Positions 1 through 64,000 of a stretch of DNA of 64,000 nt are shown here, piece after piece (position 1 is the stretch's first letter; every line of letters begins with the position of its first letter). The notes beneath the pieces were generated by a model. That model had not been told where the DNA came from. It did no database searches and saw only the letters and a list, made by a program, of their open reading frames with translations. The stretch lies in the IMG/VR virus record IMGVR_UViG_3300044858_001565, positions 16,517 to 80,516 of that record; one strand, given 5' to 3'. Made by a program: the position numbers and the translations under genes. The stretch is from a virus.

Positions 1-2
1 TC

Positions 3-464
3 GGGAGCGCAGGCTCCCGCAAAATCAATGATGGACCATCCTCCGGTTGCACTTTGGGTGGCAGTCCACCCGCGTGTCCATTCAGGATTGAAGAAAATCC
101 ACGGTCCTCCGTAGATGTGGAATGTCTCGCTGTTACCGTTGCCCCAGTTTGAAGTTGTATGATTGGTGCTTTGGCGTTCCACCAAAAGACCAAGAGTCAC
201 GCCAGAGGTACGCCCGTATTCAATACGAAGAGCACCTGAGTTTGATCGTAGAGTCCCTGTGCTGTCCGTATATGAACCCAATGACATACGATCAATATTT
301 ACTTTGCTATAGTATGATCCCGTGGTGAAATCGTATTCCACGAACCGTCCTTGGTTCATTGCGTCAAGGTATTCTGCACGGGGGCGGAATATACCATCGT
401 TGCCAACACGCTTGTCTACGCCGATGAATCCACGATTGAGAGAATTGTTCCTGTTTACTGCCAT
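3..464 (-). CDS. Virion/fibre-associated protein, truncated at window edge
   Basis: Not in ORF track. ATG at 464 gives an open frame to the edge: MAVNRNNSLNRGFIGVDKR...LRIEYGRTSGVTLGLLVERQSTN; the GLLxE..TN motif is typical of phage spike/fibre proteins. Confidence 0.6.
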   Translation of the reverse strand, partial: MAVNRNNSLNRGFIGVDKRVGNDGIFRPRAEYLDAMNQGRFVEYDFTTGSYYSKVNIDRMSLGSYTDSTGTLRSNSGALRIEYGRTSGVTLGLLVERQSTNHTTSNWGNGNSETFHIYGGPWIFFNPEWTRGWTATQSATGGWSIIDFAGACAP

Positions 465-471
465 AGTGTCC

Positions 472-3400
472 TCACATGAACCAGCCTCTGGCGTTGCTCT
501 TGGTTTCCAGAGCGACGGTTCCGCTTTCGTTTGGAAGGGTTATGGTCTTGTCGCTCCCTGATGGATTAGCCGTTAGTGTGGTGTAACGAATCGGAAAAGA
601 GGTTCCAGTGAATTCCAAAGCGACTGGTGTGTAATCTTCTCCATTAGCAGATTTTGTCCCGAGAACCAGATCAGAGCCATTGACAGTGACTGAACCGTCA
701 GCATTTCCAGTTCCAGCATTCAAAAGCAACTCTGCATAGGTGCCTAGTCCAATTCCTCCACTAGGATTAGACGAATACAGACCAATGTTTCCAGAAGCAT
801 AAACATTTAAAGGGCAATTTCCAGCAAAACCAGAGGTTGTTCCTGTGTATACATTAAAAATAGAGTTGTTCAACAGATTCAGCGGTCCCCCGCGAACGGT
901 GAGTGGAGCGCCGCTTGCAGAGCCAAGCGTGGTTCCGCGATCCACGATCAAGCCTCCAGCATTGTCTATGTTGGATGATACTCTGGTCTGCCGCAATCCG
1001 TATTCAAAAACCACTCCTTGTGGTGCGCCAAATGTGGTTCCTCCTCCGTTTACATACAGTCCACCACTATTGATGGTCTGCAAGCCATTGAATGTGTTCG
1101 CACCAAGCGATGCACCCGTGACCGCACCAGTGGCTCCGTTGAATGACAGGACACCACTATTCGTGATTGTAACCGTACCAGTATTTGCATTTACGCTGAT
1201 GCCAGTTCCCGCAACCGCTCGGGTGACACCAGCATTGGTGATGGTAACGGAACCAGTGGCACCTGAAACAGTTATGCCGTCACCGGCAACAGCAGCAGAG
1301 ACACCTTGAACTGAACCAGTGCGCCCGTTGAAAGCAGTGACTGTATCAGCAACTATTTCATTCTGAACGAAAGCAGTAGTAGCAATCTGTGTTGTATTGG
1401 TTCCAACAGCAGCAGTGGTTGATGCAGGAGTTCCGGTGAAGGTTGGAGATGCTAGCAGTGCATAACTGGCAGCAGCAACACCACCCAATTGAGAAGCATT
1501 GGTTGCACTTGTGGCATTTCCAGTCAATGGACCGCTAAAGCCCGTAGCCGATGTCTGTAGACCTGTGAAGGTGTTTGCTGATCCTAGTTGTGCCCACCCA
1601 CTGGCAGCGGTATTTCCTAGAGCAGACGAATTGGAAGCAGTTCCCGTCAACGAAGCAGTAATAGTACCAGCAGAGAAGTTTCCGCTGGCATCACGGAATA
1701 CTATTGTGGAAGCAGTGTTTGCATTGGTTGCGTTTGATGTAACAGTGAATGTAGCGGCACTGGATTGATTGGCAGTAAATGTCTGAGTACCAGAAATTCC
1801 GTTGCCGCTGGTGTTCATCGTCAGGGTTCCATTGTTCACCGTTGGAACAGTCGCATTTATTGTGACTGCACCCGTTCCGCCTGTGGGGGAGATGGTGACA
1901 TTGGAACCAGCGACGATTGAACCCACACCTGATATAGCACCAGTGCTGCCGTTGAATGACTGCACACCATTATTTGTTACTGTTACAGCACCTGTGCTTG
2001 CATTGACTCCAATACCAGTTCCTGCTGCAAGACTGGTGACACCGCTATTGGTTATGGTAACCGTACCAGTGTTTGCGTTTACACTGATGCCAGTGCCAGC
2101 AACCGCTCGGGTGACACCAGCATTGGTGATGGTTACAGAACCAGTGGCACCTGATACGGTTATGCCGTCACCAGCAACGGCAGCAGAAACACCCTGTACC
2201 GCACCCGTGCGACCGTTGAATGAGGTTACGGTGTCGGCAATAATCTCGTTCTGAACAAATGCGGTGGTAGCAATCTGTGTGGTATTGGTGCCAACGGCGG
2301 CAGTGGTTGATGCAGGAGTCCCCGTAAAGGTTGGGGATGCTAGCAATGCATAGTTGGCAGCAGCAACACCACCCAATTGGGTGGAATTGGTTGCGGTGGT
2401 GGCAGTGGTTGCGTTTCCAGTCAACGGACCACTAAAACCTGTAGCCGATGTCTGTAGACCAGTGAATGTATTTGCTGCCGCGAGTTGTGCCCATCCACTA
2501 GCAGCAGTATTTCCCAAAGCAGACGCATTTGATGCGGTTCCAGTCAGTGCAGCAGTAATAGTTCCTGCGGAGAAGTTGCCACTGGCATTGCGGAACACAA
2601 TGGTGGAAGCGGTGTTTGCATCAGTGGCATTGGATGCCACTGTGAATGTAGCGGCACTGGATTGATTTGCGGTGAATGTTTGAGTACCAGAAATCCCGTT
2701 GCCACTGGTGTTCATCGTCAGGGTTCCATTGTTCACCGTTGGAACCGTTGCGTTGATGGTAACAGCACCCGTGCCACCTGTGGGTGAGATGGTGACATTT
2801 GAACCAGCGACGATTGAGCCTACGCCAGTGATTGCACCAGTGCTGCCGTTGAAAGACTGAACTCCATTGTTGGTGACAGTAACAGCACCAGTGCTTGCAT
2901 TTACGCCGACGCCGGTTCCTGCTGCAAGACTAGTGACACCGCTATTGGTTATGGTAACCGTACCAGTATTTGCGTTTACACTGATGCCCGTGCCAGCAAC
3001 GGCTCGGGTGACACCAGCATTGGTGATGGTTACAGAACCAGTGGCACCTGATACGGTTATGCCGTCACCTGCCACTGCTGCCGATACACCTTGTACCGAA
3101 CCAGTGCGTCCATTGAACGCGGTTACGGTGTCGGCAACAATCTCGTTCTGAACGAAAGCAGTGGTGGCAATCTGTGTGGTGTTGGTTCCAACAGCAGCGG
3201 TGGTTGATGCAGGAGTTCCCGTAAAGGTTGGTGATGCAAGGAGTGCCCAAGAAGCGGCGGCTGTTCCACCCAATTGGGTGGAATTGGTTGCGGTGGCTGC
3301 GTTACCTGTGATGCTGATGCCCCAAGTGCCGCTAGCGCCTCCGCCAGTGGTTCCTGCCTTGTTCGCAAGAGAATTGGTTATGGTTGTGGAGAAGTTTGCG

Positions 3401-5745
3401 TCGTTTCCTAGAGCAGCAGCCAGTTCATTCAGTGTGTCTAGTGCAGCGGGCGCAGCATTCACCAAATTTGTAATTTCAGTTCTAACAAATTGAGTGGTGG
3501 CAACCTGTGTGGTATTGGTTCCTGATGTGGCAGTAGGTGCTGTGGGTGTTCCTGTGAGGCTTGGAGACACCAAAGTAATTCCAGCAGCAGCAGAAATGCC
3601 GCCAGTAAAGGTTTGCAGAGCAGTGAATGTATTCGCTGTTCCTGTTCCGACTGCACCGATTTCACCAAGAGTCCATGAAACATCTGCGCTGCCGTTCACT
3701 GACTTTCCAGTGGAACCAATGGTTATGGTTCTGCTCGTTCCCCAGTTCGCTGTGGTAATGTCGGCGGAACCATTGAAAGCGGTTCCGTTGATGTTTCTAG
3801 CGGTCTGTAGGGTGGTTGCAGTGGTGGCATTTCCTGTTACAGCACCTGTAATAGGACCACTGAATCCAGTTGCTGATGTCTGTAGACCCGTGAAGGTGTT
3901 TGCACCTAGAGATGCACCCGTGACCGCACCGGCGTTCCCGTTGAACGACAGGACACCAGTATTTGAAATGGTCACAGAACCAGTTGCAGCCGATACTGAA
4001 ATTCCACTGCCTGCCACTGCTGCCGATACACCTTGTACAGAACCAGTGCGACCATTGAAAGCGGTCACTGTGTCAGCAACAATTTCATTCTGAACGAAAG
4101 CAGTAGTTGCTATTTGTGTGGTATTGGTTCCAACAGCAGCAGTGGTTGATGCAGGAGTCCCCGTAAAGGTTGGTGATGCTAGCAGTGCGTAACTAGCAGC
4201 AGCAACCCCACCCAATTGTGTGGAATTGGTTGCGGTTGTGGCATTTCCTGTGAGAGGACCACTGAAACCCGTAGCCGATGTTTGTAGACCTGTAAATGTA
4301 TTCGCGCCAAGAGATGCACCCGTCACTGCACCAGTGGCTCCGTTGAAGGACTGAACACCTATGTTCGTGACGGTCACGGCACCAGTTCCCGCACTGACGG
4401 CAACACCCGTTCCTGCGGCAAGACTTGTGACACCACTGTTTGTGATAGTAACTGTACCAGTGTTAGCCGAAACGGAAATTCCTGTGCCAGCAACCGCTCG
4501 GGTGACACCCGCATTTGTAATAGTTACTGCGCCAGTAGCACCAGAAACGCTTATGCCGTCGCCTGCTACCGCTGCTGATACTCCCTGAACTGAACCAGTT
4601 CTACCATTGAACGAGGTGACCGTATCCGCAACAATTTCGTTTTGAACAAATGCAGTAGTGGCAATCTGTGTGGTGTTGGTTCCAACGGCGGCAGTGGTTG
4701 ATGCAGGGGTTCCCGTGAAAGTGGGAGATGCCAGTAGTGCGTAACTGGCGGCGGCAACGCCTCCCAACTGAGTTGAGTTGGTTGCTGTAGTGGCAGTGGT
4801 TGCGTTTCCAGTAAGAGGACCGCTGAAACCAGTAGCCGATGTCTGTAGACCTGTGAATGTATTTGCACCAAGGGATGCGCCTGTGACTGCACCTGTTCTT
4901 CCATTGAAAGATGTAACTATGCCATCAGATACTATTGCAGTTTTTAGATTTGTAAACGAAATGAATCCACTGGTCAGTCCAGGATCTGATCCACACGCTC
5001 CTTGAAAGCCATTGAGATTAAATTGTGGAAGTGCTGAAGTTGCATCTCCAGCACCAAATCCTGTTGGTGGTCCTTCTGTGTTTATTTCCGTGTACAATGC
5101 AACCTTCAGGGCAGGAAGGTTTGCAAGGTACATTGAATTGGGCGTTCCGCTCTGTTGAAATGCAATCCAGTCTTCCGGACCTATCTTTTTCGACGGCATC
5201 GTTGAGCCACCGAACAGGTAATTTAGATTGATGTGAAATGTGTTTCCCGCCGGAGACATGGGGAATGTTATTCCAAGACCGGCAGACAATCCAACTGTGC
5301 CGGTTTTTCCGTTTACAGATGAAACAAGAGTGGTAATTCGTGTTCCGTTTAGGGTGATTCCTGAAGTAGAGATGCCGAGTGGAGTATTAACATATGCATT
5401 TCCAAATTGCACATAAGGACTTGTCAGAGCATCAATAGAGTCAACTCCAATGTTTGCGTAGAAAAACGCACTAGTGTCAAATTGTGCTTGACCAGAAACG
5501 AGAATACTTTCATTGAAAGTTGCCGATTCATCGAAATACACAGGCTGAAGGAAGGCTGCTCTTCCGGTGAATGTGTTTCCAGCACCAAGACCAACCAACT
5601 CAAGGGTGTTAGCAGTGCTGCCAATGAACATTCGATTCTGAACAAGGTTGACAGCCAATTCACCTGTAGTAAGACCAGATGCTCCATCAAATGTGGGAAT
5701 TCCACCTGCTCCATTGGTGCTGTATTTGATCTTGATTTTTGCCAT
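472..5745 (-). CDS. Long tail fibre protein (1757 aa) with internal tandem modules
   Basis: G/T/A/S-rich; repeated ASPTFTGTP...TNTTQIATTAFV, VTSFNGRTG and APAALDTLNELAAALGND fibre motifs; N-terminal IKIKYS...GELAVN. Confidence 0.85.
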   Translation of the reverse strand: MAKIKIKYSTNGAGGIPTFDGASGLTTGELAVNLVQNRMFIGSTANTLELVGLGAGNTFTGRAAFLQPVYFDESATFNESILVSGQAQFDTSAFFYANIGVDSIDALTSPYVQFGNAYVNTPLGISTSGITLNGTRITTLVSSVNGKTGTVGLSAGLGITFPMSPAGNTFHINLNYLFGGSTMPSKKIGPEDWIAFQQSGTPNSMYLANLPALKVALYTEINTEGPPTGFGAGDATSALPQFNLNGFQGACGSDPGLTSGFISFTNLKTAIVSDGIVTSFNGRTGAVTGASLGANTFTGLQTSATGFSGPLTGNATTATTATNSTQLGGVAAASYALLASPTFTGTPASTTAAVGTNTTQIATTAFVQNEIVADTVTSFNGRTGSVQGVSAAVAGDGISVSGATGAVTITNAGVTRAVAGTGISVSANTGTVTITNSGVTSLAAGTGVAVSAGTGAVTVTNIGVQSFNGATGAVTGASLGANTFTGLQTSATGFSGPLTGNATTATNSTQLGGVAAASYALLASPTFTGTPASTTAAVGTNTTQIATTAFVQNEIVADTVTAFNGRTGSVQGVSAAVAGSGISVSAATGSVTISNTGVLSFNGNAGAVTGASLGANTFTGLQTSATGFSGPITGAVTGNATTATTLQTARNINGTAFNGSADITTANWGTSRTITIGSTGKSVNGSADVSWTLGEIGAVGTGTANTFTALQTFTGGISAAAGITLVSPSLTGTPTAPTATSGTNTTQVATTQFVRTEITNLVNAAPAALDTLNELAAALGNDANFSTTITNSLANKAGTTGGGASGTWGISITGNAATATNSTQLGGTAAASWALLASPTFTGTPASTTAAVGTNTTQIATTAFVQNEIVADTVTAFNGRTGSVQGVSAAVAGDGITVSGATGSVTITNAGVTRAVAGTGISVNANTGTVTITNSGVTSLAAGTGVGVNASTGAVTVTNNGVQSFNGSTGAITGVGSIVAGSNVTISPTGGTGAVTINATVPTVNNGTLTMNTSGNGISGTQTFTANQSSAATFTVASNATDANTASTIVFRNASGNFSAGTITAALTGTASNASALGNTAASGWAQLAAANTFTGLQTSATGFSGPLTGNATTATTATNSTQLGGVAAANYALLASPTFTGTPASTTAAVGTNTTQIATTAFVQNEIIADTVTSFNGRTGAVQGVSAAVAGDGITVSGATGSVTITNAGVTRAVAGTGISVNANTGTVTITNSGVTSLAAGTGIGVNASTGAVTVTNNGVQSFNGSTGAISGVGSIVAGSNVTISPTGGTGAVTINATVPTVNNGTLTMNTSGNGISGTQTFTANQSSAATFTVTSNATNANTASTIVFRDASGNFSAGTITASLTGTASNSSALGNTAASGWAQLGSANTFTGLQTSATGFSGPLTGNATSATNASQLGGVAAASYALLASPTFTGTPASTTAAVGTNTTQIATTAFVQNEIVADTVTAFNGRTGSVQGVSAAVAGDGITVSGATGSVTITNAGVTRAVAGTGISVNANTGTVTITNSGVLSFNGATGAVTGASLGANTFNGLQTINSGGLYVNGGGTTFGAPQGVVFEYGLRQTRVSSNIDNAGGLIVDRGTTLGSASGAPLTVRGGPLNLLNNSIFNVYTGTTSGFAGNCPLNVYASGNIGLYSSNPSGGIGLGTYAELLLNAGTGNADGSVTVNGSDLVLGTKSANGEDYTPVALEFTGTSFPIRYTTLTANPSGSDKTITLPNESGTVALETKSNARGWFM
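1080..4920 (-). repeat. Intragenic direct repeats: five copies of a fibre module, including an ~0.9 kb near-duplication
   Basis: NSTQLGGxAAAxYALLASPTFTGTPASTTAAVGTNTTQIATTAFVQNEIVADTVTxFNGRTG occurs 5 times; VGSIVAGSNVTISPTGGTGAVTINATVPTVNNGTLTMNTSGNG occurs twice. Confidence 0.9.
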
Positions 5746-5755
5746 AGTGTATCAG

Positions 5756-5762
5756 TATTTAG
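5756..5762 (-). promoter_or_regulatory. T4-type late promoter (CTAAATA)
   Basis: TATTTAG on + strand, 10 nt before the ATG of the long fibre; resembles the gp55-dependent TATAAATA. Confidence 0.65.
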
Positions 5763-5769
5763 CGACAGA

Positions 5770-5991
5770 TTAGTAGACCTGTCCGTCCAAATGAGGCTCT
5801 TCACGCTTTTTGCGCTTGGACTGTGATTCTATTTTGGATTGCAGTTCTTCTATTTGCTTGTGTAGAAAAGCATTCCGTTCCCGTTCTATGAACAGGTTTG
5901 CTTCAAGGATCAGATTCTGATTTGTAAGTTCTCTAAACTTGTTTTGTAAAAAAGGAATGACAACAGTTTCATTGTAATTAGGTTCACTCAT
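5770..5991 (-). CDS. Small coiled-coil protein in fibre cluster
   Basis: 73 aa, heptad-like, SD-like AAGGAG upstream, ends HLDGQVY. Confidence 0.6.
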   Translation of the reverse strand: MSEPNYNETVVIPFLQNKFRELTNQNLILEANLFIERERNAFLHKQIEELQSKIESQSKRKKREEPHLDGQVY

Positions 5992-6008
5992 GGGGATTCT
6001 CCTTTAGA

Positions 6009-8036
6009 TCAAGACCAGACACCACCGTCTATGGTGGCTTCAATTTGTGTGCAACTCAAAATATTTGTATTCGCATTAAATGTTATTCCAGAAGCCTTGT
6101 CAATCCACAGGTCTAGTGCGTCACCAGCATCAGCCACAAAAGTAAGGAACATTTCTCCATTAGTGGTGTTTCTGTCCTGAACTTTAACTTTGTTTGCCGT
6201 TCCTACGGTGAGTCCCGTTGGAGAAGTAAAAACAGGAACTCCAGAAGCATTGGCAAGCAGAATTTGTCCATTCGTACCAGCAGCGGTTGCAGTAAGACTA
6301 GTGGCTGTCTTATAAATTACTCCATTTGTTGCAACCCCACTTATGTCTGCTCCTGCACCACCGTAAGCAAGACCAATCGCGGTTGCGTTCCATGTTCCGT
6401 TGGTAACGGTTCCCACGGATGCCAGGCTTGATCCAACAACTCCACTTCCAAGGAATGTTGATGCAAGAGCAGTGGCTCCATTTATTCTGTATGCATAACC
6501 AGAATCTAAATTGAAGTGCTGATTGCTTGTCCAAGCACCACCATTATCGTTTTTCCACAGGAGTGTTTTCTGTGTAGGATTTCCTGTTGTGTTTACTGCA
6601 ATACCTGACCCATCCATTGCAGAATCAGTACCGGTAGAGCCACCTCCAATTCCGTTGTTTCCAAGTTCAAAAATCTTGTCGTCTATCTGAACATTGGTTG
6701 AATTTATTGTGGTCTGTGTTCCGTTTACAAACAGGTTTCCACTGACAGTAAGAGTAGCACCTATGGTAGCATTTCCAACTGTATCAAAAGTGGTGTTTCC
6801 TGCACTGCCAATAATAGTCAGTGTTTCGTTAACAGCAACTTTACCGTTGAAAGTAATTCCGCCAGCAGCAGACAGTCCTGCGGTGAGGGTTTGCAGACCA
6901 GTGAATGTGTTTGCACCAAGAGATGCGCCTGTGGCATTTAGTGTGATTGCTGCCGATCCATTGTAGGGACCACCTGATAGGAGGTGACCAGCAGACAGGT
7001 TTGCAAGGTCACTGCCCAGTGCAATACCAGAAATGGTTGAATTGGCTAGTTTGGTATTCGCTATTGAACCAGTGGGAATTGTGGTGGTCAGAGTGACATT
7101 TGCAGTACCATCAAAGTTGACTGCTGGAGCCGTAATATCACCAGAAAGCGAGAACCCTCTGGGTGTATTTAGAGCGGTTGCAGTAGAAGCATTTCCTGTC
7201 AGGCTGCCAGTGAATGTAGCGGCACGAACCGCGCCTGCAAAATCAACTGCTCGTTCAAATGTGGTTCCCACACGAACATACATTACTCCCTGTGTTCCGC
7301 CTGGCAGAACTCCTCCGCTCGGACCAATCAGCACATTCCCATTGAAACCGGCATTGGTCAGAACAGCAAAGGAAATTCCCTGACCAAGAGATGTGCCAGC
7401 AGGAATATTTGCTAGTGGATATGTTACTCCACCCAAAGTTCCAAATATGTTTTCTGTATGCAATCGTGCGTAACTGGCACCCGAAATACCTGCAAGATTC
7501 CACGAATCGTTTGCAATTCCGTTTAGATTGCCAGTAAATGTGGTGGCAGTTACAGATCCACCAAATGTGGCATTTCCATTAAGAGACAACCCATTCATTC
7601 CATAGACAAGACCCGCAAATGTGGCACCATTAGACACCCACAGATTAGATGTGGTGATTCCTTGCAGTGCGTTCACAAGTCTGGTGAATGTCGCACCAGC
7701 AGCGGATATTCCCGTGACAAACTCTGATCCTGTTGCTGAACCAGACGCAAACTCTACGAGATCACCGTTACCTGTTCCACCACGATACCAATACACATAT
7801 GCCTGAGTGACACCACCTGGAACTCCTGGTGTGCTGTTTGCAACAATTATTACCTTTTGACCAATGTAACGAACACCGGGAACAATCAAGCCATTTACTA
7901 GTGCAACACCAGCGGCGGTTGTTCCAAGCGGATCTTCCCACGGACCCAGATACGCATCTGCTGGTCGTGGAACGAGAACCTTGAAACCCTTTGCGGGTTC
8001 ATTGTTTGCTTGGAATGCAGAGTATCCTATAGGCAT
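6009..8036 (-). CDS. Tail fibre-like virion protein
   Basis: G/T/A-rich; GNLFVNGTQTTINST..IDDKIFELG fibre motif; ends IDGGVWS. Confidence 0.75.
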   Translation of the reverse strand: MPIGYSAFQANNEPAKGFKVLVPRPADAYLGPWEDPLGTTAAGVALVNGLIVPGVRYIGQKVIIVANSTPGVPGGVTQAYVYWYRGGTGNGDLVEFASGSATGSEFVTGISAAGATFTRLVNALQGITTSNLWVSNGATFAGLVYGMNGLSLNGNATFGGSVTATTFTGNLNGIANDSWNLAGISGASYARLHTENIFGTLGGVTYPLANIPAGTSLGQGISFAVLTNAGFNGNVLIGPSGGVLPGGTQGVMYVRVGTTFERAVDFAGAVRAATFTGSLTGNASTATALNTPRGFSLSGDITAPAVNFDGTANVTLTTTIPTGSIANTKLANSTISGIALGSDLANLSAGHLLSGGPYNGSAAITLNATGASLGANTFTGLQTLTAGLSAAGGITFNGKVAVNETLTIIGSAGNTTFDTVGNATIGATLTVSGNLFVNGTQTTINSTNVQIDDKIFELGNNGIGGGSTGTDSAMDGSGIAVNTTGNPTQKTLLWKNDNGGAWTSNQHFNLDSGYAYRINGATALASTFLGSGVVGSSLASVGTVTNGTWNATAIGLAYGGAGADISGVATNGVIYKTATSLTATAAGTNGQILLANASGVPVFTSPTGLTVGTANKVKVQDRNTTNGEMFLTFVADAGDALDLWIDKASGITFNANTNILSCTQIEATIDGGVWS

Positions 8037-8055
8037 ATGTCCTCTTCCTACTTAA

Positions 8056-9744
8056 TCAGGGTGCCGATGTTTCATCCGACCAAATCGTTCCATTGAATGC
8101 GACAACTAGGTTTTGATTGCCTCCATAAGCACTACCAAGAGTCATACTGTAAATAACATAACCATGAGCCACGCCTGATACATCATCAGCCTGAGCCAAT
8201 GATATTTGATTAAACGAGTCGTTTTCTTGAACAGAATTTCCAAATAGAGTTTCATTACCAGCGTCTATATTCACCACTCCTTTGATAGACTGGTTTTTAT
8301 CATTTAGGGTTAGACCTCGTGGAAGGGCTATGACAAATGTTGAGTATTGCGTTCCTGATGCCATATTAAAGGTTGATCCAGCAACCCCCGCTGCAATCGC
8401 GGTACCAGAAGTTGGTCCCAAGAACGAATTTGGAAGACTTCTTACAGCGGCAGAGGTGGTTGGAACGCTTGCTGTTGGTCCATAGAAAATTCTCTTTCGG
8501 AACGACACATATGTGTTTGTTCCGTCTGCAAGCATCTGTATACCGTTTCCAGTGTTTGCAGTCAGACCTTCTTTTGCGAAGAATCGGAACATCATTGAGG
8601 TAAGACCAGCAGCAGGATTTACGGGATTGTTCACCGTAAATGTTGTTCCTGTTGATCCCACATTTGGAGTAACCAAAACAAAGTTTACTCCGTTTTCAGT
8701 ATGAGTAGTGCTGTACCAGTTTGTGCCGTTGTTTGGCGAGTACTGCATTCCCACTTCTGCAATATTGTGGTATGTAGTACTCATGTTGGGTCCAACAGCA
8801 ATGGTCACATTTACACTTGTGCCTGTGTTTCCGCGTTCTCTCCGTCTTCCAATTTCTCCTATATGGACACCCGTGAGGGTGGTTGTCCCCGTAACTCCAG
8901 TTGCACTTACTGTTGCGGTGGGATTAGCGAATGTCTGTGGCTGTATTGTGGTGTAGGTAAGTGTAAATCCAGTTGGCTGACCAGAATTGTCCTTGACTGT
9001 ATATCTGTAGTGGTATGGAGTGGTTATCCACTGCGTGATGTTTGCCGTATGGGTTGCACTTGCGGTGTATCCTCCTCCATTTACGCTCGGAAACTCTGCA
9101 AATGGAGCGGATGTATCGTGGAATGGAGATCCGCTGATGGAAGTTGTTGACCACCCACCAGGATTGGCAATAGCGGCGGCAAGACTGGCGGCTTGTTGCC
9201 ATTCAAGTGTTGATCCATTAGCAGTATATCCTGGAGTGAGCAAGTTATAACTAAAAGTCAATCCGAGAGAGACATTTCCCTGAACTCCATACAAAATTGT
9301 GTTTGCCTGTGTATGCGAAGTGAGATGTATTCTCATGGTAATATACTCTACCAACGCGTCCAAAATTACTTCAATTGGACTCTTTCCCGCTGATAGTATT
9401 GTTTCTCCTGTCCTAAATCTTCCAAAACTTTTATTATCACTCAGGTTTAGTGTCACATTGGATGTGAAAAGAGTGGCACCAGCAATGGCAGCAGCAAGAT
9501 CGTATATGCCTTTGACGGTGCTGAGAGTTGCAGCGGCAGTAATGCCTGTGGGACCGCCCTGAATGTTCAGCAGATTTCCGTTTGTGATGCCTGCTCCGAC
9601 CCATACAGAGCCGCCATCTGCATTTCCAATGTACACTCTGTTTGCAAAAGTGCCACCAGTCTGACCCATGAAAGCAAATTCACCAAAGGTCAATCCGCTT
9701 GGGACTGTAGTGGTTGTGGTGCGCTTGATCCTAATAATTGCCAT
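8056..9744 (-). CDS. Virion structural/fibre-associated protein
   Basis: N-terminal MAIIRIKRT...LTFGEFA...VYIG attachment-type domain; T/G-rich. Confidence 0.65.
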   Translation of the reverse strand: MAIIRIKRTTTTTVPSGLTFGEFAFMGQTGGTFANRVYIGNADGGSVWVGAGITNGNLLNIQGGPTGITAAATLSTVKGIYDLAAAIAGATLFTSNVTLNLSDNKSFGRFRTGETILSAGKSPIEVILDALVEYITMRIHLTSHTQANTILYGVQGNVSLGLTFSYNLLTPGYTANGSTLEWQQAASLAAAIANPGGWSTTSISGSPFHDTSAPFAEFPSVNGGGYTASATHTANITQWITTPYHYRYTVKDNSGQPTGFTLTYTTIQPQTFANPTATVSATGVTGTTTLTGVHIGEIGRRRERGNTGTSVNVTIAVGPNMSTTYHNIAEVGMQYSPNNGTNWYSTTHTENGVNFVLVTPNVGSTGTTFTVNNPVNPAAGLTSMMFRFFAKEGLTANTGNGIQMLADGTNTYVSFRKRIFYGPTASVPTTSAAVRSLPNSFLGPTSGTAIAAGVAGSTFNMASGTQYSTFVIALPRGLTLNDKNQSIKGVVNIDAGNETLFGNSVQENDSFNQISLAQADDVSGVAHGYVIYSMTLGSAYGGNQNLVVAFNGTIWSDETSAP

Positions 9745-9746
9745 TT

Positions 9747-10196
9747 TTAGAACTCTCCTCCGTCAAGGGATACATCCGTTATTGGTTCCACAGTACCGTC
9801 TAGTGTGAATCCACTGAAGCCTGTCTTGGAAACAATCACACCATCCACGAGCAGTTTTCCTGTGATATTTATATCACCAACCACTCCCAGAGTGCTTGAG
9901 AGAGTCACCCCCGAAGGGCTTCCGCTAAAGGTGTTTCCATTAACATTGAAATATTGAGCAGTGAGGGTGTCTGTTACAGTCACATTGTCGGGCAACCCTA
10001 TGGTGTAGGTGTTGCCGCTGGCTGTGATCTCTATTTCATTTTCCGTTCCAACCAGTGCAGCACCACCCGATGCACCGCTTGCACCTATTACAGTAAAGGT
10101 GTACGACTCCCACCCCTCGCCGTTCCACCGCCAGGTCTTGCCGTAGGCAGTGTAGAGTTGATTGGAAACCGGTGAGTTGGGAAAGTTCAGGGGCAT
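9747..10196 (-). CDS. Small fibre-associated protein
   Basis: MPLNFPNSP...KTWRWNGEGW motif; GTENEIEITASG..TIGLPDNVTV; ends LDGGEF. Confidence 0.65.
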   Translation of the reverse strand: MPLNFPNSPVSNQLYTAYGKTWRWNGEGWESYTFTVIGASGASGGAALVGTENEIEITASGNTYTIGLPDNVTVTDTLTAQYFNVNGNTFSGSPSGVTLSSTLGVVGDINITGKLLVDGVIVSKTGFSGFTLDGTVEPITDVSLDGGEF

Positions 10197-11437
10197 TACA
10201 GTAGTTCAAACCATCCCAATTCACCCAAGAACGATGTTCCGTCCGTATACGGGGACACCACAAGGGTCACGGTATCGGATGTGCCGCCAATGGTGTGTCC
10301 CAACTGGTACGAAAACTCACGCGCACCATCCGATCCGCCCAACTCCATTATCGCATTAGAATCAAAATATCCTGACCGTATAGAAGTTCCGCCGGACACG
10401 GATATGGCTCCCCCTGACGGATACGCATACTCCACCGCGCTGTTCGCGCTGTGTGCAGTCCACCCTGCGTTGGTGAGGGTGGCATTGGAGAACAGTTCCC
10501 ACCGAACCACACGGGGCTGATTTGCATTGAGAGGAATAATTGCAGCAGAAATGTTTGCAGGAATCACGATGGAGTCCAATCGGTCACTCCTCAGCCGTAT
10601 GGACGCAACATGGTAATACTGCCCTGCGGTGGCAAGATTGACTGGAGCAAGAGTGGTTCCCACATGGAACAGGGGAGATATGGGTTCAAATCCACCCTCT
10701 GATATCACGGACGAGCATATGGTCTTCAGAGTGCTGCCACTGCCAGCGGTGTTGCCGTTGAATATCTCTGCCCGTATGGGAAGACACGCGGTAGTCATGT
10801 ACGGGGTGCTGTACAGGTTGTCATTGTGGAAGGTGTGTGCAATCACTGGCTTGCCGTCGTGGAAGAATCCGCAACGAACATCACCCACACCAAGCCACTC
10901 CACATCCATCCAGAAAATGTTGCCCTTTGTTGGGTCAAGGGTTATTCCTGAAGCCCCGCTGCCGTCTAGTTTGTCTCCGTTCCACTGACCCTGATACACG
11001 CGCCGCTCTGCGGAAGAACCAGTGACGCTTGAGCGCAGCACGAACGCAAGACTTACTCCCATCAGCCCTGCCTGCTCAAAATATATTCCGTTGTCTTGGT
11101 TGTAGAAGCCCACGCGCTGTGTAAGATTGGCTTTTCCAGGATTCATAACAAAGGTGTTCAGCACCAACAGGGACTTGCCTGGCTGATACGCAAAAATTCG
11201 TTTGGTCTGACGAATCACGGACGCTCCTGCCGTGGTGCCGATCACCATGTCTACGGAACTCTGATTTGACAGATAGGATGTGGTTCCGCCGTTCACCACA
11301 GCAGTATCAAACTTTCCGTTGTCCTTGTATCGGTGCTGCGAATCAAACAGGGTGAACGGCGTGGCTACCTTCAGGCGGTTGAATGCGTCAATCGCACCGT
11401 CTTCAAAGCCAACCTTGTTGTTGAACAAGTAACTCAT
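10196..11437 (-). CDS. Putative virion structural protein
   Basis: DAFNRLKVATPFTLFDSQHRY, YQPGKS and MDVEWLGVGDVRCGF motifs of a family common in T4-like structural regions; start chosen at the ATG overlapping the upstream stop. Confidence 0.6.
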   Translation of the reverse strand: MSYLFNNKVGFEDGAIDAFNRLKVATPFTLFDSQHRYKDNGKFDTAVVNGGTTSYLSNQSSVDMVIGTTAGASVIRQTKRIFAYQPGKSLLVLNTFVMNPGKANLTQRVGFYNQDNGIYFEQAGLMGVSLAFVLRSSVTGSSAERRVYQGQWNGDKLDGSGASGITLDPTKGNIFWMDVEWLGVGDVRCGFFHDGKPVIAHTFHNDNLYSTPYMTTACLPIRAEIFNGNTAGSGSTLKTICSSVISEGGFEPISPLFHVGTTLAPVNLATAGQYYHVASIRLRSDRLDSIVIPANISAAIIPLNANQPRVVRWELFSNATLTNAGWTAHSANSAVEYAYPSGGAISVSGGTSIRSGYFDSNAIMELGGSDGAREFSYQLGHTIGGTSDTVTLVVSPYTDGTSFLGELGWFELL

Positions 11438-13209
11438 ACGATTCTCCACCCGTTTCTGTATATGAAGTGTAGAGCAGCACTATTTATGTTGATTACCGCA
11501 GACGATTTGTTGTCTATGAGTTCACCATCCGCTCCCACGATGGTTATTCTCTTGTTCCAGTTTCCGCTATGTCCTGCTTCATCCTTCACGATGATTTCGC
11601 GTCCTGTTTCTGGCTCGGAAGGCATCACCACCGTGGTTGGACCGTTGTAACTGATTCCAATATAGTAGTCCAACTGCGTGGCAGAATAAGTCTCGCCCGT
11701 GTACCCAACCACCGTATTGATGGTTGGGCTGATGATGCTCGGAACACTGGGCTGAACCCACTGCTGCGAGTTTCCGTCATCAATGTAAATATACTCTTGA
11801 CCATTTTCCGAGTCCATCCACCGCGAACCAACGGTGACTCCTGCCACCGGAGGAGTTGTCTGATAGAAGAAGTTTGTTCCTCCATCTGCTGTTGCAGTGG
11901 ATGATATGGTCACCGCACCAGTGGAACCGGATATGGTTATGTTTGATCCTGCGATGAGTTGGCTTACACCAGTGACATCACCAGTTGAACCGTTGAATGT
12001 TTTTACATAGTCTCCGCTTATTCCACCAGATGCAGCACCGTTTATATTAACGGTGACCTTTCCTCCCACCTTGGTGTGAGTTACAGTAACTCCTGTGCCA
12101 GTAAAGTCAAGAACACGAACATCAGGAGTTACTTTTGTTCCGTTCACATATACAGCCACCTTGCCACCACCGCCAGTGGATGCAAGCCATCCCATGTCTG
12201 CTGCGGAAACAGACTTTCCACCAATTATTCGTTTGAGGATTTTTTCTAGTCTCTGCTCGTCAATCTTGATTGACTTCTCGTCTTTGTCGTAGACAAGAGG
12301 AAACTCTGCACTTATTACGCCAGATTCTCCTGTGTCGCCACGATCACCCCTTTCGCCTTTTGATCCCTTCGGACCACGCTTGCCAGCAGCACCCGGCTTG
12401 CCGTCACTACCGCGCTCACCTCTTTCACCACGCGGACCAACAGGACCAATAGGACCAGCAGGACCGACTGCGCCAGCAACACCATTCTGTCCTTTGTCTC
12501 CCTTGTCGCCCTTTTCGCCGCGCTGTCCCCGTTCTCCCCGTTCTCCCTTTTCACCACGATCACCCTTCTGTCCCTTTTCACCCCGCTCACCCCTTTCACC
12601 TCGCGGACCAATTTCTCCACGATCACCCTTATCGCCCTTTTCTCCTGTTGATCCGCGCTCTCCCTGCGGACCAGTGGCTCCAATAGCACCAGCAGGACCA
12701 GTGGCACCCATCGGTCCCGCATCGCCTTTCGGTCCACGATCACCCTGCACTCCTTGGAAGCCACGGGTTCCGCGTTCCCCCCGCTCTCCCCGTTCACCCT
12801 TGACCACAGGGGACGGCAGTGCCTGAACCTGCTCGTTTAATCGCTCAACTTGCTTCTGTAGAACGGATTCTTCGGGTGGGGCAGTCTCTTCCGCCTCCTC
12901 CAACACCATCTCAAATGGAGTTTCCACATATTCAAATATGGAATCAATCTGTTTGTCGCCTGCCTCTATCTTCAGAGGCAGACCACGGGGATCGGTGAAG
13001 AAGGCTTCACCCACTCCACCCAATTTCAATATATTAGGATCATGGCAGTCTGCTTCATCCAAAAGCATGAATTGATCGCCCACAGAGTACGCGGAACCAC
13101 GGATTTCGCGCACTAAACGAAACAGCGAACCCGACACGAACTGACCAGTTGAAATGGCGGCAGTTCGGCGTGGCTCTGTGGGCTTGGATGACTTGCGAGG
13201 TCTATTCAT
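11434..13209 (-). CDS. Collagen-like fibre protein with charged GER/GEK/GDK repeats
   Basis: Roughly 50 G-X-Y triplets; C-terminal fibre module (GREIIVKDEAG...ITIVG..LID...YRNGWRIV). Confidence 0.8.
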   Translation of the reverse strand: MNRPRKSSKPTEPRRTAAISTGQFVSGSLFRLVREIRGSAYSVGDQFMLLDEADCHDPNILKLGGVGEAFFTDPRGLPLKIEAGDKQIDSIFEYVETPFEMVLEEAEETAPPEESVLQKQVERLNEQVQALPSPVVKGERGERGERGTRGFQGVQGDRGPKGDAGPMGATGPAGAIGATGPQGERGSTGEKGDKGDRGEIGPRGERGERGEKGQKGDRGEKGERGERGQRGEKGDKGDKGQNGVAGAVGPAGPIGPVGPRGERGERGSDGKPGAAGKRGPKGSKGERGDRGDTGESGVISAEFPLVYDKDEKSIKIDEQRLEKILKRIIGGKSVSAADMGWLASTGGGGKVAVYVNGTKVTPDVRVLDFTGTGVTVTHTKVGGKVTVNINGAASGGISGDYVKTFNGSTGDVTGVSQLIAGSNITISGSTGAVTISSTATADGGTNFFYQTTPPVAGVTVGSRWMDSENGQEYIYIDDGNSQQWVQPSVPSIISPTINTVVGYTGETYSATQLDYYIGISYNGPTTVVMPSEPETGREIIVKDEAGHSGNWNKRITIVGADGELIDNKSSAVININSAALHFIYRNGWRIV

Positions 13210-13215
13210 CGCAAG

Positions 13216-13222
13216 TATTTAG
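13216..13222 (-). promoter_or_regulatory. Late promoter CTAAATA heading the fibre operon
   Basis: TATTTAG on + strand, 6 nt from ATG 13209. Confidence 0.65.
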
Positions 13223-13227
13223 GCGCG

Positions 13228-13944
13228 TCAGACAGGCTCTTTGCCCGTCAAAGCCGCCCAAGAATGGGGGAAAAGAGGCTGAATTATTGTGTGTATTCCC
13301 TCTGCATACTGGCGGCACTCCCATTGGGCGTGTGGATCGCTCCGCTGCGAGAACACCCGTGCATACGCTGAAAGCGAACCCGTCCACCACCACTCCGTAT
13401 ATGTTCCCTGCGGCAGGACAGCCCGTGCCTGCTCTGGAGCCACGCCCCGCTTCAGGAGTTCGTCGTATGTGAGCAATGCCTCTTTCACAGTCATTTCATA
13501 GTGACGGTTCACCGTGTTGTAGTCTTCGTCTATGGGCATGAAGTCTTCCGACCCCTGCTTTGCACCATTGATGGGCTTGCCTCTCCACCGTGGCATATAC
13601 ACAGTTGGGGGATCGCTCACATAACGGCGGCTCACCTCGTTCTCCGTGAATCCCACCTTGTGCTTGAACAGTTGAGTCCGCACAAAGATGGGAGCCTTGA
13701 TCCGCAGGGTGATCTGTGGATGTGCGAACGGAGTCCAGTGCTTATGTGTAGCGAGATACTTGATGAGTTTGCGATCCCGATCAGACAGTTTCTGCTTTCG
13801 GTAGCCTGTCCAATTAGGTTCACTGTCCCAATCGCTCTCCTTGTTGAATGAAACTCGGGCAGCGTTCACCACCGTAAGATCGTTGCCTAGATGGTCAACA
13901 TACTCAACGAATCCACTATCAAGCACTAGAACATTTTTTGTCAT
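13228..13944 (-). CDS. thyX: FAD-dependent thymidylate synthase
   Basis: VVNAARVSF, HWTPFAH, NEVSRRY, APEQARAVLP, HAQWE motifs. Confidence 0.95.
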   Translation of the reverse strand: MTKNVLVLDSGFVEYVDHLGNDLTVVNAARVSFNKESDWDSEPNWTGYRKQKLSDRDRKLIKYLATHKHWTPFAHPQITLRIKAPIFVRTQLFKHKVGFTENEVSRRYVSDPPTVYMPRWRGKPINGAKQGSEDFMPIDEDYNTVNRHYEMTVKEALLTYDELLKRGVAPEQARAVLPQGTYTEWWWTGSLSAYARVFSQRSDPHAQWECRQYAEGIHTIIQPLFPHSWAALTGKEPV

Positions 13945-14171
13945 GGCTGATTTTCCTTCTCTAGTTCACTGATCCTTGCACGCAGAGTCTTTATCTCCTC
14001 CGCAGAGGCTATAAGCGTTTCCTGTATTTCCTTCCAAAAAGAAAACATCTGAGACATGGACGCAGCCTGAGTGCGTTCAACGATGTCCATGTTTGTGATT
14101 CTGTTGTGAAGCAACCTTCCGTTTTCGGTGTTGCAAAATTCATTTATTGGGTTCAATTCATAATGACTCAT
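13941..14171 (-). CDS. Hypothetical protein
   Basis: ATGA-coupled to primase upstream and thyX downstream; C-terminal coiled coil. Confidence 0.55.
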   Translation of the reverse strand: MSHYELNPINEFCNTENGRLLHNRITNMDIVERTQAASMSQMFSFWKEIQETLIASAEEIKTLRARISELEKENQP

Positions 14172-15157
14172 CGCACTCTCCATTGTGAAAATCGTGCCAG
14201 TGCAGTCAATCCGCTGCACGAACACTCGTCAATGATACGCTGAACTTCCTGCGGGGATCGTCCCGCAAGCACCATGTCGTTGATGTCCTTCTCGCCTATG
14301 CTGTCGCTCCACACACATACGGAATATCCACCTCGTATGGCTTCTTCGATTTTCTTGGTGATTTCTGAATTGCGTGGCTCATTATCATAAACAATAACGC
14401 AATCACGGAACAACTTGACAGCAGAAGCCAGTTCACAGCCAGCGAGAGCAACGCTATTATCAAGAAATACAGAATCAAGTGGACCCTCAACAACATAAAC
14501 CCTCTTGGAATAATCCAACCGATCCTCTCCGTAAATGGCTCTGCCGTCCTTGCTGAACTTTACGGTGATGTATCGGATTGAGTTCTTGGAGCCGCTTATG
14601 CTGCGTCCTTGCGCTGCAACGAGTTCTCCTGCCTTGTTCACGAATGGGATGACGATACGCTCGTCATTCGGGATGGTGGTGTATGTAGGGTCAATGGCAC
14701 GAACCCAGTCACCAAACGCATTTGAAAAATAGAACCTGTCCAATTCTTTAATTCCTCTGCCTTCCAAATACAGCCGTGCTGCGTGATCTGGTGGCAGAGT
14801 GTCGCACCGAGGAAGTTTGATATTTGCATTTGGCAGGAGTTTGGGTTCTTCGGGCTTTACATAATTGCTCTTCCCGTTCTCACCGTTTCTCCACCGCTCA
14901 AGTGCATACTCTTGAGCCATTGCAGGAGCAACAATCTCAAGAAATCTGTAGACCGAGTGCCCTGCTCCGCAGTTGTGGCACTTGAAAAAGTAGTCGTTCT
15001 TCTTTGGAAAGAAAAACCCACGCGCCTTGCTCTTGTTCTTCCGCGAGTCTCCGCAGATAGGGCAACGGCAGTTTGCAAGGTTCGGACCCTTCCACTTGAA
15101 TCGCTCAAGTTGAGCCGACACCATGTTGATGTATTTCTTGTCAATATACGCAGACAT
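14168..15157 (-). CDS. gp61: DNA primase (T4 gp61)
   Basis: NCRCPICGDS...CHNC zinc finger; VVEGPLDS and VYDNEPRN TOPRIM motifs. Confidence 0.95.
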   Translation of the reverse strand: MSAYIDKKYINMVSAQLERFKWKGPNLANCRCPICGDSRKNKSKARGFFFPKKNDYFFKCHNCGAGHSVYRFLEIVAPAMAQEYALERWRNGENGKSNYVKPEEPKLLPNANIKLPRCDTLPPDHAARLYLEGRGIKELDRFYFSNAFGDWVRAIDPTYTTIPNDERIVIPFVNKAGELVAAQGRSISGSKNSIRYITVKFSKDGRAIYGEDRLDYSKRVYVVEGPLDSVFLDNSVALAGCELASAVKLFRDCVIVYDNEPRNSEITKKIEEAIRGGYSVCVWSDSIGEKDINDMVLAGRSPQEVQRIIDECSCSGLTALARFSQWRVR

Positions 15158-16572
15158 TATATCGTCCAGTCGCTTGTGTCTCGCTTGTCGCCAAACTTTG
15201 CCTTGAAGTCCTTTGCACCGAACCCTGCTCCGTATCCGTCGTTCTCACCCTTCTCAATGTTGGAGTCCATGAGGTCTTCGGATAGTTCGCTGTCAATATC
15301 ATAGAACTTCATCTTGGCGTAGTTCAAGCCCACGATGAATTTCTTGTTTGCAGTCTTGCCGTTGTAGCGATTCTTCAACTGCTTCACCATGATCTGCCCT
15401 GCCTTTTCCAACTCGTCCGTTGTGATGAGGGCAATCATCAGGTCAGCGGTGTGGGGCAAGCCAAACGATTCTGAAGTATCCGTGAGGTCAACATCGGTGG
15501 ACGAGAAGCCTGCTCGGTTTACCTGTGTGGCACTCACGATGGGCACATCCCGTTCCATTGCCAACCCACGCAACTCCTCTGCAATAGCCTTGATGTATCC
15601 GTATGAATTGATGTTGTTGCCGTGCTTGAACCGTGCAGACGAGCAGATATTGATATAGTCCACGAAAATAATGTCAGGCGTGAACTGCTTCTTTAGCCGC
15701 AACTCGTCCAACAGGACACGGAAGTGGTTCACATTCGCAAACGAAGTGGGATACTCCTTTACGATGAGTTTTCCGCTTACTCCCCGTGTGCTACCAAGCA
15801 GCCGCTTCTCATACATTTCAAGCGGCAGGTCTTGCAGTTCATCCATCGTGATGTCCATGATGTTTGCATCAATTCGCTCTGCAATCCGTTCCTCTGCCAT
15901 TTCAAGAGTGATATACAGCACATTCTTGTTCTGCATGAGGCAAGCAGCCGCGTGATGGCACATGAACAGGGACTTGCCCACACCTGTGCCTGCCATGATG
16001 ATGTTCAGAGTCTTGGGCGAGATTCCGCCCTTTGTGATGACATTGAACATCTCAAGATCAAACGGAATCTTCTTCTCCACCCTGTGGTAGAACTCATGCC
16101 GCTTCTCGTAGTCCTCAAGGAAATCGTGTCCCACATTGGTGTCAAACGAAACCGCAAGTGCCTTGGACAGGATTTCAGGCAGGGCATGGGGCGTGAGGTT
16201 CTTGTCCTTGCCGTCAATAATCTGAATGGACTGCAAGATGGCATTGTAGATCGCTTTGTCCTTGCAGAACTTTTCCGTGGTGTCTGTGAGCCACGCGGTG
16301 TCCTGCTGCGGACTCTTGCCCATGTCCACTACAAGAGTCTTGCACTTGGAGAACTCGTCCTCCGTCAGCCCCTTGTTGTCTTCAAGTGCAATAAGCAGGG
16401 CATCCTTTGTGGGAATGCCCTTGTACTGATTGACGAAATCCCTGATGGATCGGAACACTGCACGATCCACTCGGTCAAGGAAATACTCCTCCTGCAAGAA
16501 CGGAATGGTCCGCTTGCAGTATTCGCTGTCGTTAAGCAGCCCCGCCAGTATTGTCTTTTCGGTTTGGCTCAT
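15157..16572 (-). CDS. gp41: Replicative DNA helicase (T4 gp41)
   Basis: AGTGVGKSLFMC Walker A; ITLEMAEE, VDYINIC, SESFGLP, KQLKNRY. Confidence 0.96.
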   Translation of the reverse strand: MSQTEKTILAGLLNDSEYCKRTIPFLQEEYFLDRVDRAVFRSIRDFVNQYKGIPTKDALLIALEDNKGLTEDEFSKCKTLVVDMGKSPQQDTAWLTDTTEKFCKDKAIYNAILQSIQIIDGKDKNLTPHALPEILSKALAVSFDTNVGHDFLEDYEKRHEFYHRVEKKIPFDLEMFNVITKGGISPKTLNIIMAGTGVGKSLFMCHHAAACLMQNKNVLYITLEMAEERIAERIDANIMDITMDELQDLPLEMYEKRLLGSTRGVSGKLIVKEYPTSFANVNHFRVLLDELRLKKQFTPDIIFVDYINICSSARFKHGNNINSYGYIKAIAEELRGLAMERDVPIVSATQVNRAGFSSTDVDLTDTSESFGLPHTADLMIALITTDELEKAGQIMVKQLKNRYNGKTANKKFIVGLNYAKMKFYDIDSELSEDLMDSNIEKGENDGYGAGFGAKDFKAKFGDKRDTSDWTI

Positions 16573-16933
16573 TTAGTCCAAGTTCCTCATCAAGTTCAGC
16601 CAGACGATCCATTGCTTCCTGACGCTCTTTGTATTCGGGGGTTTCCCGCAACTGAAGAAAATACTCCAATGCACCATCTGCTGTAGGGGCATTATACATT
16701 GCTTCCGAGCGATCATCAATCTCTTTCTGCAACTTCTTGCCGTCTTCTGATGCCTTCCACGCTTCAATCGCAGGATGGTCGCAGGAACATACAAGAGCCT
16801 CATGGGAGTTTGGTCCTACGAGCATACCGTCCCACTCAAGGCACCAATGCCACCCTGCTTCAAACTCTTCAGGAGTCAACTTCTCTTCCCAATTGTCCAT
16901 GAGGAAGATGTATCTCTCTCTACTCATCTCCAT
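16532..16933 (-). CDS. Hypothetical protein
   Basis: Fills the gap between uvsX and gp41; contains WHWCLEWDG...CSC. Confidence 0.55.
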   Translation of the reverse strand: MEMSRERYIFLMDNWEEKLTPEEFEAGWHWCLEWDGMLVGPNSHEALVCSCDHPAIEAWKASEDGKKLQKEIDDRSEAMYNAPTADGALEYFLQLRETPEYKERQEAMDRLAELDEELGLNEPNRKDNTGGAA

Positions 16934-17969
16934 TCGATGGCTCCTCCGCTGGCTTTTCGTCTGTGCCGTAGCAAAATTCCTTTCGGACGGCAAGATCAAT
17001 AGCCTTCAGGACATCTTCCGTGAAATACTTCTCGGGATCGCGGTTGATCTGTGATTCGAAAGCAGTCTTCCCGTTGGGCAACTGAATCTTTGTGGACACC
17101 TTTTGGAAAATTCCATACTTGATGGCAATGTCCAAAAGCCCGTAATACTTGTTCAGCCCTGTCTCAAAGTTCAACTGAACATCCACCATCTTGTCCTGCT
17201 TCGTCAGTCGGCTCTTGTAAGTCTTGCAATGGATGATGTTGCCAACCACCTCGTTGTCCACCTTGTCCTTCTTCTTGGACAGGTAGATGATGGTGGACGC
17301 AGCATACTTCAGACCACTACCGCCGCCCATCTCCTTCGTGGGCACATACGCACCCACCACATCGTAGGTGTGATTCGTCATCAGCAGGGGAATCCGTGCG
17401 TGACCCAACTTGATGGTGAGAACGCGGAACGCCGCCTTCGTGACCTGTGCGCGAGTCATGTCGCGGGTGGTCTTGCCCTCTGCGGTATCGTTCATCTCCT
17501 TCTCGGTGGACAACATTCCAAGCGAGTCAAGCACGATCATCATGCGGGGGCGAGTGTCCTTGTCCTCTTCAAGATACTTGTCCACAGACAGGACGCACTG
17601 GTGACGGAACTCTTCCACCGTGGCAACAGGCAGCACAGCCACGCGGTCGGTGTCAATCCCGCGTCCACGGAGCAGATCAGAGGTAATGGCTTGTTCCGTA
17701 TCAAAATACAACACCATTGCCTTCGGATCGGAATTCAGGAACTCACGCACCACATTGAGAGCAAAGTAGGTCTTGCCCGTGGCTTGCTCTCCTGCAAGAG
17801 CAACGATCTTGTTGTCGGGAATACCACCGTGGATCGAACCGCTCAAGAGCGCGTTGAACGAATACGATCCCGTGGAGATGAACCCCTTGACATCGCTGCC
17901 CTCAAGCCCTTCGGATGCCACGGTTGCGTACTTGTTTCCTGCTGCCTTCAGAATGTCCTTCAGTTTCAT
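16920..17969 (-). CDS. uvsX: RecA-like recombinase UvsX
   Basis: AGEQATGKT Walker A; YFDTE, LDSLGMLST, MTNHTY, MGGGSGLKYAAS. Confidence 0.95.
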   Translation of the reverse strand: MKLKDILKAAGNKYATVASEGLEGSDVKGFISTGSYSFNALLSGSIHGGIPDNKIVALAGEQATGKTYFALNVVREFLNSDPKAMVLYFDTEQAITSDLLRGRGIDTDRVAVLPVATVEEFRHQCVLSVDKYLEEDKDTRPRMMIVLDSLGMLSTEKEMNDTAEGKTTRDMTRAQVTKAAFRVLTIKLGHARIPLLMTNHTYDVVGAYVPTKEMGGGSGLKYAASTIIYLSKKKDKVDNEVVGNIIHCKTYKSRLTKQDKMVDVQLNFETGLNKYYGLLDIAIKYGIFQKVSTKIQLPNGKTAFESQINRDPEKYFTEDVLKAIDLAVRKEFCYGTDEKPAEEPSNGDE

Positions 17970-18139
17970 AGTCTCTCCAATGATTTGGTCTGTGTGTCAA
18001 TGAGAACCATCTCGTTCTCGTTAGCCCTTATTGTATCCAGGGGCGTGAGTTTGTCAACGATCATCTGCTGCGTTTCACGGCGCAGCAGGTCTTTTCGCGC
18101 TGCGAGAAGACCTTTCAAGTATTCAATATTAAGATTCAT
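17966..18139 (-). CDS. Small hypothetical protein (57 aa)
   Basis: Below ORF-track cut-off: MNLNIEYLKGLLAARKDLLRRETQQ...LERL; start/stop overlaps with both neighbours. Confidence 0.55.
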   Translation of the reverse strand: MNLNIEYLKGLLAARKDLLRRETQQMIVDKLTPLDTIRANENEMVLIDTQTKSLERL

Positions 18140-18468
18140 CAGGTTGTAATCTTTAGACCTGGAGCCTTAACGCCCTTGTCGGGCACCACGATTCCGCTGC
18201 CGAACGCAGAACTGAATTCATTCATAAGGTCAGTCATGGGTTCAGCAGTGAACATTACATACGATGCAGGAACAGTGATAGCCTGATCCTTTACCGAAGC
18301 CATCCACGGCACGACCGCGATGTTTGCGCCGCCGCCCTTTGTAGGCACGGGCACAACCATGCACGGATTCTTCAGCGTGTATGCCACGATCTTTTCGCCT
18401 TCAAACTTCTCGGTGACCGATGCAATGAGTTCTTCGCCGGTCTGAACCTTCACGATCTTTATAGCCAT
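18139..18468 (-). CDS. Conserved T4-like hypothetical protein (possible Sm-like fold)
   Basis: IKIVKVQTGEELIA...LKNPC...VPWM...FGSGIVVP; such genes usually flank gp43. Confidence 0.65.
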   Translation of the reverse strand: MAIKIVKVQTGEELIASVTEKFEGEKIVAYTLKNPCMVVPVPTKGGGANIAVVPWMASVKDQAITVPASYVMFTAEPMTDLMNEFSSAFGSGIVVPDKGVKAPGLKITT

Positions 18469-18495
18469 GATATATCCTTTTTGTAAGAGTTACAG

Positions 18496-18502
18496 TATGT
18501 AG
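18496..18502 (-). promoter_or_regulatory. Late-promoter variant CTACATA
   Basis: TATGTAG on + strand immediately after the gp43 stop; same heptamer precedes gp22 and gp3. Confidence 0.45.
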
Positions 18503-21055
18503 TCAAGCGAACAGAGATTCAAGAGTATTTCGTTCTTCGGGACTCCACCCCACTGCATTTGTGATTGCGCGAAGCGGTTCAAGAAATGTCTTTTCAAATT
18601 GGAGTTGGCGATTGATGTATTTCTCAAGCGCGAACTCCTTTGGGATGGATGACGGAAAACCAATGACACTTTCGTGAAATGGATTGGGTGTCTTCAAGTA
18701 GATGAACTTGATCTTCTCGCCGTCACCGATGGTGCGGTACTTCTTGTCTAGTTTCATCCGCTTTATGTGGTGATTGTACAGCAGCGCACCCTTGACTGCA
18801 ATAGGCGTGGACTTTTTGTATACGGTGCCGCTGTGTGCGTACTCTTCCATTCCCGATACGGATCGGGGAGAAGCCACATCCTCAACAGGCAGGGACATGA
18901 ACTCCTTCTCCGTTGCCTTCACAAACTGCTGAAGTGTGCCCTCGTCGCGCATGAGGATCATCTCAATGGCAGTCTTCAGTGCCTTGCGGACATACGCAGG
19001 AGTGGATGAACGGGCAGTCTCAATACCCATGATCTTGAACTTCGGAGTCTTGTAGCGGACACCCTCTGCATCCCATACGGACAGCATATACCTCTTCTTC
19101 GCAGTCCACACGCCCTGCTCGGCAATGACTTCGCGTCCCATCACCATCTTGTTGGAGTAGGCGTTCATGCAGTCCGCAAGGGTGGCGAACTCCCGCTCAA
19201 TCTGTGGCTGAATCACCCGCTCACAGAATCCGTTCAGGAAGTCCACCACCCGTTGCGTGTCCCGCTCGCCCTTGAAGGACGAATCCACCACCTTGCCAAG
19301 TCTCAAATACACGGAGTCGGTGTCCATGTAGATCACATACACCTCGCCGTCCGTCTTCAGGATGCGGTTCAGGAATCGGTTGAGTGCTTCACCGATCCAT
19401 CGGATGCTCAATTGCCCTGAAAGCGTGATGGCTTCCGCAAGCGCCACATCAAAGAATCTGAAGTATTGGTTGCCGATTGCGCCGTATGCGGAGTTCAACT
19501 GAATCTTACGCACCAACTGAAAGTTGTGATACTTGGAAATCTCGTATTCAATCTTTCGCCGCTCGGACTCGGGAGCGTTCTTGTCCAATTCCACAAGCCG
19601 CTTCTGTGCTGCAATCATCAGGCTCTTGTAGTGCTTGCGTTCCACATACATCTTTTCCATCAGTTCGGGAAGGAAGCCTTGGCGGTCGCGGACGAACGCA
19701 ACACCGTTTGCGGCAACACTCGCCCCGTCTGCCTTCGCAGCGTTGAGATATTCCGCAGGATCAACAAACTCCTTCACCGACTCTCCGCTGTTGCGGGACA
19801 GCAAGGACTCTGGAGTAATGCTCCCGCGCCGCCACACGGGATTGGTGTGCTTTGTCTCGGGCGAGATGTTGTACTGCATGATGAGGTGTGGATACAGGGA
19901 GTTCAGGTCAAAACTCACCACCCAATCGTGCTTGCCCACGATGGGGTCCATCACATACGCACCCGCGTACTGATCGTCTTTCTTTTGTTCGGTCTTCTGC
20001 GGGATCACCATGCCCTTGCTCATCAGGTGGTGGTGGATGATGGCATCCCATGTGCGAACTTGGGAAAACACATCCTCAAAGTTCACCCGTGCCGAATACG
20101 CAAGGGCTACAGCCAGTTCCATCAGTTTCAGTTTGGATTCCAAGCGGTCAACGAGCCGCACATCCTGAAGGTTATACTCCATGAACTTCTGAAAGTTCTG
20201 TGCGTAGAATTCCTGAATCGTTTCGTATTCCGCATACGACAGTTTTTCCTCACCCAACTCCACCTTGGAAATGTGGTTCAGGGAATACGCTTCCTGCTTC
20301 ACATAGGTGAAAGTCCTGTACAACTCAAGGTAGTCAAGGGTGGCTACACCGCTAATCACATACGCGGTCTGATCGCGTCCCATGCGGTTCACCACAGTCT
20401 CGCGCAGTCTGCCCCACGGCGAGAGGGAGTTTCCCCATCCTTCTTCAAGATAGTTCATCCGTGCCACAAGGTACGGAATGTCAAAGAAACGGATGTTCCA
20501 TCCTGTCACGATGTCGGGATCAAGGAACTTCCACAGTTCAATGAATCCCGCGAGGAGTTCTCGTTCGTCATCGTAAGGAATGCAGGACACTCCCTCTCCC
20601 TCAATATGAAAGTCTCCCAAGCCTAGCACATAGGTCTTGTCACCCATTGAGATCGTGATCGCAATGACTCGCTCCGTGGGAGCGGAGGGCGTGGGAAAAC
20701 CGCCGTCACACGATGTCTCAATGTCCAAGTTGGCTATGCGGAGGCTGCTGAAGTCATAATCCACTTCATTGGGAAACTCCTTGTAAAGGTATTGGTAAAC
20801 AAAGTTCGTGTTGCCGTAGATTGGATAGTTCCCCACATCCTTGAACTTATCCATGAACTCTCGGGCTTCTCCAATACCGTCAAACTGCACAGGCTGCACA
20901 GGCTTGCCGTTGATGGTGGTGAACTCCCCCGCCTCCTTGGACGGAATGTATAGTGTGGGACAGAACGGAACGCGGAGGTGCTGCCTCTGCCCGTTCTTCC
21001 ATCCACGATACAGGATGTTCTTGCCACGAATATCAACGGAAGTGTAGAAGTCCAT
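18503..21055 (-). CDS. gp43: Family B DNA polymerase (T4 gp43)
   Basis: LDIET, TGWNIRFFDIPY, SFDLNSLYPH, KIQLNSAYG, YMDTDS, KKRY; start at MDFYTSV. Confidence 0.97.
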   Translation of the reverse strand: MDFYTSVDIRGKNILYRGWKNGQRQHLRVPFCPTLYIPSKEAGEFTTINGKPVQPVQFDGIGEAREFMDKFKDVGNYPIYGNTNFVYQYLYKEFPNEVDYDFSSLRIANLDIETSCDGGFPTPSAPTERVIAITISMGDKTYVLGLGDFHIEGEGVSCIPYDDERELLAGFIELWKFLDPDIVTGWNIRFFDIPYLVARMNYLEEGWGNSLSPWGRLRETVVNRMGRDQTAYVISGVATLDYLELYRTFTYVKQEAYSLNHISKVELGEEKLSYAEYETIQEFYAQNFQKFMEYNLQDVRLVDRLESKLKLMELAVALAYSARVNFEDVFSQVRTWDAIIHHHLMSKGMVIPQKTEQKKDDQYAGAYVMDPIVGKHDWVVSFDLNSLYPHLIMQYNISPETKHTNPVWRRGSITPESLLSRNSGESVKEFVDPAEYLNAAKADGASVAANGVAFVRDRQGFLPELMEKMYVERKHYKSLMIAAQKRLVELDKNAPESERRKIEYEISKYHNFQLVRKIQLNSAYGAIGNQYFRFFDVALAEAITLSGQLSIRWIGEALNRFLNRILKTDGEVYVIYMDTDSVYLRLGKVVDSSFKGERDTQRVVDFLNGFCERVIQPQIEREFATLADCMNAYSNKMVMGREVIAEQGVWTAKKRYMLSVWDAEGVRYKTPKFKIMGIETARSSTPAYVRKALKTAIEMILMRDEGTLQQFVKATEKEFMSLPVEDVASPRSVSGMEEYAHSGTVYKKSTPIAVKGALLYNHHIKRMKLDKKYRTIGDGEKIKFIYLKTPNPFHESVIGFPSSIPKEFALEKYINRQLQFEKTFLEPLRAITNAVGWSPEERNTLESLFA

Positions 21056-21318
21056 TATCGCTCCACTACGGCAACCCAATCCTGATGCACCATGTCCTTG
21101 TCTTCGTGACCCTGCCCCTTGTTCTGTGTACGATCCCAAAGAACACGGTCACCTACGCGAATGTCTTCCGACAGTTTATCACCGATTGCCACAACCGTAG
21201 CCCAAATGTAGCGAGAATTGATTATTTCGTTGTAAACAATTCCTGCCGATGTGGTGGTCTGACCTCCAAGGTGAGACTGCACCCAAATCCATTTTCCAAT
21301 TGGCTTGAATTTACCCAT
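21055..21318 (-). CDS. groES: GroES-like co-chaperonin
   Basis: FKPIGKWIWV...TTSAGIV...ATVVAIG...IRVGDRVLW matches the Cpn10 pattern. Confidence 0.75.
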   Translation of the reverse strand: MGKFKPIGKWIWVQSHLGGQTTTSAGIVYNEIINSRYIWATVVAIGDKLSEDIRVGDRVLWDRTQNKGQGHEDKDMVHQDWVAVVER

Positions 21319-22276
21319 TTAGAATCTCCTCAAGTGTTTGTGGAACGGCTTCCTTGATCCGTTCCTCTGCGATTTTAACATATTCAGGATTCAGTTCTGT
21401 TCCGATGTAGTTGCGTCCATTTTTGAGTGCAACCACAGCAGTGGTGCCGCTGCCTGTGAACGGATCAAACACAGTGCCTCCCACGGGGCATCCTGCCAGC
21501 ACACACGGCTCAATCAGGTTCTCGGGATACACCGCAAAGTGTGCGCCCTTGTAGCCTTTTGAGTTTACCGTCCAGACAGACCGCTTGTTTTTTAGTCCAC
21601 TACTCAAATTACCAACAGCCTTCATGTTACCGTTGGTCTTTGCTCCACCGTTTGCTCGGGTAGAACCAGTTTGTGATTGGATGTTCTGTTGTAGTCGTGA
21701 AACGGAACTTTCTGCCAGTGGCTCCTTGATGGCTTCAAAATCGTAGTAATACTTGGGCTTCTTGGACAGAAGGAAGATGTATTCATGCGACTTTGTGCAG
21801 CGGTCTTCCACGCTTTCGGGCATGGGATTTGGCTTGCTCCAAATTATGTCCTGCCGCAGATACCACCCGTCCGCTTGCAGCGCAAAGGCTACGCGCCAAG
21901 GAATGCCAATCAAGTCCTTGGTCTTCAGCCCCTTCTGATCTTTGCGGTTTGCAGGAACAAAGTCTGAAGGCATTCCGCGCTGACCGCCCTGAGTCTGCGG
22001 GGGCGGGGCGCAGTTCTTTGCGCTCATGTACGAGTCGCCAAGGTTCAGCCACAGGGTGCCGTCATCACGCAGGATACGGCGCACCTCGCGGAATACTTCG
22101 GTCATCTTCTGCACATAACCCTCAACGGTGTCTTCTTGACCGATCTCGCTGTCCCCGCCACCGTAGTCGCGGAGTCCGAAATAGGGAGGTGATGTAATGC
22201 AAGTGTTAACGATTCCATCGGGCAGCGTCTTCATGCCCTCAATGCAGTCTCCGACAATAATGCGGTGGGTGTTCAT
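21311..22276 (-). CDS. N4-C/N6-A DNA methyltransferase (beta class)
   Basis: TSPPY catalytic motif precedes VFDPFTGSGTT SAM-binding motif; WSKPNPMPES. Confidence 0.93.
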   Translation of the reverse strand: MNTHRIIVGDCIEGMKTLPDGIVNTCITSPPYFGLRDYGGGDSEIGQEDTVEGYVQKMTEVFREVRRILRDDGTLWLNLGDSYMSAKNCAPPPQTQGGQRGMPSDFVPANRKDQKGLKTKDLIGIPWRVAFALQADGWYLRQDIIWSKPNPMPESVEDRCTKSHEYIFLLSKKPKYYYDFEAIKEPLAESSVSRLQQNIQSQTGSTRANGGAKTNGNMKAVGNLSSGLKNKRSVWTVNSKGYKGAHFAVYPENLIEPCVLAGCPVGGTVFDPFTGSGTTAVVALKNGRNYIGTELNPEYVKIAEERIKEAVPQTLEEILNG

Positions 22277-22297
22277 ATACTATTATTCCACATAATT

Positions 22298-22882
22298 CTA
22301 CTTGTCTGATATTCCTATAACGACAACTGGAACAGAAGGGGATGTGTTTCCTATCATGTTTAAATCCCACACTAATTGTTCGTAACATGATACACCACTA
22401 CACATAGATTCCGCAAATCTTTTTGTTGGAACTATTTCTACACCACAGTCTATTAATCCTAGTTTCTTAAAAACTGGAATCTTTCCTAGAATGTCATAGA
22501 CCATGAATGAATATTTACCAAACTGAACTTCCACTCCAACTTTAGATTTTACAAAATCAATTTCTCTGAAACCTTTCAAAAATTTGGTTTGGGGCACAAC
22601 CCCGTCCTTGTACTGAAGAGGAACATAATCACAGTCTATTCTCTTTCTTTCCCACCCACCATCAATATCTTGTGTTCCGAAGAGTCTTTTAAACTCCGAA
22701 TTCAATTTCACCTGACTATACAGAAGTTTTCCTTTCATCTTCTTCTCTTTGCTAACCTTCGTTTTAAACTTACGAGCATTTATCTTTTCTATAACTGTCT
22801 GAATTTGTTTTAACTCGCAATTATGATATTCGTTCATAAACTCTATACCACCATTGAACGAATAAATTGAAGATATTTTCAC
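22298..22882 (-). CDS. BglII/BstYI-family type II restriction endonuclease
   Basis: IYSFNGG, FREIDFVKSKVGVEVQFGKYSFMVYD, GVEIVP; GTG start at 22882 after AAAGGAG; AT-rich. Confidence 0.85.
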   Translation of the reverse strand: MKISSIYSFNGGIEFMNEYHNCELKQIQTVIEKINARKFKTKVSKEKKMKGKLLYSQVKLNSEFKRLFGTQDIDGGWERKRIDCDYVPLQYKDGVVPQTKFLKGFREIDFVKSKVGVEVQFGKYSFMVYDILGKIPVFKKLGLIDCGVEIVPTKRFAESMCSGVSCYEQLVWDLNMIGNTSPSVPVVVIGISDK

Positions 22883-22904
22883 TTGCTGGTCTCCTTTACG
22901 ATAA

Positions 22905-23300
22905 TCATCTGATATCTCCGTATCCCATCCCACGCACAAAGAAATGCTCTTCGTGCTGCTGAAACCCAAAGCACTCCCGTGCGTAGTCAAGAATGATCTG
23001 CTTGTCAAACTTGTTGCACGAATACACATCAAGGGTAATGAATCGCTTTGGTTCCATTGAGTGAATCTGAATACCGCTCTCAATGAGTGGAACCCATCCG
23101 CTGACTCCTGCCTTGTCGGGATAGAGTTCCACACCAAAAGCAGTTGGACCGTGAATCACGATGGGCTGACTCATGCGGGTCATGCCGATCTTGTCCACCA
23201 CTCGCTCAAGAAAGCGGTAGTGGAGTTCTAGATCATCGGCTGCACCGATGCGACAGTTGTACATATCAAGGTAATACGAATATCCGAATGGCTTGCTCAT
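22905..23300 (-). CDS. speD: S-adenosylmethionine decarboxylase proenzyme
   Basis: GVSGWVPLIES(G)IQIHS...LDVYSCNKFD; ES self-cleavage (pyruvoyl) site. Confidence 0.8.
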   Translation of the reverse strand: MSKPFGYSYYLDMYNCRIGAADDLELHYRFLERVVDKIGMTRMSQPIVIHGPTAFGVELYPDKAGVSGWVPLIESGIQIHSMEPKRFITLDVYSCNKFDKQIILDYARECFGFQQHEEHFFVRGMGYGDIR

Positions 23301-24106
23301 GTGAAAAAATCCTCTAATGTTGGCTTGCTCTTTAGCGGCTTGCCTGTAATCAATGCGTCCAAATCGTCTTCACCCAATCCTAGTCCGTCCGCAAGTTGTC
23401 GCACAAACTCCCATGCTCGTTCAGGGCTGACCCGCTCAGTATACAGGCGGAAATGATCGGGCGCAAGAGCAATCGCTTCGGGAAGGAGTTTTGCATTTTT
23501 TGATTGATTTTCGGAGCCTTCAAGTATTCTCAAGTTGAGGGGGTGATGGATGCCACCGTGAATGATCGGAAGAATATGGTCAATGTGATATTCTCGTCCT
23601 GTCTCCCTTTGGAGTTCTTGGCGAGTGCGTTCTAAAATGAGAAGTTGTTGGTTTTCATTTGCGGTCAAGTGAATTGATGCATTTCTCTCTCTGCATCTTC
23701 GTCTTCTACCTCTTTCCGCTACTCGTTCGGGATTGCGTTCACGCCAAGCCTTGCTTGCTGCCGCTGCTCGTTCGGGATTGCGTTCAGCCCAAGCCTTGCG
23801 TACTGCCGCTGCTCGTTCACGATTGAGTTCACGCCAAGCCTTGTCTGTTTCCGCTTTCCGTTCACGATTGCGTTCAGCCCAAGCCTTGGCTACTGCTGCT
23901 TTCCGTTCACGATTGCGTTCACGCCAAGCCTTGTCTGCTGCCGCTTTCTGTTCACGATTGCGTTCACGCCAAGCCTTGCGTACTGCCAATGCTTGTTCAC
24001 GATTGCGTTCATACCAAGCCTTGGCTACTGCCGCTACTCGTTCACGATTGCGTTCACGATAAGCCTTTTCTGTTGCCTTCTTTTTTTCGGGATCTTTGTA
24101 TGCCAC
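23297..24106 (-). CDS. HNH endonuclease with N-terminal helical repeats
   Basis: YHIDHILPIIHGGIHHPLNLRILEGSENQSK. Confidence 0.85.
   Translation of the reverse strand: MAYKDPEKKKATEKAYRERNRERVAAVAKAWYERNREQALAVRKAWRERNREQKAAADKAWRERNRERKAAVAKAWAERNRERKAETDKAWRELNRERAAAVRKAWAERNPERAAAASKAWRERNPERVAERGRRRRCRERNASIHLTANENQQLLILERTRQELQRETGREYHIDHILPIIHGGIHHPLNLRILEGSENQSKNAKLLPEAIALAPDHFRLYTERVSPERAWEFVRQLADGLGLGEDDLDALITGKPLKSKPTLEDFFT
23715..24070 (-). repeat. 45-bp tandem repeat (about 8 units), coding
   Basis: Recurring cgttcacgattgcgttca.g.ccaagccttg; encodes KAWRERNRERxAAxx. Confidence 0.9.
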
Positions 24107-24109
24107 ATC

Positions 24110-24496
24110 TCACCCCCGCATCGCCTTCACGATCTTACGCCAATACTTCAGGGTTCCCGACAGGCGGTGCCCCTTTGGACCGCCGTTGTGAATCCGTGCC
24201 AACTGCTCAACAGTCGCGCCCTTCGGGGCATACCGCGTCCAATACGCACGGATGATCCGCTCCGAATACGCCTTGTCCATGCAGTCACGATACGAGCCGC
24301 CGATGGAAGGATCGTGTTCCACAGCGTCCTGCCAGTACTCGCGCCAAATCTGATACGGACCAATGGCGCGTCCACCGTCACCCACAAGATTCTTGCCACT
24401 GGTGGACTCCACCGCATACATGGCATCAAGCAGAGGACGGGTATCAACGGTGGGGGGAACAAGGCACAGAACTGCGGACAGAATCAAACCAAACAT
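24110..24496 (-). CDS. Lysozyme-fold protein resembling i-type lysozyme, with signal peptide
   Basis: AVES...GPYQIWREYWQDA...C....YSERIIRAYWTRY...LARIHNGGPKG...YW; hydrophobic N-terminus. Confidence 0.7.
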   Translation of the reverse strand: MFGLILSAVLCLVPPTVDTRPLLDAMYAVESTSGKNLVGDGGRAIGPYQIWREYWQDAVEHDPSIGGSYRDCMDKAYSERIIRAYWTRYAPKGATVEQLARIHNGGPKGHRLSGTLKYWRKIVKAMRG

Positions 24497-25416
24497 GGCG
24501 AGTAGACCTTTCTGTACTCTAGTAGAGCCAAATCCTTTGCTTTGGCTTCAATCATCACATCGTACTCCACCGTATCCGACAGTGGAGGAATTTCCTTGCG
24601 AATGTAGTCGGAGTGGGCTTGCGGTCGCGCACCTTCCTTGGATTCGGAGTAGTGAACTTTTGGAATCTCGCAGAAGCCGCTCCATGTGCGGAATGCCATG
24701 TCTGCTGCTTCGCGCAGGGACTCCTGCTGACAGAAGCGGTGGTGGTGGATGTCCAACACTAGTTTCACAGTGCAGTGCTTGCCAACCTCCTTGAACAGTT
24801 CGGTCATGCTCCACATTGAGGGCTTGTCATCGTTCTCAAGTGTGAGCCGCCGCTTGATGTTGTCAGGGAGTCGGGAGAACTCGCGGAGAAACCGCCCTGC
24901 GGTTTGGTGCTTGTCGCCGTAGACTCCGCCCATGTGGATGTTGATGGCAAACTCGTCCCCGTAGCCCAACAGGTCTGCAATGAGCGAGTGCATTTGGAGA
25001 CACAGCACACTCTTCTTAACGGTGTCGGGATCAGGGGACGCAATACAGGTGTAAGGACCGGGATGGCACGACAGGCGCAACCCGTTTGCCTTGCCGTAGT
25101 CCCCTGCTGCCTTCAGTGCCGCACGGATTGCCCCTTCGTGTTGTGGGGACAACTTCCCGATCCCGTAGCCAAGTGTGGGGTGATCCATGAACGGAAACAT
25201 CCCGCTGCCAATGCGGAAGAATCGAATCCCGTTGGCAACATTCCACTGTAGGATGGGGAGGAGATCGGCAGCGTTCCGCGCACCAAGTTCTCCCACACGC
25301 TCTAGAGAAAAGCGATCCATCCGCAGGGTTCGGTCTGTGAAGAACCGATCCTTTGCTTTCCGTCCCTCACACAGGGACAGGTTTTGACAGGCGTAGCCTA
25401 GGTGTCGGATGGGCAT
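24484..25416 (-). CDS. uvsE: UV damage endonuclease (UvsE/UVDE)
   Basis: LGYAC, RLSCHPGPY, INIHMGGVYGDK, LTLENDDK, LDIHHH, PKVHYSES, AHSDY, MIEAKAKDLA. Confidence 0.93.
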   Translation of the reverse strand: MPIRHLGYACQNLSLCEGRKAKDRFFTDRTLRMDRFSLERVGELGARNAADLLPILQWNVANGIRFFRIGSGMFPFMDHPTLGYGIGKLSPQHEGAIRAALKAAGDYGKANGLRLSCHPGPYTCIASPDPDTVKKSVLCLQMHSLIADLLGYGDEFAINIHMGGVYGDKHQTAGRFLREFSRLPDNIKRRLTLENDDKPSMWSMTELFKEVGKHCTVKLVLDIHHHRFCQQESLREAADMAFRTWSGFCEIPKVHYSESKEGARPQAHSDYIRKEIPPLSDTVEYDVMIEAKAKDLALLEYRKVYSPCLV

Positions 25417-25422
25417 GGGTGC

Positions 25423-25431
25423 AGTATAGCA
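25423..25431 (-). promoter_or_regulatory. Extended -10 promoter (TGcTATACT), probably leaderless uvsE mRNA
   Basis: TGCTATACT lies 6 nt upstream of ATG 25416; no SD. Confidence 0.5.
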
Positions 25432-25467
25432 GACGGCATTATTTCAATCTACCGTGGACTGAATATT

Positions 25468-25794
25468 TTACGGCTTCTGTGCTTCTTTGTCTTTCAAATA
25501 TGCAGCAAGCAGCACCATGTAATTAATAACATCCACACAGGTGTCCTTGAAAGACTCGTCCTTGATGTGCATCTTACCAGCGCGGACAAACGAGGACAGG
25601 CGACTCATCTTGTCCGTGAGGCGCACCATGAACCCCTGCTCTGTCTTGCAGATGCCCATAGCCTCCACACGGGTAAAGTTTGCAAACGGCTCAAGCCCTT
25701 CGTTTCCTGCGTAGTCCCGATTCTTCAGGCTCATCAGGTCACGGGCTTCCTTTGTGATCTCTTCGTGAAACTTCAGCAGTTCATCTCGGGTCAT
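25468..25794 (-). CDS. DUF1599 / nucleotide-modification-associated domain 1-like protein
   Basis: KNRDYAG...FANF...VRLTDKMSRL...DESFKDTCVDVINY. Confidence 0.7.
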   Translation of the reverse strand: MTRDELLKFHEEITKEARDLMSLKNRDYAGNEGLEPFANFTRVEAMGICKTEQGFMVRLTDKMSRLSSFVRAGKMHIKDESFKDTCVDVINYMVLLAAYLKDKEAQKP

Positions 25795-26369
25795 GGCTGT
25801 GCTCCTGGGTTTGCGTCCCAACTAAACTGTCCTGTGCTGCCGAATCCACCGTCGCGCTGTGTCTTCTGCATGGGTGGGTGGTCAATCCGTGCCAGCGACA
25901 CGGGCTGATTCCGCACCAGTTCGCCTTGGCAAATGCGCGACCCGTTAGGAACGGACACGATGCACGACGAGATTGCGGTGACCATGATCTTCAATTCGTC
26001 CGTGTAGTCGGAGTCAATTACCCCCTCCGCATTCGCAAGCACCAAGCCCTCCTTCAGCGCAAGTCCGCTCCGTGCATGGAGCCGAACGGAGTAGCCCTGC
26101 GGAATATCCAAAATCAGTCCTGTGGGAATGAGGAAACGCCAACCCGCAGGCACATCCAACACCCCATTCGTGGGGTGGAGTTCCATGCGGACATTCTGTG
26201 GTCCGTAGGCAACCACTGTCTTGTATGCGGTCCAGTCACCTTCGGAATTGGTGGGATCGTGATGGAATCGGGCACAGATGTCAAAACACGCAGAGCCGTC
26301 TGTGGCAAACGCGGGAACCTCTGCGCCTGTGTCTGGAATGATATAGAAACCGAGTGTGGGTGTATCCAT
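25791..26369 (-). CDS. dut: Trimeric dUTPase
   Basis: GSACFD, IPTGL, ARSGLA, GVIDSDY, RICQG, RDGGFGSTG. Confidence 0.95.
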   Translation of the reverse strand: MDTPTLGFYIIPDTGAEVPAFATDGSACFDICARFHHDPTNSEGDWTAYKTVVAYGPQNVRMELHPTNGVLDVPAGWRFLIPTGLILDIPQGYSVRLHARSGLALKEGLVLANAEGVIDSDYTDELKIMVTAISSCIVSVPNGSRICQGELVRNQPVSLARIDHPPMQKTQRDGGFGSTGQFSWDANPGAQP

Positions 26370-26390
26370 GATGTAGTCTCCTTGGGGTGG

Positions 26391-26418
26391 AGTATAGCAC
26401 AGGGTGCAGGAGTGTCAA
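26391..26418 (-). promoter_or_regulatory. Sigma70-type promoter upstream of dut
   Basis: TTGACA-16 nt-TATACT with TG extension; AAGGAG SD downstream. Confidence 0.75.
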
Positions 26419-26630
26419 TCGTTTTGCTTCAGGATTTTGGTGAACTTTTCTTTTTGCAAAATTACCCCTGTGAGTTCATCGGTTTTCAGCACAGAGCGGT
26501 TGTTTGTTTTTTGAAGCACCACACCGCTTGGCTTGGGTTTCACCGAGATTTCGCTTGTCCGCACCACCACCTTGCCCTCTGTCTGCTTGGGCTTAGTGTC
26601 GTGGGAACGGGTCTTGATCCGTATCTTCAT
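26415..26630 (-). CDS. Small basic hypothetical protein
   Basis: 71 aa, K/R-rich, ATGA overlap with upstream gene. Confidence 0.45.
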   Translation of the reverse strand: MKIRIKTRSHDTKPKQTEGKVVVRTSEISVKPKPSGVVLQKTNNRSVLKTDELTGVILQKEKFTKILKQND

Positions 26631-26947
26631 GTTATTTCAAGCACCGAAACCACTGCATGAACAGAACCGGTATTACCTGCTGTGGCACGGAGAGTGTCGT
26701 TTTCCTGCAACACCAACGAAGAGTCAAGTGCCTGTAATGATGTGCTGTTTGGAAGCACTCCGCGAGTGAGGAGTGAATACGCCGTGAGTCCACGAACCAT
26801 TTCAAGAGTAACGGTGGTGGAGTTTGAAGGGTGAACATTTGAAAACACTACGGCATTGACAATGGCAGTTCCGCTCAAGCCCGGATATAGTGCTGTTGCA
26901 GCAGTGGTTCCCATGACTACAGGATAACTTCGGTATGTGTTAGGCAT
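26627..26947 (-). CDS. Small beta-rich virion adaptor-type protein
   Basis: MPNTYRS...LVLQENDTLRA...VSVLEIT pattern common in phage fibre clusters. Confidence 0.6.
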   Translation of the reverse strand: MPNTYRSYPVVMGTTAATALYPGLSGTAIVNAVVFSNVHPSNSTTVTLEMVRGLTAYSLLTRGVLPNSTSLQALDSSLVLQENDTLRATAGNTGSVHAVVSVLEIT

Positions 26948-27152
26948 TGGTGTCCTCGCTCTGTTCGTCCGCAGTGATTCCAAAATGGGTCAGTGCATCG
27001 GTTCGTGAACCAAACCACCACCACCCGTTCACAGGATATGTATGGGTTGAGTGGCTGTCCCTGTACAGGGCAAAGTCTGGTCCTTCCACGAAATTTGGTC
27101 CGTAGAAGAGTTCGGTGTTTTCTAGTTTGTAAAATCCTGATGTGTCTTCCAT
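26940..27152 (-). CDS. Hypothetical protein (possible fibre chaperone)
   Basis: SGFYK..LFYGPNFV...YPVNGWWWF; SD AAAGAGGA. Confidence 0.55.
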   Translation of the reverse strand: MEDTSGFYKLENTELFYGPNFVEGPDFALYRDSHSTHTYPVNGWWWFGSRTDALTHFGITADEQSEDTNA

Positions 27153-27162
27153 ATGGTCCTCT

Positions 27163-29397
27163 TTATCCGGTTACGGTCCAGCCCTTGCCTGTTGCAATGC
27201 TCCTGTTGCAGGCAGCAGCGCCCCAGTTTCCGGTGATGGTTACGGTTTTTCCTGCGCCAGTGGACGACAGATTGGTGAATATGCGGTTCAGTTCAGTCGG
27301 AGACAGGTTGCAGTTTTGATATGAGATGCTTGCGTTTGTTCCATACAGAGTGGCAACAGACAGGTTGTAGCAGTTGGAGAATGTGCTAGAAAATGATGTT
27401 ATGGAAGACGCGGTGAATCCTCCAATAGAAGACAGCCTAGAGCAGTTTGAGAACATACTTGTCACACTGTTAGAAGCAGATGAGGGCATAGTGATATAAC
27501 CCACACTCTGTAATGACAGACATCCAAAGAACATACTGCCAAAAGAAGTGCATAATGGAGCGTTTATATCTGAAACTCTTTTGAGAGAAGTGCAACTGGA
27601 GAACATACTCGAAAGACTTATAGCCTTCGATACATCCAAATTAGGAACTTGTTCCAAAGAATAACAGGAGGTGAACATCTGAGAGAAATCTGTTGCTTTT
27701 GATGTATTCAGTTCTGGAACAGTAATCAAAGCCCCACAACTATCAAACATACCCGAAAGACTGTTTCCATTAACGGTATTCAACGAAGATACCTGCCTCA
27801 AGGCTCGGCAATTCCTAAAAATATTAGCAAATGTCTGACAGGAGGAAGTGTCTCCAAAAGCAACTGTTTCTAGACTTCTACAACCAGAGAACATGGCTGT
27901 CATGTTCGTTGCTTTGGATGTATTGAAAACAGGAACACTCTTCAGACTAGTGCATCCTTCAAACATATATGTAAAATTCAAACATCCACTCGTATCGAAA
28001 AGAGGAATCTCACTCAAACTATTGCAACCGTTAAACATATATGAGCAACTTGTTATGTTTTGAGTATTGATTAGTCTGGGAACAACTCTTAGTGCGTAGC
28101 AATTTACAAACATATTAGCCGTAGAATTGCAATTGCCTAGAGAATATACACCCTGAACATCTCTGAGAGATTTGCAGTTCCAAAACATCTGAAATACACT
28201 AGTGCATTTGCTCAAATCTAGGGGGGGAACTGATAGCAGAGACTCACAACCCAAAAACATATTTCCAAAATCCGTTCCTTTGGATGTGTTCAACTGAGGA
28301 ATGGTCTTCAAAGCCTGACAACTTCCAAACATGGTATTGAACATTGTTCCATTTGATGTGTCTAGTGGAGGAATTTTTTTCAAGGAATAACAACCAGCAA
28401 ACATTCCAAAGAAATTACTAACTTTTGATGTGTCTATGAGTGGAATGCTTTTCAATGCAAAGCATTGATTAAACATATAACCACAATCATTGTTTCTAGA
28501 GGTATCAAGTGCTGGTATTGCGGGTAAAGACCAGCACTCAGCGAACATACCATTCATGTTTTGTCCATTTGATGTATTGAACCTAGAAATATTCACAAGG
28601 GACCGACACCCATCAAACATATTTGAAAAATTTGTTCCGTTTGATGTCCAATCAGTACCAGAAACATTTCTAAGACCCCGACACTTACCAAGTATATACG
28701 AAAAATTTGAAATGGAACTAGATCCAACCCATTCAAAGTTTTGCAAAAGGTCTAGTGTTACTACGGGAGTTGTAATTGGCTGCTTCAGTCCAAAAAAACA
28801 ACCAGTGATTCCAGATCCTGCAATCTTGATGTCTAACCAATTTGCTCCAAGATTTCCTGTTGGAGTTGCACTACCATAGAAAGTAACTCCAGGTTCACGA
28901 TACTGTTTCTGCAAATCAATGAATGTCAGTGTTGCTCCGCCGACATATGCAGGATATGCCTTAATGAGCACCTGCCTGAATCCACCAGATGTTGTTGTTT
29001 CTGCTGATACTCCATCATAATTGTACCGGTATTGTGCTGTTGCTCCAGAAGCATACTGTTGAGTTACACCATTTCCCCAGTCAACAATGTAATCTCTTGC
29101 CAATCCATTCAATCCTAGAGAAAAAGCAACAAAATTGCTGTCAGCAGATGCTCCCGAATTTCCACTCGCTCCCTGATAAATAGCAAGTATTCCACAAAAC
29201 ATCTGATCGCTCGGTGTGAGTGTTGGCATTGGCAGCCAGTCCGCAGGGCGATTCCATGCCGTTGGAAGTTCTGCATCAGATTCATTGGTTTCTACCCCAC
29301 GAACATATCGTTTAGACGGAGAAACCAATCCCCTATCTTCATAGTCAAGGGCATTTAGAGCAATATATCCGTTGTTGTATCTGTTCTTCTTGCTCAT
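27163..29397 (-). CDS. DUF285/BspA-like leucine-rich-repeat surface protein
   Basis: About 20 repeats of (D/N)TSxxxxFxxMFxxCxSLxxIPxL; N-terminal WNRPADWL and IVDWGNG motifs. Confidence 0.85.
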
Positions 29398-31049
29398 GCG
29401 AAAAACCAAGAAAGAGTGCTGTCTCCTCCACCGCCGCCGATGGAAGATATGGTCAAAGTCTGTCCAGATACCGTTATAGTGATGTTTGTTCCTGCTGATA
29501 TACCCACTGGTCCGGACAGTCCGTTCAGAGAAGAAACATAAAAATCAACTGGTCCAGTGTCTCCCTTTGGACCAGTGGGACCAGTGTTTCCTTGTGGTCC
29601 CGTTGGACCAGTCGGACCCGTTGGACCAGGAACTGTGGAGTCTGCGCCAGTATTTCCTTGTGGACCTGTTGGTCCGGTGTTTCCTTGTGGTCCCGTTGGA
29701 CCTATTGGACCAATCGGACCAGTTTCACCTGTGCTGCCTTGCGGTCCTGTCGGACCCATCGGACCTGTTGGACCAATCGGACCAGTTTCACCTGTGCTTC
29801 CCTGTGGACCAGTCGGTCCCGTATTGCCTTGTGGACCAGTCGGACCCATTGGACCAATCGGACCAGTTTCACCTGTGCTGCCTTGCGGTCCTGTCGGACC
29901 CATCGGACCTGTTGGACCAGGAACCGTGGAGTCTGCACCAGTATTGCCTTGTGGACCTGTTGGACCTGTCGGACCCATAGGACCTGTTGGACCAGGAACC
30001 GTGGAGTCTGCGCCAGTATTGCCTTGTGGACCTGTTGGTCCCGTGTTGCCTTGTGGACCAGTCGGACCTGTTGGACCTATTGATCCTGTATTTCCTTGAG
30101 GACCAGTTTCACCTGTGTTGCCTTGTGGTCCTGTCGGACCTGCTGGACCAGGAACGGTGGAGTCTGCACCGGTATTACCCTGTAGACCAGTCGGTCCCGT
30201 ATTGCCTTGTGGACCAGTCGGACCTATTGGTCCTGTATTTCCTTGAGGACCAGTTTCACCTGTGTTGCCTTGTGGTCCTGTCGGACCTGTTGGACCAGGA
30301 ACGGTGGAGTCTGCACCAGTATTGCCTTGTGGACCTGTTGGACCAGTCGGACCTACAGAACCAGTTTCGCCCTTGCTGCCTTGTGGTCCTATCGGACCTG
30401 CTGGACCAGGAACTGTGGAGTCTGCGCCAGTATTGCCTTGTGGACCTGTTGGTCCGGTGTTTCCTTGTGGTCCCGTTGGACCTATGGGACCAGTTTCACC
30501 CTTGCTGCCCTGCGGACCCGGAATCAACACCTGATTTGCAGAAACAAGATTTCCAAAAATGTTTGTTCCGAGAGCAAGAGTAACACCGACAAAACTCAGA
30601 GTTGCACCAGGCAGAACCGCTGTCCCCAACCTAGTCACTTTTGGGCTCACCACAAACTGACCACTCATCAGTTCTTCGGTTCTTCCATCCTTTGCCAGAT
30701 CAATAGAATATTTCCACGAACCAACACGAACATAACTCATCGAAACAGCATCTGCTGAAATGAATATGCCACCAGTCATGGTGGCACCCGTTGATCCCTT
30801 GTTTAGATAAACGCCTCCCACACCAGCAAGACCGCCAGTTGCTCCAAAGTCTCCTGCTGTGCCGCCGCTGATTACTTCACTGTTTGAAATATGAAGATAT
30901 AGACGACTGCTTTCTGTGTTCGGTCGCACTTGCAGGCGTACAGTATAGCCAGTCAGATCAACAGGATCACCGTTTTCATCGTAATACTCTATGTGAAAAT
31001 TAAAGGTGGAACTCTGCTGAGTATTGATGTCGTAGTATGCGGATGCCAT
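29394..31049 (-). CDS. Collagen-like fibre (GPT/GPQ/GNT repeats) with N-terminal anchor domain
   Basis: About 105 triplets; N-terminal domain with [14 protein letters not shown]...WKYSIDL...[14 protein letters not shown]; ends WFFA. Confidence 0.85.
29545..30520 (-). repeat. Collagen repeat region with GADSTVP interruptions
   Basis: ggaccagtcggacc / gtattgccttgtggacc units; [12 protein letters not shown] occurs 6 times. Confidence 0.9.
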
Positions 31050-31076
31050 TACCCTGTTCCCCCTGTGATCGGTTGG

Positions 31077-31472
31077 TCATCCTCTAGTAACTTTAGGCAA
31101 TACCACGAATCTCCCGTGCATGATTTCCTCTGTTGTGTCACCGGCAGTGAGTTCAAGCGAATAGTGCCACGATCCTTCAGGAACATATCCCATAGATTCG
31201 GTGTCAGCAAATATCCTGACCCCACCCGTAAGCACTCCACCTGTCTCACCACAATTCAAATATATTCCACCACTTCCACCCGTGACCCCACTGGTCACGC
31301 CAGAACCCGTTATTTCCAAGTAACGCACATCCGAAGCGGAACTGGGCTTTACATGAAAACGAGCAGAGTACTGTCCCATATTTATAGGAGTTTCGTCATC
31401 GGCAAGATACTCTAAATGCAAATCCAAAGTGGAGTCTTGCTGTGCCTGTATATCGTAATACGCGGATGCCAT
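31077..31472 (-). CDS. Stand-alone paralogue of the collagen fibre's N-terminal anchor domain
   Basis: Both proteins start MASAYYDI and share GxFVVxPKVTR. Confidence 0.75.
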   Translation of the reverse strand: MASAYYDIQAQQDSTLDLHLEYLADDETPINMGQYSARFHVKPSSASDVRYLEITGSGVTSGVTGGSGGIYLNCGETGGVLTGGVRIFADTESMGYVPEGSWHYSLELTAGDTTEEIMHGRFVVLPKVTRG

Positions 31473-31609
31473 TACAATGCCTTTTCCTTGTTTAAAATAT
31501 TTTGGTGACGATTCTGACTCTTTACCAAAACCCTATGCTTTCGTGTCCTGCGAGTGGCACTGCTTGCAAATCCACCACGACCTTTTCCAGACGGAGAATT
31601 TCTAGCCAT
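31472..31609 (-). CDS. Small basic peptide (45 aa)
   Basis: Not in track: MARNSPSGKGRGGFASSATRRTRKHRVLVKSQNRHQNILNKEKAL; TAATG coupling at both ends. Confidence 0.55.
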   Translation of the reverse strand: MARNSPSGKGRGGFASSATRRTRKHRVLVKSQNRHQNILNKEKAL

Positions 31610-32832
31610 TATCGCTTCCTCTTCTTGAAGGTCTTTGCCTTCACTGTATTTATAGTGGTCACCATAGGCTGTGAAATGGGCGAAGAACGCAGCATATTCA
31701 ATGCATCAGGGTGACTCGCCTTTATCTGATTGATGCGTTCCATGTATGAAGCGTGGTTCTTTTGATTACGCTCAATCTCACTCTGCGGCAAACGGTTTTC
31801 TTTGAGCAACTTCTCGCAGGCAGCAAGACCTGTCATGTAGTCGTGAACATAAAAAGCGGTAGAACCCAGTTCGTCCAGTGCCATCCAGTTGTATACATTG
31901 TTGTCAATGAAAAGGATGTCCTGATGTGGATACGGAATTTGAGCCGCTTCTTTTGCAAACAGGTAGGCAGCACGGGGTCGCCCGTTCATCCGCAGAAATC
32001 GCGCAATAGCATGGAGAGGTTCTGCACGGCACGGACGGAAATCATATGAGTCCAAGAACTTCTGCTGCACTGTCGTCCACGGAGACTCCTTGGAGATTTC
32101 ACACAGAGCGATGCGGAACAGGGAGTAGTAGCACTCCTCTTCCCATCCACCCATCTCCACGCGCTTGTAGTATGCTGCAATAGCCTTGTCCCACTGCTGT
32201 GAGTCAAAATACGACTGCGCGAGATAGAACTGATAGCGCGTGTTGTTTGGGTCTGTCTCAAGAGCCTTCTCAAGCAGAATGGCATCCTTGGAATACTTCT
32301 CCACGGGGGTGATGTTCACATTTCGGTGACCAATTGTCCGTGCTTCGAGATGATAATTTCCATCAATCTTGAGTTGATTGAGTGGCTGCTTGTCGCAGTG
32401 CGCGTATTCATGTAGGATTCCCACATACTTCCAACCGATTCCCGTCTTGAAGATTTGATTGCGCCACCAGATGCACTGATCGCGTCCGCACTTCAGAGCA
32501 TATCCATCGTGAATCAGGTTCTTGCCGTTGGGATACACAAAGTTTCCAACAATACGGTCATCTGCATCAATCATCCAAGCATAGTCCGCCTTTCCATCAC
32601 AGAGTGCTAGAGCCTCGGAACGATTGTGTCCAAAGTCAACCCACGGACGCTCATGGAGTTCTCCAGGAATTCCCTTTTCAGCAAAATACTTCTTAATAAG
32701 TTCTTGTGTTCCGTCAGTAGAACCCGTATCCACAATCACCCAATAGTCTATATGTGGAGAGATAGAGTCCAAGCATTCGTGGATAATGTGCGTTTCATTC
32801 TTTACAATCATTGATAGACATACTGTAGACAT
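31609..32832 (-). CDS. GT2 glycosyltransferase with TPR repeats
   Basis: CLSMIVKNE, VDTGSTDGT, DFGHNRS, MIDADD, GILHE; TPR region RYQFYLAQSYFD...AYYKR...RAEPL. Confidence 0.9.
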   Translation of the reverse strand: MSTVCLSMIVKNETHIIHECLDSISPHIDYWVIVDTGSTDGTQELIKKYFAEKGIPGELHERPWVDFGHNRSEALALCDGKADYAWMIDADDRIVGNFVYPNGKNLIHDGYALKCGRDQCIWWRNQIFKTGIGWKYVGILHEYAHCDKQPLNQLKIDGNYHLEARTIGHRNVNITPVEKYSKDAILLEKALETDPNNTRYQFYLAQSYFDSQQWDKAIAAYYKRVEMGGWEEECYYSLFRIALCEISKESPWTTVQQKFLDSYDFRPCRAEPLHAIARFLRMNGRPRAAYLFAKEAAQIPYPHQDILFIDNNVYNWMALDELGSTAFYVHDYMTGLAACEKLLKENRLPQSEIERNQKNHASYMERINQIKASHPDALNMLRSSPISQPMVTTINTVKAKTFKKRKR

Positions 32833-32855
32833 TACGATTCTCCTGTTTATTTCAA

Positions 32856-33443
32856 TCAAGACCACTCATGGACTATGATGTTATTTAGCCTCAATTGATC
32901 TATGAGTTCTTTCTTTTCGGCTATCTTTTTTTCGTGATTTGGATACCAGAATCTATCGTGCCACTCAATGTAGATTTCCTTGACACAGTTTAGTCTGCTG
33001 CTCTTTAGCAAATCCGATAGGAACAAAAACTCTGCTCCTTCTATATCACACTTTATCTTTATGTTATCAGTTTCGCTTGCATCACAAACATATAGAAGTG
33101 TCTCCGCACAAATACTATTGACTGGAATTTGCGACCAAGAAAAAGATGCTCCATAAACAACATCCATCTCTGGAGGAGACTCTAGAGCGTTACAAGCATT
33201 ACTTGTTTTATTTTTCTCTATGTTGAACGGAACTATTCCGTCAGTATCAAGAACAGCACAGTTATAAACGGTGAGACTGGAAAATCGGTTTCGTATGACA
33301 TCTGCTCGGTCTAATGCTTTCACATAGACATATGGATTTGCCTCAAAACTATAAACAGAATATGTGTGGTCTATTGCTCCCGTAGACAGTATGCTTTCTA
33401 GACCTTCTAATCCATGACAACCTAAATCTATAAACTTGTTCAC
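32856..33443 (-). CDS. FkbM-family methyltransferase
   Basis: FIDLGCH, YSFEANP, KIKCDIEGAEF, IYIEWH; GTG start after GGAGG. Confidence 0.85.
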   Translation of the reverse strand: MNKFIDLGCHGLEGLESILSTGAIDHTYSVYSFEANPYVYVKALDRADVIRNRFSSLTVYNCAVLDTDGIVPFNIEKNKTSNACNALESPPEMDVVYGASFSWSQIPVNSICAETLLYVCDASETDNIKIKCDIEGAEFLFLSDLLKSSRLNCVKEIYIEWHDRFWYPNHEKKIAEKKELIDQLRLNNIIVHEWS

Positions 33444-33462
33444 TTGTATATCCTCCAAGAGG

Positions 33463-34395
33463 TCAACTAGAAACCACCGAATCAAACTTCTGATCTATGA
33501 TCTTTCTAAGCACATCAAACTTAGATCCTTCTTCCACAGAAGCATTCCACCTTCTGGCGCTATGCCAGTGCCAAGCAAAACAGCCTTCATGTGGATCGTA
33601 AGCGTAGTCGTGCTTCTTGAGGTGATTGAAATCCGATGGCATATTGGCAAGCAACTCTATATTGAACCAAGAGCAGGGCAGTTTATACAAATTGGGATCT
33701 TGCACGACATCATACAAAGCACACCCCCAACATACACTGTTTGGAACGGGTCTAATATATCGTAGTTGTTCTAGGAATCTAAATGCTGTAATGCTTTCCT
33801 TTTGCAACCCCATTATCGCGCCGTTACAGAGTATTCTTTTTGGTGGCGGACCACCCATTGGATTTAGAGCGTCAGGATTGGCTCCAGTATCTCCCCATTG
33901 ATACAGAAAATTCAGATCATTGAGCGGACTCATATCCCGTAGGATGAAGACATCCATATCAACAAAAAATCCACCGTACTTGTATAAACACAAAATCTTG
34001 AACAGGTCTATTCCTAGCCAGCACAAAGAATCATCTACTACCACGGACTTAAAATAGTCTATGTGATCCTCTAGTGGGGTTCCTACCATCTCTTCTAGCG
34101 GATTCCAAAGCCGATGCTTCACGAAAGGAGAAACCGGCTTCAAGATTTCGTTTTGACTCAAATCAAGATTAGACCACAGATTAATCTCGTAATTTTCGTG
34201 ATTCATCTCTTCGTGGTTTGCAACTATGGATTTCAGACAGGTAAGATGTTTGTCTCCCACATCGGAGGGAACTCTCCAATACAGATGAAACTGCATCTTG
34301 TTTGGTGTTCTGTTCGGCTTGAGTGTTTTTGCAAAAGATAAAGCGTCAGTATAATCTTTGCAGTATAAATTTGGATGTGTGTTTATTGATATCAT
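33463..34395 (-). CDS. DXD-motif glycosyltransferase (GT32-like)
   Basis: DLFKILCLYKYGGFFVDMDV, NGAIM, WG, FAWHWH. Confidence 0.85.
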   Translation of the reverse strand: MISINTHPNLYCKDYTDALSFAKTLKPNRTPNKMQFHLYWRVPSDVGDKHLTCLKSIVANHEEMNHENYEINLWSNLDLSQNEILKPVSPFVKHRLWNPLEEMVGTPLEDHIDYFKSVVVDDSLCWLGIDLFKILCLYKYGGFFVDMDVFILRDMSPLNDLNFLYQWGDTGANPDALNPMGGPPPKRILCNGAIMGLQKESITAFRFLEQLRYIRPVPNSVCWGCALYDVVQDPNLYKLPCSWFNIELLANMPSDFNHLKKHDYAYDPHEGCFAWHWHSARRWNASVEEGSKFDVLRKIIDQKFDSVVSS

Positions 34396-34422
34396 GTAAA
34401 CCTCTACTCTAAATGACGATAA

Positions 34423-35271
34423 TCATAATACTGAACCATCTTTGCAAATAGAACTATAGTAATCACACATATACTTTATTCCATCCGAAATACTAGTCTT
34501 TGGTTTCCAATAGTTCAAGATGTTTGTATTGGGATCATTTCTTGCATTTCGCTGAATGCAATCAACATCCACCGAAGGAACTATATCACATTGTATGTTG
34601 GATTGAATAATCTTAGCAATATCTATTATCTTCACCCACTCAAAACTAGACACATGAAAATCTTCTGACCTATCAATAGAATCGTAAATAGTGGATAGTT
34701 GGTGTAGGCACTCGCAGCAGTCATCAGCATATAGAAACTGACGCTCTTCCATTCCATCAGTCATCATATCAATAGTTCCAGTGTTGATAGCCTTCTTTAT
34801 AAAGTCGGTTATAACATGAGATTTCTCTTCATCGTGTTCAATTCCATACACATTCCAAAACCTAGCAACCAAGCCATTTAGCGATCTTGTATAGCGTTCA
34901 CCGAGTCTTTTAAGCGTTCCATATGAAGAATATTCCATACTAGACATCTGCGAAGACGCAAACAAAAACGGCTTTTTTGATTCGTTCAAATAATAAAAGC
35001 CCGTATTCATTATTTTTATGTTGTTGTCTATGAACTGGTAAGTATCTTGATATCGTTTCAAGTATCTTGATCCACCAACATCAAACGCTAGAAAATACAC
35101 AAAATCTGCGGTATTGATCTTTTCTTTCAAAAGATCATTTGGATACTTTCTGATATCGTGATCTTCTGACAAAACTATATCAAAAGTGTCGGCAATGTGT
35201 CCCCGATCAATTAGAAATTTTGTTAGATGACTACCGATTTGTCCAGAAGAACCAAGGATCAAATATCGCAT
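34423..35271 (-). CDS. NAD-dependent nucleotide-sugar epimerase/dehydratase
   Basis: ILGSSGQIG, FASS, YGTLK, RFWNVYG, RQFLYADD. Confidence 0.9.
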   Translation of the reverse strand: MRYLILGSSGQIGSHLTKFLIDRGHIADTFDIVLSEDHDIRKYPNDLLKEKINTADFVYFLAFDVGGSRYLKRYQDTYQFIDNNIKIMNTGFYYLNESKKPFLFASSQMSSMEYSSYGTLKRLGERYTRSLNGLVARFWNVYGIEHDEEKSHVITDFIKKAINTGTIDMMTDGMEERQFLYADDCCECLHQLSTIYDSIDRSEDFHVSSFEWVKIIDIAKIIQSNIQCDIVPSVDVDCIQRNARNDPNTNILNYWKPKTSISDGIKYMCDYYSSICKDGSVL

Positions 35272-35837
35272 CAGTATTTCCTCAATATGGTGAGTCCATT
35301 GCAAAACGGAAGAGTAGAGTATTCCCAAACATCAGAATCAAGACCACATACTGCGCCAAATGGTCCGCCGTTTCCAAACTCACCGTATCCAACATCTGTG
35401 TTGTAATTCGGATGAGTCCTAGCCATCAGATCATGGAGGAGTACTACAGTATTTTTATTGCAATACGGTTCTAGAAGGTCTATCTCTTTTTTAACATGAA
35501 TACCATCATGCCAATCATCAATAAAAATCAAATCGAATGAAGTCTGATTTTTTTCTAGAAAGTCGATTGCATCGCTCTTTAAGAAATTCCAATTTGGTTT
35601 TAAATCTTCTGGACAATCAAAGGTCGTTTCTTCAATATCGACAGATGTTACAGTTGCACCCAATTCCTTTGCTGCTGCTAAAAGAGGAAGAGTGGTGTGT
35701 CCCTCTCTAACACCAAGTTCAAGAAATCTCTTTCCTCTAGTCGTGAGTGCAATCCCAAAAATTGCGGCGCACAATTGTTCCGAATCACCCGATCCATTGA
35801 CAGTAGTGTGTATTATTTTTTCAATATAACTATTCAT
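35271..35837 (-). CDS. Class I SAM-dependent methyltransferase
   Basis: FLELGVREG, SVDI, FDLIFIDDWH, VLLHD, NGLTIL. Confidence 0.85.
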   Translation of the reverse strand: MNSYIEKIIHTTVNGSGDSEQLCAAIFGIALTTRGKRFLELGVREGHTTLPLLAAAKELGATVTSVDIEETTFDCPEDLKPNWNFLKSDAIDFLEKNQTSFDLIFIDDWHDGIHVKKEIDLLEPYCNKNTVVLLHDLMARTHPNYNTDVGYGEFGNGGPFGAVCGLDSDVWEYSTLPFCNGLTILRKY

Positions 35838-36682
35838 CAGTGTACACTTTCTTCAAATGTTTTGTCTGCATATCCCCACAACTCTGAATTGTGAGTAACC
35901 ACATACTTGTTGAACGCATCCTCTTTGTTGTTTCTTATAATCGTATTGTCCTTTGTCCAGAAGTATGGATTATTTTTGTGTTCTAGATGAAACCAATCAA
36001 TATCTAAAAGTTCAACAGAATGTCCTTTTAGATTTGCAACCTTTGCTTGCACATTGGAATCACTAAAACATCTATGATAAAGTGCCTCTTCAAACCCACG
36101 AATAGTATTCCATACAGACCGGTGTGCTGCTTGAAAATCTCCACAACCAATTACTAGAGAATATCTGTCTGCTGGATCATATTTTTCTATTCTTTCCATC
36201 TTTTCAAGAATGTTTCTATTTTGAATTAGAGCAGATATCTTGTCTGATGGACTGAGATTCAATAGATGTATCAGGTGTATGTTCTCTGGAACATTCCACT
36301 TTGCTATGGTATAGATTTTTTTAGGATCAAGTGTCTGTTCTGAAAATGGAGTTGGTATATTGTCTATGTTGCAGGAGACAATCCAATCTCCTTTTGCTCT
36401 GCGTATTCCGACATTTCTAGCCAAGACTTCGCAGCATGGCTGTGCTTCTTTTGGCAGATTGGCTGCGACAAACCCTTTATCGACAGTAATACATCGCAGT
36501 TTTCCTGTCGGTTGGACAAAATCTTTTATCTGATCTATCATTGGAACACCATGAGGAGAGTTCCAATCTACGAGTATAACCTCATCAAAAACCTCTACCA
36601 TGCAGTTCAAACACTGAATTGCTCTTTCTGCCAAGAACATCCCGTAATTATCATTTCTAGTTGGTATTACAGCAGTTTTCAC
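35837..36682 (-). CDS. Putative glycosyltransferase (GT-A fold)
   Basis: RNDNYG, ILVDWNS, ARNVGIRRAKGDWIVSCNID, GDFQ, GFEE. Confidence 0.7.
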   Translation of the reverse strand: MKTAVIPTRNDNYGMFLAERAIQCLNCMVEVFDEVILVDWNSPHGVPMIDQIKDFVQPTGKLRCITVDKGFVAANLPKEAQPCCEVLARNVGIRRAKGDWIVSCNIDNIPTPFSEQTLDPKKIYTIAKWNVPENIHLIHLLNLSPSDKISALIQNRNILEKMERIEKYDPADRYSLVIGCGDFQAAHRSVWNTIRGFEEALYHRCFSDSNVQAKVANLKGHSVELLDIDWFHLEHKNNPYFWTKDNTIIRNNKEDAFNKYVVTHNSELWGYADKTFEESVH

Positions 36683-36696
36683 ATGAAACTCTCTTT

Positions 36697-37392
36697 CTAG
36701 TAATGAACTTTAGTCCACTCATTTTTTCTAGAAAACTCAATGTCGTGAACTTTGCACATATGATAAAAAAGTTTACCAGAAAGTCTACTCATAGATTCGA
36801 CTAAATGGATGAAAGATGAATCTATACAATGTACTTCCGTTGCCTTTTCTACAACACACATCCAGTCAAACATGGAAGATTCGCTGCTTGTGTGACGAAC
36901 TCTGACTATTGGTAGATCAGTGTCTATTTTCAAATCATACTTTCCAATACTAGAAACATCGTGAACCAATAAAAATTTTTCAGGAAGGTTTAGTTCTGCT
37001 ATGAGTTTTTGCTCGCTAATGTGATTTCTCTTGATGTAGAAAGAATCCCATCTTTCGCTGAAAGGAACACCGACAGAATCATACATTGACTTATCAAACT
37101 CAGAATTGATACACTTCTCAAAACCTGCACGAACCAATCTAATTTTTGACCAATCATATGGCATATTGTATAAATCCTGATCGTGCTGAACAGGAAGTAT
37201 CTTTATGCGTGGTTCATCTGCATACATGGCTTTTACATTATTTCCATATTTATTTTTAGTCACTAGCCACAAGCAAGATGGAGATGCGTGTTTGAGTATA
37301 TATCGTACCATTCCATTGCAAATGATATGATCTCCTAGTCCAAGATGGTGATGAACTATTATTGAATTAGGATCAAAATCAATATGCTGCAT
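36697..37392 (-). CDS. Putative glycosyltransferase (GT-B/GT9-like)
   Basis: HHHLGLGDHIICNGMVR; ATEVHCIDSSFIHLV. Confidence 0.6.
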   Translation of the reverse strand: MQHIDFDPNSIIVHHHLGLGDHIICNGMVRYILKHASPSCLWLVTKNKYGNNVKAMYADEPRIKILPVQHDQDLYNMPYDWSKIRLVRAGFEKCINSEFDKSMYDSVGVPFSERWDSFYIKRNHISEQKLIAELNLPEKFLLVHDVSSIGKYDLKIDTDLPIVRVRHTSSESSMFDWMCVVEKATEVHCIDSSFIHLVESMSRLSGKLFYHMCKVHDIEFSRKNEWTKVHY

Positions 37393-37750
37393 ATGATTTT
37401 TCCTCAAACAAAGAAGATCCTGTTTGCTCGTTTATCTTTCTTTTTATTGAAGCGCGAGCATCGTTGACAATGTAAACCTTTCTAGCCAACTCAATAAACT
37501 CTTGATCGAATTCTTTCGCTCTTTCTTTGTCTCTTATTGCGTCTTCAATTATCCACAACTCGGCGTTCACGGACTTTAGTTGTTGAAACAGAGGATGATC
37601 TGTTTCCATAAAAGAATTCATGCCAGGTAGTATGGCATTCAGTTCACTGATGACATTAGAAATCTTTTCTGGATTGGATAGTCTTTCTTTCTTTATCATC
37701 AGAATAGAAACCTTGTCTGCTATCTCTCCATTAGAAACTTCTATCTTCAT
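37379..37750 (-). CDS. DUF6165-like protein
   Basis: IEVSNGEIADKVSILMIK...LWIIEDAIR...FIELARKVYIVND.RA.IK..IN...S.L.EEKSY. Confidence 0.75.
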   Translation of the reverse strand: MKIEVSNGEIADKVSILMIKKERLSNPEKISNVISELNAILPGMNSFMETDHPLFQQLKSVNAELWIIEDAIRDKERAKEFDQEFIELARKVYIVNDARASIKRKINEQTGSSLFEEKSYAAY

Positions 37751-38457
37751 CGTGGATCTCGCGTGTGAATAAGGAACTGATGCTCTTCTCCATTTTCTCC
37801 GTGCTGAACTCCCCATTGCGTGGGATCTGGCATCATAGTAATGGAATGCTTCTTTGTCAATAGACTCCATATAGATTGATCGTGACGATGATCCACGAAT
37901 CCTAGTTCAATCCATCCGTCCTCATTCGGACCATCCATTATTAGTTTGGGATTGCAGCAGAGAGACAGATATTCATTTGCAATGAATCTAGCAAAATCCG
38001 TTCCTCTGAAACACATGAAACTAGCCATCCTCTGGGGTGTATCAGTGTACTCTGGCGTTACTGCATCCATGTAAGTAAATACATCTCTTTTAGTATAGTA
38101 CTTTTCTAGATGCTTTCCTGCAAGATTAAAAGAAATAACACCTCTTGCATCCAAATGAACTTCATTAAACACAGGCTCCATTCTACGAACAAACACAGAA
38201 CCAGAATCGGAGTAAAAAAGAACATCATCTGGTGTTAATGTTGACAGTATTTTTGTTATGAAGTATGGTTTCCACAACCAATACCCAACTCCTCTTTTCT
38301 GTGACAGTATGTTGTTGTTTGTCTTCATAAAATCGGAGTCTATATCAGAACGACCCATGTTGTAGACAACATTAAATCCCGATGCCAATCCAGTTTGGCT
38401 GTTCAACAACTGCGAGTGTAAAAACTTTCCATCAGCGTAGTTTAATAGAACCTTCAT
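37747..38457 (-). CDS. Putative glycosyltransferase
   Basis: RGVGYWLWKPYFI, LFYSDSG, HRHDQSIWSLL; located in glycan cassette. Confidence 0.65.
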   Translation of the reverse strand: MKVLLNYADGKFLHSQLLNSQTGLASGFNVVYNMGRSDIDSDFMKTNNNILSQKRGVGYWLWKPYFITKILSTLTPDDVLFYSDSGSVFVRRMEPVFNEVHLDARGVISFNLAGKHLEKYYTKRDVFTYMDAVTPEYTDTPQRMASFMCFRGTDFARFIANEYLSLCCNPKLIMDGPNEDGWIELGFVDHRHDQSIWSLLTKKHSITMMPDPTQWGVQHGENGEEHQFLIHTRDPR

Positions 38458-39092
38458 TGCTGCTCCTGTGGGACAAGCGATTCGGTGGTCTTTGAATTGT
38501 AAATGTAACCATGAAGGGATTCTGGAATGTGATACTCCGTCTGCACCTTTGGATACAACCGCATGAGCCAGTCAATATCTTCACTAGACTGACCATTTGA
38601 TCCATATACTGGATTGAATGCCTCGCTGACCGCGATCTCACGCCGCCACACACACATATGGTACGGCGGACGCTTGATGTCACCAAGGAATCCCTCCTCG
38701 TCGCGCCACAACTGCCCATGCGGATTACCGATGCCAAACTCCACATCCATCGGCTCACCGTCAAGGCTGCACCACTGGTTGAATGTAATGCAGTCCACAT
38801 CGTTCTCGTCAATAGCAGTCAGTATCTTGCTCATATAATCCATGCTGACCGCATCATCATCATCCAAGAAAGCAATATACTTGCCCCGTGCCATCTGCAA
38901 AAGATCATTGCGCTTCTCGGAAATGCTCTTGGACTTGTTGTCAAGCAGAACAAGAATCTCAACAGACTTGCCCTGCCCCGTGGCATCGACTTGTTCCTGT
39001 AGATGCGTGACCGCCGCCTTCAGCGATTCAAATCGGGACGGGATGGACAGAATCAGAATGCTGAACTTGATTTCACTTGCTGGTACCGGCAT
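38454..39092 (-). CDS. GT2 glycosyltransferase
   Basis: FSILILSIPSR, SISEKRNDLL..ARGKYIAFLDDDD, SSEDIDW. Confidence 0.88.
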   Translation of the reverse strand: MPVPASEIKFSILILSIPSRFESLKAAVTHLQEQVDATGQGKSVEILVLLDNKSKSISEKRNDLLQMARGKYIAFLDDDDAVSMDYMSKILTAIDENDVDCITFNQWCSLDGEPMDVEFGIGNPHGQLWRDEEGFLGDIKRPPYHMCVWRREIAVSEAFNPVYGSNGQSSEDIDWLMRLYPKVQTEYHIPESLHGYIYNSKTTESLVPQEQQ

Positions 39093-39777
39093 AGAACATC
39101 TTCTCCATGTCAAATTTATTGGCTGCACGACGCTTGAAGGTTTCACCGTCGATTCCGTACATTTCCTTATTTTCATTCCGTGCATGGAGCGTATCCCACG
39201 GTTCTCCGCTCCACTGATGCTGAATGATGCACAGATCACACCGCCGCAACTTGCCCAACGCCATGCACACCTGCGTCTGCTCATTGTCGCAGTACAGGGA
39301 CTTGTATTCAGGATTGTAAATGTATCCAAACCGCTTGTATAAGGGGAATCCCATGACCGTGAGGGTCATCAGGGGGTCTTCCTTTGGACGCAATCCGTCC
39401 CAGAACTTGATGGCACCATCGTAATCGGGAAAAGCCTGTGCGTACACCTGACTGATGATCTCGTCGTATCCCATGTGGACTGGCACCATATCGTCCGATG
39501 CCAGCATCAGAACATCGCCGTCCACTCCCTCTAGATTGGCGTTGCAAGCCTCAATCTTCGTCTTGGAGTGCCCGTAAAAGCACTCTATTTGGGCACAGCG
39601 GGCACGGGTGGCAATCCACTGCTGCATGGCATCGTTGTTCATGGTTGCGTCATCCTCGTCCATAGTGAGGATGAACCGCACATCATGCCGACCACTGAGG
39701 AATGTCAGGTATCGGGTGAATACGGCTTTGAACTTGTCCGGACGATTACGGGTGGGGAACTTTATCACTAGTCTCAT
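39073..39777 (-). CDS. GT2-like glycosyltransferase
   Basis: IKFPTRNRP, KIEACN, LASDDMVP, YKSLYCDNE, IQHQW. Confidence 0.8.
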   Translation of the reverse strand: MRLVIKFPTRNRPDKFKAVFTRYLTFLSGRHDVRFILTMDEDDATMNNDAMQQWIATRARCAQIECFYGHSKTKIEACNANLEGVDGDVLMLASDDMVPVHMGYDEIISQVYAQAFPDYDGAIKFWDGLRPKEDPLMTLTVMGFPLYKRFGYIYNPEYKSLYCDNEQTQVCMALGKLRRCDLCIIQHQWSGEPWDTLHARNENKEMYGIDGETFKRRAANKFDMEKMFYAGTSK

Positions 39778-39792
39778 TATGAATCTCCATTT

Positions 39793-40230
39793 TCACTCTT
39801 CGGGTTTAATGTTCTTCTTGGAACGCCCTATGTGGTATTTAGGACACAATTCCCACTCGCCCTTCTCCTTGTACGGGAGAATCTTTATTTTGTTCAGCGG
39901 GACTCGCTCTTCAGCCTTTTTCTTGTCAACAATCTTGACAAGCCCCCACTCTTCCAGCAGACACGCAATGGTATTTCTCCGTCCAATGTCTTCGGAATTT
40001 ATGGATGTGGGTAGATCATCCAGAGCAAACATCTCCTTGAAGTGGACAATGTAGTATTTGCCCTTCTTGTGGAGAATGTGGCAGGACTGCCACAGTTTCT
40101 TTTCAGTACGGGACGAAACGCCAATTCGGGTAAGCGTTTCACGGACTTTCAAAAAGTCATCAGGCTTTTGTAGGGTGACCTCTAGAAGATCGGTTGCTTC
40201 AAGGTCGATATAGCGTTCGTCTTGTTCCAT
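39793..40230 (-). CDS. regA: Translational repressor RegA
   Basis: PDDFLKVRETLTRIGV, QSCHILHKKGKYYIVHFKE, WELCPKYHIG. Confidence 0.96.
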   Translation of the reverse strand: MEQDERYIDLEATDLLEVTLQKPDDFLKVRETLTRIGVSSRTEKKLWQSCHILHKKGKYYIVHFKEMFALDDLPTSINSEDIGRRNTIACLLEEWGLVKIVDKKKAEERVPLNKIKILPYKEKGEWELCPKYHIGRSKKNIKPEE

Positions 40231-40268
40231 GTTCTGTTCACTCCGTTAATTCTGAACTGACACGGAAC

Positions 40269-40275
40269 TATTTAG
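40269..40275 (-). promoter_or_regulatory. Late-type promoter CTAAATA upstream of regA
   Basis: TATTTAG on + strand in the gp62-regA gap. Confidence 0.55.
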
Positions 40276-40279
40276 AAAT

Positions 40280-40663
40280 CTATCGCTTTCCACCCTTGCT
40301 CACTAGAGCCACAATATCAGAAACTACATCCTCTGTCAGAACGGTGAGGGCTTCCCGTGCCTTTCGGCTAGAGATGCCGTAATACTCCACCAGAGCCGCC
40401 ACACGCTCGTCCTCCTCCCGCTTCAGCCACTTGGAGAACCGCTTGCGTGGACGGACTGCACCCCGCAGAAAGTCAAAGTGCATTTTTGAATCCATCACGG
40501 GACGAATATTTACTTCGTTGGCAGCAAACAGGGTATCGGGAAAATACGAAAGGCACCGTGCCACCACGAACGGGGGATACGAGTGCTTTGCGTAAACCTC
40601 ACTCTCGTCCATGAGGGGTTCCTTGTTCACATTGATGGCATTCAAATAATCAGACAGATTCAC
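40280..40663 (-). CDS. gp62: Clamp loader small subunit (gp62)
   Basis: DYLNAIN..K, YPPFVVARCLSYFPD, RPRKRFSKW, YYGIS..KAREAL. Confidence 0.93.
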   Translation of the reverse strand: MNLSDYLNAINVNKEPLMDESEVYAKHSYPPFVVARCLSYFPDTLFAANEVNIRPVMDSKMHFDFLRGAVRPRKRFSKWLKREEDERVAALVEYYGISSRKAREALTVLTEDVVSDIVALVSKGGKR

Positions 40664-41613
40664 TTGAACTTTACCTCCATCATCAACTGAACCAGACACG
40701 CGGTGGTATTGATCTCCGCATCAGCCGCAAACGCAGCCTTATACTGATAGTCCGAAAGGATCAGGATGGCAGGAGGAATGGATGCGGGTTCGGCATATTC
40801 ATACAGGCTGTCGTAGATGGATCGGTAGATACGGGTCTGATCGTTGTCTAGGTTCTCCACCACCCACTTGCGGACTGCCGTAAAGTCCTTTGCCTTCATG
40901 GACTTCATCAGGGACTTCACCTGAACATCGCCCATTGTCTGTAGAATACCCACATCAATCTTGCCGTTCACCGAATACCGCTGCAACTCGTTCAGAGTCC
41001 TGCGGAAGTCAGGGAAGTGCTTGCTGATAAGTTGGGCAACCACCTTCTGATCGTATTCCACTCCCTCTTCCCCAAGAATCTCCTCCGCTCGCTTCAGGAA
41101 CTTTACTGCGAGTTGAGCCTTCTCTTTCGTGGGAATTCTGAAATCAATGGGTGTGCATCGGGAGTGCAGCGGCTCAATGATCCGATTCTTGAAATTGCAG
41201 GTCAGAATGAATCGGCAGTTGTTCGCAAACTCCTCAATGAAACCGCGAAGGGCAGGTTGAGTGGACTGTGCGTTTGAGTAGTCAAACTCGTCCAGTATCA
41301 CCACTTTCCTTACTCCATCCATGAGAGACACGGTGGATGCAAAGTTTCGGATGCGAGTCCGCAGCGTATCAATGTTGCCATCCTCGGAGCAGTTCACCAC
41401 AATATGGTCGCAATCAAGATCATTGCACAATGCTCGGGCAACAGAGGTCTTTCCACAGCCAGCGCCCCCACTCAGGAGCAGATTCTGTGGTTCGCCGCGC
41501 TCTACCATCTGCATGAAAAGATCATGCGTTTCCTGTGGCAGGATACAGTCGCCCACACTGCGTGGACGATACTTCTCAACCCAAAGACCCTTCACGGTTT
41601 CAGTTGTAGTCAC
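40660..41613 (-). CDS. gp44: Clamp loader ATPase subunit (gp44)
   Basis: WVEKYRP, GGAGCGKT, ILDEFD, PLHSRC, FPDFRR. Confidence 0.96.
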   Translation of the reverse strand: MTTTETVKGLWVEKYRPRSVGDCILPQETHDLFMQMVERGEPQNLLLSGGAGCGKTSVARALCNDLDCDHIVVNCSEDGNIDTLRTRIRNFASTVSLMDGVRKVVILDEFDYSNAQSTQPALRGFIEEFANNCRFILTCNFKNRIIEPLHSRCTPIDFRIPTKEKAQLAVKFLKRAEEILGEEGVEYDQKVVAQLISKHFPDFRRTLNELQRYSVNGKIDVGILQTMGDVQVKSLMKSMKAKDFTAVRKWVVENLDNDQTRIYRSIYDSLYEYAEPASIPPAILILSDYQYKAAFAADAEINTTACLVQLMMEVKFK

Positions 41614-41615
41614 GA

Positions 41616-42314
41616 TCAAGCCTCGTAAGTGGAATCGGCGTTCAGAGCAATCCAATAGGTAATAGGTTCATTCTTGTTGGAGAAGCACGACACAACCTTC
41701 TCCGAAATCTCAACGGTGTAGTCGCCGGGAATCATCTTCAAGTTGTCCACATCAAAGATGAATTCAAACTTCGCACCAGAGGTGTTTTCTCCCACATCCA
41801 CACAGAACGAATTGGAAGTCCTGTCGCTCTTGTCAGACACCGCCAGTTCAATCCGCGAACCGTCTTCCGATGAACGCACAATCATGTGCATCACCTGAAG
41901 CACGGATGCTGCCTTCAGAACTTCGGCAAACTCCTTCCCGTCAAGATCAAACTTAACGACAGCCTTCGGCATATTGATCCGCTTGTTGGTTGACACCACA
42001 AGAGTGGGATCGCAATACCAATACTTCACACTAGCCTTGCCGCTCTTGATGAGGATGTAGTTGTCCTCAAACACAAACTCTGGATCCTTGAACAGACTGA
42101 CCGTTCCAAGAAACTTGTTCAACTCGTAGATGGAAAACTTCTTCGGGAAGGTTTCGGTCACACGAGCCTCTGCCACGATGCTCTTGCCTGATTCAACGGT
42201 GTTCAGCACATTGCCTTCGTTCACCGTGATGCCAGAATTGATGGCAGAGAAGTTCTTCAGAATGTCAAGAGTCTTCTTTGAAATGGTAATTGTATTAGTC
42301 TTCGTAGTCGTCAT
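41616..42314 (-). CDS. gp45: Sliding clamp (gp45)
   Basis: TLDILKNFSAIN, IYELNKFL, NLKMIPGDYTV, YWIAL. Confidence 0.94.
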   Translation of the reverse strand: MTTTKTNTITISKKTLDILKNFSAINSGITVNEGNVLNTVESGKSIVAEARVTETFPKKFSIYELNKFLGTVSLFKDPEFVFEDNYILIKSGKASVKYWYCDPTLVVSTNKRINMPKAVVKFDLDGKEFAEVLKAASVLQVMHMIVRSSEDGSRIELAVSDKSDRTSNSFCVDVGENTSGAKFEFIFDVDNLKMIPGDYTVEISEKVVSCFSNKNEPITYWIALNADSTYEA

Positions 42315-42471
42315 AATCAAAATCTCGCTTTCCTGCGTTGTAGTCTTCCACATATCGCTTCAGGTGTTCTTTTCCATCGTGACGGCGGCGGCTCTTGTGC
42401 TTGCGATCAGCACTCTTTCGCGCCTTCTTTGCGGCAGGGTCACGGCTGTCGTAGTCAAAACGGTCTTCCAT
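42295..42471 (-). CDS. Small highly charged protein (58 aa)
   Basis: Not in track: MEDRFDYDSRDPAAKKARKSADRKHKSRRRH...DFDYDDYED; TAATG-coupled to rnh. Confidence 0.55.
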   Translation of the reverse strand: MEDRFDYDSRDPAAKKARKSADRKHKSRRRHDGKEHLKRYVEDYNAGKRDFDYDDYED

Positions 42472-43319
42472 TAGAAATCCTGGATGTCTCCAATAAGGTT
42501 GCGTAGCCCCTTCTCTATCATGTAGGGAAGAATCTTGCTGCGGGAAGGGGAAAAAGGTTTATTCCATTCGGCTTCAATTTTTTCTTCATAGTCCGTTGGA
42601 ATACGCAACAAGTCAATTAGTTTAGCGTTTCTGTCCCAATTTGCTGCGTACTTTTCAGGAACCTTTCCTGTTGCCGCAAGATGGTCAAGAATCTCTTCAA
42701 TCCGCTTCTTTGTCACGGGCTTCTGCCGCTTGTCCTCTGCCATGAAGCAGTCATCATCCGAAAGAATGTTCGGCACTCCATCCGACGAATCGCCCTTGAT
42801 GATGTGTTCAAGAAGGAACTGCTTCGGGTTTTCCACCGTCACGAACTTCTTCAGCATGGGCGAGTATTGTGCCACATTGGGGTGCAACTGCAACTGACCG
42901 AAATCCTTGTCACCGCTGAGGATCAAAACCTTTTCGCGCTGGCAATATCGCTTTGCAAGGAAAGCAATCACATCATCGGCTTCGCAGCCCTGAACATGAA
43001 CGCACCGATACGGAAAGTTTGCGGCAACCTCTTCTCGGATGATATTGATGATGTCATAGAACCGCTGCCACTGCTCTTCGTTTTCCTTCCGCTCGGCACG
43101 ACGCTTGGCTTTGTATAGAGGGAAGAACTGCCGCCTCCATGACGCTCCACCGTCCTCGCAAATCACAAGTTCTCCGTATTCGCGGAAGAACTTCTTGCGA
43201 TAGGTTCGATAGGTGTTCAGCACCATGTGCCGCACTAGGTCTTCGTTCACCCCATCCAAGTTTCGCTGCTGTGCGAAAATGGATGCCATTATCACTTGTG
43301 TATTGTCAACGAGAATCAT
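42471..43319 (-). CDS. rnh: T4-type RNase H (5'-3' exonuclease)
   Basis: MILVD, WRRQFFPLYKAKR, EADDVIA, SGDKDFGQL, IKGDSSDGVPN. Confidence 0.94.
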   Translation of the reverse strand: MILVDNTQVIMASIFAQQRNLDGVNEDLVRHMVLNTYRTYRKKFFREYGELVICEDGGASWRRQFFPLYKAKRRAERKENEEQWQRFYDIINIIREEVAANFPYRCVHVQGCEADDVIAFLAKRYCQREKVLILSGDKDFGQLQLHPNVAQYSPMLKKFVTVENPKQFLLEHIIKGDSSDGVPNILSDDDCFMAEDKRQKPVTKKRIEEILDHLAATGKVPEKYAANWDRNAKLIDLLRIPTDYEEKIEAEWNKPFSPSRSKILPYMIEKGLRNLIGDIQDF

Positions 43320-44431
43320 TAGTTTACCTGTAGCAGCAAGCAGTGCTTGTTGATCCGTCCTGTTGGTTCGGAGTTCTTGGTCTTCACGCCGCTGAGGTAA
43401 CGAACCGCAGAGGCAAAAGTCTTTCGGCAACCATCAGCATTCTTCAGGAATTCATCAGGCTTCCGCACAGTCTTTTCAAAAGACTTTGCAGGATCAAATC
43501 CCGTCAAGGTGGAACCCTTGACTCCCAAACCGCTCTTGGGTTCAGAAGCCACGAATACCGTTGCCTTGTTGGTGTTGGTGTTGAACACGATGAGTCCTTG
43601 TGCCCCGATGATAGCCTCTGGCTTCGCAGAGTCAACCCCAAACTGCTCGTTTCTGACGCAGTAGTTCAACTTTTTGATTTGAGATTCCGCACTCTTGGCT
43701 TTACGCTTTCGGGGCTTTCGTGAAGCCTTCAGGACTCCTAGCCTGTCGTTCAGCACCGAAACCGCTGAATTCAAATTATCAACCATGTGCTTCAGGCTTG
43801 TCTTTTTGAAATGGGAGTAGCCCTCGCGCAGATCAGGATCAGTGCCGTCCCGTGCAGCGGCTACCTCGTCAAGCAGAGACTGAATGCGATCACGCACAAT
43901 AAGCGCAAGTGGACGGTTCAGATCACTCCGATCAATCCACTCCTTCAGGGAATTGTCTACCTTCTTGCCCCCTTGGACAGAAGCCACCACGCGATCAATA
44001 ACAGGCTCAAGATCACAAAGAACGGCATCAGCCTTCGCAGCGATACGGTCTTGGACGGTGGGACGGGTTTCTGCGGGAGCGTTGGAACGAGCATTGTCTA
44101 GTAATTCTCCAAGGTGCTTTGCGATCAGTGACTGAAACTTCTCTCCGAGAGGGAAGCCCCGAACAGCCATGCGGCAGTAGGGAGCAACAAATCGGAAATT
44201 GCTCTTGTCTGCGCGACCGCAAATTTCGGAATCTTCGGTTCGTCCAACAGACTGTAGATATTCCCGAACCCAAGACTTGGCTGTGGGTAGACGGTAGTTC
44301 TGTCTGTACCAGTACAGTGCTTTTTCAATTGCGAGATCAAGTTCATCTGCCTTGGTCTGCGGGTCGTATTGAGGCTCTGCTCCACCCGCAAGGATGCGCT
44401 GTGCCCGTTCTTTTGAAAGTTTCCGACTCAT
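43319..44431 (-). CDS. Conserved T4-like hypothetical protein
   Basis: LREGYSH, RKPRKRK, IIGAQGLIVFNT, VKGSTL, KTVRKP, GRIN motifs. Confidence 0.7.
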   Translation of the reverse strand: MSRKLSKERAQRILAGGAEPQYDPQTKADELDLAIEKALYWYRQNYRLPTAKSWVREYLQSVGRTEDSEICGRADKSNFRFVAPYCRMAVRGFPLGEKFQSLIAKHLGELLDNARSNAPAETRPTVQDRIAAKADAVLCDLEPVIDRVVASVQGGKKVDNSLKEWIDRSDLNRPLALIVRDRIQSLLDEVAAARDGTDPDLREGYSHFKKTSLKHMVDNLNSAVSVLNDRLGVLKASRKPRKRKAKSAESQIKKLNYCVRNEQFGVDSAKPEAIIGAQGLIVFNTNTNKATVFVASEPKSGLGVKGSTLTGFDPAKSFEKTVRKPDEFLKNADGCRKTFASAVRYLSGVKTKNSEPTGRINKHCLLLQVN

Positions 44432-44433
44432 GG

Positions 44434-46146
44434 TTAGCATAGTTTGCTGAAGTTGTTGACCTTCTTGTAGGTCAGGATGTTCTGGAACTTATCTAGCAAT
44501 TGGTCAGACTTGTGGGAGATCACGAAGATGTTGTTGGAACCGCCCATGCTCTGGAGAATCTTGATGACTTCCTCAGTACCCACGGCATCCAAAGAAGAAT
44601 CAAATACCTCGTCCAAGATGAGGAGATTGGTGTTGGCACAGTTCTTCATTCTAGCAATGTCTCGCCACGCAAGCAAGAGGGAAAGATCAATACGCAATTT
44701 TTCACCCTCACTGAAATTTTCATACGAAAATTCATCGCGGTGGCGGCTCTTGATTATTTCAACAAAGTCCTCGTTCAGGGTGAACTGAGCAAAAAAGTCC
44801 ATTGAAATCAAATACTTGTTGATGATTTTGTTTAGTGCGGGGATATATTTACGAATGATCTTGCGCTTGATGCCGCTGTCCTTCAGCAGCACCGTGGCAA
44901 TTTCCATTGTGTGGAGATCCTGCACCAACTCCTTTTTCTGTGCTTCCGCTTCCTCTTCCTGTGCTTGCAGATCGGTCATGGCATCCCGCTCTGTCTGTAG
45001 GGAAGCCTTTTCGCTGCGAACCTTTTCGGCAAGTTCCTGCAACTGCTTCAGATATTTCTTGGATGAGGCAATAGCCGAATCGGTCTTGTGTGACTCCTGC
45101 CGCTTGTCTTCCATCTGCTTTACCACCACATTTGCAATATCCAATTTCGTCCGAGCGTCCTCAAGCATCTGATTCATCTTCTGTAGAGCAAGAGCCAGTT
45201 CGGTTTCGCGTGACTCCTTCTTTCCGATCATCTCCTGACGGAACTCTTCGGACAGATCGTGCTTGCACACGGGGCACTCTTCGTTCTGCTCGTAGAACGC
45301 TCGTTCTTCCTGAGCCTTCTTTGCGTTGCCCTGCATCTGCTTGCGTAGCGCAGTCATCTGTGAAATGGAGTCACGCTGCTTGTCCACGGACGCAACGCTT
45401 TCCGCGAGAGCGGCAATCTCGCTTTGCAGGGTAGCCTTCCGTTCAAGCAGGGCTTGCAGGGCTTCCTGCTCCTCCGTAGCGGACTTCTTGTAGGACTCCA
45501 ACTGCGTATCGGACTTCTCTTCAATCTTCTTGATGAGATCCGCCTTATGCTCAGTCTTCATCCGTATTGTGGTGATTTCGGTTTCCACTCCACGCAATTC
45601 TTCCTTTGAGGAAGTCAAGCGAGACTTCAAGGCTTCGTTCATCTTGGAGAACACATCAATATCCAACAGGTTTTCCACGATGTTGCGGCGATCCGCAGCA
45701 GGGAGCCGCATAAACGGCACATAATTCGTGGAGCCAAGAATCACTACCTGACAGAATGTCTTGTAGTTCATCTTCAGGATTTGCCCCTCTAGAATGGCTT
45801 GGTAGTCCTTGGCATTGGCAGTCTGATCCACCGCCTTGCCGTCCTTCTCAATAAGAAAGACCTTTGGTGCCTGACCGCGTGTCACCTTGTATTTGCTGCC
45901 GTTGCTAGTGAATTCAATCTCCACCACACAGTCCTTGCCGTTGATGGAGTTCACCAACTGGGGCAGATTGATGTTGCGGAATGGCTTGCCGTACAGCACG
46001 AATGTGAGCGCATCCAGCATCGTGGTCTTGCCTGCTCCGTTCTCGCCGCAGACAAGGGTGGTGGAGTGCTTGTCCAACTGGACTTCAGTGAACAGGTTTC
46101 CTGTACTGAGCAGGTTCTTCCATCGAATCTTGTTGAAGGTAATCAT
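44434..46146 (-). CDS. gp46: Recombination endonuclease ATPase subunit (gp46)
   Basis: GENGAGKTT, CPVC hook, FSEGEK, LILDEVFDSSLD, VISH. Confidence 0.96.
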   Translation of the reverse strand: MITFNKIRWKNLLSTGNLFTEVQLDKHSTTLVCGENGAGKTTMLDALTFVLYGKPFRNINLPQLVNSINGKDCVVEIEFTSNGSKYKVTRGQAPKVFLIEKDGKAVDQTANAKDYQAILEGQILKMNYKTFCQVVILGSTNYVPFMRLPAADRRNIVENLLDIDVFSKMNEALKSRLTSSKEELRGVETEITTIRMKTEHKADLIKKIEEKSDTQLESYKKSATEEQEALQALLERKATLQSEIAALAESVASVDKQRDSISQMTALRKQMQGNAKKAQEERAFYEQNEECPVCKHDLSEEFRQEMIGKKESRETELALALQKMNQMLEDARTKLDIANVVVKQMEDKRQESHKTDSAIASSKKYLKQLQELAEKVRSEKASLQTERDAMTDLQAQEEEAEAQKKELVQDLHTMEIATVLLKDSGIKRKIIRKYIPALNKIINKYLISMDFFAQFTLNEDFVEIIKSRHRDEFSYENFSEGEKLRIDLSLLLAWRDIARMKNCANTNLLILDEVFDSSLDAVGTEEVIKILQSMGGSNNIFVISHKSDQLLDKFQNILTYKKVNNFSKLC

Positions 46147-47207
46147 GGCTTGGCAGTCTCGTTTGCAATGCATTCCGCATACAGGTCACGAACAAGGGTC
46201 TTCAACCTGTTGGGATCAGAAATATTCTGAAGGGCTTCTATTTCCTTGTTGATGATGGAGATGGTGTCTTCTCCCAAATCCACTAGGTCGCTGTCCCCGT
46301 TTTGGTCGGGTTGCAGGTCTTCTATAATGGTCACGCCGTGGGGCGACGATGCGTATACCGAATCCACGAATTTCTCAAACAGATACGGCTTGGTCTTGTT
46401 CTCCACGATGATGCGGACAAACTTGCCCCGTGTGCGCTCATCTTCCACCGACAGGGGCACCGTATCGCTTGCTGCGGAGTCATCATAGCGGATCTGCGTG
46501 AAGATCGTATGGGGATTCTTCACGAACTCCAACTCGCGGGTTTCGGTGTCAAGAATATGAAATCCCTTCTTGTCGCCGTAATCGTTCATGGTGATCTGAT
46601 ACGGGCATCCCAAGTAGTGGATGTTTTCCCGCGAGTGTCGTGTGTGGAAGTGCCCCGTATACACGGCAGAATACCGGTCAAATATGTCGGATTTCATGCC
46701 GCCGTCAAACGGGGTGTTCCGCAGCACCTGAAATCCGTTCAATTCAAGGTGCCCACACAGGATGTCTGCCTCTGCTTCCTGCACAAACTTCAGAGACTCT
46801 GCTTCGTTTTCCCGATTGATCCACGGCAGCAGTGCAATAGGCAGACCGTCAAAATCCATAACCGTTGGCTTGTGATGCACCACGAACTTGTCCGAGAACA
46901 GTTCCTGTAGTGAGTTCACCTCGCTCTTGTTCTTGAAGAAGATATCGTGATTCCCGAGAATGCAGTGCATAGTGGCACCGCTCTCCTCCAACCGCTTCAA
47001 GAATCCGTTTCGCACCGCGTTCAGTGTCAGAAAGTTCACGAACTTGCGACGATCCAAGAAGTCTCCCAAATGGATAATGGTAGTGATTCCCTCCGCTTGA
47101 ATGCGCGGAAAGAACACGCGGTCAAAGAACCGCATGAAGTGTTCCATGAATATGGGGGAGTCGTTACGCGCACCAAAGTGCGTGTCCGTCACAAGGGCAA
47201 TCTTCAC
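46143..47207 (-). CDS. gp47: Recombination endonuclease nuclease subunit (gp47)
   Basis: TDTHFG, HLGDFLDRR, LGNHD, GHLEL, GHFH. Confidence 0.96.
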   Translation of the reverse strand: MKIALVTDTHFGARNDSPIFMEHFMRFFDRVFFPRIQAEGITTIIHLGDFLDRRKFVNFLTLNAVRNGFLKRLEESGATMHCILGNHDIFFKNKSEVNSLQELFSDKFVVHHKPTVMDFDGLPIALLPWINRENEAESLKFVQEAEADILCGHLELNGFQVLRNTPFDGGMKSDIFDRYSAVYTGHFHTRHSRENIHYLGCPYQITMNDYGDKKGFHILDTETRELEFVKNPHTIFTQIRYDDSAASDTVPLSVEDERTRGKFVRIIVENKTKPYLFEKFVDSVYASSPHGVTIIEDLQPDQNGDSDLVDLGEDTISIINKEIEALQNISDPNRLKTLVRDLYAECIANETAKP

Positions 47208-47806
47208 TTCTTCTTGTCCTTCTTCTTGGGCTTGGCAGCAGGCTTTTTTGCCTTTGGCTTTCTCGTAGTCTTTCGTGCTTTCTTTGGCTTTTCAATAACA
47301 GGCTCGGGTTCGGTTTTCTTCTCAAAATTCTGAATATCGTTTTCCGTCAGGAAGGTGGGAAGTGTTTCAAAATTGTCACCCACCTTCAGGTAGTTCTCAC
47401 GGAACCACTTCTTCATTGCCGAGTCCACATCGCTCATCTCAATCTTCTTCAGTTTGATATATGCCTGCTTCTTTTCCTTTTGAATCCTACGCAAGAACGC
47501 ATAGTAGATGATCTGCGTGAAATACGAGAACGGATTGCTAGACTTGGAAGGATCAAAATTATATGCGTACAGCAGACAGTTTTCAATCCCGTCAGAGATC
47601 ATCTCGTCCCTGTATGGATAGTTTATGAAGTTCGGCTTGCGAGACAGATTTTCGGCAATCTTCATAAAGCACTCACCGATATAAGAGGTCACAGGTGGAT
47701 GCTTTTCTCCCGCCTTGTTTGCAGCGGTCACCAAAGTCTTCCACATCTTCATCTCTTCAAAAAACTTTTGATTGTCTATGTAATGGTCACTCTTCTTTTT
47801 TGCCAT
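47204..47806 (-). CDS. gp55: Late-transcription sigma factor (gp55)
   Basis: HYIDNQKF, YIGECFMKIA, EMISDGIENC, NPFSYFTQIIYYAFLRRIQKEK. Confidence 0.96.
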   Translation of the reverse strand: MAKKKSDHYIDNQKFFEEMKMWKTLVTAANKAGEKHPPVTSYIGECFMKIAENLSRKPNFINYPYRDEMISDGIENCLLYAYNFDPSKSSNPFSYFTQIIYYAFLRRIQKEKKQAYIKLKKIEMSDVDSAMKKWFRENYLKVGDNFETLPTFLTENDIQNFEKKTEPEPVIEKPKKARKTTRKPKAKKPAAKPKKKDKKK

Positions 47807-47834
47807 AGTATTCTCTCACATTATTAGGGGCGTG

Positions 47835-48713
47835 TCAAGCATCATCCTCTTTTTTAGGAGGATCGGGGAGATAGTCCTTTATATACGGTGACCAGTCTTC
47901 GTGACTGTTTCCGAATTGCGGATTTTCTTTTTTGTCAGCAGGAGGCTCTTCCCATTTATCTTTTGAGATTTTTTCCCGCTTGTTCTTCTTGGGCTTCTTT
48001 GGCTTGGGTTGAACATCGTCCTCCAAATCCTCTACCTCGTCTTCGTCGTCGTTCATCATTTCCTCAAGAAAGTCTGTGTTTATGAATTCTTCAACGGAAT
48101 CCTTCAGATAATCAAGAAATCCACTTTCAACCCAACTCTGTAGAATCTCCTGCGGAATGCTCACGGAGAAAACTATGGAATTAGGTGGACGAGTGGGAAT
48201 GTTTGGCATACCAAGTCCTGGCAAACCCATCCCACCAAGACCAGACAGTGGAGGCATGGGGGGAAACTGTGACTTGTTCTTTTGCTCTTCTGCATACTGC
48301 TTCAGAAGAGACTCTATTTCTCGGTCTGCCTCTTCCAGAGACTGCATCAGTTCTTCCTCTTTTTGTGGAGGAACAGGGTCTGCGTGACGAGCAGCGGTTG
48401 CGGCGCGTTCAGCATTATCTGATTCCACTTGCCGATCATACAGTTCAATCAAATCAGGATCAGGCGGCATATCAAGGAGAATGAAGTTGCACGGAAGTTC
48501 GGCAGACAGTTCTGATGTGGAACCCAACCAATCTGAAAAATATACTACATGACGCTTCACGCCAGTAAATGGATCGGCTTGAATGGATGTCACGACACGC
48601 ATGGGGCGATGAACCTTGATCTTGCTGCGGGTCTTACTCTCCACCTTGCCTATGATTTCTTCACCGCTACGGAGTTTGAAGACTCTGAGTCCACCTGTTT
48701 TCTTCTTGCTCAT
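47835..48713 (-). CDS. Hypothetical protein: N-terminal Sm-like domain plus long Pro/acidic tail
   Basis: VFKLRSGEEIIGKV; occupies the usual uvsW-gp55 slot. Confidence 0.6.
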   Translation of the reverse strand: MSKKKTGGLRVFKLRSGEEIIGKVESKTRSKIKVHRPMRVVTSIQADPFTGVKRHVVYFSDWLGSTSELSAELPCNFILLDMPPDPDLIELYDRQVESDNAERAATAARHADPVPPQKEEELMQSLEEADREIESLLKQYAEEQKNKSQFPPMPPLSGLGGMGLPGLGMPNIPTRPPNSIVFSVSIPQEILQSWVESGFLDYLKDSVEEFINTDFLEEMMNDDEDEVEDLEDDVQPKPKKPKKNKREKISKDKWEEPPADKKENPQFGNSHEDWSPYIKDYLPDPPKKEDDA

Positions 48714-50215
48714 AGGTCTTCTCCTAATTGGATGCGAACTGCCTTGTGGTCAAACCCTTCGGCTTCATACAGTCTCATACGCTCGTTCATATGCCGAAGC
48801 GTGTGGTTTTTCCACGATTTCCAAGAAAGATCATCTCCAATATCGTAAAGTCGCGCCGAACCCTTGTCTTTGGCGACACGCAACTGCCGCCCAATGCTTT
48901 GCAGAACTCGGATTCGGGACTTTGAGGGGGACGCAAAGATAATGTTGTTCAGTCTCCGTATGGAAATGCCTGTACTGAAGGTTCCGTAGGAAGCCACGAT
49001 CACGGCATCGTTTTCACTGTCAACAATCTTGCGTATCTCCTCTCGGTCTTCAGCCTCTGTTCCACCATGCACAAAGAATACCTTGCGTTCGTCCGGAAGG
49101 CAAGACCTCACAAGACTATTTAGCACCTTTCCATGATCCTCAACAAATTGAAATAGTATGAGTGTGTTGCCCTTCAGCCGCTTGCACAGGTTTGCAATAA
49201 ACCGATTGCGTCTTTCCGATTTGATGATCCACTTGATTTCGTCTTGATACTTTGCTCTCTTCACGGATTCGCGGTCAATATCAGGATACGACAGCACGAT
49301 GCAATCAATTTTCAAATCACTGAGAATCTTCTTCTCCATGAGTGATTTGGTTTTCGTGACCTCGTAGGCACGACCAAACAGCCCTTCAAGCACCAAGCGG
49401 TGGGTGTTCGTTCCGTCTAATGTGCCTGTGGTGCCCACTCTGAACGGACAACGCTTCAGTTTGGTCATTATTGCCGTGAGAGACTTGGACTTGAACAAGT
49501 GTGCCTCGTCGCCAACCACTGCACCGAACTGCTCAAACCACTTGTCGCTCTGCTTGTATACGCTCTGCCATGTTGACACCACAACACGCTTGTCCGTGGC
49601 TTTGTCGGCACCTGCGCTGATCTTGTGGCAGTTGTCTTCAACGCTCCACCTGTTCTCAGAAGAGTAGTCCGTGAAGTCCGTAATCATCTGCTCTACAAGA
49701 GACACCGTAGGCACAATGATAAGCACCTTCTTGTCCTTGCCAATCTTGCTCAAGTAGTAACGGAGCAGAGAGTAGATGATAAGGCTCTTTCCGCTGCCCG
49801 TGGGAGACAGCAGCAGGCAGCGTTCCTCCTGCATGGCATGAAGAACCGCGTTTACTTGGTGTTCGTGTGCAGGGGTTTTGTTGCCGTGAACCCGTATGTC
49901 TAGATGGTCTTCAATAAACCCCTTGACATCCTTGAAAGTGGTCTTGAATCCGTTTCGCACAGGCAGGGCAACGGTGTATTGCCGCTCCTCTGCAAACTTC
50001 TTAATGTAGTCCACAAGACCTGCGTATATGTGCTGTGTGTGGACATTGTACAGTTTGATCTCTCCGTTCCACAGACGGGCACGATACGCTGGCATGAATT
50101 TGTAACCAGGAACCTTGAATGTAAAGTAGTCCGAAAGTTCAAGAGCAATGCCACGGTCGCACTGCACACGAACATATACGGAGTCCACTTCTGTTACATC
50201 AAGGTCTACCATCAT
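48710..50215 (-). CDS. uvsW: DNA helicase UvsW
   Basis: SPTGSGKS, VGDEAH, GTTGT, SYGTFSTGI, QSIGRQLR. Confidence 0.96.
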   Translation of the reverse strand: MMVDLDVTEVDSVYVRVQCDRGIALELSDYFTFKVPGYKFMPAYRARLWNGEIKLYNVHTQHIYAGLVDYIKKFAEERQYTVALPVRNGFKTTFKDVKGFIEDHLDIRVHGNKTPAHEHQVNAVLHAMQEERCLLLSPTGSGKSLIIYSLLRYYLSKIGKDKKVLIIVPTVSLVEQMITDFTDYSSENRWSVEDNCHKISAGADKATDKRVVVSTWQSVYKQSDKWFEQFGAVVGDEAHLFKSKSLTAIMTKLKRCPFRVGTTGTLDGTNTHRLVLEGLFGRAYEVTKTKSLMEKKILSDLKIDCIVLSYPDIDRESVKRAKYQDEIKWIIKSERRNRFIANLCKRLKGNTLILFQFVEDHGKVLNSLVRSCLPDERKVFFVHGGTEAEDREEIRKIVDSENDAVIVASYGTFSTGISIRRLNNIIFASPSKSRIRVLQSIGRQLRVAKDKGSARLYDIGDDLSWKSWKNHTLRHMNERMRLYEAEGFDHKAVRIQLGEDL

Positions 50216-50760
50216 GCGAGATCCGCTCCAAACACCGCTTCACTATTGAATCTGATGGGAACAGGAAGAGACAATTCTCCTCTCCACCCCACAACCTGCA
50301 CTCCCGCGTCCCGCATCATGCGTAGCCCGTGCAGAACCGATTCACGCCAACGATCAGGTGTCCGTTCCAAAAGCACCGAAGATGTCACCACGCGCTGCAC
50401 TCCAAACTCAATTATCGTTCGGGCACACTCCGCACACGCTGCCCATGTGCCGTAAAGGTGGAGTCCGCGCACAGGCAGTCCGTTCAGGACTGCCTTGTAG
50501 ATCACACGGCGTTCCGCGTGTTCAGTGCAGTAGTTCTTGTCTTCTGGAAGAAGAGGATATCCTGCGGCTAGCAGTGATTCAGGAACGGCGTTCCAAGCAG
50601 ACACCAGCGGTCCCTGTGTGGGAATAACCAGTGTGCATCCAACCTGTGTGCGTAGATCGGTGCTGTGCCGCGCAGCAGAGAATGCTGCCTGCATATACAT
50701 TTTGTCTATCCACCATCCCTTTGGGTCAGGGGGTGCTAGTTCGGAAAATTCATTGACCAT
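50212..50760 (-). CDS. dCMP-deaminase-like zinc deaminase
   Basis: STD..TQVGC, HAE, CAEC..TIIEFGV..V. Confidence 0.8.
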   Translation of the reverse strand: MVNEFSELAPPDPKGWWIDKMYMQAAFSAARHSTDLRTQVGCTLVIPTQGPLVSAWNAVPESLLAAGYPLLPEDKNYCTEHAERRVIYKAVLNGLPVRGLHLYGTWAACAECARTIIEFGVQRVVTSSVLLERTPDRWRESVLHGLRMMRDAGVQVVGWRGELSLPVPIRFNSEAVFGADLA

Positions 50761-51184
50761 TTACGAATTTCCTCCACTCTATGGCATTCCGTATCTTCCA
50801 GTGGCGATTGTTTAGTTCCTTCACGATCTCTTCAAGCAGAGCAATCTTCTCTTTCAGATACTCCATCTTCTGCTGCAAACGGTGCAGATCGGTGTCGCCG
50901 TCCAAGTAAATGTCCAGATCGTTTCGCAGAATCTTCAGGGCAAACGGCTCCCATCCGCGAGCAAGGAGTTCTTCCTGTGACATCTTGCCCGTATAGTATT
51001 CCCACTTTGCGCGGCGCAGCACGGCATAGTCTGATTGCGCCTTCTTCATGCACAGCCGCTCATCTGTCAAAAAATTCAAATACTTGCTGTGCAGTTGGGG
51101 AATCTTCAGCGACTCCAAATCAAGAGCAGCGTCATCAAGCCGCACATCCCGTTCAATTTCCTTACGAATATCGTCTAGCGTCAT
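50750..51184 (-). CDS. uvsY: Recombination mediator UvsY
   Basis: ESLKIPQLHSKYL, KWEYYTGK, IRNAIEWRKF. Confidence 0.93.
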   Translation of the reverse strand: MTLDDIRKEIERDVRLDDAALDLESLKIPQLHSKYLNFLTDERLCMKKAQSDYAVLRRAKWEYYTGKMSQEELLARGWEPFALKILRNDLDIYLDGDTDLHRLQQKMEYLKEKIALLEEIVKELNNRHWKIRNAIEWRKFVNGQ

Positions 51185-51202
51185 TGGGTTCTCCGTGTGG
51201 GC

Positions 51203-51230
51203 AGTATACACCACACAGCGCACCTTTCAA
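51203..51230 (-). promoter_or_regulatory. Sigma70-type promoter for the uvsY operon
   Basis: TTGAAA-16 nt-TATACT, followed by GGAG SD. Confidence 0.65.
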
Positions 51231-51240
51231 CACGAAAAAC

Positions 51241-51762
51241 TCAAATTAGTTCTATATTGTAATTTCTATATCCGAATGTAGCCGTGCATTGAAACGGTTC
51301 TGGATCTATTGCGGTTGAAGTAAAGTCTACCGAGCCAAGGGTGCGTGGGAACAGCCCCTCAAAGGTCACATTGATTTTTGGATTCTTCGTACTGTTCAGA
51401 ATAATGAGATTGCCTGTGGTGAGGTGGTGGTTGGTGTATTCTTGGTAGTTTTCAATATTGGTTGAAGACCGCATCCAATTGAATATCTCAAGCCAGTTTT
51501 TTAGATTTTCGTCCACGATGAATGTAATACTCAATTCGTCAAAGTCCAGTTTGGACGGGGACTTCAGCGGGACGAACGGAGTTGGCATCTGCACCTCGCT
51601 CATGGTCACCGTTGGCAAGGACGCAGACTGACAGAAATACACTGTGGCAGGAAGACGAGACACATAGAACCGATAGTAGGTCGGGAGCAGGGGATTGATC
51701 TGCTCGGGATACCGATCCTTGATGTCATCGGGAATGTCGTAGAACTGATAGGTGTTTGCCAT
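51241..51762 (-). CDS. gp3: Tail tube terminator / tail completion protein (gp3)
   Basis: YFCQSASLP, LSITFIVDENLKNWLEIFNW, ATFGY; follows gp23. Confidence 0.88.
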   Translation of the reverse strand: MANTYQFYDIPDDIKDRYPEQINPLLPTYYRFYVSRLPATVYFCQSASLPTVTMSEVQMPTPFVPLKSPSKLDFDELSITFIVDENLKNWLEIFNWMRSSTNIENYQEYTNHHLTTGNLIILNSTKNPKINVTFEGLFPRTLGSVDFTSTAIDPEPFQCTATFGYRNYNIELI

Positions 51763-51767
51763 ACTAG

Positions 51768-51774
51768 TATGTAG
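51768..51774 (-). promoter_or_regulatory. Late-promoter variant CTACATA
   Basis: 5 nt upstream of the gp3 ATG, just past the gp23 terminator. Confidence 0.55.
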
Positions 51775-51809
51775 AAACGATAAGGGGAGGGGTTTCCCCC
51801 TCCCCCTTC
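51773..51809 (-). terminator. Intrinsic terminator after gp23
   Basis: Minus strand GGGGAGGGG-GAAA-CCCCTCCCC followed by TTATCGTTTCT. Confidence 0.8.
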
Positions 51810-51829
51810 GTGCGGTTTAGTGCAGTCTA

Positions 51830-53263
51830 TTACGATGCAACGCCGTGGAGGTTGTCCACACGGAAGATGCGGTAGTAGACATTGCTGCGAGCAGTTAGTG
51901 CTCCAAGTCCCTGAGATGCGCCCTCAGCGAATGGGTTGGCGACCATGCCGTAGCGGGTCTTGAACGCCATCTTGGGCTGGAAGGTGCTGGTATCAACAGC
52001 ACGCATCATCTGTAGTGGGACATACGGGCAGTAGAAGATACCTGCATCGTATGGGCTGCTGCCCTTATATCCAACGCAAACAAAGTTTGTTGGAGCAGCG
52101 GTGCTGATGTAAGGATCAATGTAAACCTTGATCTTACCGTTGAGTGTTCCAGCAAAGGTGTTGCCGGTGTCATCAACATCAAGGCTGACATTCAGAGCGG
52201 GGCTGATGTTGAGGAAGCCACCCATAGCGAGGGCGCTAGCAACATCTGCCGAGCAGATGATGAAGTTGCCCTTGCCACGACGGGTTTCCTTGGCGATGAC
52301 ATTGCACTCACGCTCAATCTGGAACATCAGACCACGGAACTTCTCCGCGCTCCAACGACCATCCGAGTCCTGAATGAGGTCGTATACGCCACCGATAGCC
52401 GATCCGCTCGAAAGACCACCAGCAACCGTCTTGTAGTAAAGATCGGTCTGCTGTGCGCCCAACTTGGCGCAACGGTAGACATTGCGGACTACCTCGCGGT
52501 TGATTTCAGCAAGAATCTCGGTGCTCAGGATGTTGCTGAGTTCAGTCTCAGCGTCAAGACCGTGAACAGCCTTGAGATCCTGTGCGAGTTCAATGCTGTA
52601 CGAAGCGGCAAGCATACGAGTAGCAGCCTGAACGCCGACGCGCTCAATGCTGAATGCCATCTCGTTTGGTGCTTCGCCTTCAGCGAAGTTGGTGCGTAGA
52701 CCAGAGCCTGTGGTTAGACCGCTGACGGTTACATCAGTGGTTCCGAAGAACGGATCAACGCCGGTCACTGGACCGAAACCAGCAGTATTGCCGAGTGCGG
52801 CACCACCTGCGGTTGCTCCAGAGAAACCAGTGCGAGTCGGATCAGACGAACCTGCAAACAGAGTGTTTGGCTCGTTGAACAGAGCCTCGCTTCCGCCCTG
52901 TGTAGCATAACGGCTACGCATTGCGAAGATCAGACCTGTCGGAGCCGACATAGCCTGAACGCCGCAAATGTCGTAAGCCATGAGGTTTGGCATGGAACGA
53001 CGAACCAACTGGATGAGAATTGGGTCGTAGCCACGGAGATTGCCGTTCTCTCCACCCGAAGCGAGAGGAGACATACCAGCGCCAAGAGCGTTGGTGGGCG
53101 AAGCCTCAGCGATCATCTGCTCGCGGATAGCCTTCTCCTGGTTCTCCAGAAGGGTAGCAACGGTGGCACGCTTGTGAGCGTCTGTGATCTTTGGGAGATC
53201 ACTGTGGTCTAGAACAGGCTTCCACTTGCGGATTGCCTGCTCGGTTAGAAACTTATTTTCCAT
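51830..53263 (-). CDS. gp23: Major capsid protein (gp23)
   Basis: LVRRSMPNLMAYDICGVQ, ELAQDLKAVHGLDAE, YCPYVPL, FKTRYG. Confidence 0.98.
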   Translation of the reverse strand: MENKFLTEQAIRKWKPVLDHSDLPKITDAHKRATVATLLENQEKAIREQMIAEASPTNALGAGMSPLASGGENGNLRGYDPILIQLVRRSMPNLMAYDICGVQAMSAPTGLIFAMRSRYATQGGSEALFNEPNTLFAGSSDPTRTGFSGATAGGAALGNTAGFGPVTGVDPFFGTTDVTVSGLTTGSGLRTNFAEGEAPNEMAFSIERVGVQAATRMLAASYSIELAQDLKAVHGLDAETELSNILSTEILAEINREVVRNVYRCAKLGAQQTDLYYKTVAGGLSSGSAIGGVYDLIQDSDGRWSAEKFRGLMFQIERECNVIAKETRRGKGNFIICSADVASALAMGGFLNISPALNVSLDVDDTGNTFAGTLNGKIKVYIDPYISTAAPTNFVCVGYKGSSPYDAGIFYCPYVPLQMMRAVDTSTFQPKMAFKTRYGMVANPFAEGASQGLGALTARSNVYYRIFRVDNLHGVAS

Positions 53264-53321
53264 TTTCCCTACTCCTATTTGTTAACAGTCTTTTGACTGA
53301 AAATGACTCTGAACTTGAAGG

Positions 53322-54527
53322 TTATTCCTTCGACTTGCTCATTGAGCGCACATATGCCTCAACGAGTGGTGATGCTTCCGAAGCGTCCTCGTAGGACTCT
53401 TCAAGTCCTTCTTCCTTGGTTGCTTCTTCTGCGGCGACTCCGATGGTTTCGATGTTCTCACGGAGAACAGCGACTTTCTCGGCAAACTGCTCGACGGTAT
53501 CGAAATCAAGATCCTCGGCTAGACGACGAAGTTTCTCTACATCGGTATCGGCAAGTCCTTCTGCGATCTCGCGGAAGACGATTTCGCACTTCAACTGCTC
53601 AACCTCTTCAACGAGTTCCATGTTCTTCTCAACCTGTGTCTTTAGTTCACCGTCAAGGTTCTGAACCTCTTCGACGGTGGACTCGAACAGGTCCAACTTC
53701 TCCTCGGGAACCTCAATGTAAGACTCGGCAAACAGTCCACGGAGGTTGGAGATGAAGTTCTCGGTAATCTCGGTGCGGAGTCCCTGCTCAACAGCGAGGC
53801 GGTTCTCCTGCATCCACTCTTCAACCACATAGTTGAGATAATCGTCAATTCGCTCAACGAGTTCTTCGGTCACAGCAACGGTGTGCTGCTCAAGAAGATC
53901 CTCGTATTGCGACTTCAACTGCTCTTCAACCTGGTGAACGCGCTCGGCAAGGTGAGCCTCAAACAGTGTTGCAGCCTGAGACTTGAACTCTTCCGACAGT
54001 TCCTGACCATTGAACATGGCAGCAATGTCTTCCTTCTTCAGTGAAGGATACTTTGTCTCAGCCTTGGCAGCAGAGGGCTTGGGCTTGATGGTAGCCATGT
54101 TCTTGGCGCTGTTGTCGCCGGTTGGCTCGGCAATCTTCTGCCCCTTCTTGTTGGCATCGTGGGCAATCTTGGTGTCGGCATAGTCCGAAGCAGCCTCTTC
54201 CATCTTTTCCTTCTTCTTGCCAAACTTGCCCTTGAGGAAGGCAGGCATCTTCTTCTTGCCCTTCTTATCTTCCTCCTCGTCTTCCTCTTCTTCACCCTCT
54301 TCCTCTTCGTCCTCTTCTTCCTCAGACTCTTCGTCCTTGGCTTCTTCGATGACTTCTTCGGAAGCGTCGTCTTCAAAGACTTCTTCGCCCTCTACAAACG
54401 AGTCCTCATCAGCGGCTTCCTCGGCAGGCTCCACTGGCTCCTCGTTCTCGGGATTGGCGTTCTCGGCAAGGAAGCCTTCGCCCAGGATTACCTTCTTGAT
54501 GACATCTTCGATCTTTTCGTTAGCCAT
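53322..54527 (-). CDS. gp22: Prohead core scaffold protein (gp22)
   Basis: ELSEEFK..AATLFEA, DDYLNYVVEEWMQEN.LAVE.GLR.EI. Confidence 0.93.
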   Translation of the reverse strand: MANEKIEDVIKKVILGEGFLAENANPENEEPVEPAEEAADEDSFVEGEEVFEDDASEEVIEEAKDEESEEEEDEEEEGEEEEDEEEDKKGKKKMPAFLKGKFGKKKEKMEEAASDYADTKIAHDANKKGQKIAEPTGDNSAKNMATIKPKPSAAKAETKYPSLKKEDIAAMFNGQELSEEFKSQAATLFEAHLAERVHQVEEQLKSQYEDLLEQHTVAVTEELVERIDDYLNYVVEEWMQENRLAVEQGLRTEITENFISNLRGLFAESYIEVPEEKLDLFESTVEEVQNLDGELKTQVEKNMELVEEVEQLKCEIVFREIAEGLADTDVEKLRRLAEDLDFDTVEQFAEKVAVLRENIETIGVAAEEATKEEGLEESYEDASEASPLVEAYVRSMSKSKE

Positions 54528-54549
54528 GACTGTGAGTCTCCTTTGAATT

Positions 54550-54556
54550 TATGTAG
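54550..54556 (-). promoter_or_regulatory. Late-promoter variant CTACATA upstream of gp22
   Basis: TATGTAG on + strand in the gp21-gp22 gap, followed by AAAGGAG SD. Confidence 0.55.
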
Positions 54557-54561
54557 TCTGC

Positions 54562-55203
54562 TCAGAGTTTTGAGATAAAGTCTTTGAAAATCTGCAACGC
54601 CTGCTCCTCCAACTTACGAGATGGAGTCCGTTCGATGGTTTTCTTGTAGTTTTCCACATCGACAGGCTTTAGAACACCACCATCCCATATCCATTCACGC
54701 CCTTCCATGATGCCGTTGACGAATGCGTTGGGGGCAGACGGATCTGCAACCACATCTACAGCAGCCAACATGAAGTCTTCCTGAACAATATTTACCCCGT
54801 CCTCTTCCTTCAGGCTTCCCATGCCACGGGAGGACACGCCCAGTTTCACACCCTCGTCAATAAGGTTGCGGACAATCTTGCCGTATGGGGTGTCTAGAAT
54901 TTTTGCTTTGCCGTATACATCGTTCTTCTCAAGGCGAAGATCCTTGATGAGGTGGGAAACACGCTCAAGGTTCACGGTTGGACCCTCGGGGTGACCGAGT
55001 TCGCCCATTGCACGGTTGGTCTTTACATATTCGCTCTGATACCGATTCAGTTCCTTCTCCATCACGGCAATGGGATACACGCGACCGTTCCTGTTCTTGG
55101 ACTCAGCCTGCATGAACACGCCTTCAATGAAGTAGTGCTTCTTACCGTCTTTTTCTTCGGTGAGAATATTGATGTCTTGAACTGTTTCGGTGATGAGTTT
55201 CAT
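54562..55203 (-). CDS. gp21: Prohead protease (gp21)
   Basis: MKLITE, NRNGRVY, GELGHP, GVSSRGMGSL, DVVADPSAPNAFV. Confidence 0.96.
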   Translation of the reverse strand: MKLITETVQDINILTEEKDGKKHYFIEGVFMQAESKNRNGRVYPIAVMEKELNRYQSEYVKTNRAMGELGHPEGPTVNLERVSHLIKDLRLEKNDVYGKAKILDTPYGKIVRNLIDEGVKLGVSSRGMGSLKEEDGVNIVQEDFMLAAVDVVADPSAPNAFVNGIMEGREWIWDGGVLKPVDVENYKKTIERTPSRKLEEQALQIFKDFISKL

Positions 55204-55520
55204 CAGTCCTGACCAGCCTTCTTGTTGTGGAGTTTCCAAGCGGTGGCATACATGACGCTCTTGCCGCGCTTGCCATACTGCTTCGCAAACGAAGCCTTGG
55301 TCTTCTTGGAGCCAGTCATCTTCTCCATGCCTGGAGGAGACACTTCATCCAACTGCTCCGCGTCTTCCTGCACGGTATTGAACACAGACTGTGCAACCTC
55401 AAGACGAGCCTCGTCTAGTGCAAGCGATGCACGGGCGTAGAGCGACTTGAAAACCAATTCCTTGGCTTCAGCAAAACTCTTGTTCAAAACTGCTTTTGCG
55501 ATATGCTTGGTTGTGTCCAT
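55203..55520 (-). CDS. Small prohead core / internal protein (gp68-like position)
   Basis: Between portal and protease; LDE site and FAKQYGKRGKSVMYATAWK motif. Confidence 0.6.
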   Translation of the reverse strand: MDTTKHIAKAVLNKSFAEAKELVFKSLYARASLALDEARLEVAQSVFNTVQEDAEQLDEVSPPGMEKMTGSKKTKASFAKQYGKRGKSVMYATAWKLHNKKAGQD

Positions 55521-55544
55521 TTGCGCTCTCCTATGAGACTAGAT

Positions 55545-55551
55545 TATTTAG
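55545..55551 (-). promoter_or_regulatory. Late promoter CTAAATA
   Basis: Overlaps the upstream stop codon; AGGAG SD follows. Confidence 0.55.
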
Positions 55552-55736
55552 TTCTGGACTTCGTTTGACTGGGTTTCTTCGCTAGATTCTGCCTCTGTTT
55601 CAGGTAAGACACCCTTGAACAGATTATTTGAAATACGCTCCTTTTCAGCATCCAATCGCTCTGCGACCTTGGATTTGAGGGAACCGTATACGGCAGTCTT
55701 GAATTCGTTGTATGAGCCAACCATCAGGTGTTCCAC
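55548..55736 (-). CDS. Small prohead core protein (gp67-like position)
   Basis: Directly after portal; LKSKVAERLDAEKERISNNLF. Confidence 0.6.
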   Translation of the reverse strand: MEHLMVGSYNEFKTAVYGSLKSKVAERLDAEKERISNNLFKGVLPETEAESSEETQSNEVQN

Positions 55737-57382
55737 CCTTCTTCATCATCAGGCACTATTTCACCAATGGTAACCTGCGGTCCTTGCTGTGGAGCAGGGC
55801 TTGGTGTGGGCATGGCAGGGGCAGGCTCACCCGCTGGCTGTCCTGGTGCACCCATTCCGCCTGCTTCTGGTCCCATCGGGGCTTGCAGGAGTCCTGCGGC
55901 TTGCTCTGCGCTGATCTGCTTGTCGATCTGCTCCACATCGTCTTCTGTCTGACGGAGAATCTTCTTGCGAACCCACTCGCGGGAGTAATACTTGCCCACG
56001 AAATCTTCTGCATCCCGTGCGCTTTGCAGACGATCCTTGAGAATTTCGCTCTCCTTGAGTTCGGAGAAGTGGGAGTCCTTTGCAAACTTGAATGCCAACT
56101 GCCCTACCATCTCGTCCCAATCGGCTTCCTTGATGATGCCCTTAAGGGTCAACTGCACCCGCATCAGTTCAAGGAACAGTTCGGAGAACTTCATGCGGAG
56201 GCGTTCCACAAACTTGAAGAATTTCACCTCGTCGCGTGAAATCTCCGATGCGCGACCAAGATTGAAGCCGCTCTGCTCTTCCAAACGGGACGCAGGCACA
56301 TTTAGAGACTGAAACAGTTTCTTCTGAAAGTATTTCACATCTTCCATCTCGGACAGGTTCTGACCTGCTTCAAGGGTCTGAATCTCTGTGCCACGACCGC
56401 CTTCACGACGGGGCATCCAGAAATCCTCAAGCATGGACAGGTGCTTGCGGGAATCCGCGACCTCTCCTGTGTTGGGATCGTACATGAGTTTGTTGCGGTA
56501 GCGATTCATCAAGCCACGCACATACTCTTCAGCCTTCTGCTTGGGCAGATTGCCCACATCCACATAGAACACACGCCTCTCGGGAGCGCGGGTGATGCGG
56601 TAGATCACCACCGCGTCTTCAATCATGCGGAGTTGGTTCAGTGCCTTGATTGCCTTGTGTAGGTAGCCGATGATCTTCTTGTGATACCCGTCAAACATAC
56701 CAGAGTTTACAAAGCAAATAGCATCAGGGCTGATCTTAAGCCCTTCCATCGACAGTGCGGTGGAATTTGGTTCGCTCTCGTTGTAGACATAGAACTCTTC
56801 CACATTGGTAACAACCTGCACACCGGCGGGGGCTTGATCCTTCAGGGGCTTCTTGTTTATCTTTCGGATTTTGCGAATCTTGATTGGATCAATAGGTCGC
56901 AGTTCCTGAATGCCCTTTTTCTTGTTGCCCTCATCAATAATGATGTGGTAATACAAGCGGCTGTCCACATACCACTTTCTGAAAATCTCATAACCACGAC
57001 GAGAGAAGTTCAGGAGTTGCAGAACTTCCTCAAACTCTGCTTCAACCTTGTCCTTGATGGTCTTCGGCTGCTTCAGGTTCGTGGTGTCAATCTTCACCGT
57101 GGTAAAGGTATCATCGTAGACAATGGCTTCGTTGCAGATATCTGAAATCGCAGACTCCACTTCAGGGTGGAGTGCCATGTCACGATACTTCTTGATAAGA
57201 TCAATATCTGACTTGATGGTACCGTCAAAGTCTACGACGGTTCCAAAATAGCCACCGACCTCTACCGGTACTGCACCGTCATCGTAGTCGGGAGCAACAA
57301 AAGAAACGGACTTCCGAGGAGTCTCATCCCCGGAAGCCCCTTTCCCTCTAACAAGTTCAAAGCCAAATAGTTTGATAGCCAT
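55724..57382 (-). CDS. gp20: Portal protein (gp20)
   Basis: YLHKAIKALNQLRMIEDAVVIYRITRAPERRVFYVDVGNLP, EDFWMPRREGGRGTEI. Confidence 0.98.
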   Translation of the reverse strand: MAIKLFGFELVRGKGASGDETPRKSVSFVAPDYDDGAVPVEVGGYFGTVVDFDGTIKSDIDLIKKYRDMALHPEVESAISDICNEAIVYDDTFTTVKIDTTNLKQPKTIKDKVEAEFEEVLQLLNFSRRGYEIFRKWYVDSRLYYHIIIDEGNKKKGIQELRPIDPIKIRKIRKINKKPLKDQAPAGVQVVTNVEEFYVYNESEPNSTALSMEGLKISPDAICFVNSGMFDGYHKKIIGYLHKAIKALNQLRMIEDAVVIYRITRAPERRVFYVDVGNLPKQKAEEYVRGLMNRYRNKLMYDPNTGEVADSRKHLSMLEDFWMPRREGGRGTEIQTLEAGQNLSEMEDVKYFQKKLFQSLNVPASRLEEQSGFNLGRASEISRDEVKFFKFVERLRMKFSELFLELMRVQLTLKGIIKEADWDEMVGQLAFKFAKDSHFSELKESEILKDRLQSARDAEDFVGKYYSREWVRKKILRQTEDDVEQIDKQISAEQAAGLLQAPMGPEAGGMGAPGQPAGEPAPAMPTPSPAPQQGPQVTIGEIVPDDEEGWNT

Positions 57383-57409
57383 AAATAAAGAATCCTGTCA
57401 ATTTTAAGA

Positions 57410-58021
57410 TCAGAAACCCGAACCGATGTTGATGCCAGCCTGCTGCAACAGCGACTGGATGTTCTCTGCTCCAAGACCCGTAGCAGGAACAGCAGCGCCA
57501 GGAGCAGCCTCCCACCAAGAGTAGTTGATTGTTACTGGGAATTCAGCAATCTGGTCGTTGTTCTCATATGACAGGTCGATTGCACCGATTTCGCTCGGGA
57601 AGCACCCGATAAAGTTGTATGTGCGGAGAGCGTCGCCTGTACGGAGCAACTGCGTGACCGACCATGTGGGCATGAACTGCATGAAGTTGTTTGCAGAGAT
57701 GTTTCCAACATGGGAGTTGAAAGTGGCACTCCAGAACTCGAAAGCCGAACGCAGGCTCATGTTAGCGTCCGACATGACCGTAATGGTCCAATCCTGGAAG
57801 GTGCGGTCACCAGGCAACTTGATGCGGCGACCACGATACGGAACCTCAATGGTTCCGAGCGAGGAAGCCGGAATCTGTGCAGCCTTGCACAGGAACGAGA
57901 TTGCGCGGTTGTTGGCATAGCCGGGGATGTTTCCCGTGACCATGAACAGGTTTGTACGAACACCACCACCAGCGAAGGCGTTTACAAATCCTGAAATATT
58001 GTTTGTAGGATCTACTGGCAT
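57410..58021 (-). CDS. gp19: Tail tube protein (gp19)
   Basis: GGGVRTNLF, FLCKAAQIP, YRGRRIKLPGDRTFQDWTITV, IDLSYE. Confidence 0.95.
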   Translation of the reverse strand: MPVDPTNNISGFVNAFAGGGVRTNLFMVTGNIPGYANNRAISFLCKAAQIPASSLGTIEVPYRGRRIKLPGDRTFQDWTITVMSDANMSLRSAFEFWSATFNSHVGNISANNFMQFMPTWSVTQLLRTGDALRTYNFIGCFPSEIGAIDLSYENNDQIAEFPVTINYSWWEAAPGAAVPATGLGAENIQSLLQQAGINIGSGF

Positions 58022-58041
58022 CTTGGATTACTCCTTGGTCT

Positions 58042-58048
58042 TATTTAG
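58042..58048 (-). promoter_or_regulatory. Late promoter CTAAATA upstream of gp19
   Basis: In the gp18-gp19 gap; AAGGAG SD follows. Confidence 0.65.
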
Positions 58049-58051
58049 ACT

Positions 58052-60049
58052 TCAAGCCCCGACTTCGCTGAACTGAACGCCCGTCTTTGTAGCAACAAAG
58101 TTCAACTGGATGAAGTTGATGCTGCGAGTGGGCTTCACGAAGATGTCTGCAACGAACTCGTTGCGGTCAATGACCTCTCCGGTGTTGTTGGTTTCGTCGC
58201 ACACCACCTTGAAGTCGGTGATGCCACGGCGCTGCTGAACGGTCTTGAGGAAGGGAACCACGAGGTTCTTGAACTGTGCGCGAGTGAACGAATCGTTCTG
58301 CTCGAACAGGAAGAACTTTGAAGCCGTGGCAATTGCCTTCTCAAGCACGATGAACAGGCGACGCACATTGATGCGGTCAAAGGCACTTGGACGGGTCTGT
58401 GCGGTCTTGTCACCGAACAGGATCACGCCCTCGCCGGGGAACGACACGACAGGGTTGATCTGTCGGGTGTACAGTTCGTCGCGGTGAGCCTCGGACGATG
58501 GGTTGTACGCCAACTTCACCACATTCTTGATCTGCCCACGGTTGTAGCCTGCGGGAGAGAACCAAGCCTCGTTGGTAAATTCGGTGCGTGCAACCAGTCC
58601 TGCAATGTCTCCGTTCAGCGGAAGCAGACGGACCACATTGTTGTAGGTGTCCAACTGGTACTTCCATCCACTGTCAATGACTGCGTAGGACGAGTTGAGG
58701 TTGAGAGTGGTGTCGCGGAAGGTCTTGAGACTGTTCAAGGCTTCAAACGGCAACTTGTTCTCAACATCAGCCTGTGCAGGCGAAATGAATGCCATGCAGT
58801 CTAGACGCTTCTCGCAGACATTCTGCACAACCAACTGCTCAACGGTTGCGGAAGCAGCGCCGAGCGGAAGCAGCGAAACATCCACTGCATCGGCATCGGC
58901 AAACTTGCTCCAACCGCTTGCCCACCGCTCCGAATCGCTTGGTGCAGCCGAAGCAGCGCCAGCCATGTGAAGCGAGTTTACATTGTCAGCAAGGAATGTT
59001 CCTGCTGCAATCGGGGCACCAATACGAACCCAATCGGTTTTGGATGCGATTCCGCCTGTGTTGTCGTTGACATCAGCAGAGAGTGCCCAGACATAGTTGG
59101 ACTGATCGTTGATAACCGTGCGGTAATAGTTGCTGCTGCCGTCAAACTTCTTTGCATCAGTGGCACGGGAAAGCCCTTCAAACTTCTCAAGAAGAGAGTT
59201 TGCCGTTCCGGTCCACAGACCGTCCTTGTCCATGACAAGCACATTGATCTGATCTCCCGAACCACCTGCGTCAGCCGCAAAGGGAGTGGTGTAGGAGTTC
59301 GATCCGATGTATTTTGCGTATACGCTCTTGTGGGTGAATGCCGCACCGTTGTCCTGTGCCTTTGGCAGAAGACCGTTGATGTTCAGCGTGATTCCTGTAG
59401 CGGAACCAGACACAAGGAACACATCTCCGCTTGTGGCTCCCCGTCCAGAAACACCACTTACTGTAACGGTGGTTCCGTCAGCAAAGATGATGTCATCGCC
59501 AACAGAGAAAGCAGCAGTTGTACCGGCTGCCTTTGTGATTCGGATGCTGGACGCACCAAGAGCAGCCTGGGCGACTAGAGTTCCAGTTGTGGTTCCAGGT
59601 CCACTCGTAACAACAACCTTCAGGCTGTTTCCTAGGGCACCAGGATACTTTGATCCAAAAACCACACCCGCAACAGCAGCGGTTGATGTTGGAAGCCCTG
59701 CGCTTGCTCCAAACTGTGTTTCGTTATTGATGACCAGAGTGGCTACTCCGGTCAGACCAGCCTTGGTTACGCTGGCGTTCTTTGCCGCAGCGCCGACCAC
59801 ACGAACAACCTGGCAGTTGTTGCCATACGACAGGAAGTTGCCTGCGGTAAAGAAGTCCAGGTAGTTGTTGTTGTCGGGCTTGCCAAAAATATTGGCAAGT
59901 TCGGTCTGCTGGGTAACGGTGACGATTTCGTCAACCGGACCCCAGTGGAAGTATCCTGCAAAACCACCAGGTGTGGTGGCAACGGCAGGGACAACGGTTG
60001 TCAGGTCAATTTCCTTGATGCTTACGCCGGGGCTTACTCTAAATGCCAT
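58052..60049 (-). CDS. gp18: Tail sheath protein (gp18)
   Basis: SPGVSIKEIDLT, WFSPAGYNRG, LFGDKT, FDRINVRRLF, KPTRSINFIQLNFVA. Confidence 0.97.
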   Translation of the reverse strand: MAFRVSPGVSIKEIDLTTVVPAVATTPGGFAGYFHWGPVDEIVTVTQQTELANIFGKPDNNNYLDFFTAGNFLSYGNNCQVVRVVGAAAKNASVTKAGLTGVATLVINNETQFGASAGLPTSTAAVAGVVFGSKYPGALGNSLKVVVTSGPGTTTGTLVAQAALGASSIRITKAAGTTAAFSVGDDIIFADGTTVTVSGVSGRGATSGDVFLVSGSATGITLNINGLLPKAQDNGAAFTHKSVYAKYIGSNSYTTPFAADAGGSGDQINVLVMDKDGLWTGTANSLLEKFEGLSRATDAKKFDGSSNYYRTVINDQSNYVWALSADVNDNTGGIASKTDWVRIGAPIAAGTFLADNVNSLHMAGAASAAPSDSERWASGWSKFADADAVDVSLLPLGAASATVEQLVVQNVCEKRLDCMAFISPAQADVENKLPFEALNSLKTFRDTTLNLNSSYAVIDSGWKYQLDTYNNVVRLLPLNGDIAGLVARTEFTNEAWFSPAGYNRGQIKNVVKLAYNPSSEAHRDELYTRQINPVVSFPGEGVILFGDKTAQTRPSAFDRINVRRLFIVLEKAIATASKFFLFEQNDSFTRAQFKNLVVPFLKTVQQRRGITDFKVVCDETNNTGEVIDRNEFVADIFVKPTRSINFIQLNFVATKTGVQFSEVGA

Positions 60050-60134
60050 TTTTGGGTTCTCCTTCGTGAAGAAGTCAATTCTTTATGACTGCGCTTCTGA
60101 GAGTATGTATTATTTTGAACCATTCACGAAAGGG

Positions 60135-61817
60135 TCAGAAACTCCACCCCATATCTAGGTTTTCACCCCTTCCCATCTGCCACGATGTGCCCCGTCCGTC
60201 CACAAAAGTAGACTCGGGAGAACCGTCGTCCACAAATCCAAAGGGGGTCATCTCTTCTTCCAAATTTTTCATTTGCTCTTCATACAAATCCTTGCGGATA
60301 TCACTGCCTGTAATGGACTTGAAATACGCTTGTGTGGTGAGCCACGAGAACAACACAAGGGTCATCACCAAATCGTCGTTGTGGTTTTCTTCTGCCTCAA
60401 AGGAGTCGCCCTTGGCAACAAAGGAGCAGAACTCGTCCACCGTGTCAAAGTCTTCCACCACCAGTTTGGTGTCTTCTATCAGATTTTTCAAAATAGAGCA
60501 GCCGATGCGCTTCACAGCAGTGGAAGTCTTTACCCCTTTCAGAGAGCCGCCTTTGCCACCGAAGCCACCGTTCACCACCTGCCCCTTGCGCCCCTGCATG
60601 GACACATACACGATGTTGTCGTATTCCAAGTCATCGTGCAGAATGTCTGCCACCTGTCCGCCAATATCGTTTACTTCAATCAAGCAGTACGAATTGTTGT
60701 ACTGCCGCAGTATGGGATAGATGGCATTGGGATACAACATGGGAGCCAACTGGTTGTTTCGGAATGTGACAACTTGCCGATACGGAATGCTGGTCACATC
60801 TATAACAGAATATGCGTGGTAGTCCAGTCCCTGTCCCCGTGCGGTGTCCACCACCGTGATGTATTTGTTGCCAGGAACAGGACGAGCGTATACCTTTAGC
60901 CCCTCTCCATTTCTGAATTCAGGTGTCTTGTACACCAAACACTTCAATTTTTCAGAATGCACAAGGGTGTGCATGGAGCCAAGGAATTCACACTCAAACT
61001 CCGTGCGGAACTGCTCTTCGCTGGTGTTTGAAATGGTCTGCTTTTTCCACGCATCATCGCGTCCAGGCACATCGCTCCAGTGGACTTCAATAGGCACATA
61101 TTCGTTCTTGCCGTCTTCTCCCGGTCGCTTGTTGGCGTTCACCCAGAAACGGTAGAACATATTCAAGCCCTTTGGCGTTGAAATGATCGTGACCTTCGTG
61201 CTTTGACCGCTGGTAATGGTGGGATACACGGACGAGAAGAACTCTTCTGCCACATTCTGCGGCACATACGCAAACTCGTCAAGAAAGATGTAGTTGAACG
61301 ATCCACCACGCACCGCAGACGATGATGTGGCTGACGCAAGAATCTTGGAGCCGTTCTCCAGCACGATTGACCCCTTGTTCCACTCCACCACGCCCTGCTG
61401 CAACCACATGGGCAGGTATTCGTATGCGAGTTTCAGGCGACCAAGCAGTTCGCGTGCTGTTGACAGTTTGTTTGCAAGAATCGCTACGCTCATGCTCTGA
61501 TTGAACAGCACATAGTGCAACATATACGCAATAATCGTGGTGGATTTACCTGTCTGTCGGGGGAGTTTGCCGATCACGAAACGGTTTTCGTGAATGGTGC
61601 GGATCATTCGCTCCTGATACTCATACGGCTCAAACGGCACCAAGCCCTTGTCAAGGGACACGATCTTTACATAATTCTTGATGAAATACAGGGGGTCTTG
61701 AGAGCATTTCACATATTCCTCAATCTGCTCAGGAGAAAAGTTAACCTGAACCCCTGCTGCCTTGAGGTTTGCGTTTCCAAGGTATTTGTTGCTTTTGTTA
61801 CTCAACGGTCTTGTCAT
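60135..61817 (-). CDS. gp17: Terminase large subunit (gp17)
   Basis: PRQTGKST, FLDEFA, ISTPKG, IEVNDIG, DDLVM. Confidence 0.97.
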   Translation of the reverse strand: MTRPLSNKSNKYLGNANLKAAGVQVNFSPEQIEEYVKCSQDPLYFIKNYVKIVSLDKGLVPFEPYEYQERMIRTIHENRFVIGKLPRQTGKSTTIIAYMLHYVLFNQSMSVAILANKLSTARELLGRLKLAYEYLPMWLQQGVVEWNKGSIVLENGSKILASATSSSAVRGGSFNYIFLDEFAYVPQNVAEEFFSSVYPTITSGQSTKVTIISTPKGLNMFYRFWVNANKRPGEDGKNEYVPIEVHWSDVPGRDDAWKKQTISNTSEEQFRTEFECEFLGSMHTLVHSEKLKCLVYKTPEFRNGEGLKVYARPVPGNKYITVVDTARGQGLDYHAYSVIDVTSIPYRQVVTFRNNQLAPMLYPNAIYPILRQYNNSYCLIEVNDIGGQVADILHDDLEYDNIVYVSMQGRKGQVVNGGFGGKGGSLKGVKTSTAVKRIGCSILKNLIEDTKLVVEDFDTVDEFCSFVAKGDSFEAEENHNDDLVMTLVLFSWLTTQAYFKSITGSDIRKDLYEEQMKNLEEEMTPFGFVDDGSPESTFVDGRGTSWQMGRGENLDMGWSF

Positions 61818-62307
61818 CCTCTATAGTCTGCCGCACATCGGGGCGGTTGTCAAATGCCTTCGTGGAAGAACGAGCGGAATTGATGATGTCCTGTAGTTCC
61901 TTTGTGGAACCAACATAGATGGACTGATTGGTGGTGCTGTTGTTTGTAACGCTTTGATCCACCTTGCGAACAGTCTTCACCCGATTGTGAAGATCCATCA
62001 GTTCGCGGTTGGTTTCTGATAGCGTCTTAATCATCTGTGCCACCACTTCATAGGCTCGGGGCTGATCGCCCTCCTGTGCCACCTGAATCACACCGTCCAG
62101 TGCGTTCTTGCCCATGTTCACCAGTTCTTTCAGATTGTCACGCACGATCTGATAGTCGGTTTTCAGGTCATTTGCCAACTCGTCATCGGTGAGTGGACGA
62201 GGAGGAACAGAAACGACCACGGCGTTCTGCGGAATGCCGGTGTTGGTCAATGGCTTTGCTTCAGGCTCTGCTCCCAGAGCCTTTTCAATATGATCGAACT
62301 CACTCAT
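61798..62307 (-). CDS. gp16: Terminase small subunit (gp16)
   Basis: DYQIVRDNL, PRAYEV, IYVGSTKELQ. Confidence 0.92.
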   Translation of the reverse strand: MSEFDHIEKALGAEPEAKPLTNTGIPQNAVVVSVPPRPLTDDELANDLKTDYQIVRDNLKELVNMGKNALDGVIQVAQEGDQPRAYEVVAQMIKTLSETNRELMDLHNRVKTVRKVDQSVTNNSTTNQSIYVGSTKELQDIINSARSSTKAFDNRPDVRQTIEDDKTVE

Positions 62308-62317
62308 GCTCTACTCC

Positions 62318-63190
62318 TTAGATGTTCCAATCCACAGTCAGACCACCAGAATCCATTGCATTCTCATATGTGGTTCCACCTGCATCAAAATCGTTTTGAT
62401 AAATCTTGATATACGGTGTGTAGTTGTTGAGATTGGAATTGGCTCCTGATGGACCAGATATTCCAATAATGTCCGTTGCGTAGTTGGGAGTGTCGGTGGT
62501 GTTTCCTGGCAGGAAGGTGATTCCACCGGCAACAAAATCCTCGTCAAACACATTCCCGTTCCACATATTCGCTTGAACCACACGGATTTCCTTGTAGTTC
62601 TTCTTGTTGCCGAACAGATAGGTCTTCATCGTGAAGTTCAGGGTGAATATGATGGATCGCCGTGTCTGAAAGTCACCTTCATAGTCTTCTTCGGAAGAAA
62701 CCGAGTTTAGGTAGATGGGCACATCAACCTTTCGGTTTATGTCATCAAAATTCATGGTGACCACAAACTCTGGCGCAAAGAACGGCAGAATTTGCTCCAC
62801 TATCCGCAGCCCGTCTTCCATGTTTCGGACATACACATACAGTCCAAAGTCAATGTTGTACGGGACTTCGGCAAAGGTGTAGTCCACCCCGCTTGGAGCA
62901 CCAGTTGGTCTGACTATGTTGCGAATGGTGCTGTTACGCTTGCGAGTGGGATCATACACATATCCCGTGATCTCAAACGCCATGCGCGGCAGGGTGATTT
63001 GGTTGGGATTGTTCAGGTAAGGATCACCAGCCAACCGCACCTTGTATTTTTCCTTCGGAGCATACGCTATGGGAACAAGGAGGGTTTTCTTGCCGCCGCT
63101 TTCCTGCTTGTCGATGTAGATTTGGTTGAACAGTGAACCAAATGCCACCACCATTCGCCGTATGGAGCCGTTGTAGAAGTTGGTAAACAT
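62318..63190 (-). CDS. gp15: Tail sheath stabiliser/terminator (gp15)
   Basis: VAFGSLFN, VPIAYAPKEK, LPRMAFE, IVEQILPFF, DYEGDF..RR. Confidence 0.94.
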   Translation of the reverse strand: MFTNFYNGSIRRMVVAFGSLFNQIYIDKQESGGKKTLLVPIAYAPKEKYKVRLAGDPYLNNPNQITLPRMAFEITGYVYDPTRKRNSTIRNIVRPTGAPSGVDYTFAEVPYNIDFGLYVYVRNMEDGLRIVEQILPFFAPEFVVTMNFDDINRKVDVPIYLNSVSSEEDYEGDFQTRRSIIFTLNFTMKTYLFGNKKNYKEIRVVQANMWNGNVFDEDFVAGGITFLPGNTTDTPNYATDIIGISGPSGANSNLNNYTPYIKIYQNDFDAGGTTYENAMDSGGLTVDWNI

Positions 63191-64000
63191 CAGTAGTTAC
63201 CCTCCGAGAACGGATCTTTCTCCGTAAAGTCGAAGATGTCGTCCTGAATCTTTTCCAACTCCAACTGGTCGTTGTCCTGCTGATCTTGGTGGTTGACCCG
63301 TATATCGGTGGTGTAAACGCCTGAAATTGGGTGGATCGCTCCACTGACTGCGCCAACGGCGTAGTCTCCTGCCTCGAATGTTCCTTCTTGTCGGTTGACA
63401 TACAGATACTTGCTTCCCAGTATGGGAACGGTGTATTTGTTCACACGACCAAAAGCCTTCTTGTTCGATGCTGTGCCTGTGTATACCTCTTCTCCGACCG
63501 CAAAAGATCCGGTTCCACCCGATCCTAGGGTCAAGCCAATCAGATAGGAGGATGTGATTTCCATGACCGCATCCATCTCTGTTTCGCCTGTGTCAATCTT
63601 CTCGTTGGAATACTTGAATGCTTCACAGGACAGTTTGAAAGAATATCTGTCTCCCGCAGGATAGAACGGATTATCGTGTTCCACGAACTTGATTTCAAAC
63701 ATTCCGTATGGGTAGTCAAAGAACACAATATCGCCTTCGCGGGGGCGACCAAGCCGCCGAATGTCTGCGTTGTGTCCCATCACATCCATGAATCTCTTCC
63801 GCGACACGATGAATGTCGCTGCTTCCTTAACATCCAGCCCAAAGCGGCTCATCTCTTGATCGCCTTCGTATCCCTCGGCATTTTCAAGATACATTTCAAT
63901 CCGATTAGCGTCCTTGAACTCGGACACCTCTTCTCCAAAAATAAGGTCTTCCGTGACTTTTTCTCGCGGAATGTAAATCATCTCATGCCCGTGGATTTTG
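63190..64000 (-). CDS. gp14: Neck protein (gp14), 5' end outside window
   Basis: YIPRE, IEMYLEN, RPREGDIVF, FEIKFVEH, DFTEKDPF; frame open to the window edge. Confidence 0.93.
   Translation of the reverse strand, partial: KIHGHEMIYIPREKVTEDLIFGEEVSEFKDANRIEMYLENAEGYEGDQEMSRFGLDVKEAATFIVSRKRFMDVMGHNADIRRLGRPREGDIVFFDYPYGMFEIKFVEHDNPFYPAGDRYSFKLSCEAFKYSNEKIDTGETEMDAVMEITSSYLIGLTLGSGGTGSFAVGEEVYTGTASNKKAFGRVNKYTVPILGSKYLYVNRQEGTFEAGDYAVGAVSGAIHPISGVYTTDIRVNHQDQQDNDQLELEKIQDDIFDFTEKDPFSEGNY

What the first reader, a model, noticed from the sequence alone, without database searches (positions are those of the whole stretch)
3..63190. G-x-T tripeptide recurs in virion proteins: possible glycosylation sequon
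Seen: G-x-T (GLT, GIT, GAT, GVT, GNT, GST, GTT) is dense in structural proteins of unrelated sequence. I count about 24 in the 562-aa protein at 8056-9744, and it also appears in 6009-8036, 10196-11437, 26627-26947 (GTT, GLT, GNT), 31077-31472 (GVTSGVT, GET) and the N-terminus of the DUF285 protein. It clusters in the variable segments of core proteins: gp23 (FSGATAGG, LGNTAG, FGTTD, SGLTTG), gp18 (AGLTG, PGTTT, AGTTA, RGATS, TGITL) and the gp15 tail (GGITF, PGNTT, GGTTY, GGLTV). It is rare in gp43, gp41 and gp46. Inference: a repeatedly selected surface motif, most simply the acceptor site of the phage's own glycosyltransferase; the GPT collagen would be a tandem array of it.
Basis: partly seen in the sequence, partly recalled or inferred. 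Interest (0 to 1): 0.88.

Follow-up and report, generated by a model that had tools for sequence, protein, structure and literature searches.

The report
G-x-T excess in phage fibre proteins
Gly-any-Thr is about twice as common as chance predicts in many tail-fibre-type proteins of this uncultured T4-like phage and its relatives. These phages also carry a conserved protein-glycosylating enzyme, but evidence that the motif is its target site is mixed, and capsid and sheath lack the excess.

Summary
The counts are correct (24 G-x-T in 8056-9744; every quoted string is present). Most of the raw density is G/T-rich composition. After shuffling, gp23, gp18, the 1757-aa fibre and 6009-8036 show no excess.

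A real excess, specific for Thr, spacing and direction, remains in 8056-9744 (24 vs 9.6), 10196-11449 (11 vs 3.6), the collagen protein's N-domain, the gp15 tail and fibre proteins upstream of the window. It replicates in 115 non-redundant proteins from 66 independent related loci (1136 vs 644, z 19). It is absent from T4 and three cyanophages (0.98-1.10).

Gene 31609-32865 is a GT2+TPR enzyme. Its nearest solved relatives are protein or peptide glycosyltransferases (GmaR, SunS). Its architecture and position upstream of a GPT collagen match C. difficile SgtA-BclA3. It forms a conserved cassette with a ~140-aa protein (31077-31472) that carries a near-invariant G-V-T.

The general sequon reading is only partly supported:
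- About half the sites sit in columns conserved in homologues, and family-B orthologues in phages without the enzyme keep an excess.
- Phages without the enzyme or any GT2 hit still show a 1.4-2.8 fold excess.
- Four enzyme-bearing phages show almost none.

Most likely the excess is an inherited fibre-domain signature, and the enzyme acts on the adjacent collagen or small protein.

The parts
8056..9744 (-). Family A: a 562-aa fibre-type virion protein with a conserved N-terminal anchor motif followed by Ig/FN3-like beta-sandwiches. This is the strongest non-collagen G-x-T excess.
   Evidence: 24 vs 9.6, z 5.3. Ranked 2nd of 400 pairs by z, 1st among pairs with expectation of at least 1. 40 metagenomic homologues give 681 vs 322 = 2.1 fold. 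No homologue in 50,697 isolated phages. Model and fold search.
10196..11449 (-). Family B (phrog_1645 virion structural protein): a concanavalin-A-like lectin/glucanase jelly roll, probably receptor-binding. G-x-T excess.
   Evidence: 11 vs 3.6, z 4.3, top pair. PHROG hit 6e-104. Fold hits to the TM4 gp23 receptor-binding domain and legume lectins. Orthologues: 2.22 fold in enzyme-bearing records (n=11) against 1.60 in cyanophage isolates without it (n=3).
31609..32865 (-). TPR-GT: an N-terminal GT2 (GT-A) catalytic domain plus C-terminal TPR repeats. A putative protein O-glycosyltransferase of the GmaR/SunS/SgtA type.
   Evidence: Pfam GT2 at 19-111 and TPR at 191-248. PDB profile hits: GmaR 5e-18, SunS 6e-16. 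Invariant I99-D100-A101-D102. At least 571 IMG/VR contigs encode a relative.
31077..31472 (-). A small 131-aa protein (phrog_1084; a BppU_N-like lead only), the conserved downstream partner of the TPR-GT. It carries a near-invariant G58-V-T60 and is a candidate acceptor or adaptor.
   Evidence: A homologue starts 20-175 bp after the TPR-GT in about 45 of 80 loci. G-x-T at column 58 in 90% of sequences. Domain G-x-T 268 vs 104 = 2.57. G58 and T60 each at least 90% conserved. Atlas lead to BppU_N.
29394..31049 (-). Collagen-like fibre protein. Its N-terminal domain is paralogous to 31077-31472. It has 100 G-X-Y triplets, 54 with Y=Thr (GPT 27, GNT 16, GET 7).
   Evidence: Pfam Collagen 3e-38. 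Triplet census and 63 G-x-T in total. N-domain 8 vs 2.1. 46% identity to the small protein.
11434..13209 (-). A second collagen-like protein of the charged type (GER/GDK; Thr at Y in only 4 of 54 triplets). Its C-terminal domain shows a mild G-x-T excess.
   Evidence: C-terminal 300-591: 8 vs 3.9. Charged-type collagens are the gene found just downstream of the cassette in 12 of 20 loci.
3..464 (-). The C-terminal part of a 505-aa fibre-cluster protein that starts upstream of the window. The whole protein has a G-x-T excess.
   Evidence: Genome coordinates 15463-16980: 14 vs 6.3, z 3.5.
62318..63190 (-). gp15 tail-sheath stabiliser with a lineage-specific C-terminal extension carrying 5 G-x-T.
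   Evidence: phrog_227 covers residues 3-211. Segment 212-290: 5 vs 1.3, p 0.003, though the segment was chosen after the fact.
27163..29409 (-). DUF285 (BspA-type) protein, one of three paralogues. Marginal G-x-T excess, mainly in the N-terminal 215 aa.
   Evidence: Pfam DUF285 2e-47. 10 vs 5.6 overall; N-terminus 5 vs 2.0. Paralogues.
472..5745 (-). A 1757-aa tail fibre that is G/T-rich and has no G-x-T excess. Negative case.
   Evidence: 45 vs 46.9. Tail-fibre PHROGs.
51830..53263 (-). gp23 major capsid protein. The quoted sites are clustered at residues 147-186 with no excess over local composition. Negative case.
   Evidence: 5 vs 3.5 overall; segment 4 vs 2.3, p 0.16. phrog_138.
58052..60049 (-). 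gp18 tail sheath. The quoted sites are at residues 97-222 with no significant excess. Negative case.
   Evidence: 7 vs 5.1 overall; segment 6 vs 3.1, p 0.056. phrog_23.
32856..39329 (-). A low-GC block of sugar-modification genes: FkbM-like and class-24 methyltransferases, a DXD glycosyltransferase, an NAD epimerase/dehydratase and two GT2-like genes. It could extend or modify a glycan. Most of these genes are private to this phage.
   Evidence: GC 0.40-0.42. Pfam hits. Homologues in only 1-11 of 80 TPR-GT loci, except GT2 38454-39329, which is 79-82% identical in G003 and G005.

Best explanation
Three things are superimposed.

(1) Composition. The high raw density of G-x-T in virion proteins is mainly because these proteins are rich in Gly and Thr. 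This fully accounts for gp23, gp18, the 1757-aa fibre and 6009-8036.

(2) A real protein-level excess. A subset of fibre and receptor-binding-type proteins carries G-x-T at 1.6-3 times expectation, with extended context [N/S]-G-[A/L/V/I]-T-[F/A/L/G]. These are families A and B, the phrog_1084 domain, C-terminal domains of collagen-like proteins and several upstream fibre proteins. I read this mainly as an inherited structural signature of these beta-rich fibre domains: a turn Gly followed by a strand whose alternate residues are hydrophobic, which would put Thr on the outer face. The signature would spread by descent and domain shuffling within a large uncultured T4-like lineage. That reading is inferred. 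It rests on column conservation, on persistence in phages that lack the enzyme, and on loop-to-strand placement in the models.

(3) The enzyme. The TPR-GT (31609-32865) is a real GmaR/SunS/SgtA-type protein glycosyltransferase. Its most likely substrates are the products of the genes directly downstream: the small phrog_1084 protein with its near-invariant G-V-T, and the collagen fibre that carries the same domain plus GPT/GNT/GET repeats. This is by analogy with SgtA-BclA3. The homology, the architecture and the conserved synteny are shown here. The transfer of sugar to Thr is inferred.
For: Composition:
- Shuffles remove the signal in gp23, gp18, 472-5745 and 6009-8036.

The excess is real:
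- 24 vs 9.6 and 11 vs 3.6, top-ranked pair.
- Pooled in 4 genomes: 769 vs 472, z 13.7. Other spacings: GT 0.94, GxxT 0.93, TxG 0.86, GxS 1.10, GxV 1.27.
- Independent replication: 1136 vs 644, z 19.4.
- Codon-frame only: GGNNNNAC 210 vs 140 in frame 0, nothing in frames 1 and 2 or on the opposite strand.
- Controls: T4 1.01, S-RIM8 1.04, S-RIM2 1.10, S-SRM01 0.98.

Inherited and structural:
- 53% (A) and 61% (B) of G-x-T instances lie in columns occupied in at least half of homologues.
- With conserved columns frozen, the family-wide excess falls to about 1.4-1.5 in A. In B the ratio stays about 2.1-2.3, but on under 2 expected sites per protein.
- Family-B orthologues in phages without the enzyme keep 1.3-1.8 fold.
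- G029 (no PF00535 hit) 1.53, G034 1.41, G021 family-A-like protein 2.8 fold.
- T4 gp36 and gp37 are mildly enriched without any protein glycosylation system.
- Many sites sit at loop-to-strand junctions in the models.

Enzyme and substrate:
- Pfam GT2 plus TPR. PDB relatives GmaR, SunS and a ThuS-like protein. Invariant DxD.
- 48 collagen genes downstream against 2 upstream of the enzyme.
- The small-protein cassette is present in about 45 of 80 loci.
- Cultured phage Tunturi_5 has a homologue 3.7 kb from a tail fibre with 105 collagen triplets, 59% Y=Thr, and no non-collagen excess (1.15).
- Thr-type collagen occurs in 5 of 5 enzyme-bearing records against 1 of 7 without; Fisher about 0.008 by hand, not corrected for phylogeny.
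- SgtA precedent: PMC7157674.
Against: Against the structural reading:
- Shuffles that preserve secondary-structure class do not remove the excess: 24 vs 9.8 and 11 vs 3.6-4.4.
- The excess occurs in at least 14 of 27 sequence-unrelated clusters.
- It is far stronger for Thr than for Val or Ser.
- It is absent from the G/T-rich fibres of four enzyme-less phages. No known structural rule predicts such a lineage-specific G-x-T preference.
- The query's own clade has more sites than distant family members even after conserved columns are frozen (z 4.0).

Against the substrate assignment:
- The collagen immediately downstream of the cassette is more often the charged type without Thr at Y (12 vs 8).
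- G003, G005 and G018 keep the enzyme with no Thr-collagen on their (incomplete) contigs.
- G029 has Thr-collagens and no enzyme.
- No glycan has been observed on any of these proteins.
Confidence: 0.5

Rival explanations
1. Sequon hypothesis (the first reader's, narrowed to fibre proteins). G-x-T, in the context [N/S]-G-[aliphatic]-T-[F/A/L/G], is the acceptor motif of the phage TPR-GT. Selection for O-glycosylation of exposed Thr has raised its frequency in many unrelated fibre proteins of enzyme-bearing phages, and the GXT collagens are tandem arrays of it.
For: - The enzyme is homologous to protein glycosyltransferases. Its best functional analogue, SgtA, glycosylates Thr in G-P-T.
- The excess is protein-level and specific for Thr and spacing. 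It is the top pair in two independent pooled sets, z 13.7 and 19.4.
- It is found in at least 14 unrelated clusters.
- It is absent in T4, S-RIM8, S-RIM2 and S-SRM01, which lack the enzyme.
- The enzyme's conserved neighbour has a 90%-conserved G-V-T.
- G003, G005 and G018 keep the enzyme without a Thr-collagen on the contig and have the highest non-collagen excess, 1.57-1.92.
- Hydrophobic residues at x and +3 suggest that the Thr faces outwards.
- Family-B orthologues are higher with the enzyme: 2.22 vs 1.60.
Against: - Enzyme-bearing G016 (1.05), G041 (1.03), G025 (1.22), G022 (1.25) and the Tunturi_5 fibre cluster (1.15) lack the excess.
- G029 (83% complete), G034 and G021 (100% complete), with no enzyme and no PF00535 hit, carry a 1.4-2.8 fold excess in homologous or fibre proteins.
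- About half of the sites are in conserved columns, and family-B orthologues in cyanophages without the enzyme keep 5-8 sites.
- Whole-record comparison with vs without the enzyme: 1.43 vs 1.21, MWU p 0.11, confounded by phylogeny.
- The exposed capsid and sheath are not enriched.
- G-x-S is not enriched although SgtA accepts Ser in vitro.
- Pro, the natural x of SgtA sites, is disfavoured at x outside collagen (0.5).
Confidence: 0.25
2. Pure composition or chance. G-x-T is common only because the virion proteins are rich in Gly and Thr, and the reader picked the motif after seeing it.
For: This is true for gp23, gp18, 472-5745 and 6009-8036.
Against: - Global, local and secondary-structure-preserving shuffles leave a 2.5-3 fold excess in two proteins.
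- It is the top of 400 pairs.
- Neighbouring spacings and the reverse order are at or below expectation.
Confidence: 0.02
3. A nucleotide-level cause. A DNA motif (GGNNNNAC, for example a methylation or restriction-related site) or a GC-content-driven shift in amino-acid usage produces the apparent peptide motif.
For: The phage encodes a DNA methyltransferase and nucleases. Among 15 whole records, GC content correlated with the excess (rho 0.75).
Against: - GGNNNNAC is enriched only in the codon frame: 210 vs 140. Frames 1 and 2 give 16 and 15 vs 16, and the opposite strand 74 vs 69. There is no codon bias at the sites.
- 27 enzyme-bearing loci with GC 0.30-0.39 still show a median of about 1.8 fold, with no GC correlation (rho -0.16).
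Confidence: 0.02
4. A cryptic periodic repeat. The sites are remnants of collagen-like G-X-T triplets or of a beta-helix repeat unit shared by the fibre proteins.
For: Some doubled sites (GxTGxT) occur in 8056-9744. Fibre proteins share shuffled modules, giving one giant similarity component of 170 proteins.
Against: - Distance-3 pairs are not over-represented (19 vs 21) and no period stands out.
- Runs of 5 or more G-X-Y triplets were masked in all pooled tests.
- The models of A and B are globular beta-sandwiches and jelly rolls, not solenoids.
Confidence: 0.05

Closest known systems
Clostridioides difficile SgtA - BclA3 (spore exosporium collagen-like glycoprotein and its O-GlcNAc transferase)
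   Same: The enzyme has an N-terminal GT-A domain plus a C-terminal TPR domain. Its gene lies immediately upstream of a collagen-like protein rich in G-P-T triplets, and the acceptor is Thr at the Y position (PMC7157674). The window has GT2+TPR 560 bp upstream of a collagen with GPT 27, GNT 16 and GET 7.
   Different: - This is a phage virion context, not a spore.
- A small phrog_1084 protein lies between the enzyme and the collagen, and it is the more conserved neighbour.
- Direct sequence similarity to SgtA could not be tested because no SgtA sequence was available through the tools.
- No biochemical evidence exists here.
- In many related loci the adjacent collagen is a charged type without Thr.
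Listeria monocytogenes GmaR (flagellin O-GlcNAc transferase; function from my own knowledge of Shen et al. 2006) and the glycocin S-/O-glycosyltransferases SunS/ThuS
   Same: These are the best solved sequence relatives of the catalytic domain: GmaR 5e-18, SunS 6e-16, a ThuS-like protein 5e-14. All are GT2 enzymes that glycosylate proteins or peptides and carry helical-repeat C-terminal domains. SunS is prophage-encoded and sits next to its substrate gene.
   Different: - The NCBIfam SunS equivalog score is 35.7 bits against a cut-off of 350, so this is not a SunS orthologue.
- The substrates differ: flagellin, or a small bacteriocin Cys or Ser.
- No glycocin-like peptide gene is present.
Bacillus anthracis BclA (GPT-repeat collagen-like exosporium glycoprotein; from my own knowledge and the titles)
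   Same: A collagen-like filament with Thr-rich G-X-Y repeats that are O-glycosylated, next to sugar-biosynthesis genes.
   Different: No C1q-like C-terminal domain was tested here. The N-terminal anchor is a phage BppU_N-like domain, which is a lead only.
Virion glycosylation in mycobacteriophages (phage-encoded glycosyltransferases modifying capsid and tail-tube proteins; from my own knowledge. PMC11256854 mentions the inference for phage Maravista)
   Same: A phage-encoded glycosyltransferase proposed to modify the phage's own virion proteins.
   Different: There the targets are the major capsid and tail-tube subunits. Here capsid and sheath show no motif excess, and the candidates are fibre proteins. 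The enzyme family and the host phylum also differ.
Defined bacterial glycosylation sequons (N-x-S/T for N-linked; D-[S/T]-[A/I/L/V/M/T] for Bacteroidota O-linked; from my own knowledge)
   Same: A short, spacing-specific motif ending in or containing a hydroxyl residue, with a hydrophobic residue after it.
   Different: No G-x-T sequon has been described to my knowledge. Here Ser is not enriched, and the motif persists in phages that lack the candidate enzyme.

Membership tests
GT2-TPR protein glycosyltransferases (SgtA / GmaR / SunS type) | N-terminal GT-A (GT2) catalytic domain | tested here: met
   Pfam PF00535 3e-10 over residues 19-111. A profile of 8 homologues hits GmaR at 5e-18 and SunS at 6e-16 over about 150-220 residues.
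GT2-TPR protein glycosyltransferases (SgtA / GmaR / SunS type) | Metal-binding DxD motif intact | tested here: met
   I99-D100-A101-D102 is invariant in 8 and in 28 aligned homologues.
GT2-TPR protein glycosyltransferases (SgtA / GmaR / SunS type) | C-terminal TPR or helical-repeat domain | tested here: met
   TPR_17, TPR_14 and ANAPC3 at residues 191-248. Matches to designed TPR proteins over profile positions 176-303.
GT2-TPR protein glycosyltransferases (SgtA / GmaR / SunS type) | Encoded next to its protein substrate | tested here: inconclusive
   Adjacency is shown. The small phrog_1084 protein starts 20-175 bp downstream in about 45 of 80 loci. Collagen genes lie 48 downstream against 2 upstream.
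GT2-TPR protein glycosyltransferases (SgtA / GmaR / SunS type) | Transfers a sugar to Thr, Ser or Cys of a protein | not testable with these tools
   This needs enzymology or mass spectrometry.
SunS-family peptide S-glycosyltransferase (NCBIfam TIGR04195 equivalog) | Score above the curated equivalog cut-off | tested here: not met
   35.7 bits against a cut-off of 350. Related catalytic domain, but not an orthologue.
Bacterial/phage collagen-like triple-helix proteins of the BclA (Thr-rich) type | Long uninterrupted G-X-Y runs | tested here: met
   Pfam Collagen 3e-38. 7 runs totalling 100 triplets.
Bacterial/phage collagen-like triple-helix proteins of the BclA (Thr-rich) type | Thr predominant at the Y position | tested here: met
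   Y=Thr in 54 of 100 triplets: GPT 27, GNT 16, GET 7. The second collagen, 11434-13209, does not meet this (4 of 54).
Bacterial/phage collagen-like triple-helix proteins of the BclA (Thr-rich) type | O-glycosylated Thr in the repeats | not testable with these tools
   No proteomic data are available.
Protein glycosylation sequon (G-x-T as acceptor motif) | Over-represented relative to composition in the target proteins, specific for spacing and residue | tested here: met
   Met for a subset of fibre-type proteins. Not met for gp23, gp18 and two large fibres.
Protein glycosylation sequon (G-x-T as acceptor motif) | Excess co-occurs with the enzyme across genomes and is absent without it | tested here: not met
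   - Exceptions with the enzyme and little excess: G016, G041, G025, G022, Tunturi_5.
- Exceptions without the enzyme that keep an excess: G029, G034, G021, and family B in S-RIM8 and S-SRM01.
- Four clean negatives do fit: T4, S-RIM8, S-RIM2 and S-SRM01 overall.
-.
Protein glycosylation sequon (G-x-T as acceptor motif) | Acceptor residues are solvent-exposed on the assembled protein | not testable with these tools
   Structure prediction returns no coordinates. There are only indirect hints: hydrophobic residues at x and +3, and loop-to-strand placement.
Protein glycosylation sequon (G-x-T as acceptor motif) | Glycan detected at the motif | not testable with these tools
   This needs site-specific glycoproteomics.

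The most novel reading that the evidence does not exclude
A large uncultured lineage of T4-like phages (at least 571 contigs) uses a GmaR/SgtA-like GT2-TPR enzyme to O-glycosylate Thr in a G-x-T motif on its own tail-fibre proteins. The targets would be collagen-like fibres, the BppU_N-like adaptor and several receptor-binding domains. Selection for this glycan coat would have measurably reshaped fibre sequences, making this the first sequence-defined O-glycosylation sequon in a phage virion.
Probability: 0.25. Interest if true: 0.85.

Novelty: new variant of a known kind. Interest (0 to 1): 0.58.

Why it matters
Self-glycosylation of phage virions is known from very few systems, and no sequence rule for it exists.

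This work separates a real, replicated sequence signal from a composition artefact. G-x-T is about 1.8 times expectation in fibre-type proteins of a widespread uncultured T4-like lineage.

It also identifies a conserved two-gene cassette: a GmaR/SunS/SgtA-type protein glycosyltransferase plus a ~140-aa virion-protein domain with a near-invariant G-V-T, often fused or adjacent to collagen-like fibres. That gives a concrete enzyme-substrate pair to test. It also gives a cultured phage to test it in: Tunturiibacter phage Tunturi_5, with gp35 beside the GPT/GAT collagen fibre gp29.

If the fibres are glycosylated, that bears on host recognition, on shielding from proteases or grazers, and on how receptor-binding proteins evolve. 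If they are not, the G-x-T signature is an unexplained structural rule for a large class of phage fibre domains.

Tried and rejected
- Local compositional heterogeneity: shuffles in 20-aa blocks give the same excess.
- Secondary-structure class, 3-state and a finer pre-strand/strand-start scheme: does not explain it.
- Paralogy between the two best cases: no similarity between A and B. Paralogy elsewhere in the fibre cluster is real and was handled by clustering.
- DNA-level motif: rejected, the signal is in the codon frame only.
- GC content as driver: looked good on 15 whole records (rho 0.75), then rejected by 27 low-GC enzyme-bearing loci.
- Periodic repeat or collagen remnants: no preferred spacing.
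- Simple association of the enzyme with the excess: not significant and has exceptions both ways.
- Family A in cultured phages: none found, so no annotated relative is available.
- The rest of the sugar island as a conserved partner of the enzyme: rejected, it is mostly private to this phage.
- Profile search of the small protein against the PDB: only a marginal hit, E 0.034.
- Substitution spectrum at variable sites: Thr is replaced mostly by Ser, then by Val, Gln, Ile and Cys in family A, or by Asn and Gln in family B. That is the ordinary pattern and does not discriminate between the hypotheses.
- Burial of the Thr residues: could not be computed, because no coordinates are available.

Full report
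**What the window is.** All long ORFs lie on the minus strand. They follow the core gene order of T4-like myoviruses: gp14, gp15, gp16, gp17, gp18, gp19, gp20, gp21, gp22, gp23, gp3, UvsY, UvsW, gp55, gp47, gp46, gp45, gp44, then gp43, UvsX, gp41 and gp61. gp23 is only about 55% identical to those of Synechococcus myoviruses, and no near relative exists among isolated phages. The record is an 80.5-kb contig, and the window is its last 64 kb. At the low-coordinate end lies a long cluster of fibre-type genes. At 31.6-39.3 kb lies a low-GC block of sugar-modification genes, followed by a collagen-like gene and a DUF285 gene.

**Checking the observation.** Whether they exceed chance depends on the protein. 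With composition-preserving shuffles, global and in 20-residue blocks, G-x-T is at expectation in four proteins:
- gp23: 5 vs 3.5
- gp18: 7 vs 5.1
- the 1757-aa fibre: 45 vs 46.9
- 6009-8036: 16 vs 14

It is also at expectation in the pooled core T4 structural set (20 vs 15.3) and in non-structural proteins (37 vs 31.5). The rarity in gp43, gp41 and gp46 reflects low Gly and Thr content.

A real excess remains in:
- 8056-9744: 24 vs 9.6, z 5.3
- 10196-11449: 11 vs 3.6, z 4.3
- the non-collagen N-domain of the collagen protein: 8 vs 2.1
- the gp15 C-terminal extension: 5 vs 1.3
- three fibre proteins just upstream of the window: 21 vs 10.9, 16 vs 7.6 and 14 vs 6.3

In the first two proteins G-x-T is the top-ranked pair among the a-x-b pairs with a meaningful expectation, while GT, GxxT and TxG are at expectation. 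The collagen 29394-31049 is a trivial case, since 54 of its 100 G-X-Y triplets have Thr at Y.

**How robust and how specific the signal is.** I pooled G/T-rich proteins with collagen runs masked from this phage and three related contigs. That gives G-x-T 769 vs 472 (ratio 1.63, z 13.7). Other patterns are GT 0.94, GxxT 0.93, TxG 0.86, GxS 1.10 and GxV 1.27. The extended context is [N/S]-G-[A/L/V/I]-T-[F/A/L/G].

The signal is at the protein level. GGNNNNAC is enriched only in the codon frame (210 vs 140), not in the other frames or on the opposite strand, and there is no codon bias at the sites. There is no preferred spacing between sites.

A replication set was drawn without reference to the motif: 115 non-redundant G/T-rich proteins from 66 IMG/VR loci, selected only for encoding a TPR-GT 63% identical or less to this one. 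It gives 1136 vs 644 (ratio 1.76, z 19.4), again the top pair and again specific for spacing and Thr.

Controls are flat: T4 virion proteins about 1.0, with only gp36 and gp37 mildly enriched; S-RIM8 1.04 and S-RIM2 1.10; S-SRM01 0.98.

**What the two best cases are.** The two proteins are unrelated in sequence.
- Family A (8056-9744) has only metagenomic relatives and none in 50,697 isolated phages. Its model shows a low-confidence N-terminal anchor followed by Ig/FN3-like sandwiches.
- Family B (10196-11449, phrog_1645) is a concanavalin-A-like jelly roll. Its best structural match is a mycobacteriophage receptor-binding domain.

The excess is a family trait: 2.1 fold over 40 family-A homologues and 2.05 fold over 120 family-B homologues. 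In family A 53% of instances, and in family B 61%, lie in columns occupied in at least half of the sequences. With conserved columns frozen, the residual family-wide excess is about 1.4-1.5 in A. In B it stays about 2.1-2.3, but on under 2 expected sites per protein. This phage's own clade keeps more sites than distant members (z 4.0 and 3.7 for the two query proteins). Many sites lie at loop-to-strand junctions. However, shuffles that preserve secondary-structure class do not remove the excess.

**The enzyme.** Gene 31609-32865 encodes a GT2 domain followed by TPR repeats. A profile of its family hits, among solved structures, GmaR (5e-18), SunS (6e-16) and a ThuS-like enzyme (5e-14), ahead of polysaccharide synthases. 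From established knowledge, these are protein or peptide glycosyltransferases. The DxD motif is invariant. The protein is not a SunS orthologue (35.7 vs 350 bits).

The closest functional precedent found is C. difficile SgtA. It has a GT-A domain plus a TPR domain, is encoded immediately upstream of bclA3, and adds beta-O-GlcNAc to Thr of GPT collagen repeats (PMC7157674). The family is rare in isolates (8 records, none a cyanophage). It is abundant in IMG/VR, with at least 571 contigs, and it is as conserved as the core genes in near relatives, at 76-83%.

**Synteny.**
- Within 10 kb of the enzyme, collagen-like genes lie 48 times downstream and twice upstream. In 20 of 57 loci one starts within 1 kb (8 Thr-type, 12 charged-type).
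- The other sugar-island genes are mostly private to this phage.
- The most constant neighbour is a 135-155-aa protein (window 31077-31472, phrog_1084). It starts 20-175 bp after the enzyme in about 45 of 80 loci. It has G-x-T at one column in 90% of sequences and an overall excess of 2.57 fold.
- In this phage the same domain also forms the N-terminus of the Thr-collagen. A language-model lead points to BppU_N, a baseplate adaptor domain.
- In the cultured jumbo phage Tunturi_5, a homologue of the enzyme lies 3.7 kb from a tail fibre with 105 collagen triplets, 59% with Thr at Y. The surrounding fibre proteins show no non-collagen excess (1.15).
- Thr-type collagen is present in 5 of 5 enzyme-bearing records against 1 of 7 without.

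**Testing the sequon idea.** In its favour:
- The enzyme is of the right kind.
- The signal is Thr-specific.
- It is found in at least 14 of 27 unrelated clusters.
- It is absent in four phages without the enzyme.
- It is highest in relatives that keep the enzyme and have no Thr-collagen on the contig.

Against it:
- Four enzyme-bearing records show 1.03-1.25, and Tunturi_5 shows 1.15.
- G029 (83% complete, no PF00535 hit) shows 1.53. The provirus G034 shows 1.41. The complete G021 has a family-A-like protein at 2.8 fold.
- Family-B orthologues in isolates without the enzyme keep 1.3-1.8 fold, against 2.2 with the enzyme.
- The whole-record comparison is not significant (1.43 vs 1.21, p 0.11).

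GC content looked like a confounder on whole records but was excluded. The second criterion, burial of the sites, could not be tested.

**Verdict.** It is an artefact of composition for capsid, sheath and two large fibres. It is real, replicated and lineage-wide for a subset of fibre-type proteins.

A protein glycosyltransferase with an SgtA-like relation to a GPT collagen is there, and it forms a conserved cassette with a G-V-T-bearing small protein. A general G-x-T sequon is not established, and several comparisons speak against it.

My estimates:
- about 0.5 that the non-collagen excess is mainly an inherited structural signature of these fibre domains, with the enzyme acting on its neighbours
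- about 0.25 that a substantial share of the non-collagen sites are real acceptor sites

Noticed in passing
window 31077-32865 and loci L117-L196: There is a conserved two-gene cassette of TPR-GT plus a ~140-aa phrog_1084 protein. At least 571 IMG/VR contigs encode a TPR-GT relative, and the small protein follows it in about 45 of the 80 loci fetched. The small protein has invariant D7, G83, G84, Y104 and G120, and near-invariant G58 and T60.
   Followed up: partly
window 472-5745 and genome region upstream of the window: F-x-G is the most over-represented i/i+2 pair in the structural set (83 vs 39, z 7.3), and GxxT is high in the 1757-aa fibre (65 vs about 47). Internal repeats of about 150-230 aa at 76-86% identity are shared with a 647-aa upstream fibre protein.
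   Followed up: partly
window 8056-9744: Family A has no detectable relative in 50,697 isolated phage genomes. Its conserved N-terminal ~58 residues (the MAIIRIKR...GLTFGE type) recur at the start of many otherwise unrelated fibre proteins in IMG/VR contigs. It looks like a shared virion-attachment module.
   Followed up: partly
family A alignment (window 8056-9744 and P0001-P0040): At G-x-T columns where Gly is kept, Thr is replaced by Cys 14 times, about 40 times background, probably in one clade. This is curious because SunS/ThuS-type relatives of the enzyme are S-glycosyltransferases acting on Cys.
   Followed up: no
window 26627-26983, plus two copies upstream of the window (genome 5685-6008 and 14780-15103): Three paralogous ~107-aa proteins (56-61% identical) each sit at the distal end of a fibre or DUF285 module. 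They may be fibre-assembly or tip-associated proteins.
   Followed up: no
window 27163-29409 and genome 6297-9700: There are three paralogous DUF285 (BspA-like leucine-rich repeat) proteins in one phage contig. None has a homologue in the 80 TPR-GT loci.
   Followed up: no
loci L163, L194 and record G039: Some IMG/VR homologues of the TPR-GT contain one or two in-frame stop codons. These may be pseudogenes, sequencing errors or recoding.
   Followed up: no
pooled fibre proteins of the lineage: The dipeptide T-G is over-represented (1.28-1.35 fold) while G-T is slightly under-represented (0.92-0.94). This is a second directional Gly/Thr bias, left unexplained.
   Followed up: no
window 32000-40000: GC drops to 0.40-0.42 against about 0.49 elsewhere. 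The genes in this block are mostly absent from relatives that share the flanking TPR-GT and GT2 38454-39329. This is consistent with an exchangeable glycan-tailoring cassette.
   Followed up: partly
record G016 (IMG/VR, 210 kb): This phage has seven collagen-like genes with Thr at Y in 75-94% of triplets, three of them within 6 kb of its 624-aa TPR-GT homologue. It has no non-collagen G-x-T excess.
   Followed up: partly

Follow-up and report, generated by a model that had tools for sequence, protein, structure and literature searches.

In Clostridioides difficile, the gene of the glycosyltransferase (GT) SgtA lies directly upstream of bclA3, and the enzyme adds beta-O-GlcNAc to Thr residues of the GPT repeats; it also accepts Ser and performs the initiating step (PMC7157674), in agreement with the statement on SgtA and its Thr-rich neighbour and substrate BclA3 in the preliminary description of the present locus. 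For actinobacteriophages, O-glycosylation of their own structural proteins in the cytoplasm is described as proposed or shown (Freeman et al. 2023, as cited in PMC12619734 and PMC12801897), where, as cited in PMC12619734, siphoviruses of Gram-positive hosts carry the acceptor sites at the C-terminal ends of their capsid and tail-tube subunits. The T4-like cyanophages P-SSM2, S-SCSM1 and S-SCSM2R contain ‘LPS / cell-wall modification’ clusters with many GTs and epimerases and no experimental function (PMC12801897). Two structural families complete the comparison: SunS/ThuS, composed of a GT-A domain and a helical TPR-like peptide-binding domain, and the Ig-like beta-sandwich of BppU_N and T5 p132, by which the phages concerned hold fibres or receptor-binding proteins in place at the tail tip or baseplate.

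The locus compared here belongs to an uncultured T4-like lake phage (IMG/VR IMGVR_UViG_3300044858_001565) and was analysed in a window of 64,000 nucleotides, positions 16,517 to 80,516 of that record. A packed gene run between regA and gp43 contains four firm GTs (genes A, B and I and a GT2+TPR enzyme, hereafter TPR-GT), three possible ones (weak gene F; genes C and E as leads only), one epimerase and two methyltransferases. After the TPR-GT come a 45-aa ORF, a 131-aa ORF (g131) and a Thr-rich collagen (Table 1). The same arrangement is recovered with zero mismatches in contigs from four lake-water metagenome runs, and thus is not an assembly artefact. Coordinates, strand and gene order, the nucleotide-sugar epimerase, both methyltransferases and the GT2+TPR enzyme ending the run are all as first described, and the ‘about seven’ GTs of that description correspond to the four firm ones, one weak one and two leads.

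Table 1. Features of the island and its flanks, in window coordinates and in the order of the minus strand
Feature	Position	Strand	Assignment or remark
CTAAATA, late-promoter-like	40269..40275	-	39 nt before regA; promoter of the preliminary description
CTAAATA	39836..39842	-	59 nt before gene A, within regA codons for P-K-Y
Gene A	39073..39777	-	GT-like; phrog_14945 E 3.8e-8; first island gene
Gene B	38454..39092	-	GT2; PF00535 E 9e-9, above cut-off
Gene C	37747..38457	-	Unassigned by HMM; possible GT-A enzyme
Gene D	37379..37750	-	DUF6165; PF19662 E 5.6e-12
Gene E	36697..37392	-	HMM search without match; weak Atlas lead only
Gene F	35837..36682	-	Weak GT2-like; PF00535 E 0.0029, under cut-off
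Gene G	35271..35837	-	SAM methyltransferase, Methyltransf_24; PF13578 E 3.2e-15
Gene H	34423..35271	-	NAD-dependent sugar epimerase/dehydratase; PF01370 E 3.4e-18
Gene I	33463..34395	-	DXD-motif GT; PF04488 E 4e-7, above cut-off
Gene J	32856..33485	-	FkbM-family methyltransferase; TIGR01444 39.5 bits, cut-off 37.7
CTAAATA, late-promoter-like	32882..32888	-	50 nt ahead of the ATG start codon of TPR-GT, within the last part of gene J
TPR-GT	31609..32832	-	GT-A (GT2) domain, TPR/helical domain, basic tail; candidate protein O-glycosyltransferase
TATAAATA, full T4 late consensus	31647..31654	-	38 nt before 45-aa ORF
45-aa basic ORF	31472..31609	-	Stop-start coupled on both sides (TAATG overlaps)
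g131 (131 aa)	31077..31472	-	Ig-like BppU_N / T5-p132-type fibre anchor; phrog_1084
Collagen-like fibre	29394..31049	-	PF01391 E 3e-38
DUF285 (BspA-like LRR) protein	27163..29397	-	PF03382 E 1.9e-47; start overlaps collagen stop

In the TPR-GT, the catalytic domain exceeds the PF00535 cut-off (E 3.3e-10), as TPR_17 and ANAPC3 exceed theirs, and the motif D89-A-D91-D92 (DADD) is invariant among 29 homologues. In sequence, the GT domain finds a match in GmaR, which transfers O-GlcNAc to flagellin (E 3.5e-8); SunS/ThuS are matched at this level as well. An AF2 model (pLDDT 89.5), all-helical with high confidence over residues 176–381, finds in SunS/ThuS its best whole-length structural match (Foldseek E 3e-15, ∼390/407 columns). 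Identity is only 14–17%, and membership in the SunS family is rejected, since TIGR04195 gives 35.7 bits where 350 are required; the likeness is one of fold only. Genes for a glycocin precursor peptide or its export are not found beside the TPR-GT, which is surrounded by genes for sugar enzymes and fibres. With SgtA it shares an N-terminal GT-A domain, C-terminal TPRs and a size of ∼360–400 aa, in a comparison of architecture and not of sequence; a search for a solved SgtA structure found none. Model and sequence comparisons support membership of the TPR-GT in a protein-directed GT-A+TPR class, in line with the earlier statement that TPR-bearing GT2 enzymes act on proteins. IMG/VR holds 168 homologues, and none was found in cultured cyanophage records.

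Downstream, TAATG stop-start overlaps link the TPR-GT, the 45-aa ORF (with homologues at the same place in 11 close relatives) and g131; a gap of 27 nt then leads to the collagen, which starts 560 nt downstream of the TPR-GT. The AF2 model of g131 (pLDDT 90.8) retrieves T5/DT57C tail-tip chains, the 80alpha baseplate and BppU_N proteins in Foldseek, with PDB matches to 8hqz_Q/T and 7qg9_L/J (E 4e-6 to 3e-5) and BFVD matches at TM 0.7–0.78, among them BppU_N and minor tail protein N-termini. Sequence similarity to cultured phages is not detectable. The collagen N-terminus aligns with the g131 family (HMM E 8e-56) and is a paralogue of g131. Both have the Ig-like beta-sandwich of BppU_N and T5 p132; unlike these, the g131 family bears a conserved Gly/Ser/Thr-rich loop, and its position in the virion is a predicted one.

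The collagen is composed of this g131-type N-terminal anchor (∼140 aa), a hydrophobic linker, G-X-Y repeats broken six times by ‘STVP’, and a 50-aa tail. Metagenome assemblies do break within these repeats. Its 104 triplets, including GPT, GNT, GET and GST, have Pro at X in 62 cases; the Y position, first described as mostly Thr, is Thr in 55 and Gln in 21. PF01391 is the only Pfam match, and the C-terminal BclA_C (TNF/C1q-like) domain was not found. The DUF285 protein, present in 1/80 related loci only, probably forms the distal adhesin of the fibre. Compared with the nearest relatives, the window carries an insertion made up of the collagen and DUF285 genes together with two small ORFs. The modelled fold of the anchor domain indicates a fibre of the tail or baseplate, not the particle-wide glycan coat initially envisaged. 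In the window, as in C. difficile, the GT gene is closely followed by a collagen-like gene whose repeats include Gly-Pro-Thr. Here, however, the pair is found in a T4-like phage, two small genes separate its members, a fibre-anchor N-terminus is present and BclA_C is missing, the enzyme is kept in relatives without Thr collagens, and its activity is a prediction.

Co-occurrence of TPR-GT2 enzymes with Thr collagens across T4-like genomes was a check named in the preliminary description; in the phage's own lineage it is not conserved. All 37 closest phage relatives retain the TPR-GT, and in none is there a collagen within 10 kb of it. A complete relative of 147 kb has no Thr-type collagen; its sole collagen fibre is charged (E/D-R/K), with 4–5 Thr at Y. 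Eight loci have the TPR-GT without cassette, adjacent g131 or collagen, indicating that the enzyme needs neither a cassette nor a Thr collagen. Thr-type collagens are carried by 15/35 clade-B phage loci. Thus, the Thr collagen is not the conserved partner of the TPR-GT in this lineage. The conserved neighbour is g131, which adjoins the TPR-GT in 70/80 phage loci and overlaps or abuts its stop in 21 of them. Because g131-like folds also occur in phages without a TPR-GT, this adjacency may be plain synteny.

Bacterial homologues present another picture. Those adjoining collagens are 39–48% identical to the TPR-GT over nearly the full length, and a collagen ORF lies within 6 kb in 24/80 bacterial loci (within 1.5 kb in 18/80). 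In these ORFs, Thr fills nearly every Y position (e.g. 57/57, 75/76 and 120/139), and the ten tested are all positive for PF01391. In 3/5 whole genomes, the G-X-Thr collagen beside the homologue is the only collagen locus. The link extends over Actinomycetota, Proteobacteria, Verrucomicrobia, Bacteroidota, Chlamydiae and Acidobacteria. The other 56/80 loci lack a collagen in the vicinity, and nothing else recurs consistently beside the homologue.

Promoter-like motifs suggest late timing of the TPR-GT and the cassette. The phage encodes the gp55 late sigma factor. In 56/80 loci, a motif [AC]TAAATA lies no more than 100 nt ahead of the TPR-GT (background 0.05 per 100 nt), in several different sequence contexts, and a motif precedes g131 or the 45-aa ORF in 54/71 loci. 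The promoter first suggested to drive the whole run is indeed marked by a motif; this is CTAAATA and not the full consensus, and three other motifs lie closer to the genes (Table 1). Several motifs fall in coding sequence and may be retained for coding reasons; for the one ahead of gene A, conservation may reflect regA coding.

The best explanation is late protein O-glycosylation of tail fibres by a phage-encoded module, with a probability of roughly 0.47 as judged from sequences and models. In this scheme, the TPR-GT would be a soluble GT-A enzyme, produced alongside the late structural proteins, that binds its substrate through the C-terminal TPR/helical domain and attaches the initial sugar to Ser or Thr within stretches of the Gly-X-Thr type, with acceptor and donor sugar both inferred. 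Its main acceptor here would be the Thr-rich collagen fibre, fixed to the tail via the BppU_N/p132-like domain and probably capped by the DUF285 adhesin, and a second candidate is the Gly/Ser/Thr loop that is conserved among anchors of the g131 family. Soluble products of the upstream genes may then extend and methylate the glycan in the cytoplasm; it is their synteny that assigns them to the same glycan. The exchangeable core would make the fibre glycan strain-specific. Priming of the collagen Thr residues, as originally proposed, is favoured by the SgtA-like architecture, the bacterial G-X-Thr link and the coupling to late genes, and disfavoured by the absence of collagen near the enzyme in the closest relatives. 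On the sequence evidence, the tail fibres are probably sugar-coated. As in the actinobacteriophages, in the accounts cited above, phage-encoded GTs for the phage's own virion proteins are proposed. The present case differs in that the phage is a T4-like lake myovirus, a TPR-GT would be the initiating enzyme, a collagen fibre and an Ig-like anchor would serve as acceptors, and the sugar genes form a large island open to exchange.

Weighing this against the main rival requires a closer look at the cassette. Genes B, D, G–J and the TPR-GT are classified by Pfam/NCBIfam, and gene A, without a match in either, by PHROG. Gene C remains without a match in Pfam, NCBIfam and PHROG, and gene E is likewise unmatched; language-model (Atlas) leads associate C with a GT34-like nucleotide-diphospho-sugar transferase cluster (score 0.95) and, weakly, E with a GT9-like cluster (score 0.91). 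Across relatives the region upstream of the TPR-GT is hypervariable (768 ORFs in 240 clusters, with epimerases, DegT, RmlD, O-/C-methyltransferases and GT2/10/25/47) and in some is missing altogether. The exchangeable core is AT-rich and flanked by the conserved genes A (72–96% identity in 16 relatives) and B (69–95% in 19). Genes A–J and the TPR-GT contain no 19-aa hydrophobic window at the usual 1.6 threshold, and no Pfam family of flippases, polymerases or membrane initiating transferases is found in 100 cassette representatives. These results speak against an Und-P-dependent O-antigen or capsule pathway, though host enzymes could still supply the missing steps.

These data bear on remodelling of the host envelope, where genes A–J, and perhaps the TPR-GT, would alter LPS, O-antigen, capsule or other surface glycans, causing a superinfection block or changed grazing or recognition, as proposed for the ‘LPS’ clusters of T4-like cyanophages, and where adjacency to fibre genes would be accidental. 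The island resembles those clusters, usually interpreted in this sense, in its many GTs and nucleotide-sugar epimerases and in belonging to a T4-like aquatic myovirus (PMC12801897). Its hypervariability and AT-richness recall horizontally exchanged O-antigen loci, GT25 ‘LPS biosynthesis’, RmlD and DegT in relatives are typical of O-antigen pathways, and a TPR-GT that occurs without a cassette does not require one shared pathway. It differs from the cyanophage clusters in its fixed place between regA and gp43, its conserved terminal protein-type GT and its coupling to fibre genes. The lack of an initiating polyprenyl-phosphate transferase, flippase, polymerase and membrane segment argues against envelope remodelling, as do an island end that is always a protein-type GT stop-start coupled to a tail structural gene, late-type motifs ahead of gene A and the TPR-GT, and an enzyme fold and bacterial contexts that indicate protein acceptors. 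Envelope remodelling is the less likely reading, yet a serious contender.

A protein acceptor could also belong to the host. In this case, the TPR-GT would modify, for instance, flagellin, pilin or a surface protein of the S-layer or collagen-like kind, for takeover or superinfection exclusion, leaving the fibres unmodified. Resemblance of the GT domain to GmaR fits this idea, as do persistence of the enzyme in phages without collagen in the sequence examined and widespread bacterial homologues, implying that hosts could carry matching acceptors. It is nonetheless improbable, given the coupling to late tail-fibre genes in 70/80 loci, the late-type motifs ahead of the gene and the scant time a late-made enzyme would have to alter the host surface; no candidate host acceptor was seen. 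Finally, DNA hypermodification with diverse glycans is known of phage GT sets (Pyle et al. 2024, as cited in PMC12619734); here, GTs would put a complex glycan on hydroxymethylated bases to evade restriction. This accords with an island among replication genes, yet is very unlikely because membrane proteins and a hydroxymethylase are lacking (no ThyA (PF00303)/dCMP-hydroxymethylase in the contig, an 83%-complete relative or the complete relative), dTMP supply appears ordinary (a thymidylate-synthase-like gene of 238 aa, probably ThyX, and dCMP deaminase), and neither the TPR domains nor the sugar O-methyltransferases nor the SunS-like fold suit DNA glycosyltransferases.

Glycosylation of the tail fibres remains the preferred reading, and a wider version of it is conceivable, if more tentative. 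An abundant uncultured T4-like lake lineage would possess a modular ‘glycotype’, consisting of a conserved late collagen-directed O-glycosyltransferase and an exchangeable cassette, and its strain-specific fibre glycans would parallel, in phages, the diversity of O-antigens. Enzymes of this TPR-GT family would also be the general glycosyltransferases of Gly-X-Thr collagen-like surface proteins in many bacterial phyla, extending the SgtA/BclA3 pair far beyond Firmicutes. To our knowledge, virion glycosylation by a phage's own enzymes has been documented in no phages other than a few actinobacteriophages. The bacterial link between TPR-GTs and Gly-X-Thr collagens provides a directly testable prediction on the modification of collagen-like surface proteins. 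If fibre glycosylation is true, it could explain why T4-like phages of aquatic habitats carry ‘LPS’ gene clusters, which is puzzling otherwise. A strain-variable fibre glycan would then be a new layer in host recognition and phage–phage competition, and may protect the fibres from proteases or defence systems.

The gene island around the TPR-GT, a GT2+TPR candidate protein O-glycosyltransferase, is best accounted for as a late, cytoplasmic module of protein O-glycosylation that would be aimed at tail-fibre proteins. The TPR-GT would be its protein-directed enzyme, and the inserted Thr-collagen fibre an especially rich acceptor in this phage. The source contig is an 80.5-kb IMG/VR virus record (completeness about 45%) with the gene order of cyanophage-type T4-like myoviruses. 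It comprises a structural block (terminase, sheath, tube, portal, protease, scaffold and major capsid protein), a second block (UvsW, gp55, gp47/46, gp45, gp44, gp62 and regA) and a third (gp43, UvsX, gp41, gp61 and fibre genes), the minus strand coding for the whole gene set. Identity of gp44 to the closest cultured relatives is only about 57%, and megablast with 15 kb of the window gave no match among 50,697 phage records. At least seven metagenome runs from lake water contain near-identical DNA, and in contigs of four runs the gene arrangement recurs free of mismatches, the only breaks falling within the collagen repeats. There, contigs from four lakes show many differing joints and loose ends, which could be repeat-number variation or mere assembly failure, repeat assemblies being unreliable. 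The contig also carries a dCMP deaminase gene and a 238-aa thymidylate-synthase-like gene, probably ThyX because no ThyA-family hit is found in the contig.

The variable island lies between regA and gp43. The tightly packed minus-strand run of the preliminary description is real, its genes overlapping or lying no more than 27 nt apart. From the TPR-GT to a 45-aa ORF and on to g131 (a 131-aa ORF), each junction is TAATG; the Thr collagen follows, and its stop is overlapped by the start of the DUF285 gene (BspA-like LRR protein), found in just one of 80 related loci. The 45-aa ORF is strongly basic, stop-start coupled on both sides and kept in 11 close relatives.

Positions of features in the window and, where stated, in relatives
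Feature	Positions	Strand	Assignment
Charged collagen-like fibre	11434-13209		
Thymidylate-synthase-like gene	13228-13944		
gp43	18503-21139	-	
DUF285 gene	27163-29397	-	
Thr collagen	29394-31049	-	
Collagen-repeat region	29600-30460	-	
Hydrophobic stretch	30560-30620	-	collagen residues 143-162
g131	31077-31472	-	candidate anchor
45-aa ORF	31472-31609	-	
TPR-GT	31609-32832	-	Pfam above cut-off
Inner cassette	32856-38457	-	about 33-38 kb
Gene J	32856-33485	-	FkbM
Gene I		-	Pfam above cut-off
Gene H		-	SDR sugar epimerase
Gene G		-	Methyltransf_24
Gene F		-	GT2 match
Genes C, E		-	possible glycosyltransferases
Gene D		-	DUF6165
Gene B	38454-39092	-	Pfam above cut-off
Gene A	39073-39777	-	PHROG
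regA	39793-40230	-	
CTAAATA near regA end	39836-39842		Pro-Lys-Tyr codons
gp55	47204-47806	-	late sigma factor
dCMP deaminase	50212-50760		
g131-like gene pair, clade C	G006:C1:61030-61911		tandem
g131-like gene pair, clade C	G007:C1:27017-27888		tandem
g131-like gene pair, clade C	G008:C1:13392-14264		tandem

By sequence, the GT domain of the TPR-GT matches GmaR (E 3.5e-8), the flagellin O-GlcNAc transferase of Listeria, and also the glycocin peptide glycosyltransferases ThuS and SunS. SunS and ThuS align with its confident AF2 model (pLDDT 89.5) at E 3e-15, covering about 390 of 407 columns; for wall-teichoic-acid enzymes the match is confined to the GT-A half. Since its score lies below the SunS family cut-off, the enzyme resembles the peptide glycosyltransferase class and is not a SunS member. 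A comparison with the 50,697 phage records found only 29-35% matches, in one jumbo phage and in huge uncultured phages, none of them T4-like. The layout of GT-A plus TPR is shared with SgtA of Clostridioides difficile, encoded directly upstream of bclA3, which places beta-O-GlcNAc on Thr within the GPT repeats of BclA3; the adjacency and activity of SgtA towards this Thr-rich collagen-like protein were therefore correctly taken as established (PMC7157674).

Bacterial gene neighbourhoods most strongly support the idea that the enzyme acts on collagen. Scanning 185,579 species genomes with sequence patterns yielded at least 358 TPR-GT relatives, of which the best 80 were taken (39-48% identity, nearly full length). 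They cover Mycobacterium and other Actinomycetota, Planctomycetes, Verrucomicrobia, Burkholderiales, Halieaceae, Rhodospirillales, Flagellimonas, Chlamydiae, Pyrinomonadaceae and others. The closest cellular homologues are those of Mycobacteria and other Actinomycetota (many Mycobacterium loci, L086-L146). Within these best 80 loci, a collagen-like ORF lies within 6 kb in 24 and within 1.5 kb in 18, and its Y position is overwhelmingly Thr (e.g. 38/38, 57/57, 75/76, 77/83 and 120/139). PF01391 was confirmed in all 10 collagen ORFs tested (nine bacterial and one from a clade-B phage), among them one bacterial ORF with a weak BclA_C match and one PE-collagen fusion. At L095:3900-5780, the TPR-GT homologue lies next to a PE-domain protein that carries a fused G-A-T collagen region. 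In five whole bacterial genomes (2.3-5.4 Mb), the collagen adjacent to the enzyme is the sole collagen locus in three and the main one in two. The search patterns were built from the enzyme only, so that the collagen association is not built in. Around loci devoid of collagen, a Pfam tally of immediate neighbours reveals no recurring partner, GT2 and methyltransferases being present only sporadically. The collagen association also extends the SgtA/BclA3 pairing well past Firmicutes.

Among 168 homologous stretches in IMG/VR, 80 loci analysed with 10-kb flanks fall into three groups. Clade A (TPR-GT identity ≥67%, n=37) has the order gp44-gp62-regA-A-B, a variable cassette of 7-9 kb, TPR-GT, (45-aa ORF), g131, small ORF, dUTPase, UvdE and gp43; g131 adjoins the TPR-GT in 37/37 and overlaps or abuts its stop in 21. 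In clade B (55-64%, n=35), g131 follows the TPR-GT and is adjacent in 33. In clade C (51-52%, n=8), the order is regA-TPR-GT-dUTPase, the enzyme starting only 35 nt past regA, and the eight loci contain no cassette, adjacent g131 or collagen; in the three records with enough sequence, a profile search detects a pair of g131-like genes 8-10 kb upstream. Co-occurrence of the enzyme with Thr collagens in T4-like relatives, a check proposed in the preliminary description, is partial: Thr-type collagens occur in 15 of 35 clade-B loci (Gln/Lys/Pro-type in 20), and collagen in 0/37 of clade A within 10 kb and in 0/8 of clade C. In the full records of five relatives from clade A (one complete, 147 kb, with terminal repeats), the orthologue of the charged fibre is the sole collagen; it is of E/D-R/K type and has Thr at just 4-5 Y positions. 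By this comparison, an insertion relative to the nearest relatives accounts for the Thr collagen, together with the DUF285 gene and two small ORFs.

The AF2 model of g131 is an Ig-like sandwich (pLDDT 90.8). Among solved structures it best matches T5/DT57C tail-tip chains (about 140 aa) and the 80alpha baseplate; among predicted ones, the best matches include BppU N-terminal domains as well as N-termini of actinophage minor tail proteins; g131 is thus most likely a fibre-anchor module. By tblastn it has no match in the 50,697 phage records. The N-terminal 140 aa of the Thr collagen are a paralogue of g131 (51% identity). This protein would belong to the tail or baseplate as a fibre and not to a capsid coat. 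A glycan coat over the whole particle, suggested earlier, is too broad and is set aside, since the anchor fold indicates the tail. The single g131 of relatives is closer to the collagen N-terminus than to the stand-alone g131 of the window, from which about 20 residues of a Gly/Ser/Thr-rich loop have been lost; this loop, conserved in the family with G-x-T elements, is a possible glycan acceptor. No g131-domain fusions of 303-965 aa were found in a set of 5.8 billion proteins at word-based search sensitivity, within which the fusion to collagen seems rare.

The Thr collagen (PF01391, E 3e-38) has 104 triplets and six STVP breaks; Thr occupies 55 of the Y positions, and Gln takes 21. Between anchor domain and repeats, a hydrophobic stretch (Kyte-Doolittle 1.59) might serve in trimerisation or as a neck. 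The charged collagen has Glu/Asp at X and Arg/Lys at Y; a CTAAATA copy stands 6 nt ahead of its start, and orthologues occur in 5/5 close relatives checked. Its C-terminal motif, 'G.NITI..SG.T.TISS', is similar to the Thr collagen tail.

Upstream of the TPR-GT, the announced epimerase (H) and two methyltransferases (G and J) are present. Of about seven glycosyltransferases predicted earlier, four are firm (A, B, I and TPR-GT); F falls below cut-off, and C and E are language-model leads only. GC of the inner cassette is about 37%, against about 49% elsewhere, and this segment differs among relatives otherwise 90-99% identical, which suggests recent cassette exchange. From the 80 loci, 768 upstream ORFs form 240 clusters. 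The most frequent families among 100 cluster representatives are epimerases/dehydratases, GDP-mannose dehydratase, RmlD, DegT aminotransferases, FkbM, TylF, C-methyltransferases, nucleotidyl-/cytidylyl-transferases and glycosyltransferases GT2, GT10, GT25 and GT47. With conserved A and B at one end and TPR-GT at the other, the gene order is that of an exchangeable glycan locus. The link between cassette and TPR-GT is one of synteny only. Modification of the host envelope is plausible for genes A-J. Cyanophage sugar clusters are usually read in this way (PMC12801897), the TPR-GT can exist without a cassette, and peripheral glycosyltransferases could act on lipid-linked intermediates of the host; membrane segments are absent from all cassette proteins of the window. 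That the TPR-GT targets a host protein is improbable. DNA glycosylation by the island enzymes is unlikely and is rejected, because a ThyA-family hydroxymethylase is missing from the contig and from a complete relative, and dTMP supply is ordinary.

As to timing, the phage encodes gp55, and the late-promoter-like motif [AC]TAAATA has 14 copies on the coding strand versus two on the opposite one, including copies 13-65 nt before the starts of tube, fibre, collagen-fibre, regA, gene A, TPR-GT and the 45-aa ORF. In 56/80 loci a copy is found in the 100 nt preceding the TPR-GT (background 0.05 per 100 nt), and in 54/71 one precedes g131 or the 45-aa ORF. Reading every copy as a promoter is tempered by several copies within conserved codons: in clade A the motif overlaps the conserved end of an upstream epimerase (...EHK-stop), and regA codons (P-K-Y) contain the copies of clade C and the one ahead of gene A. 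Conservation of the copy near the regA end, likewise present in loci L074-L081, could reflect coding, promoter function or both. Despite such overlap, the motif recurs in unrelated AT-rich spacers of clade B, about 10 nt before the ribosome-binding site, making late expression likely. A sigma-70 promoter scan gave sites no more numerous than in shuffled sequence.

The earlier reading, in which TPR-GT and cassette glycosylate a virion collagen, is right in kind, with a target too narrow and a coat too broad. Set against SgtA/BclA3, actinophage virion glycosylation and cyanophage sugar clusters, the proposed tail-fibre O-glycosylation module would be a variant of known systems and not a new category.
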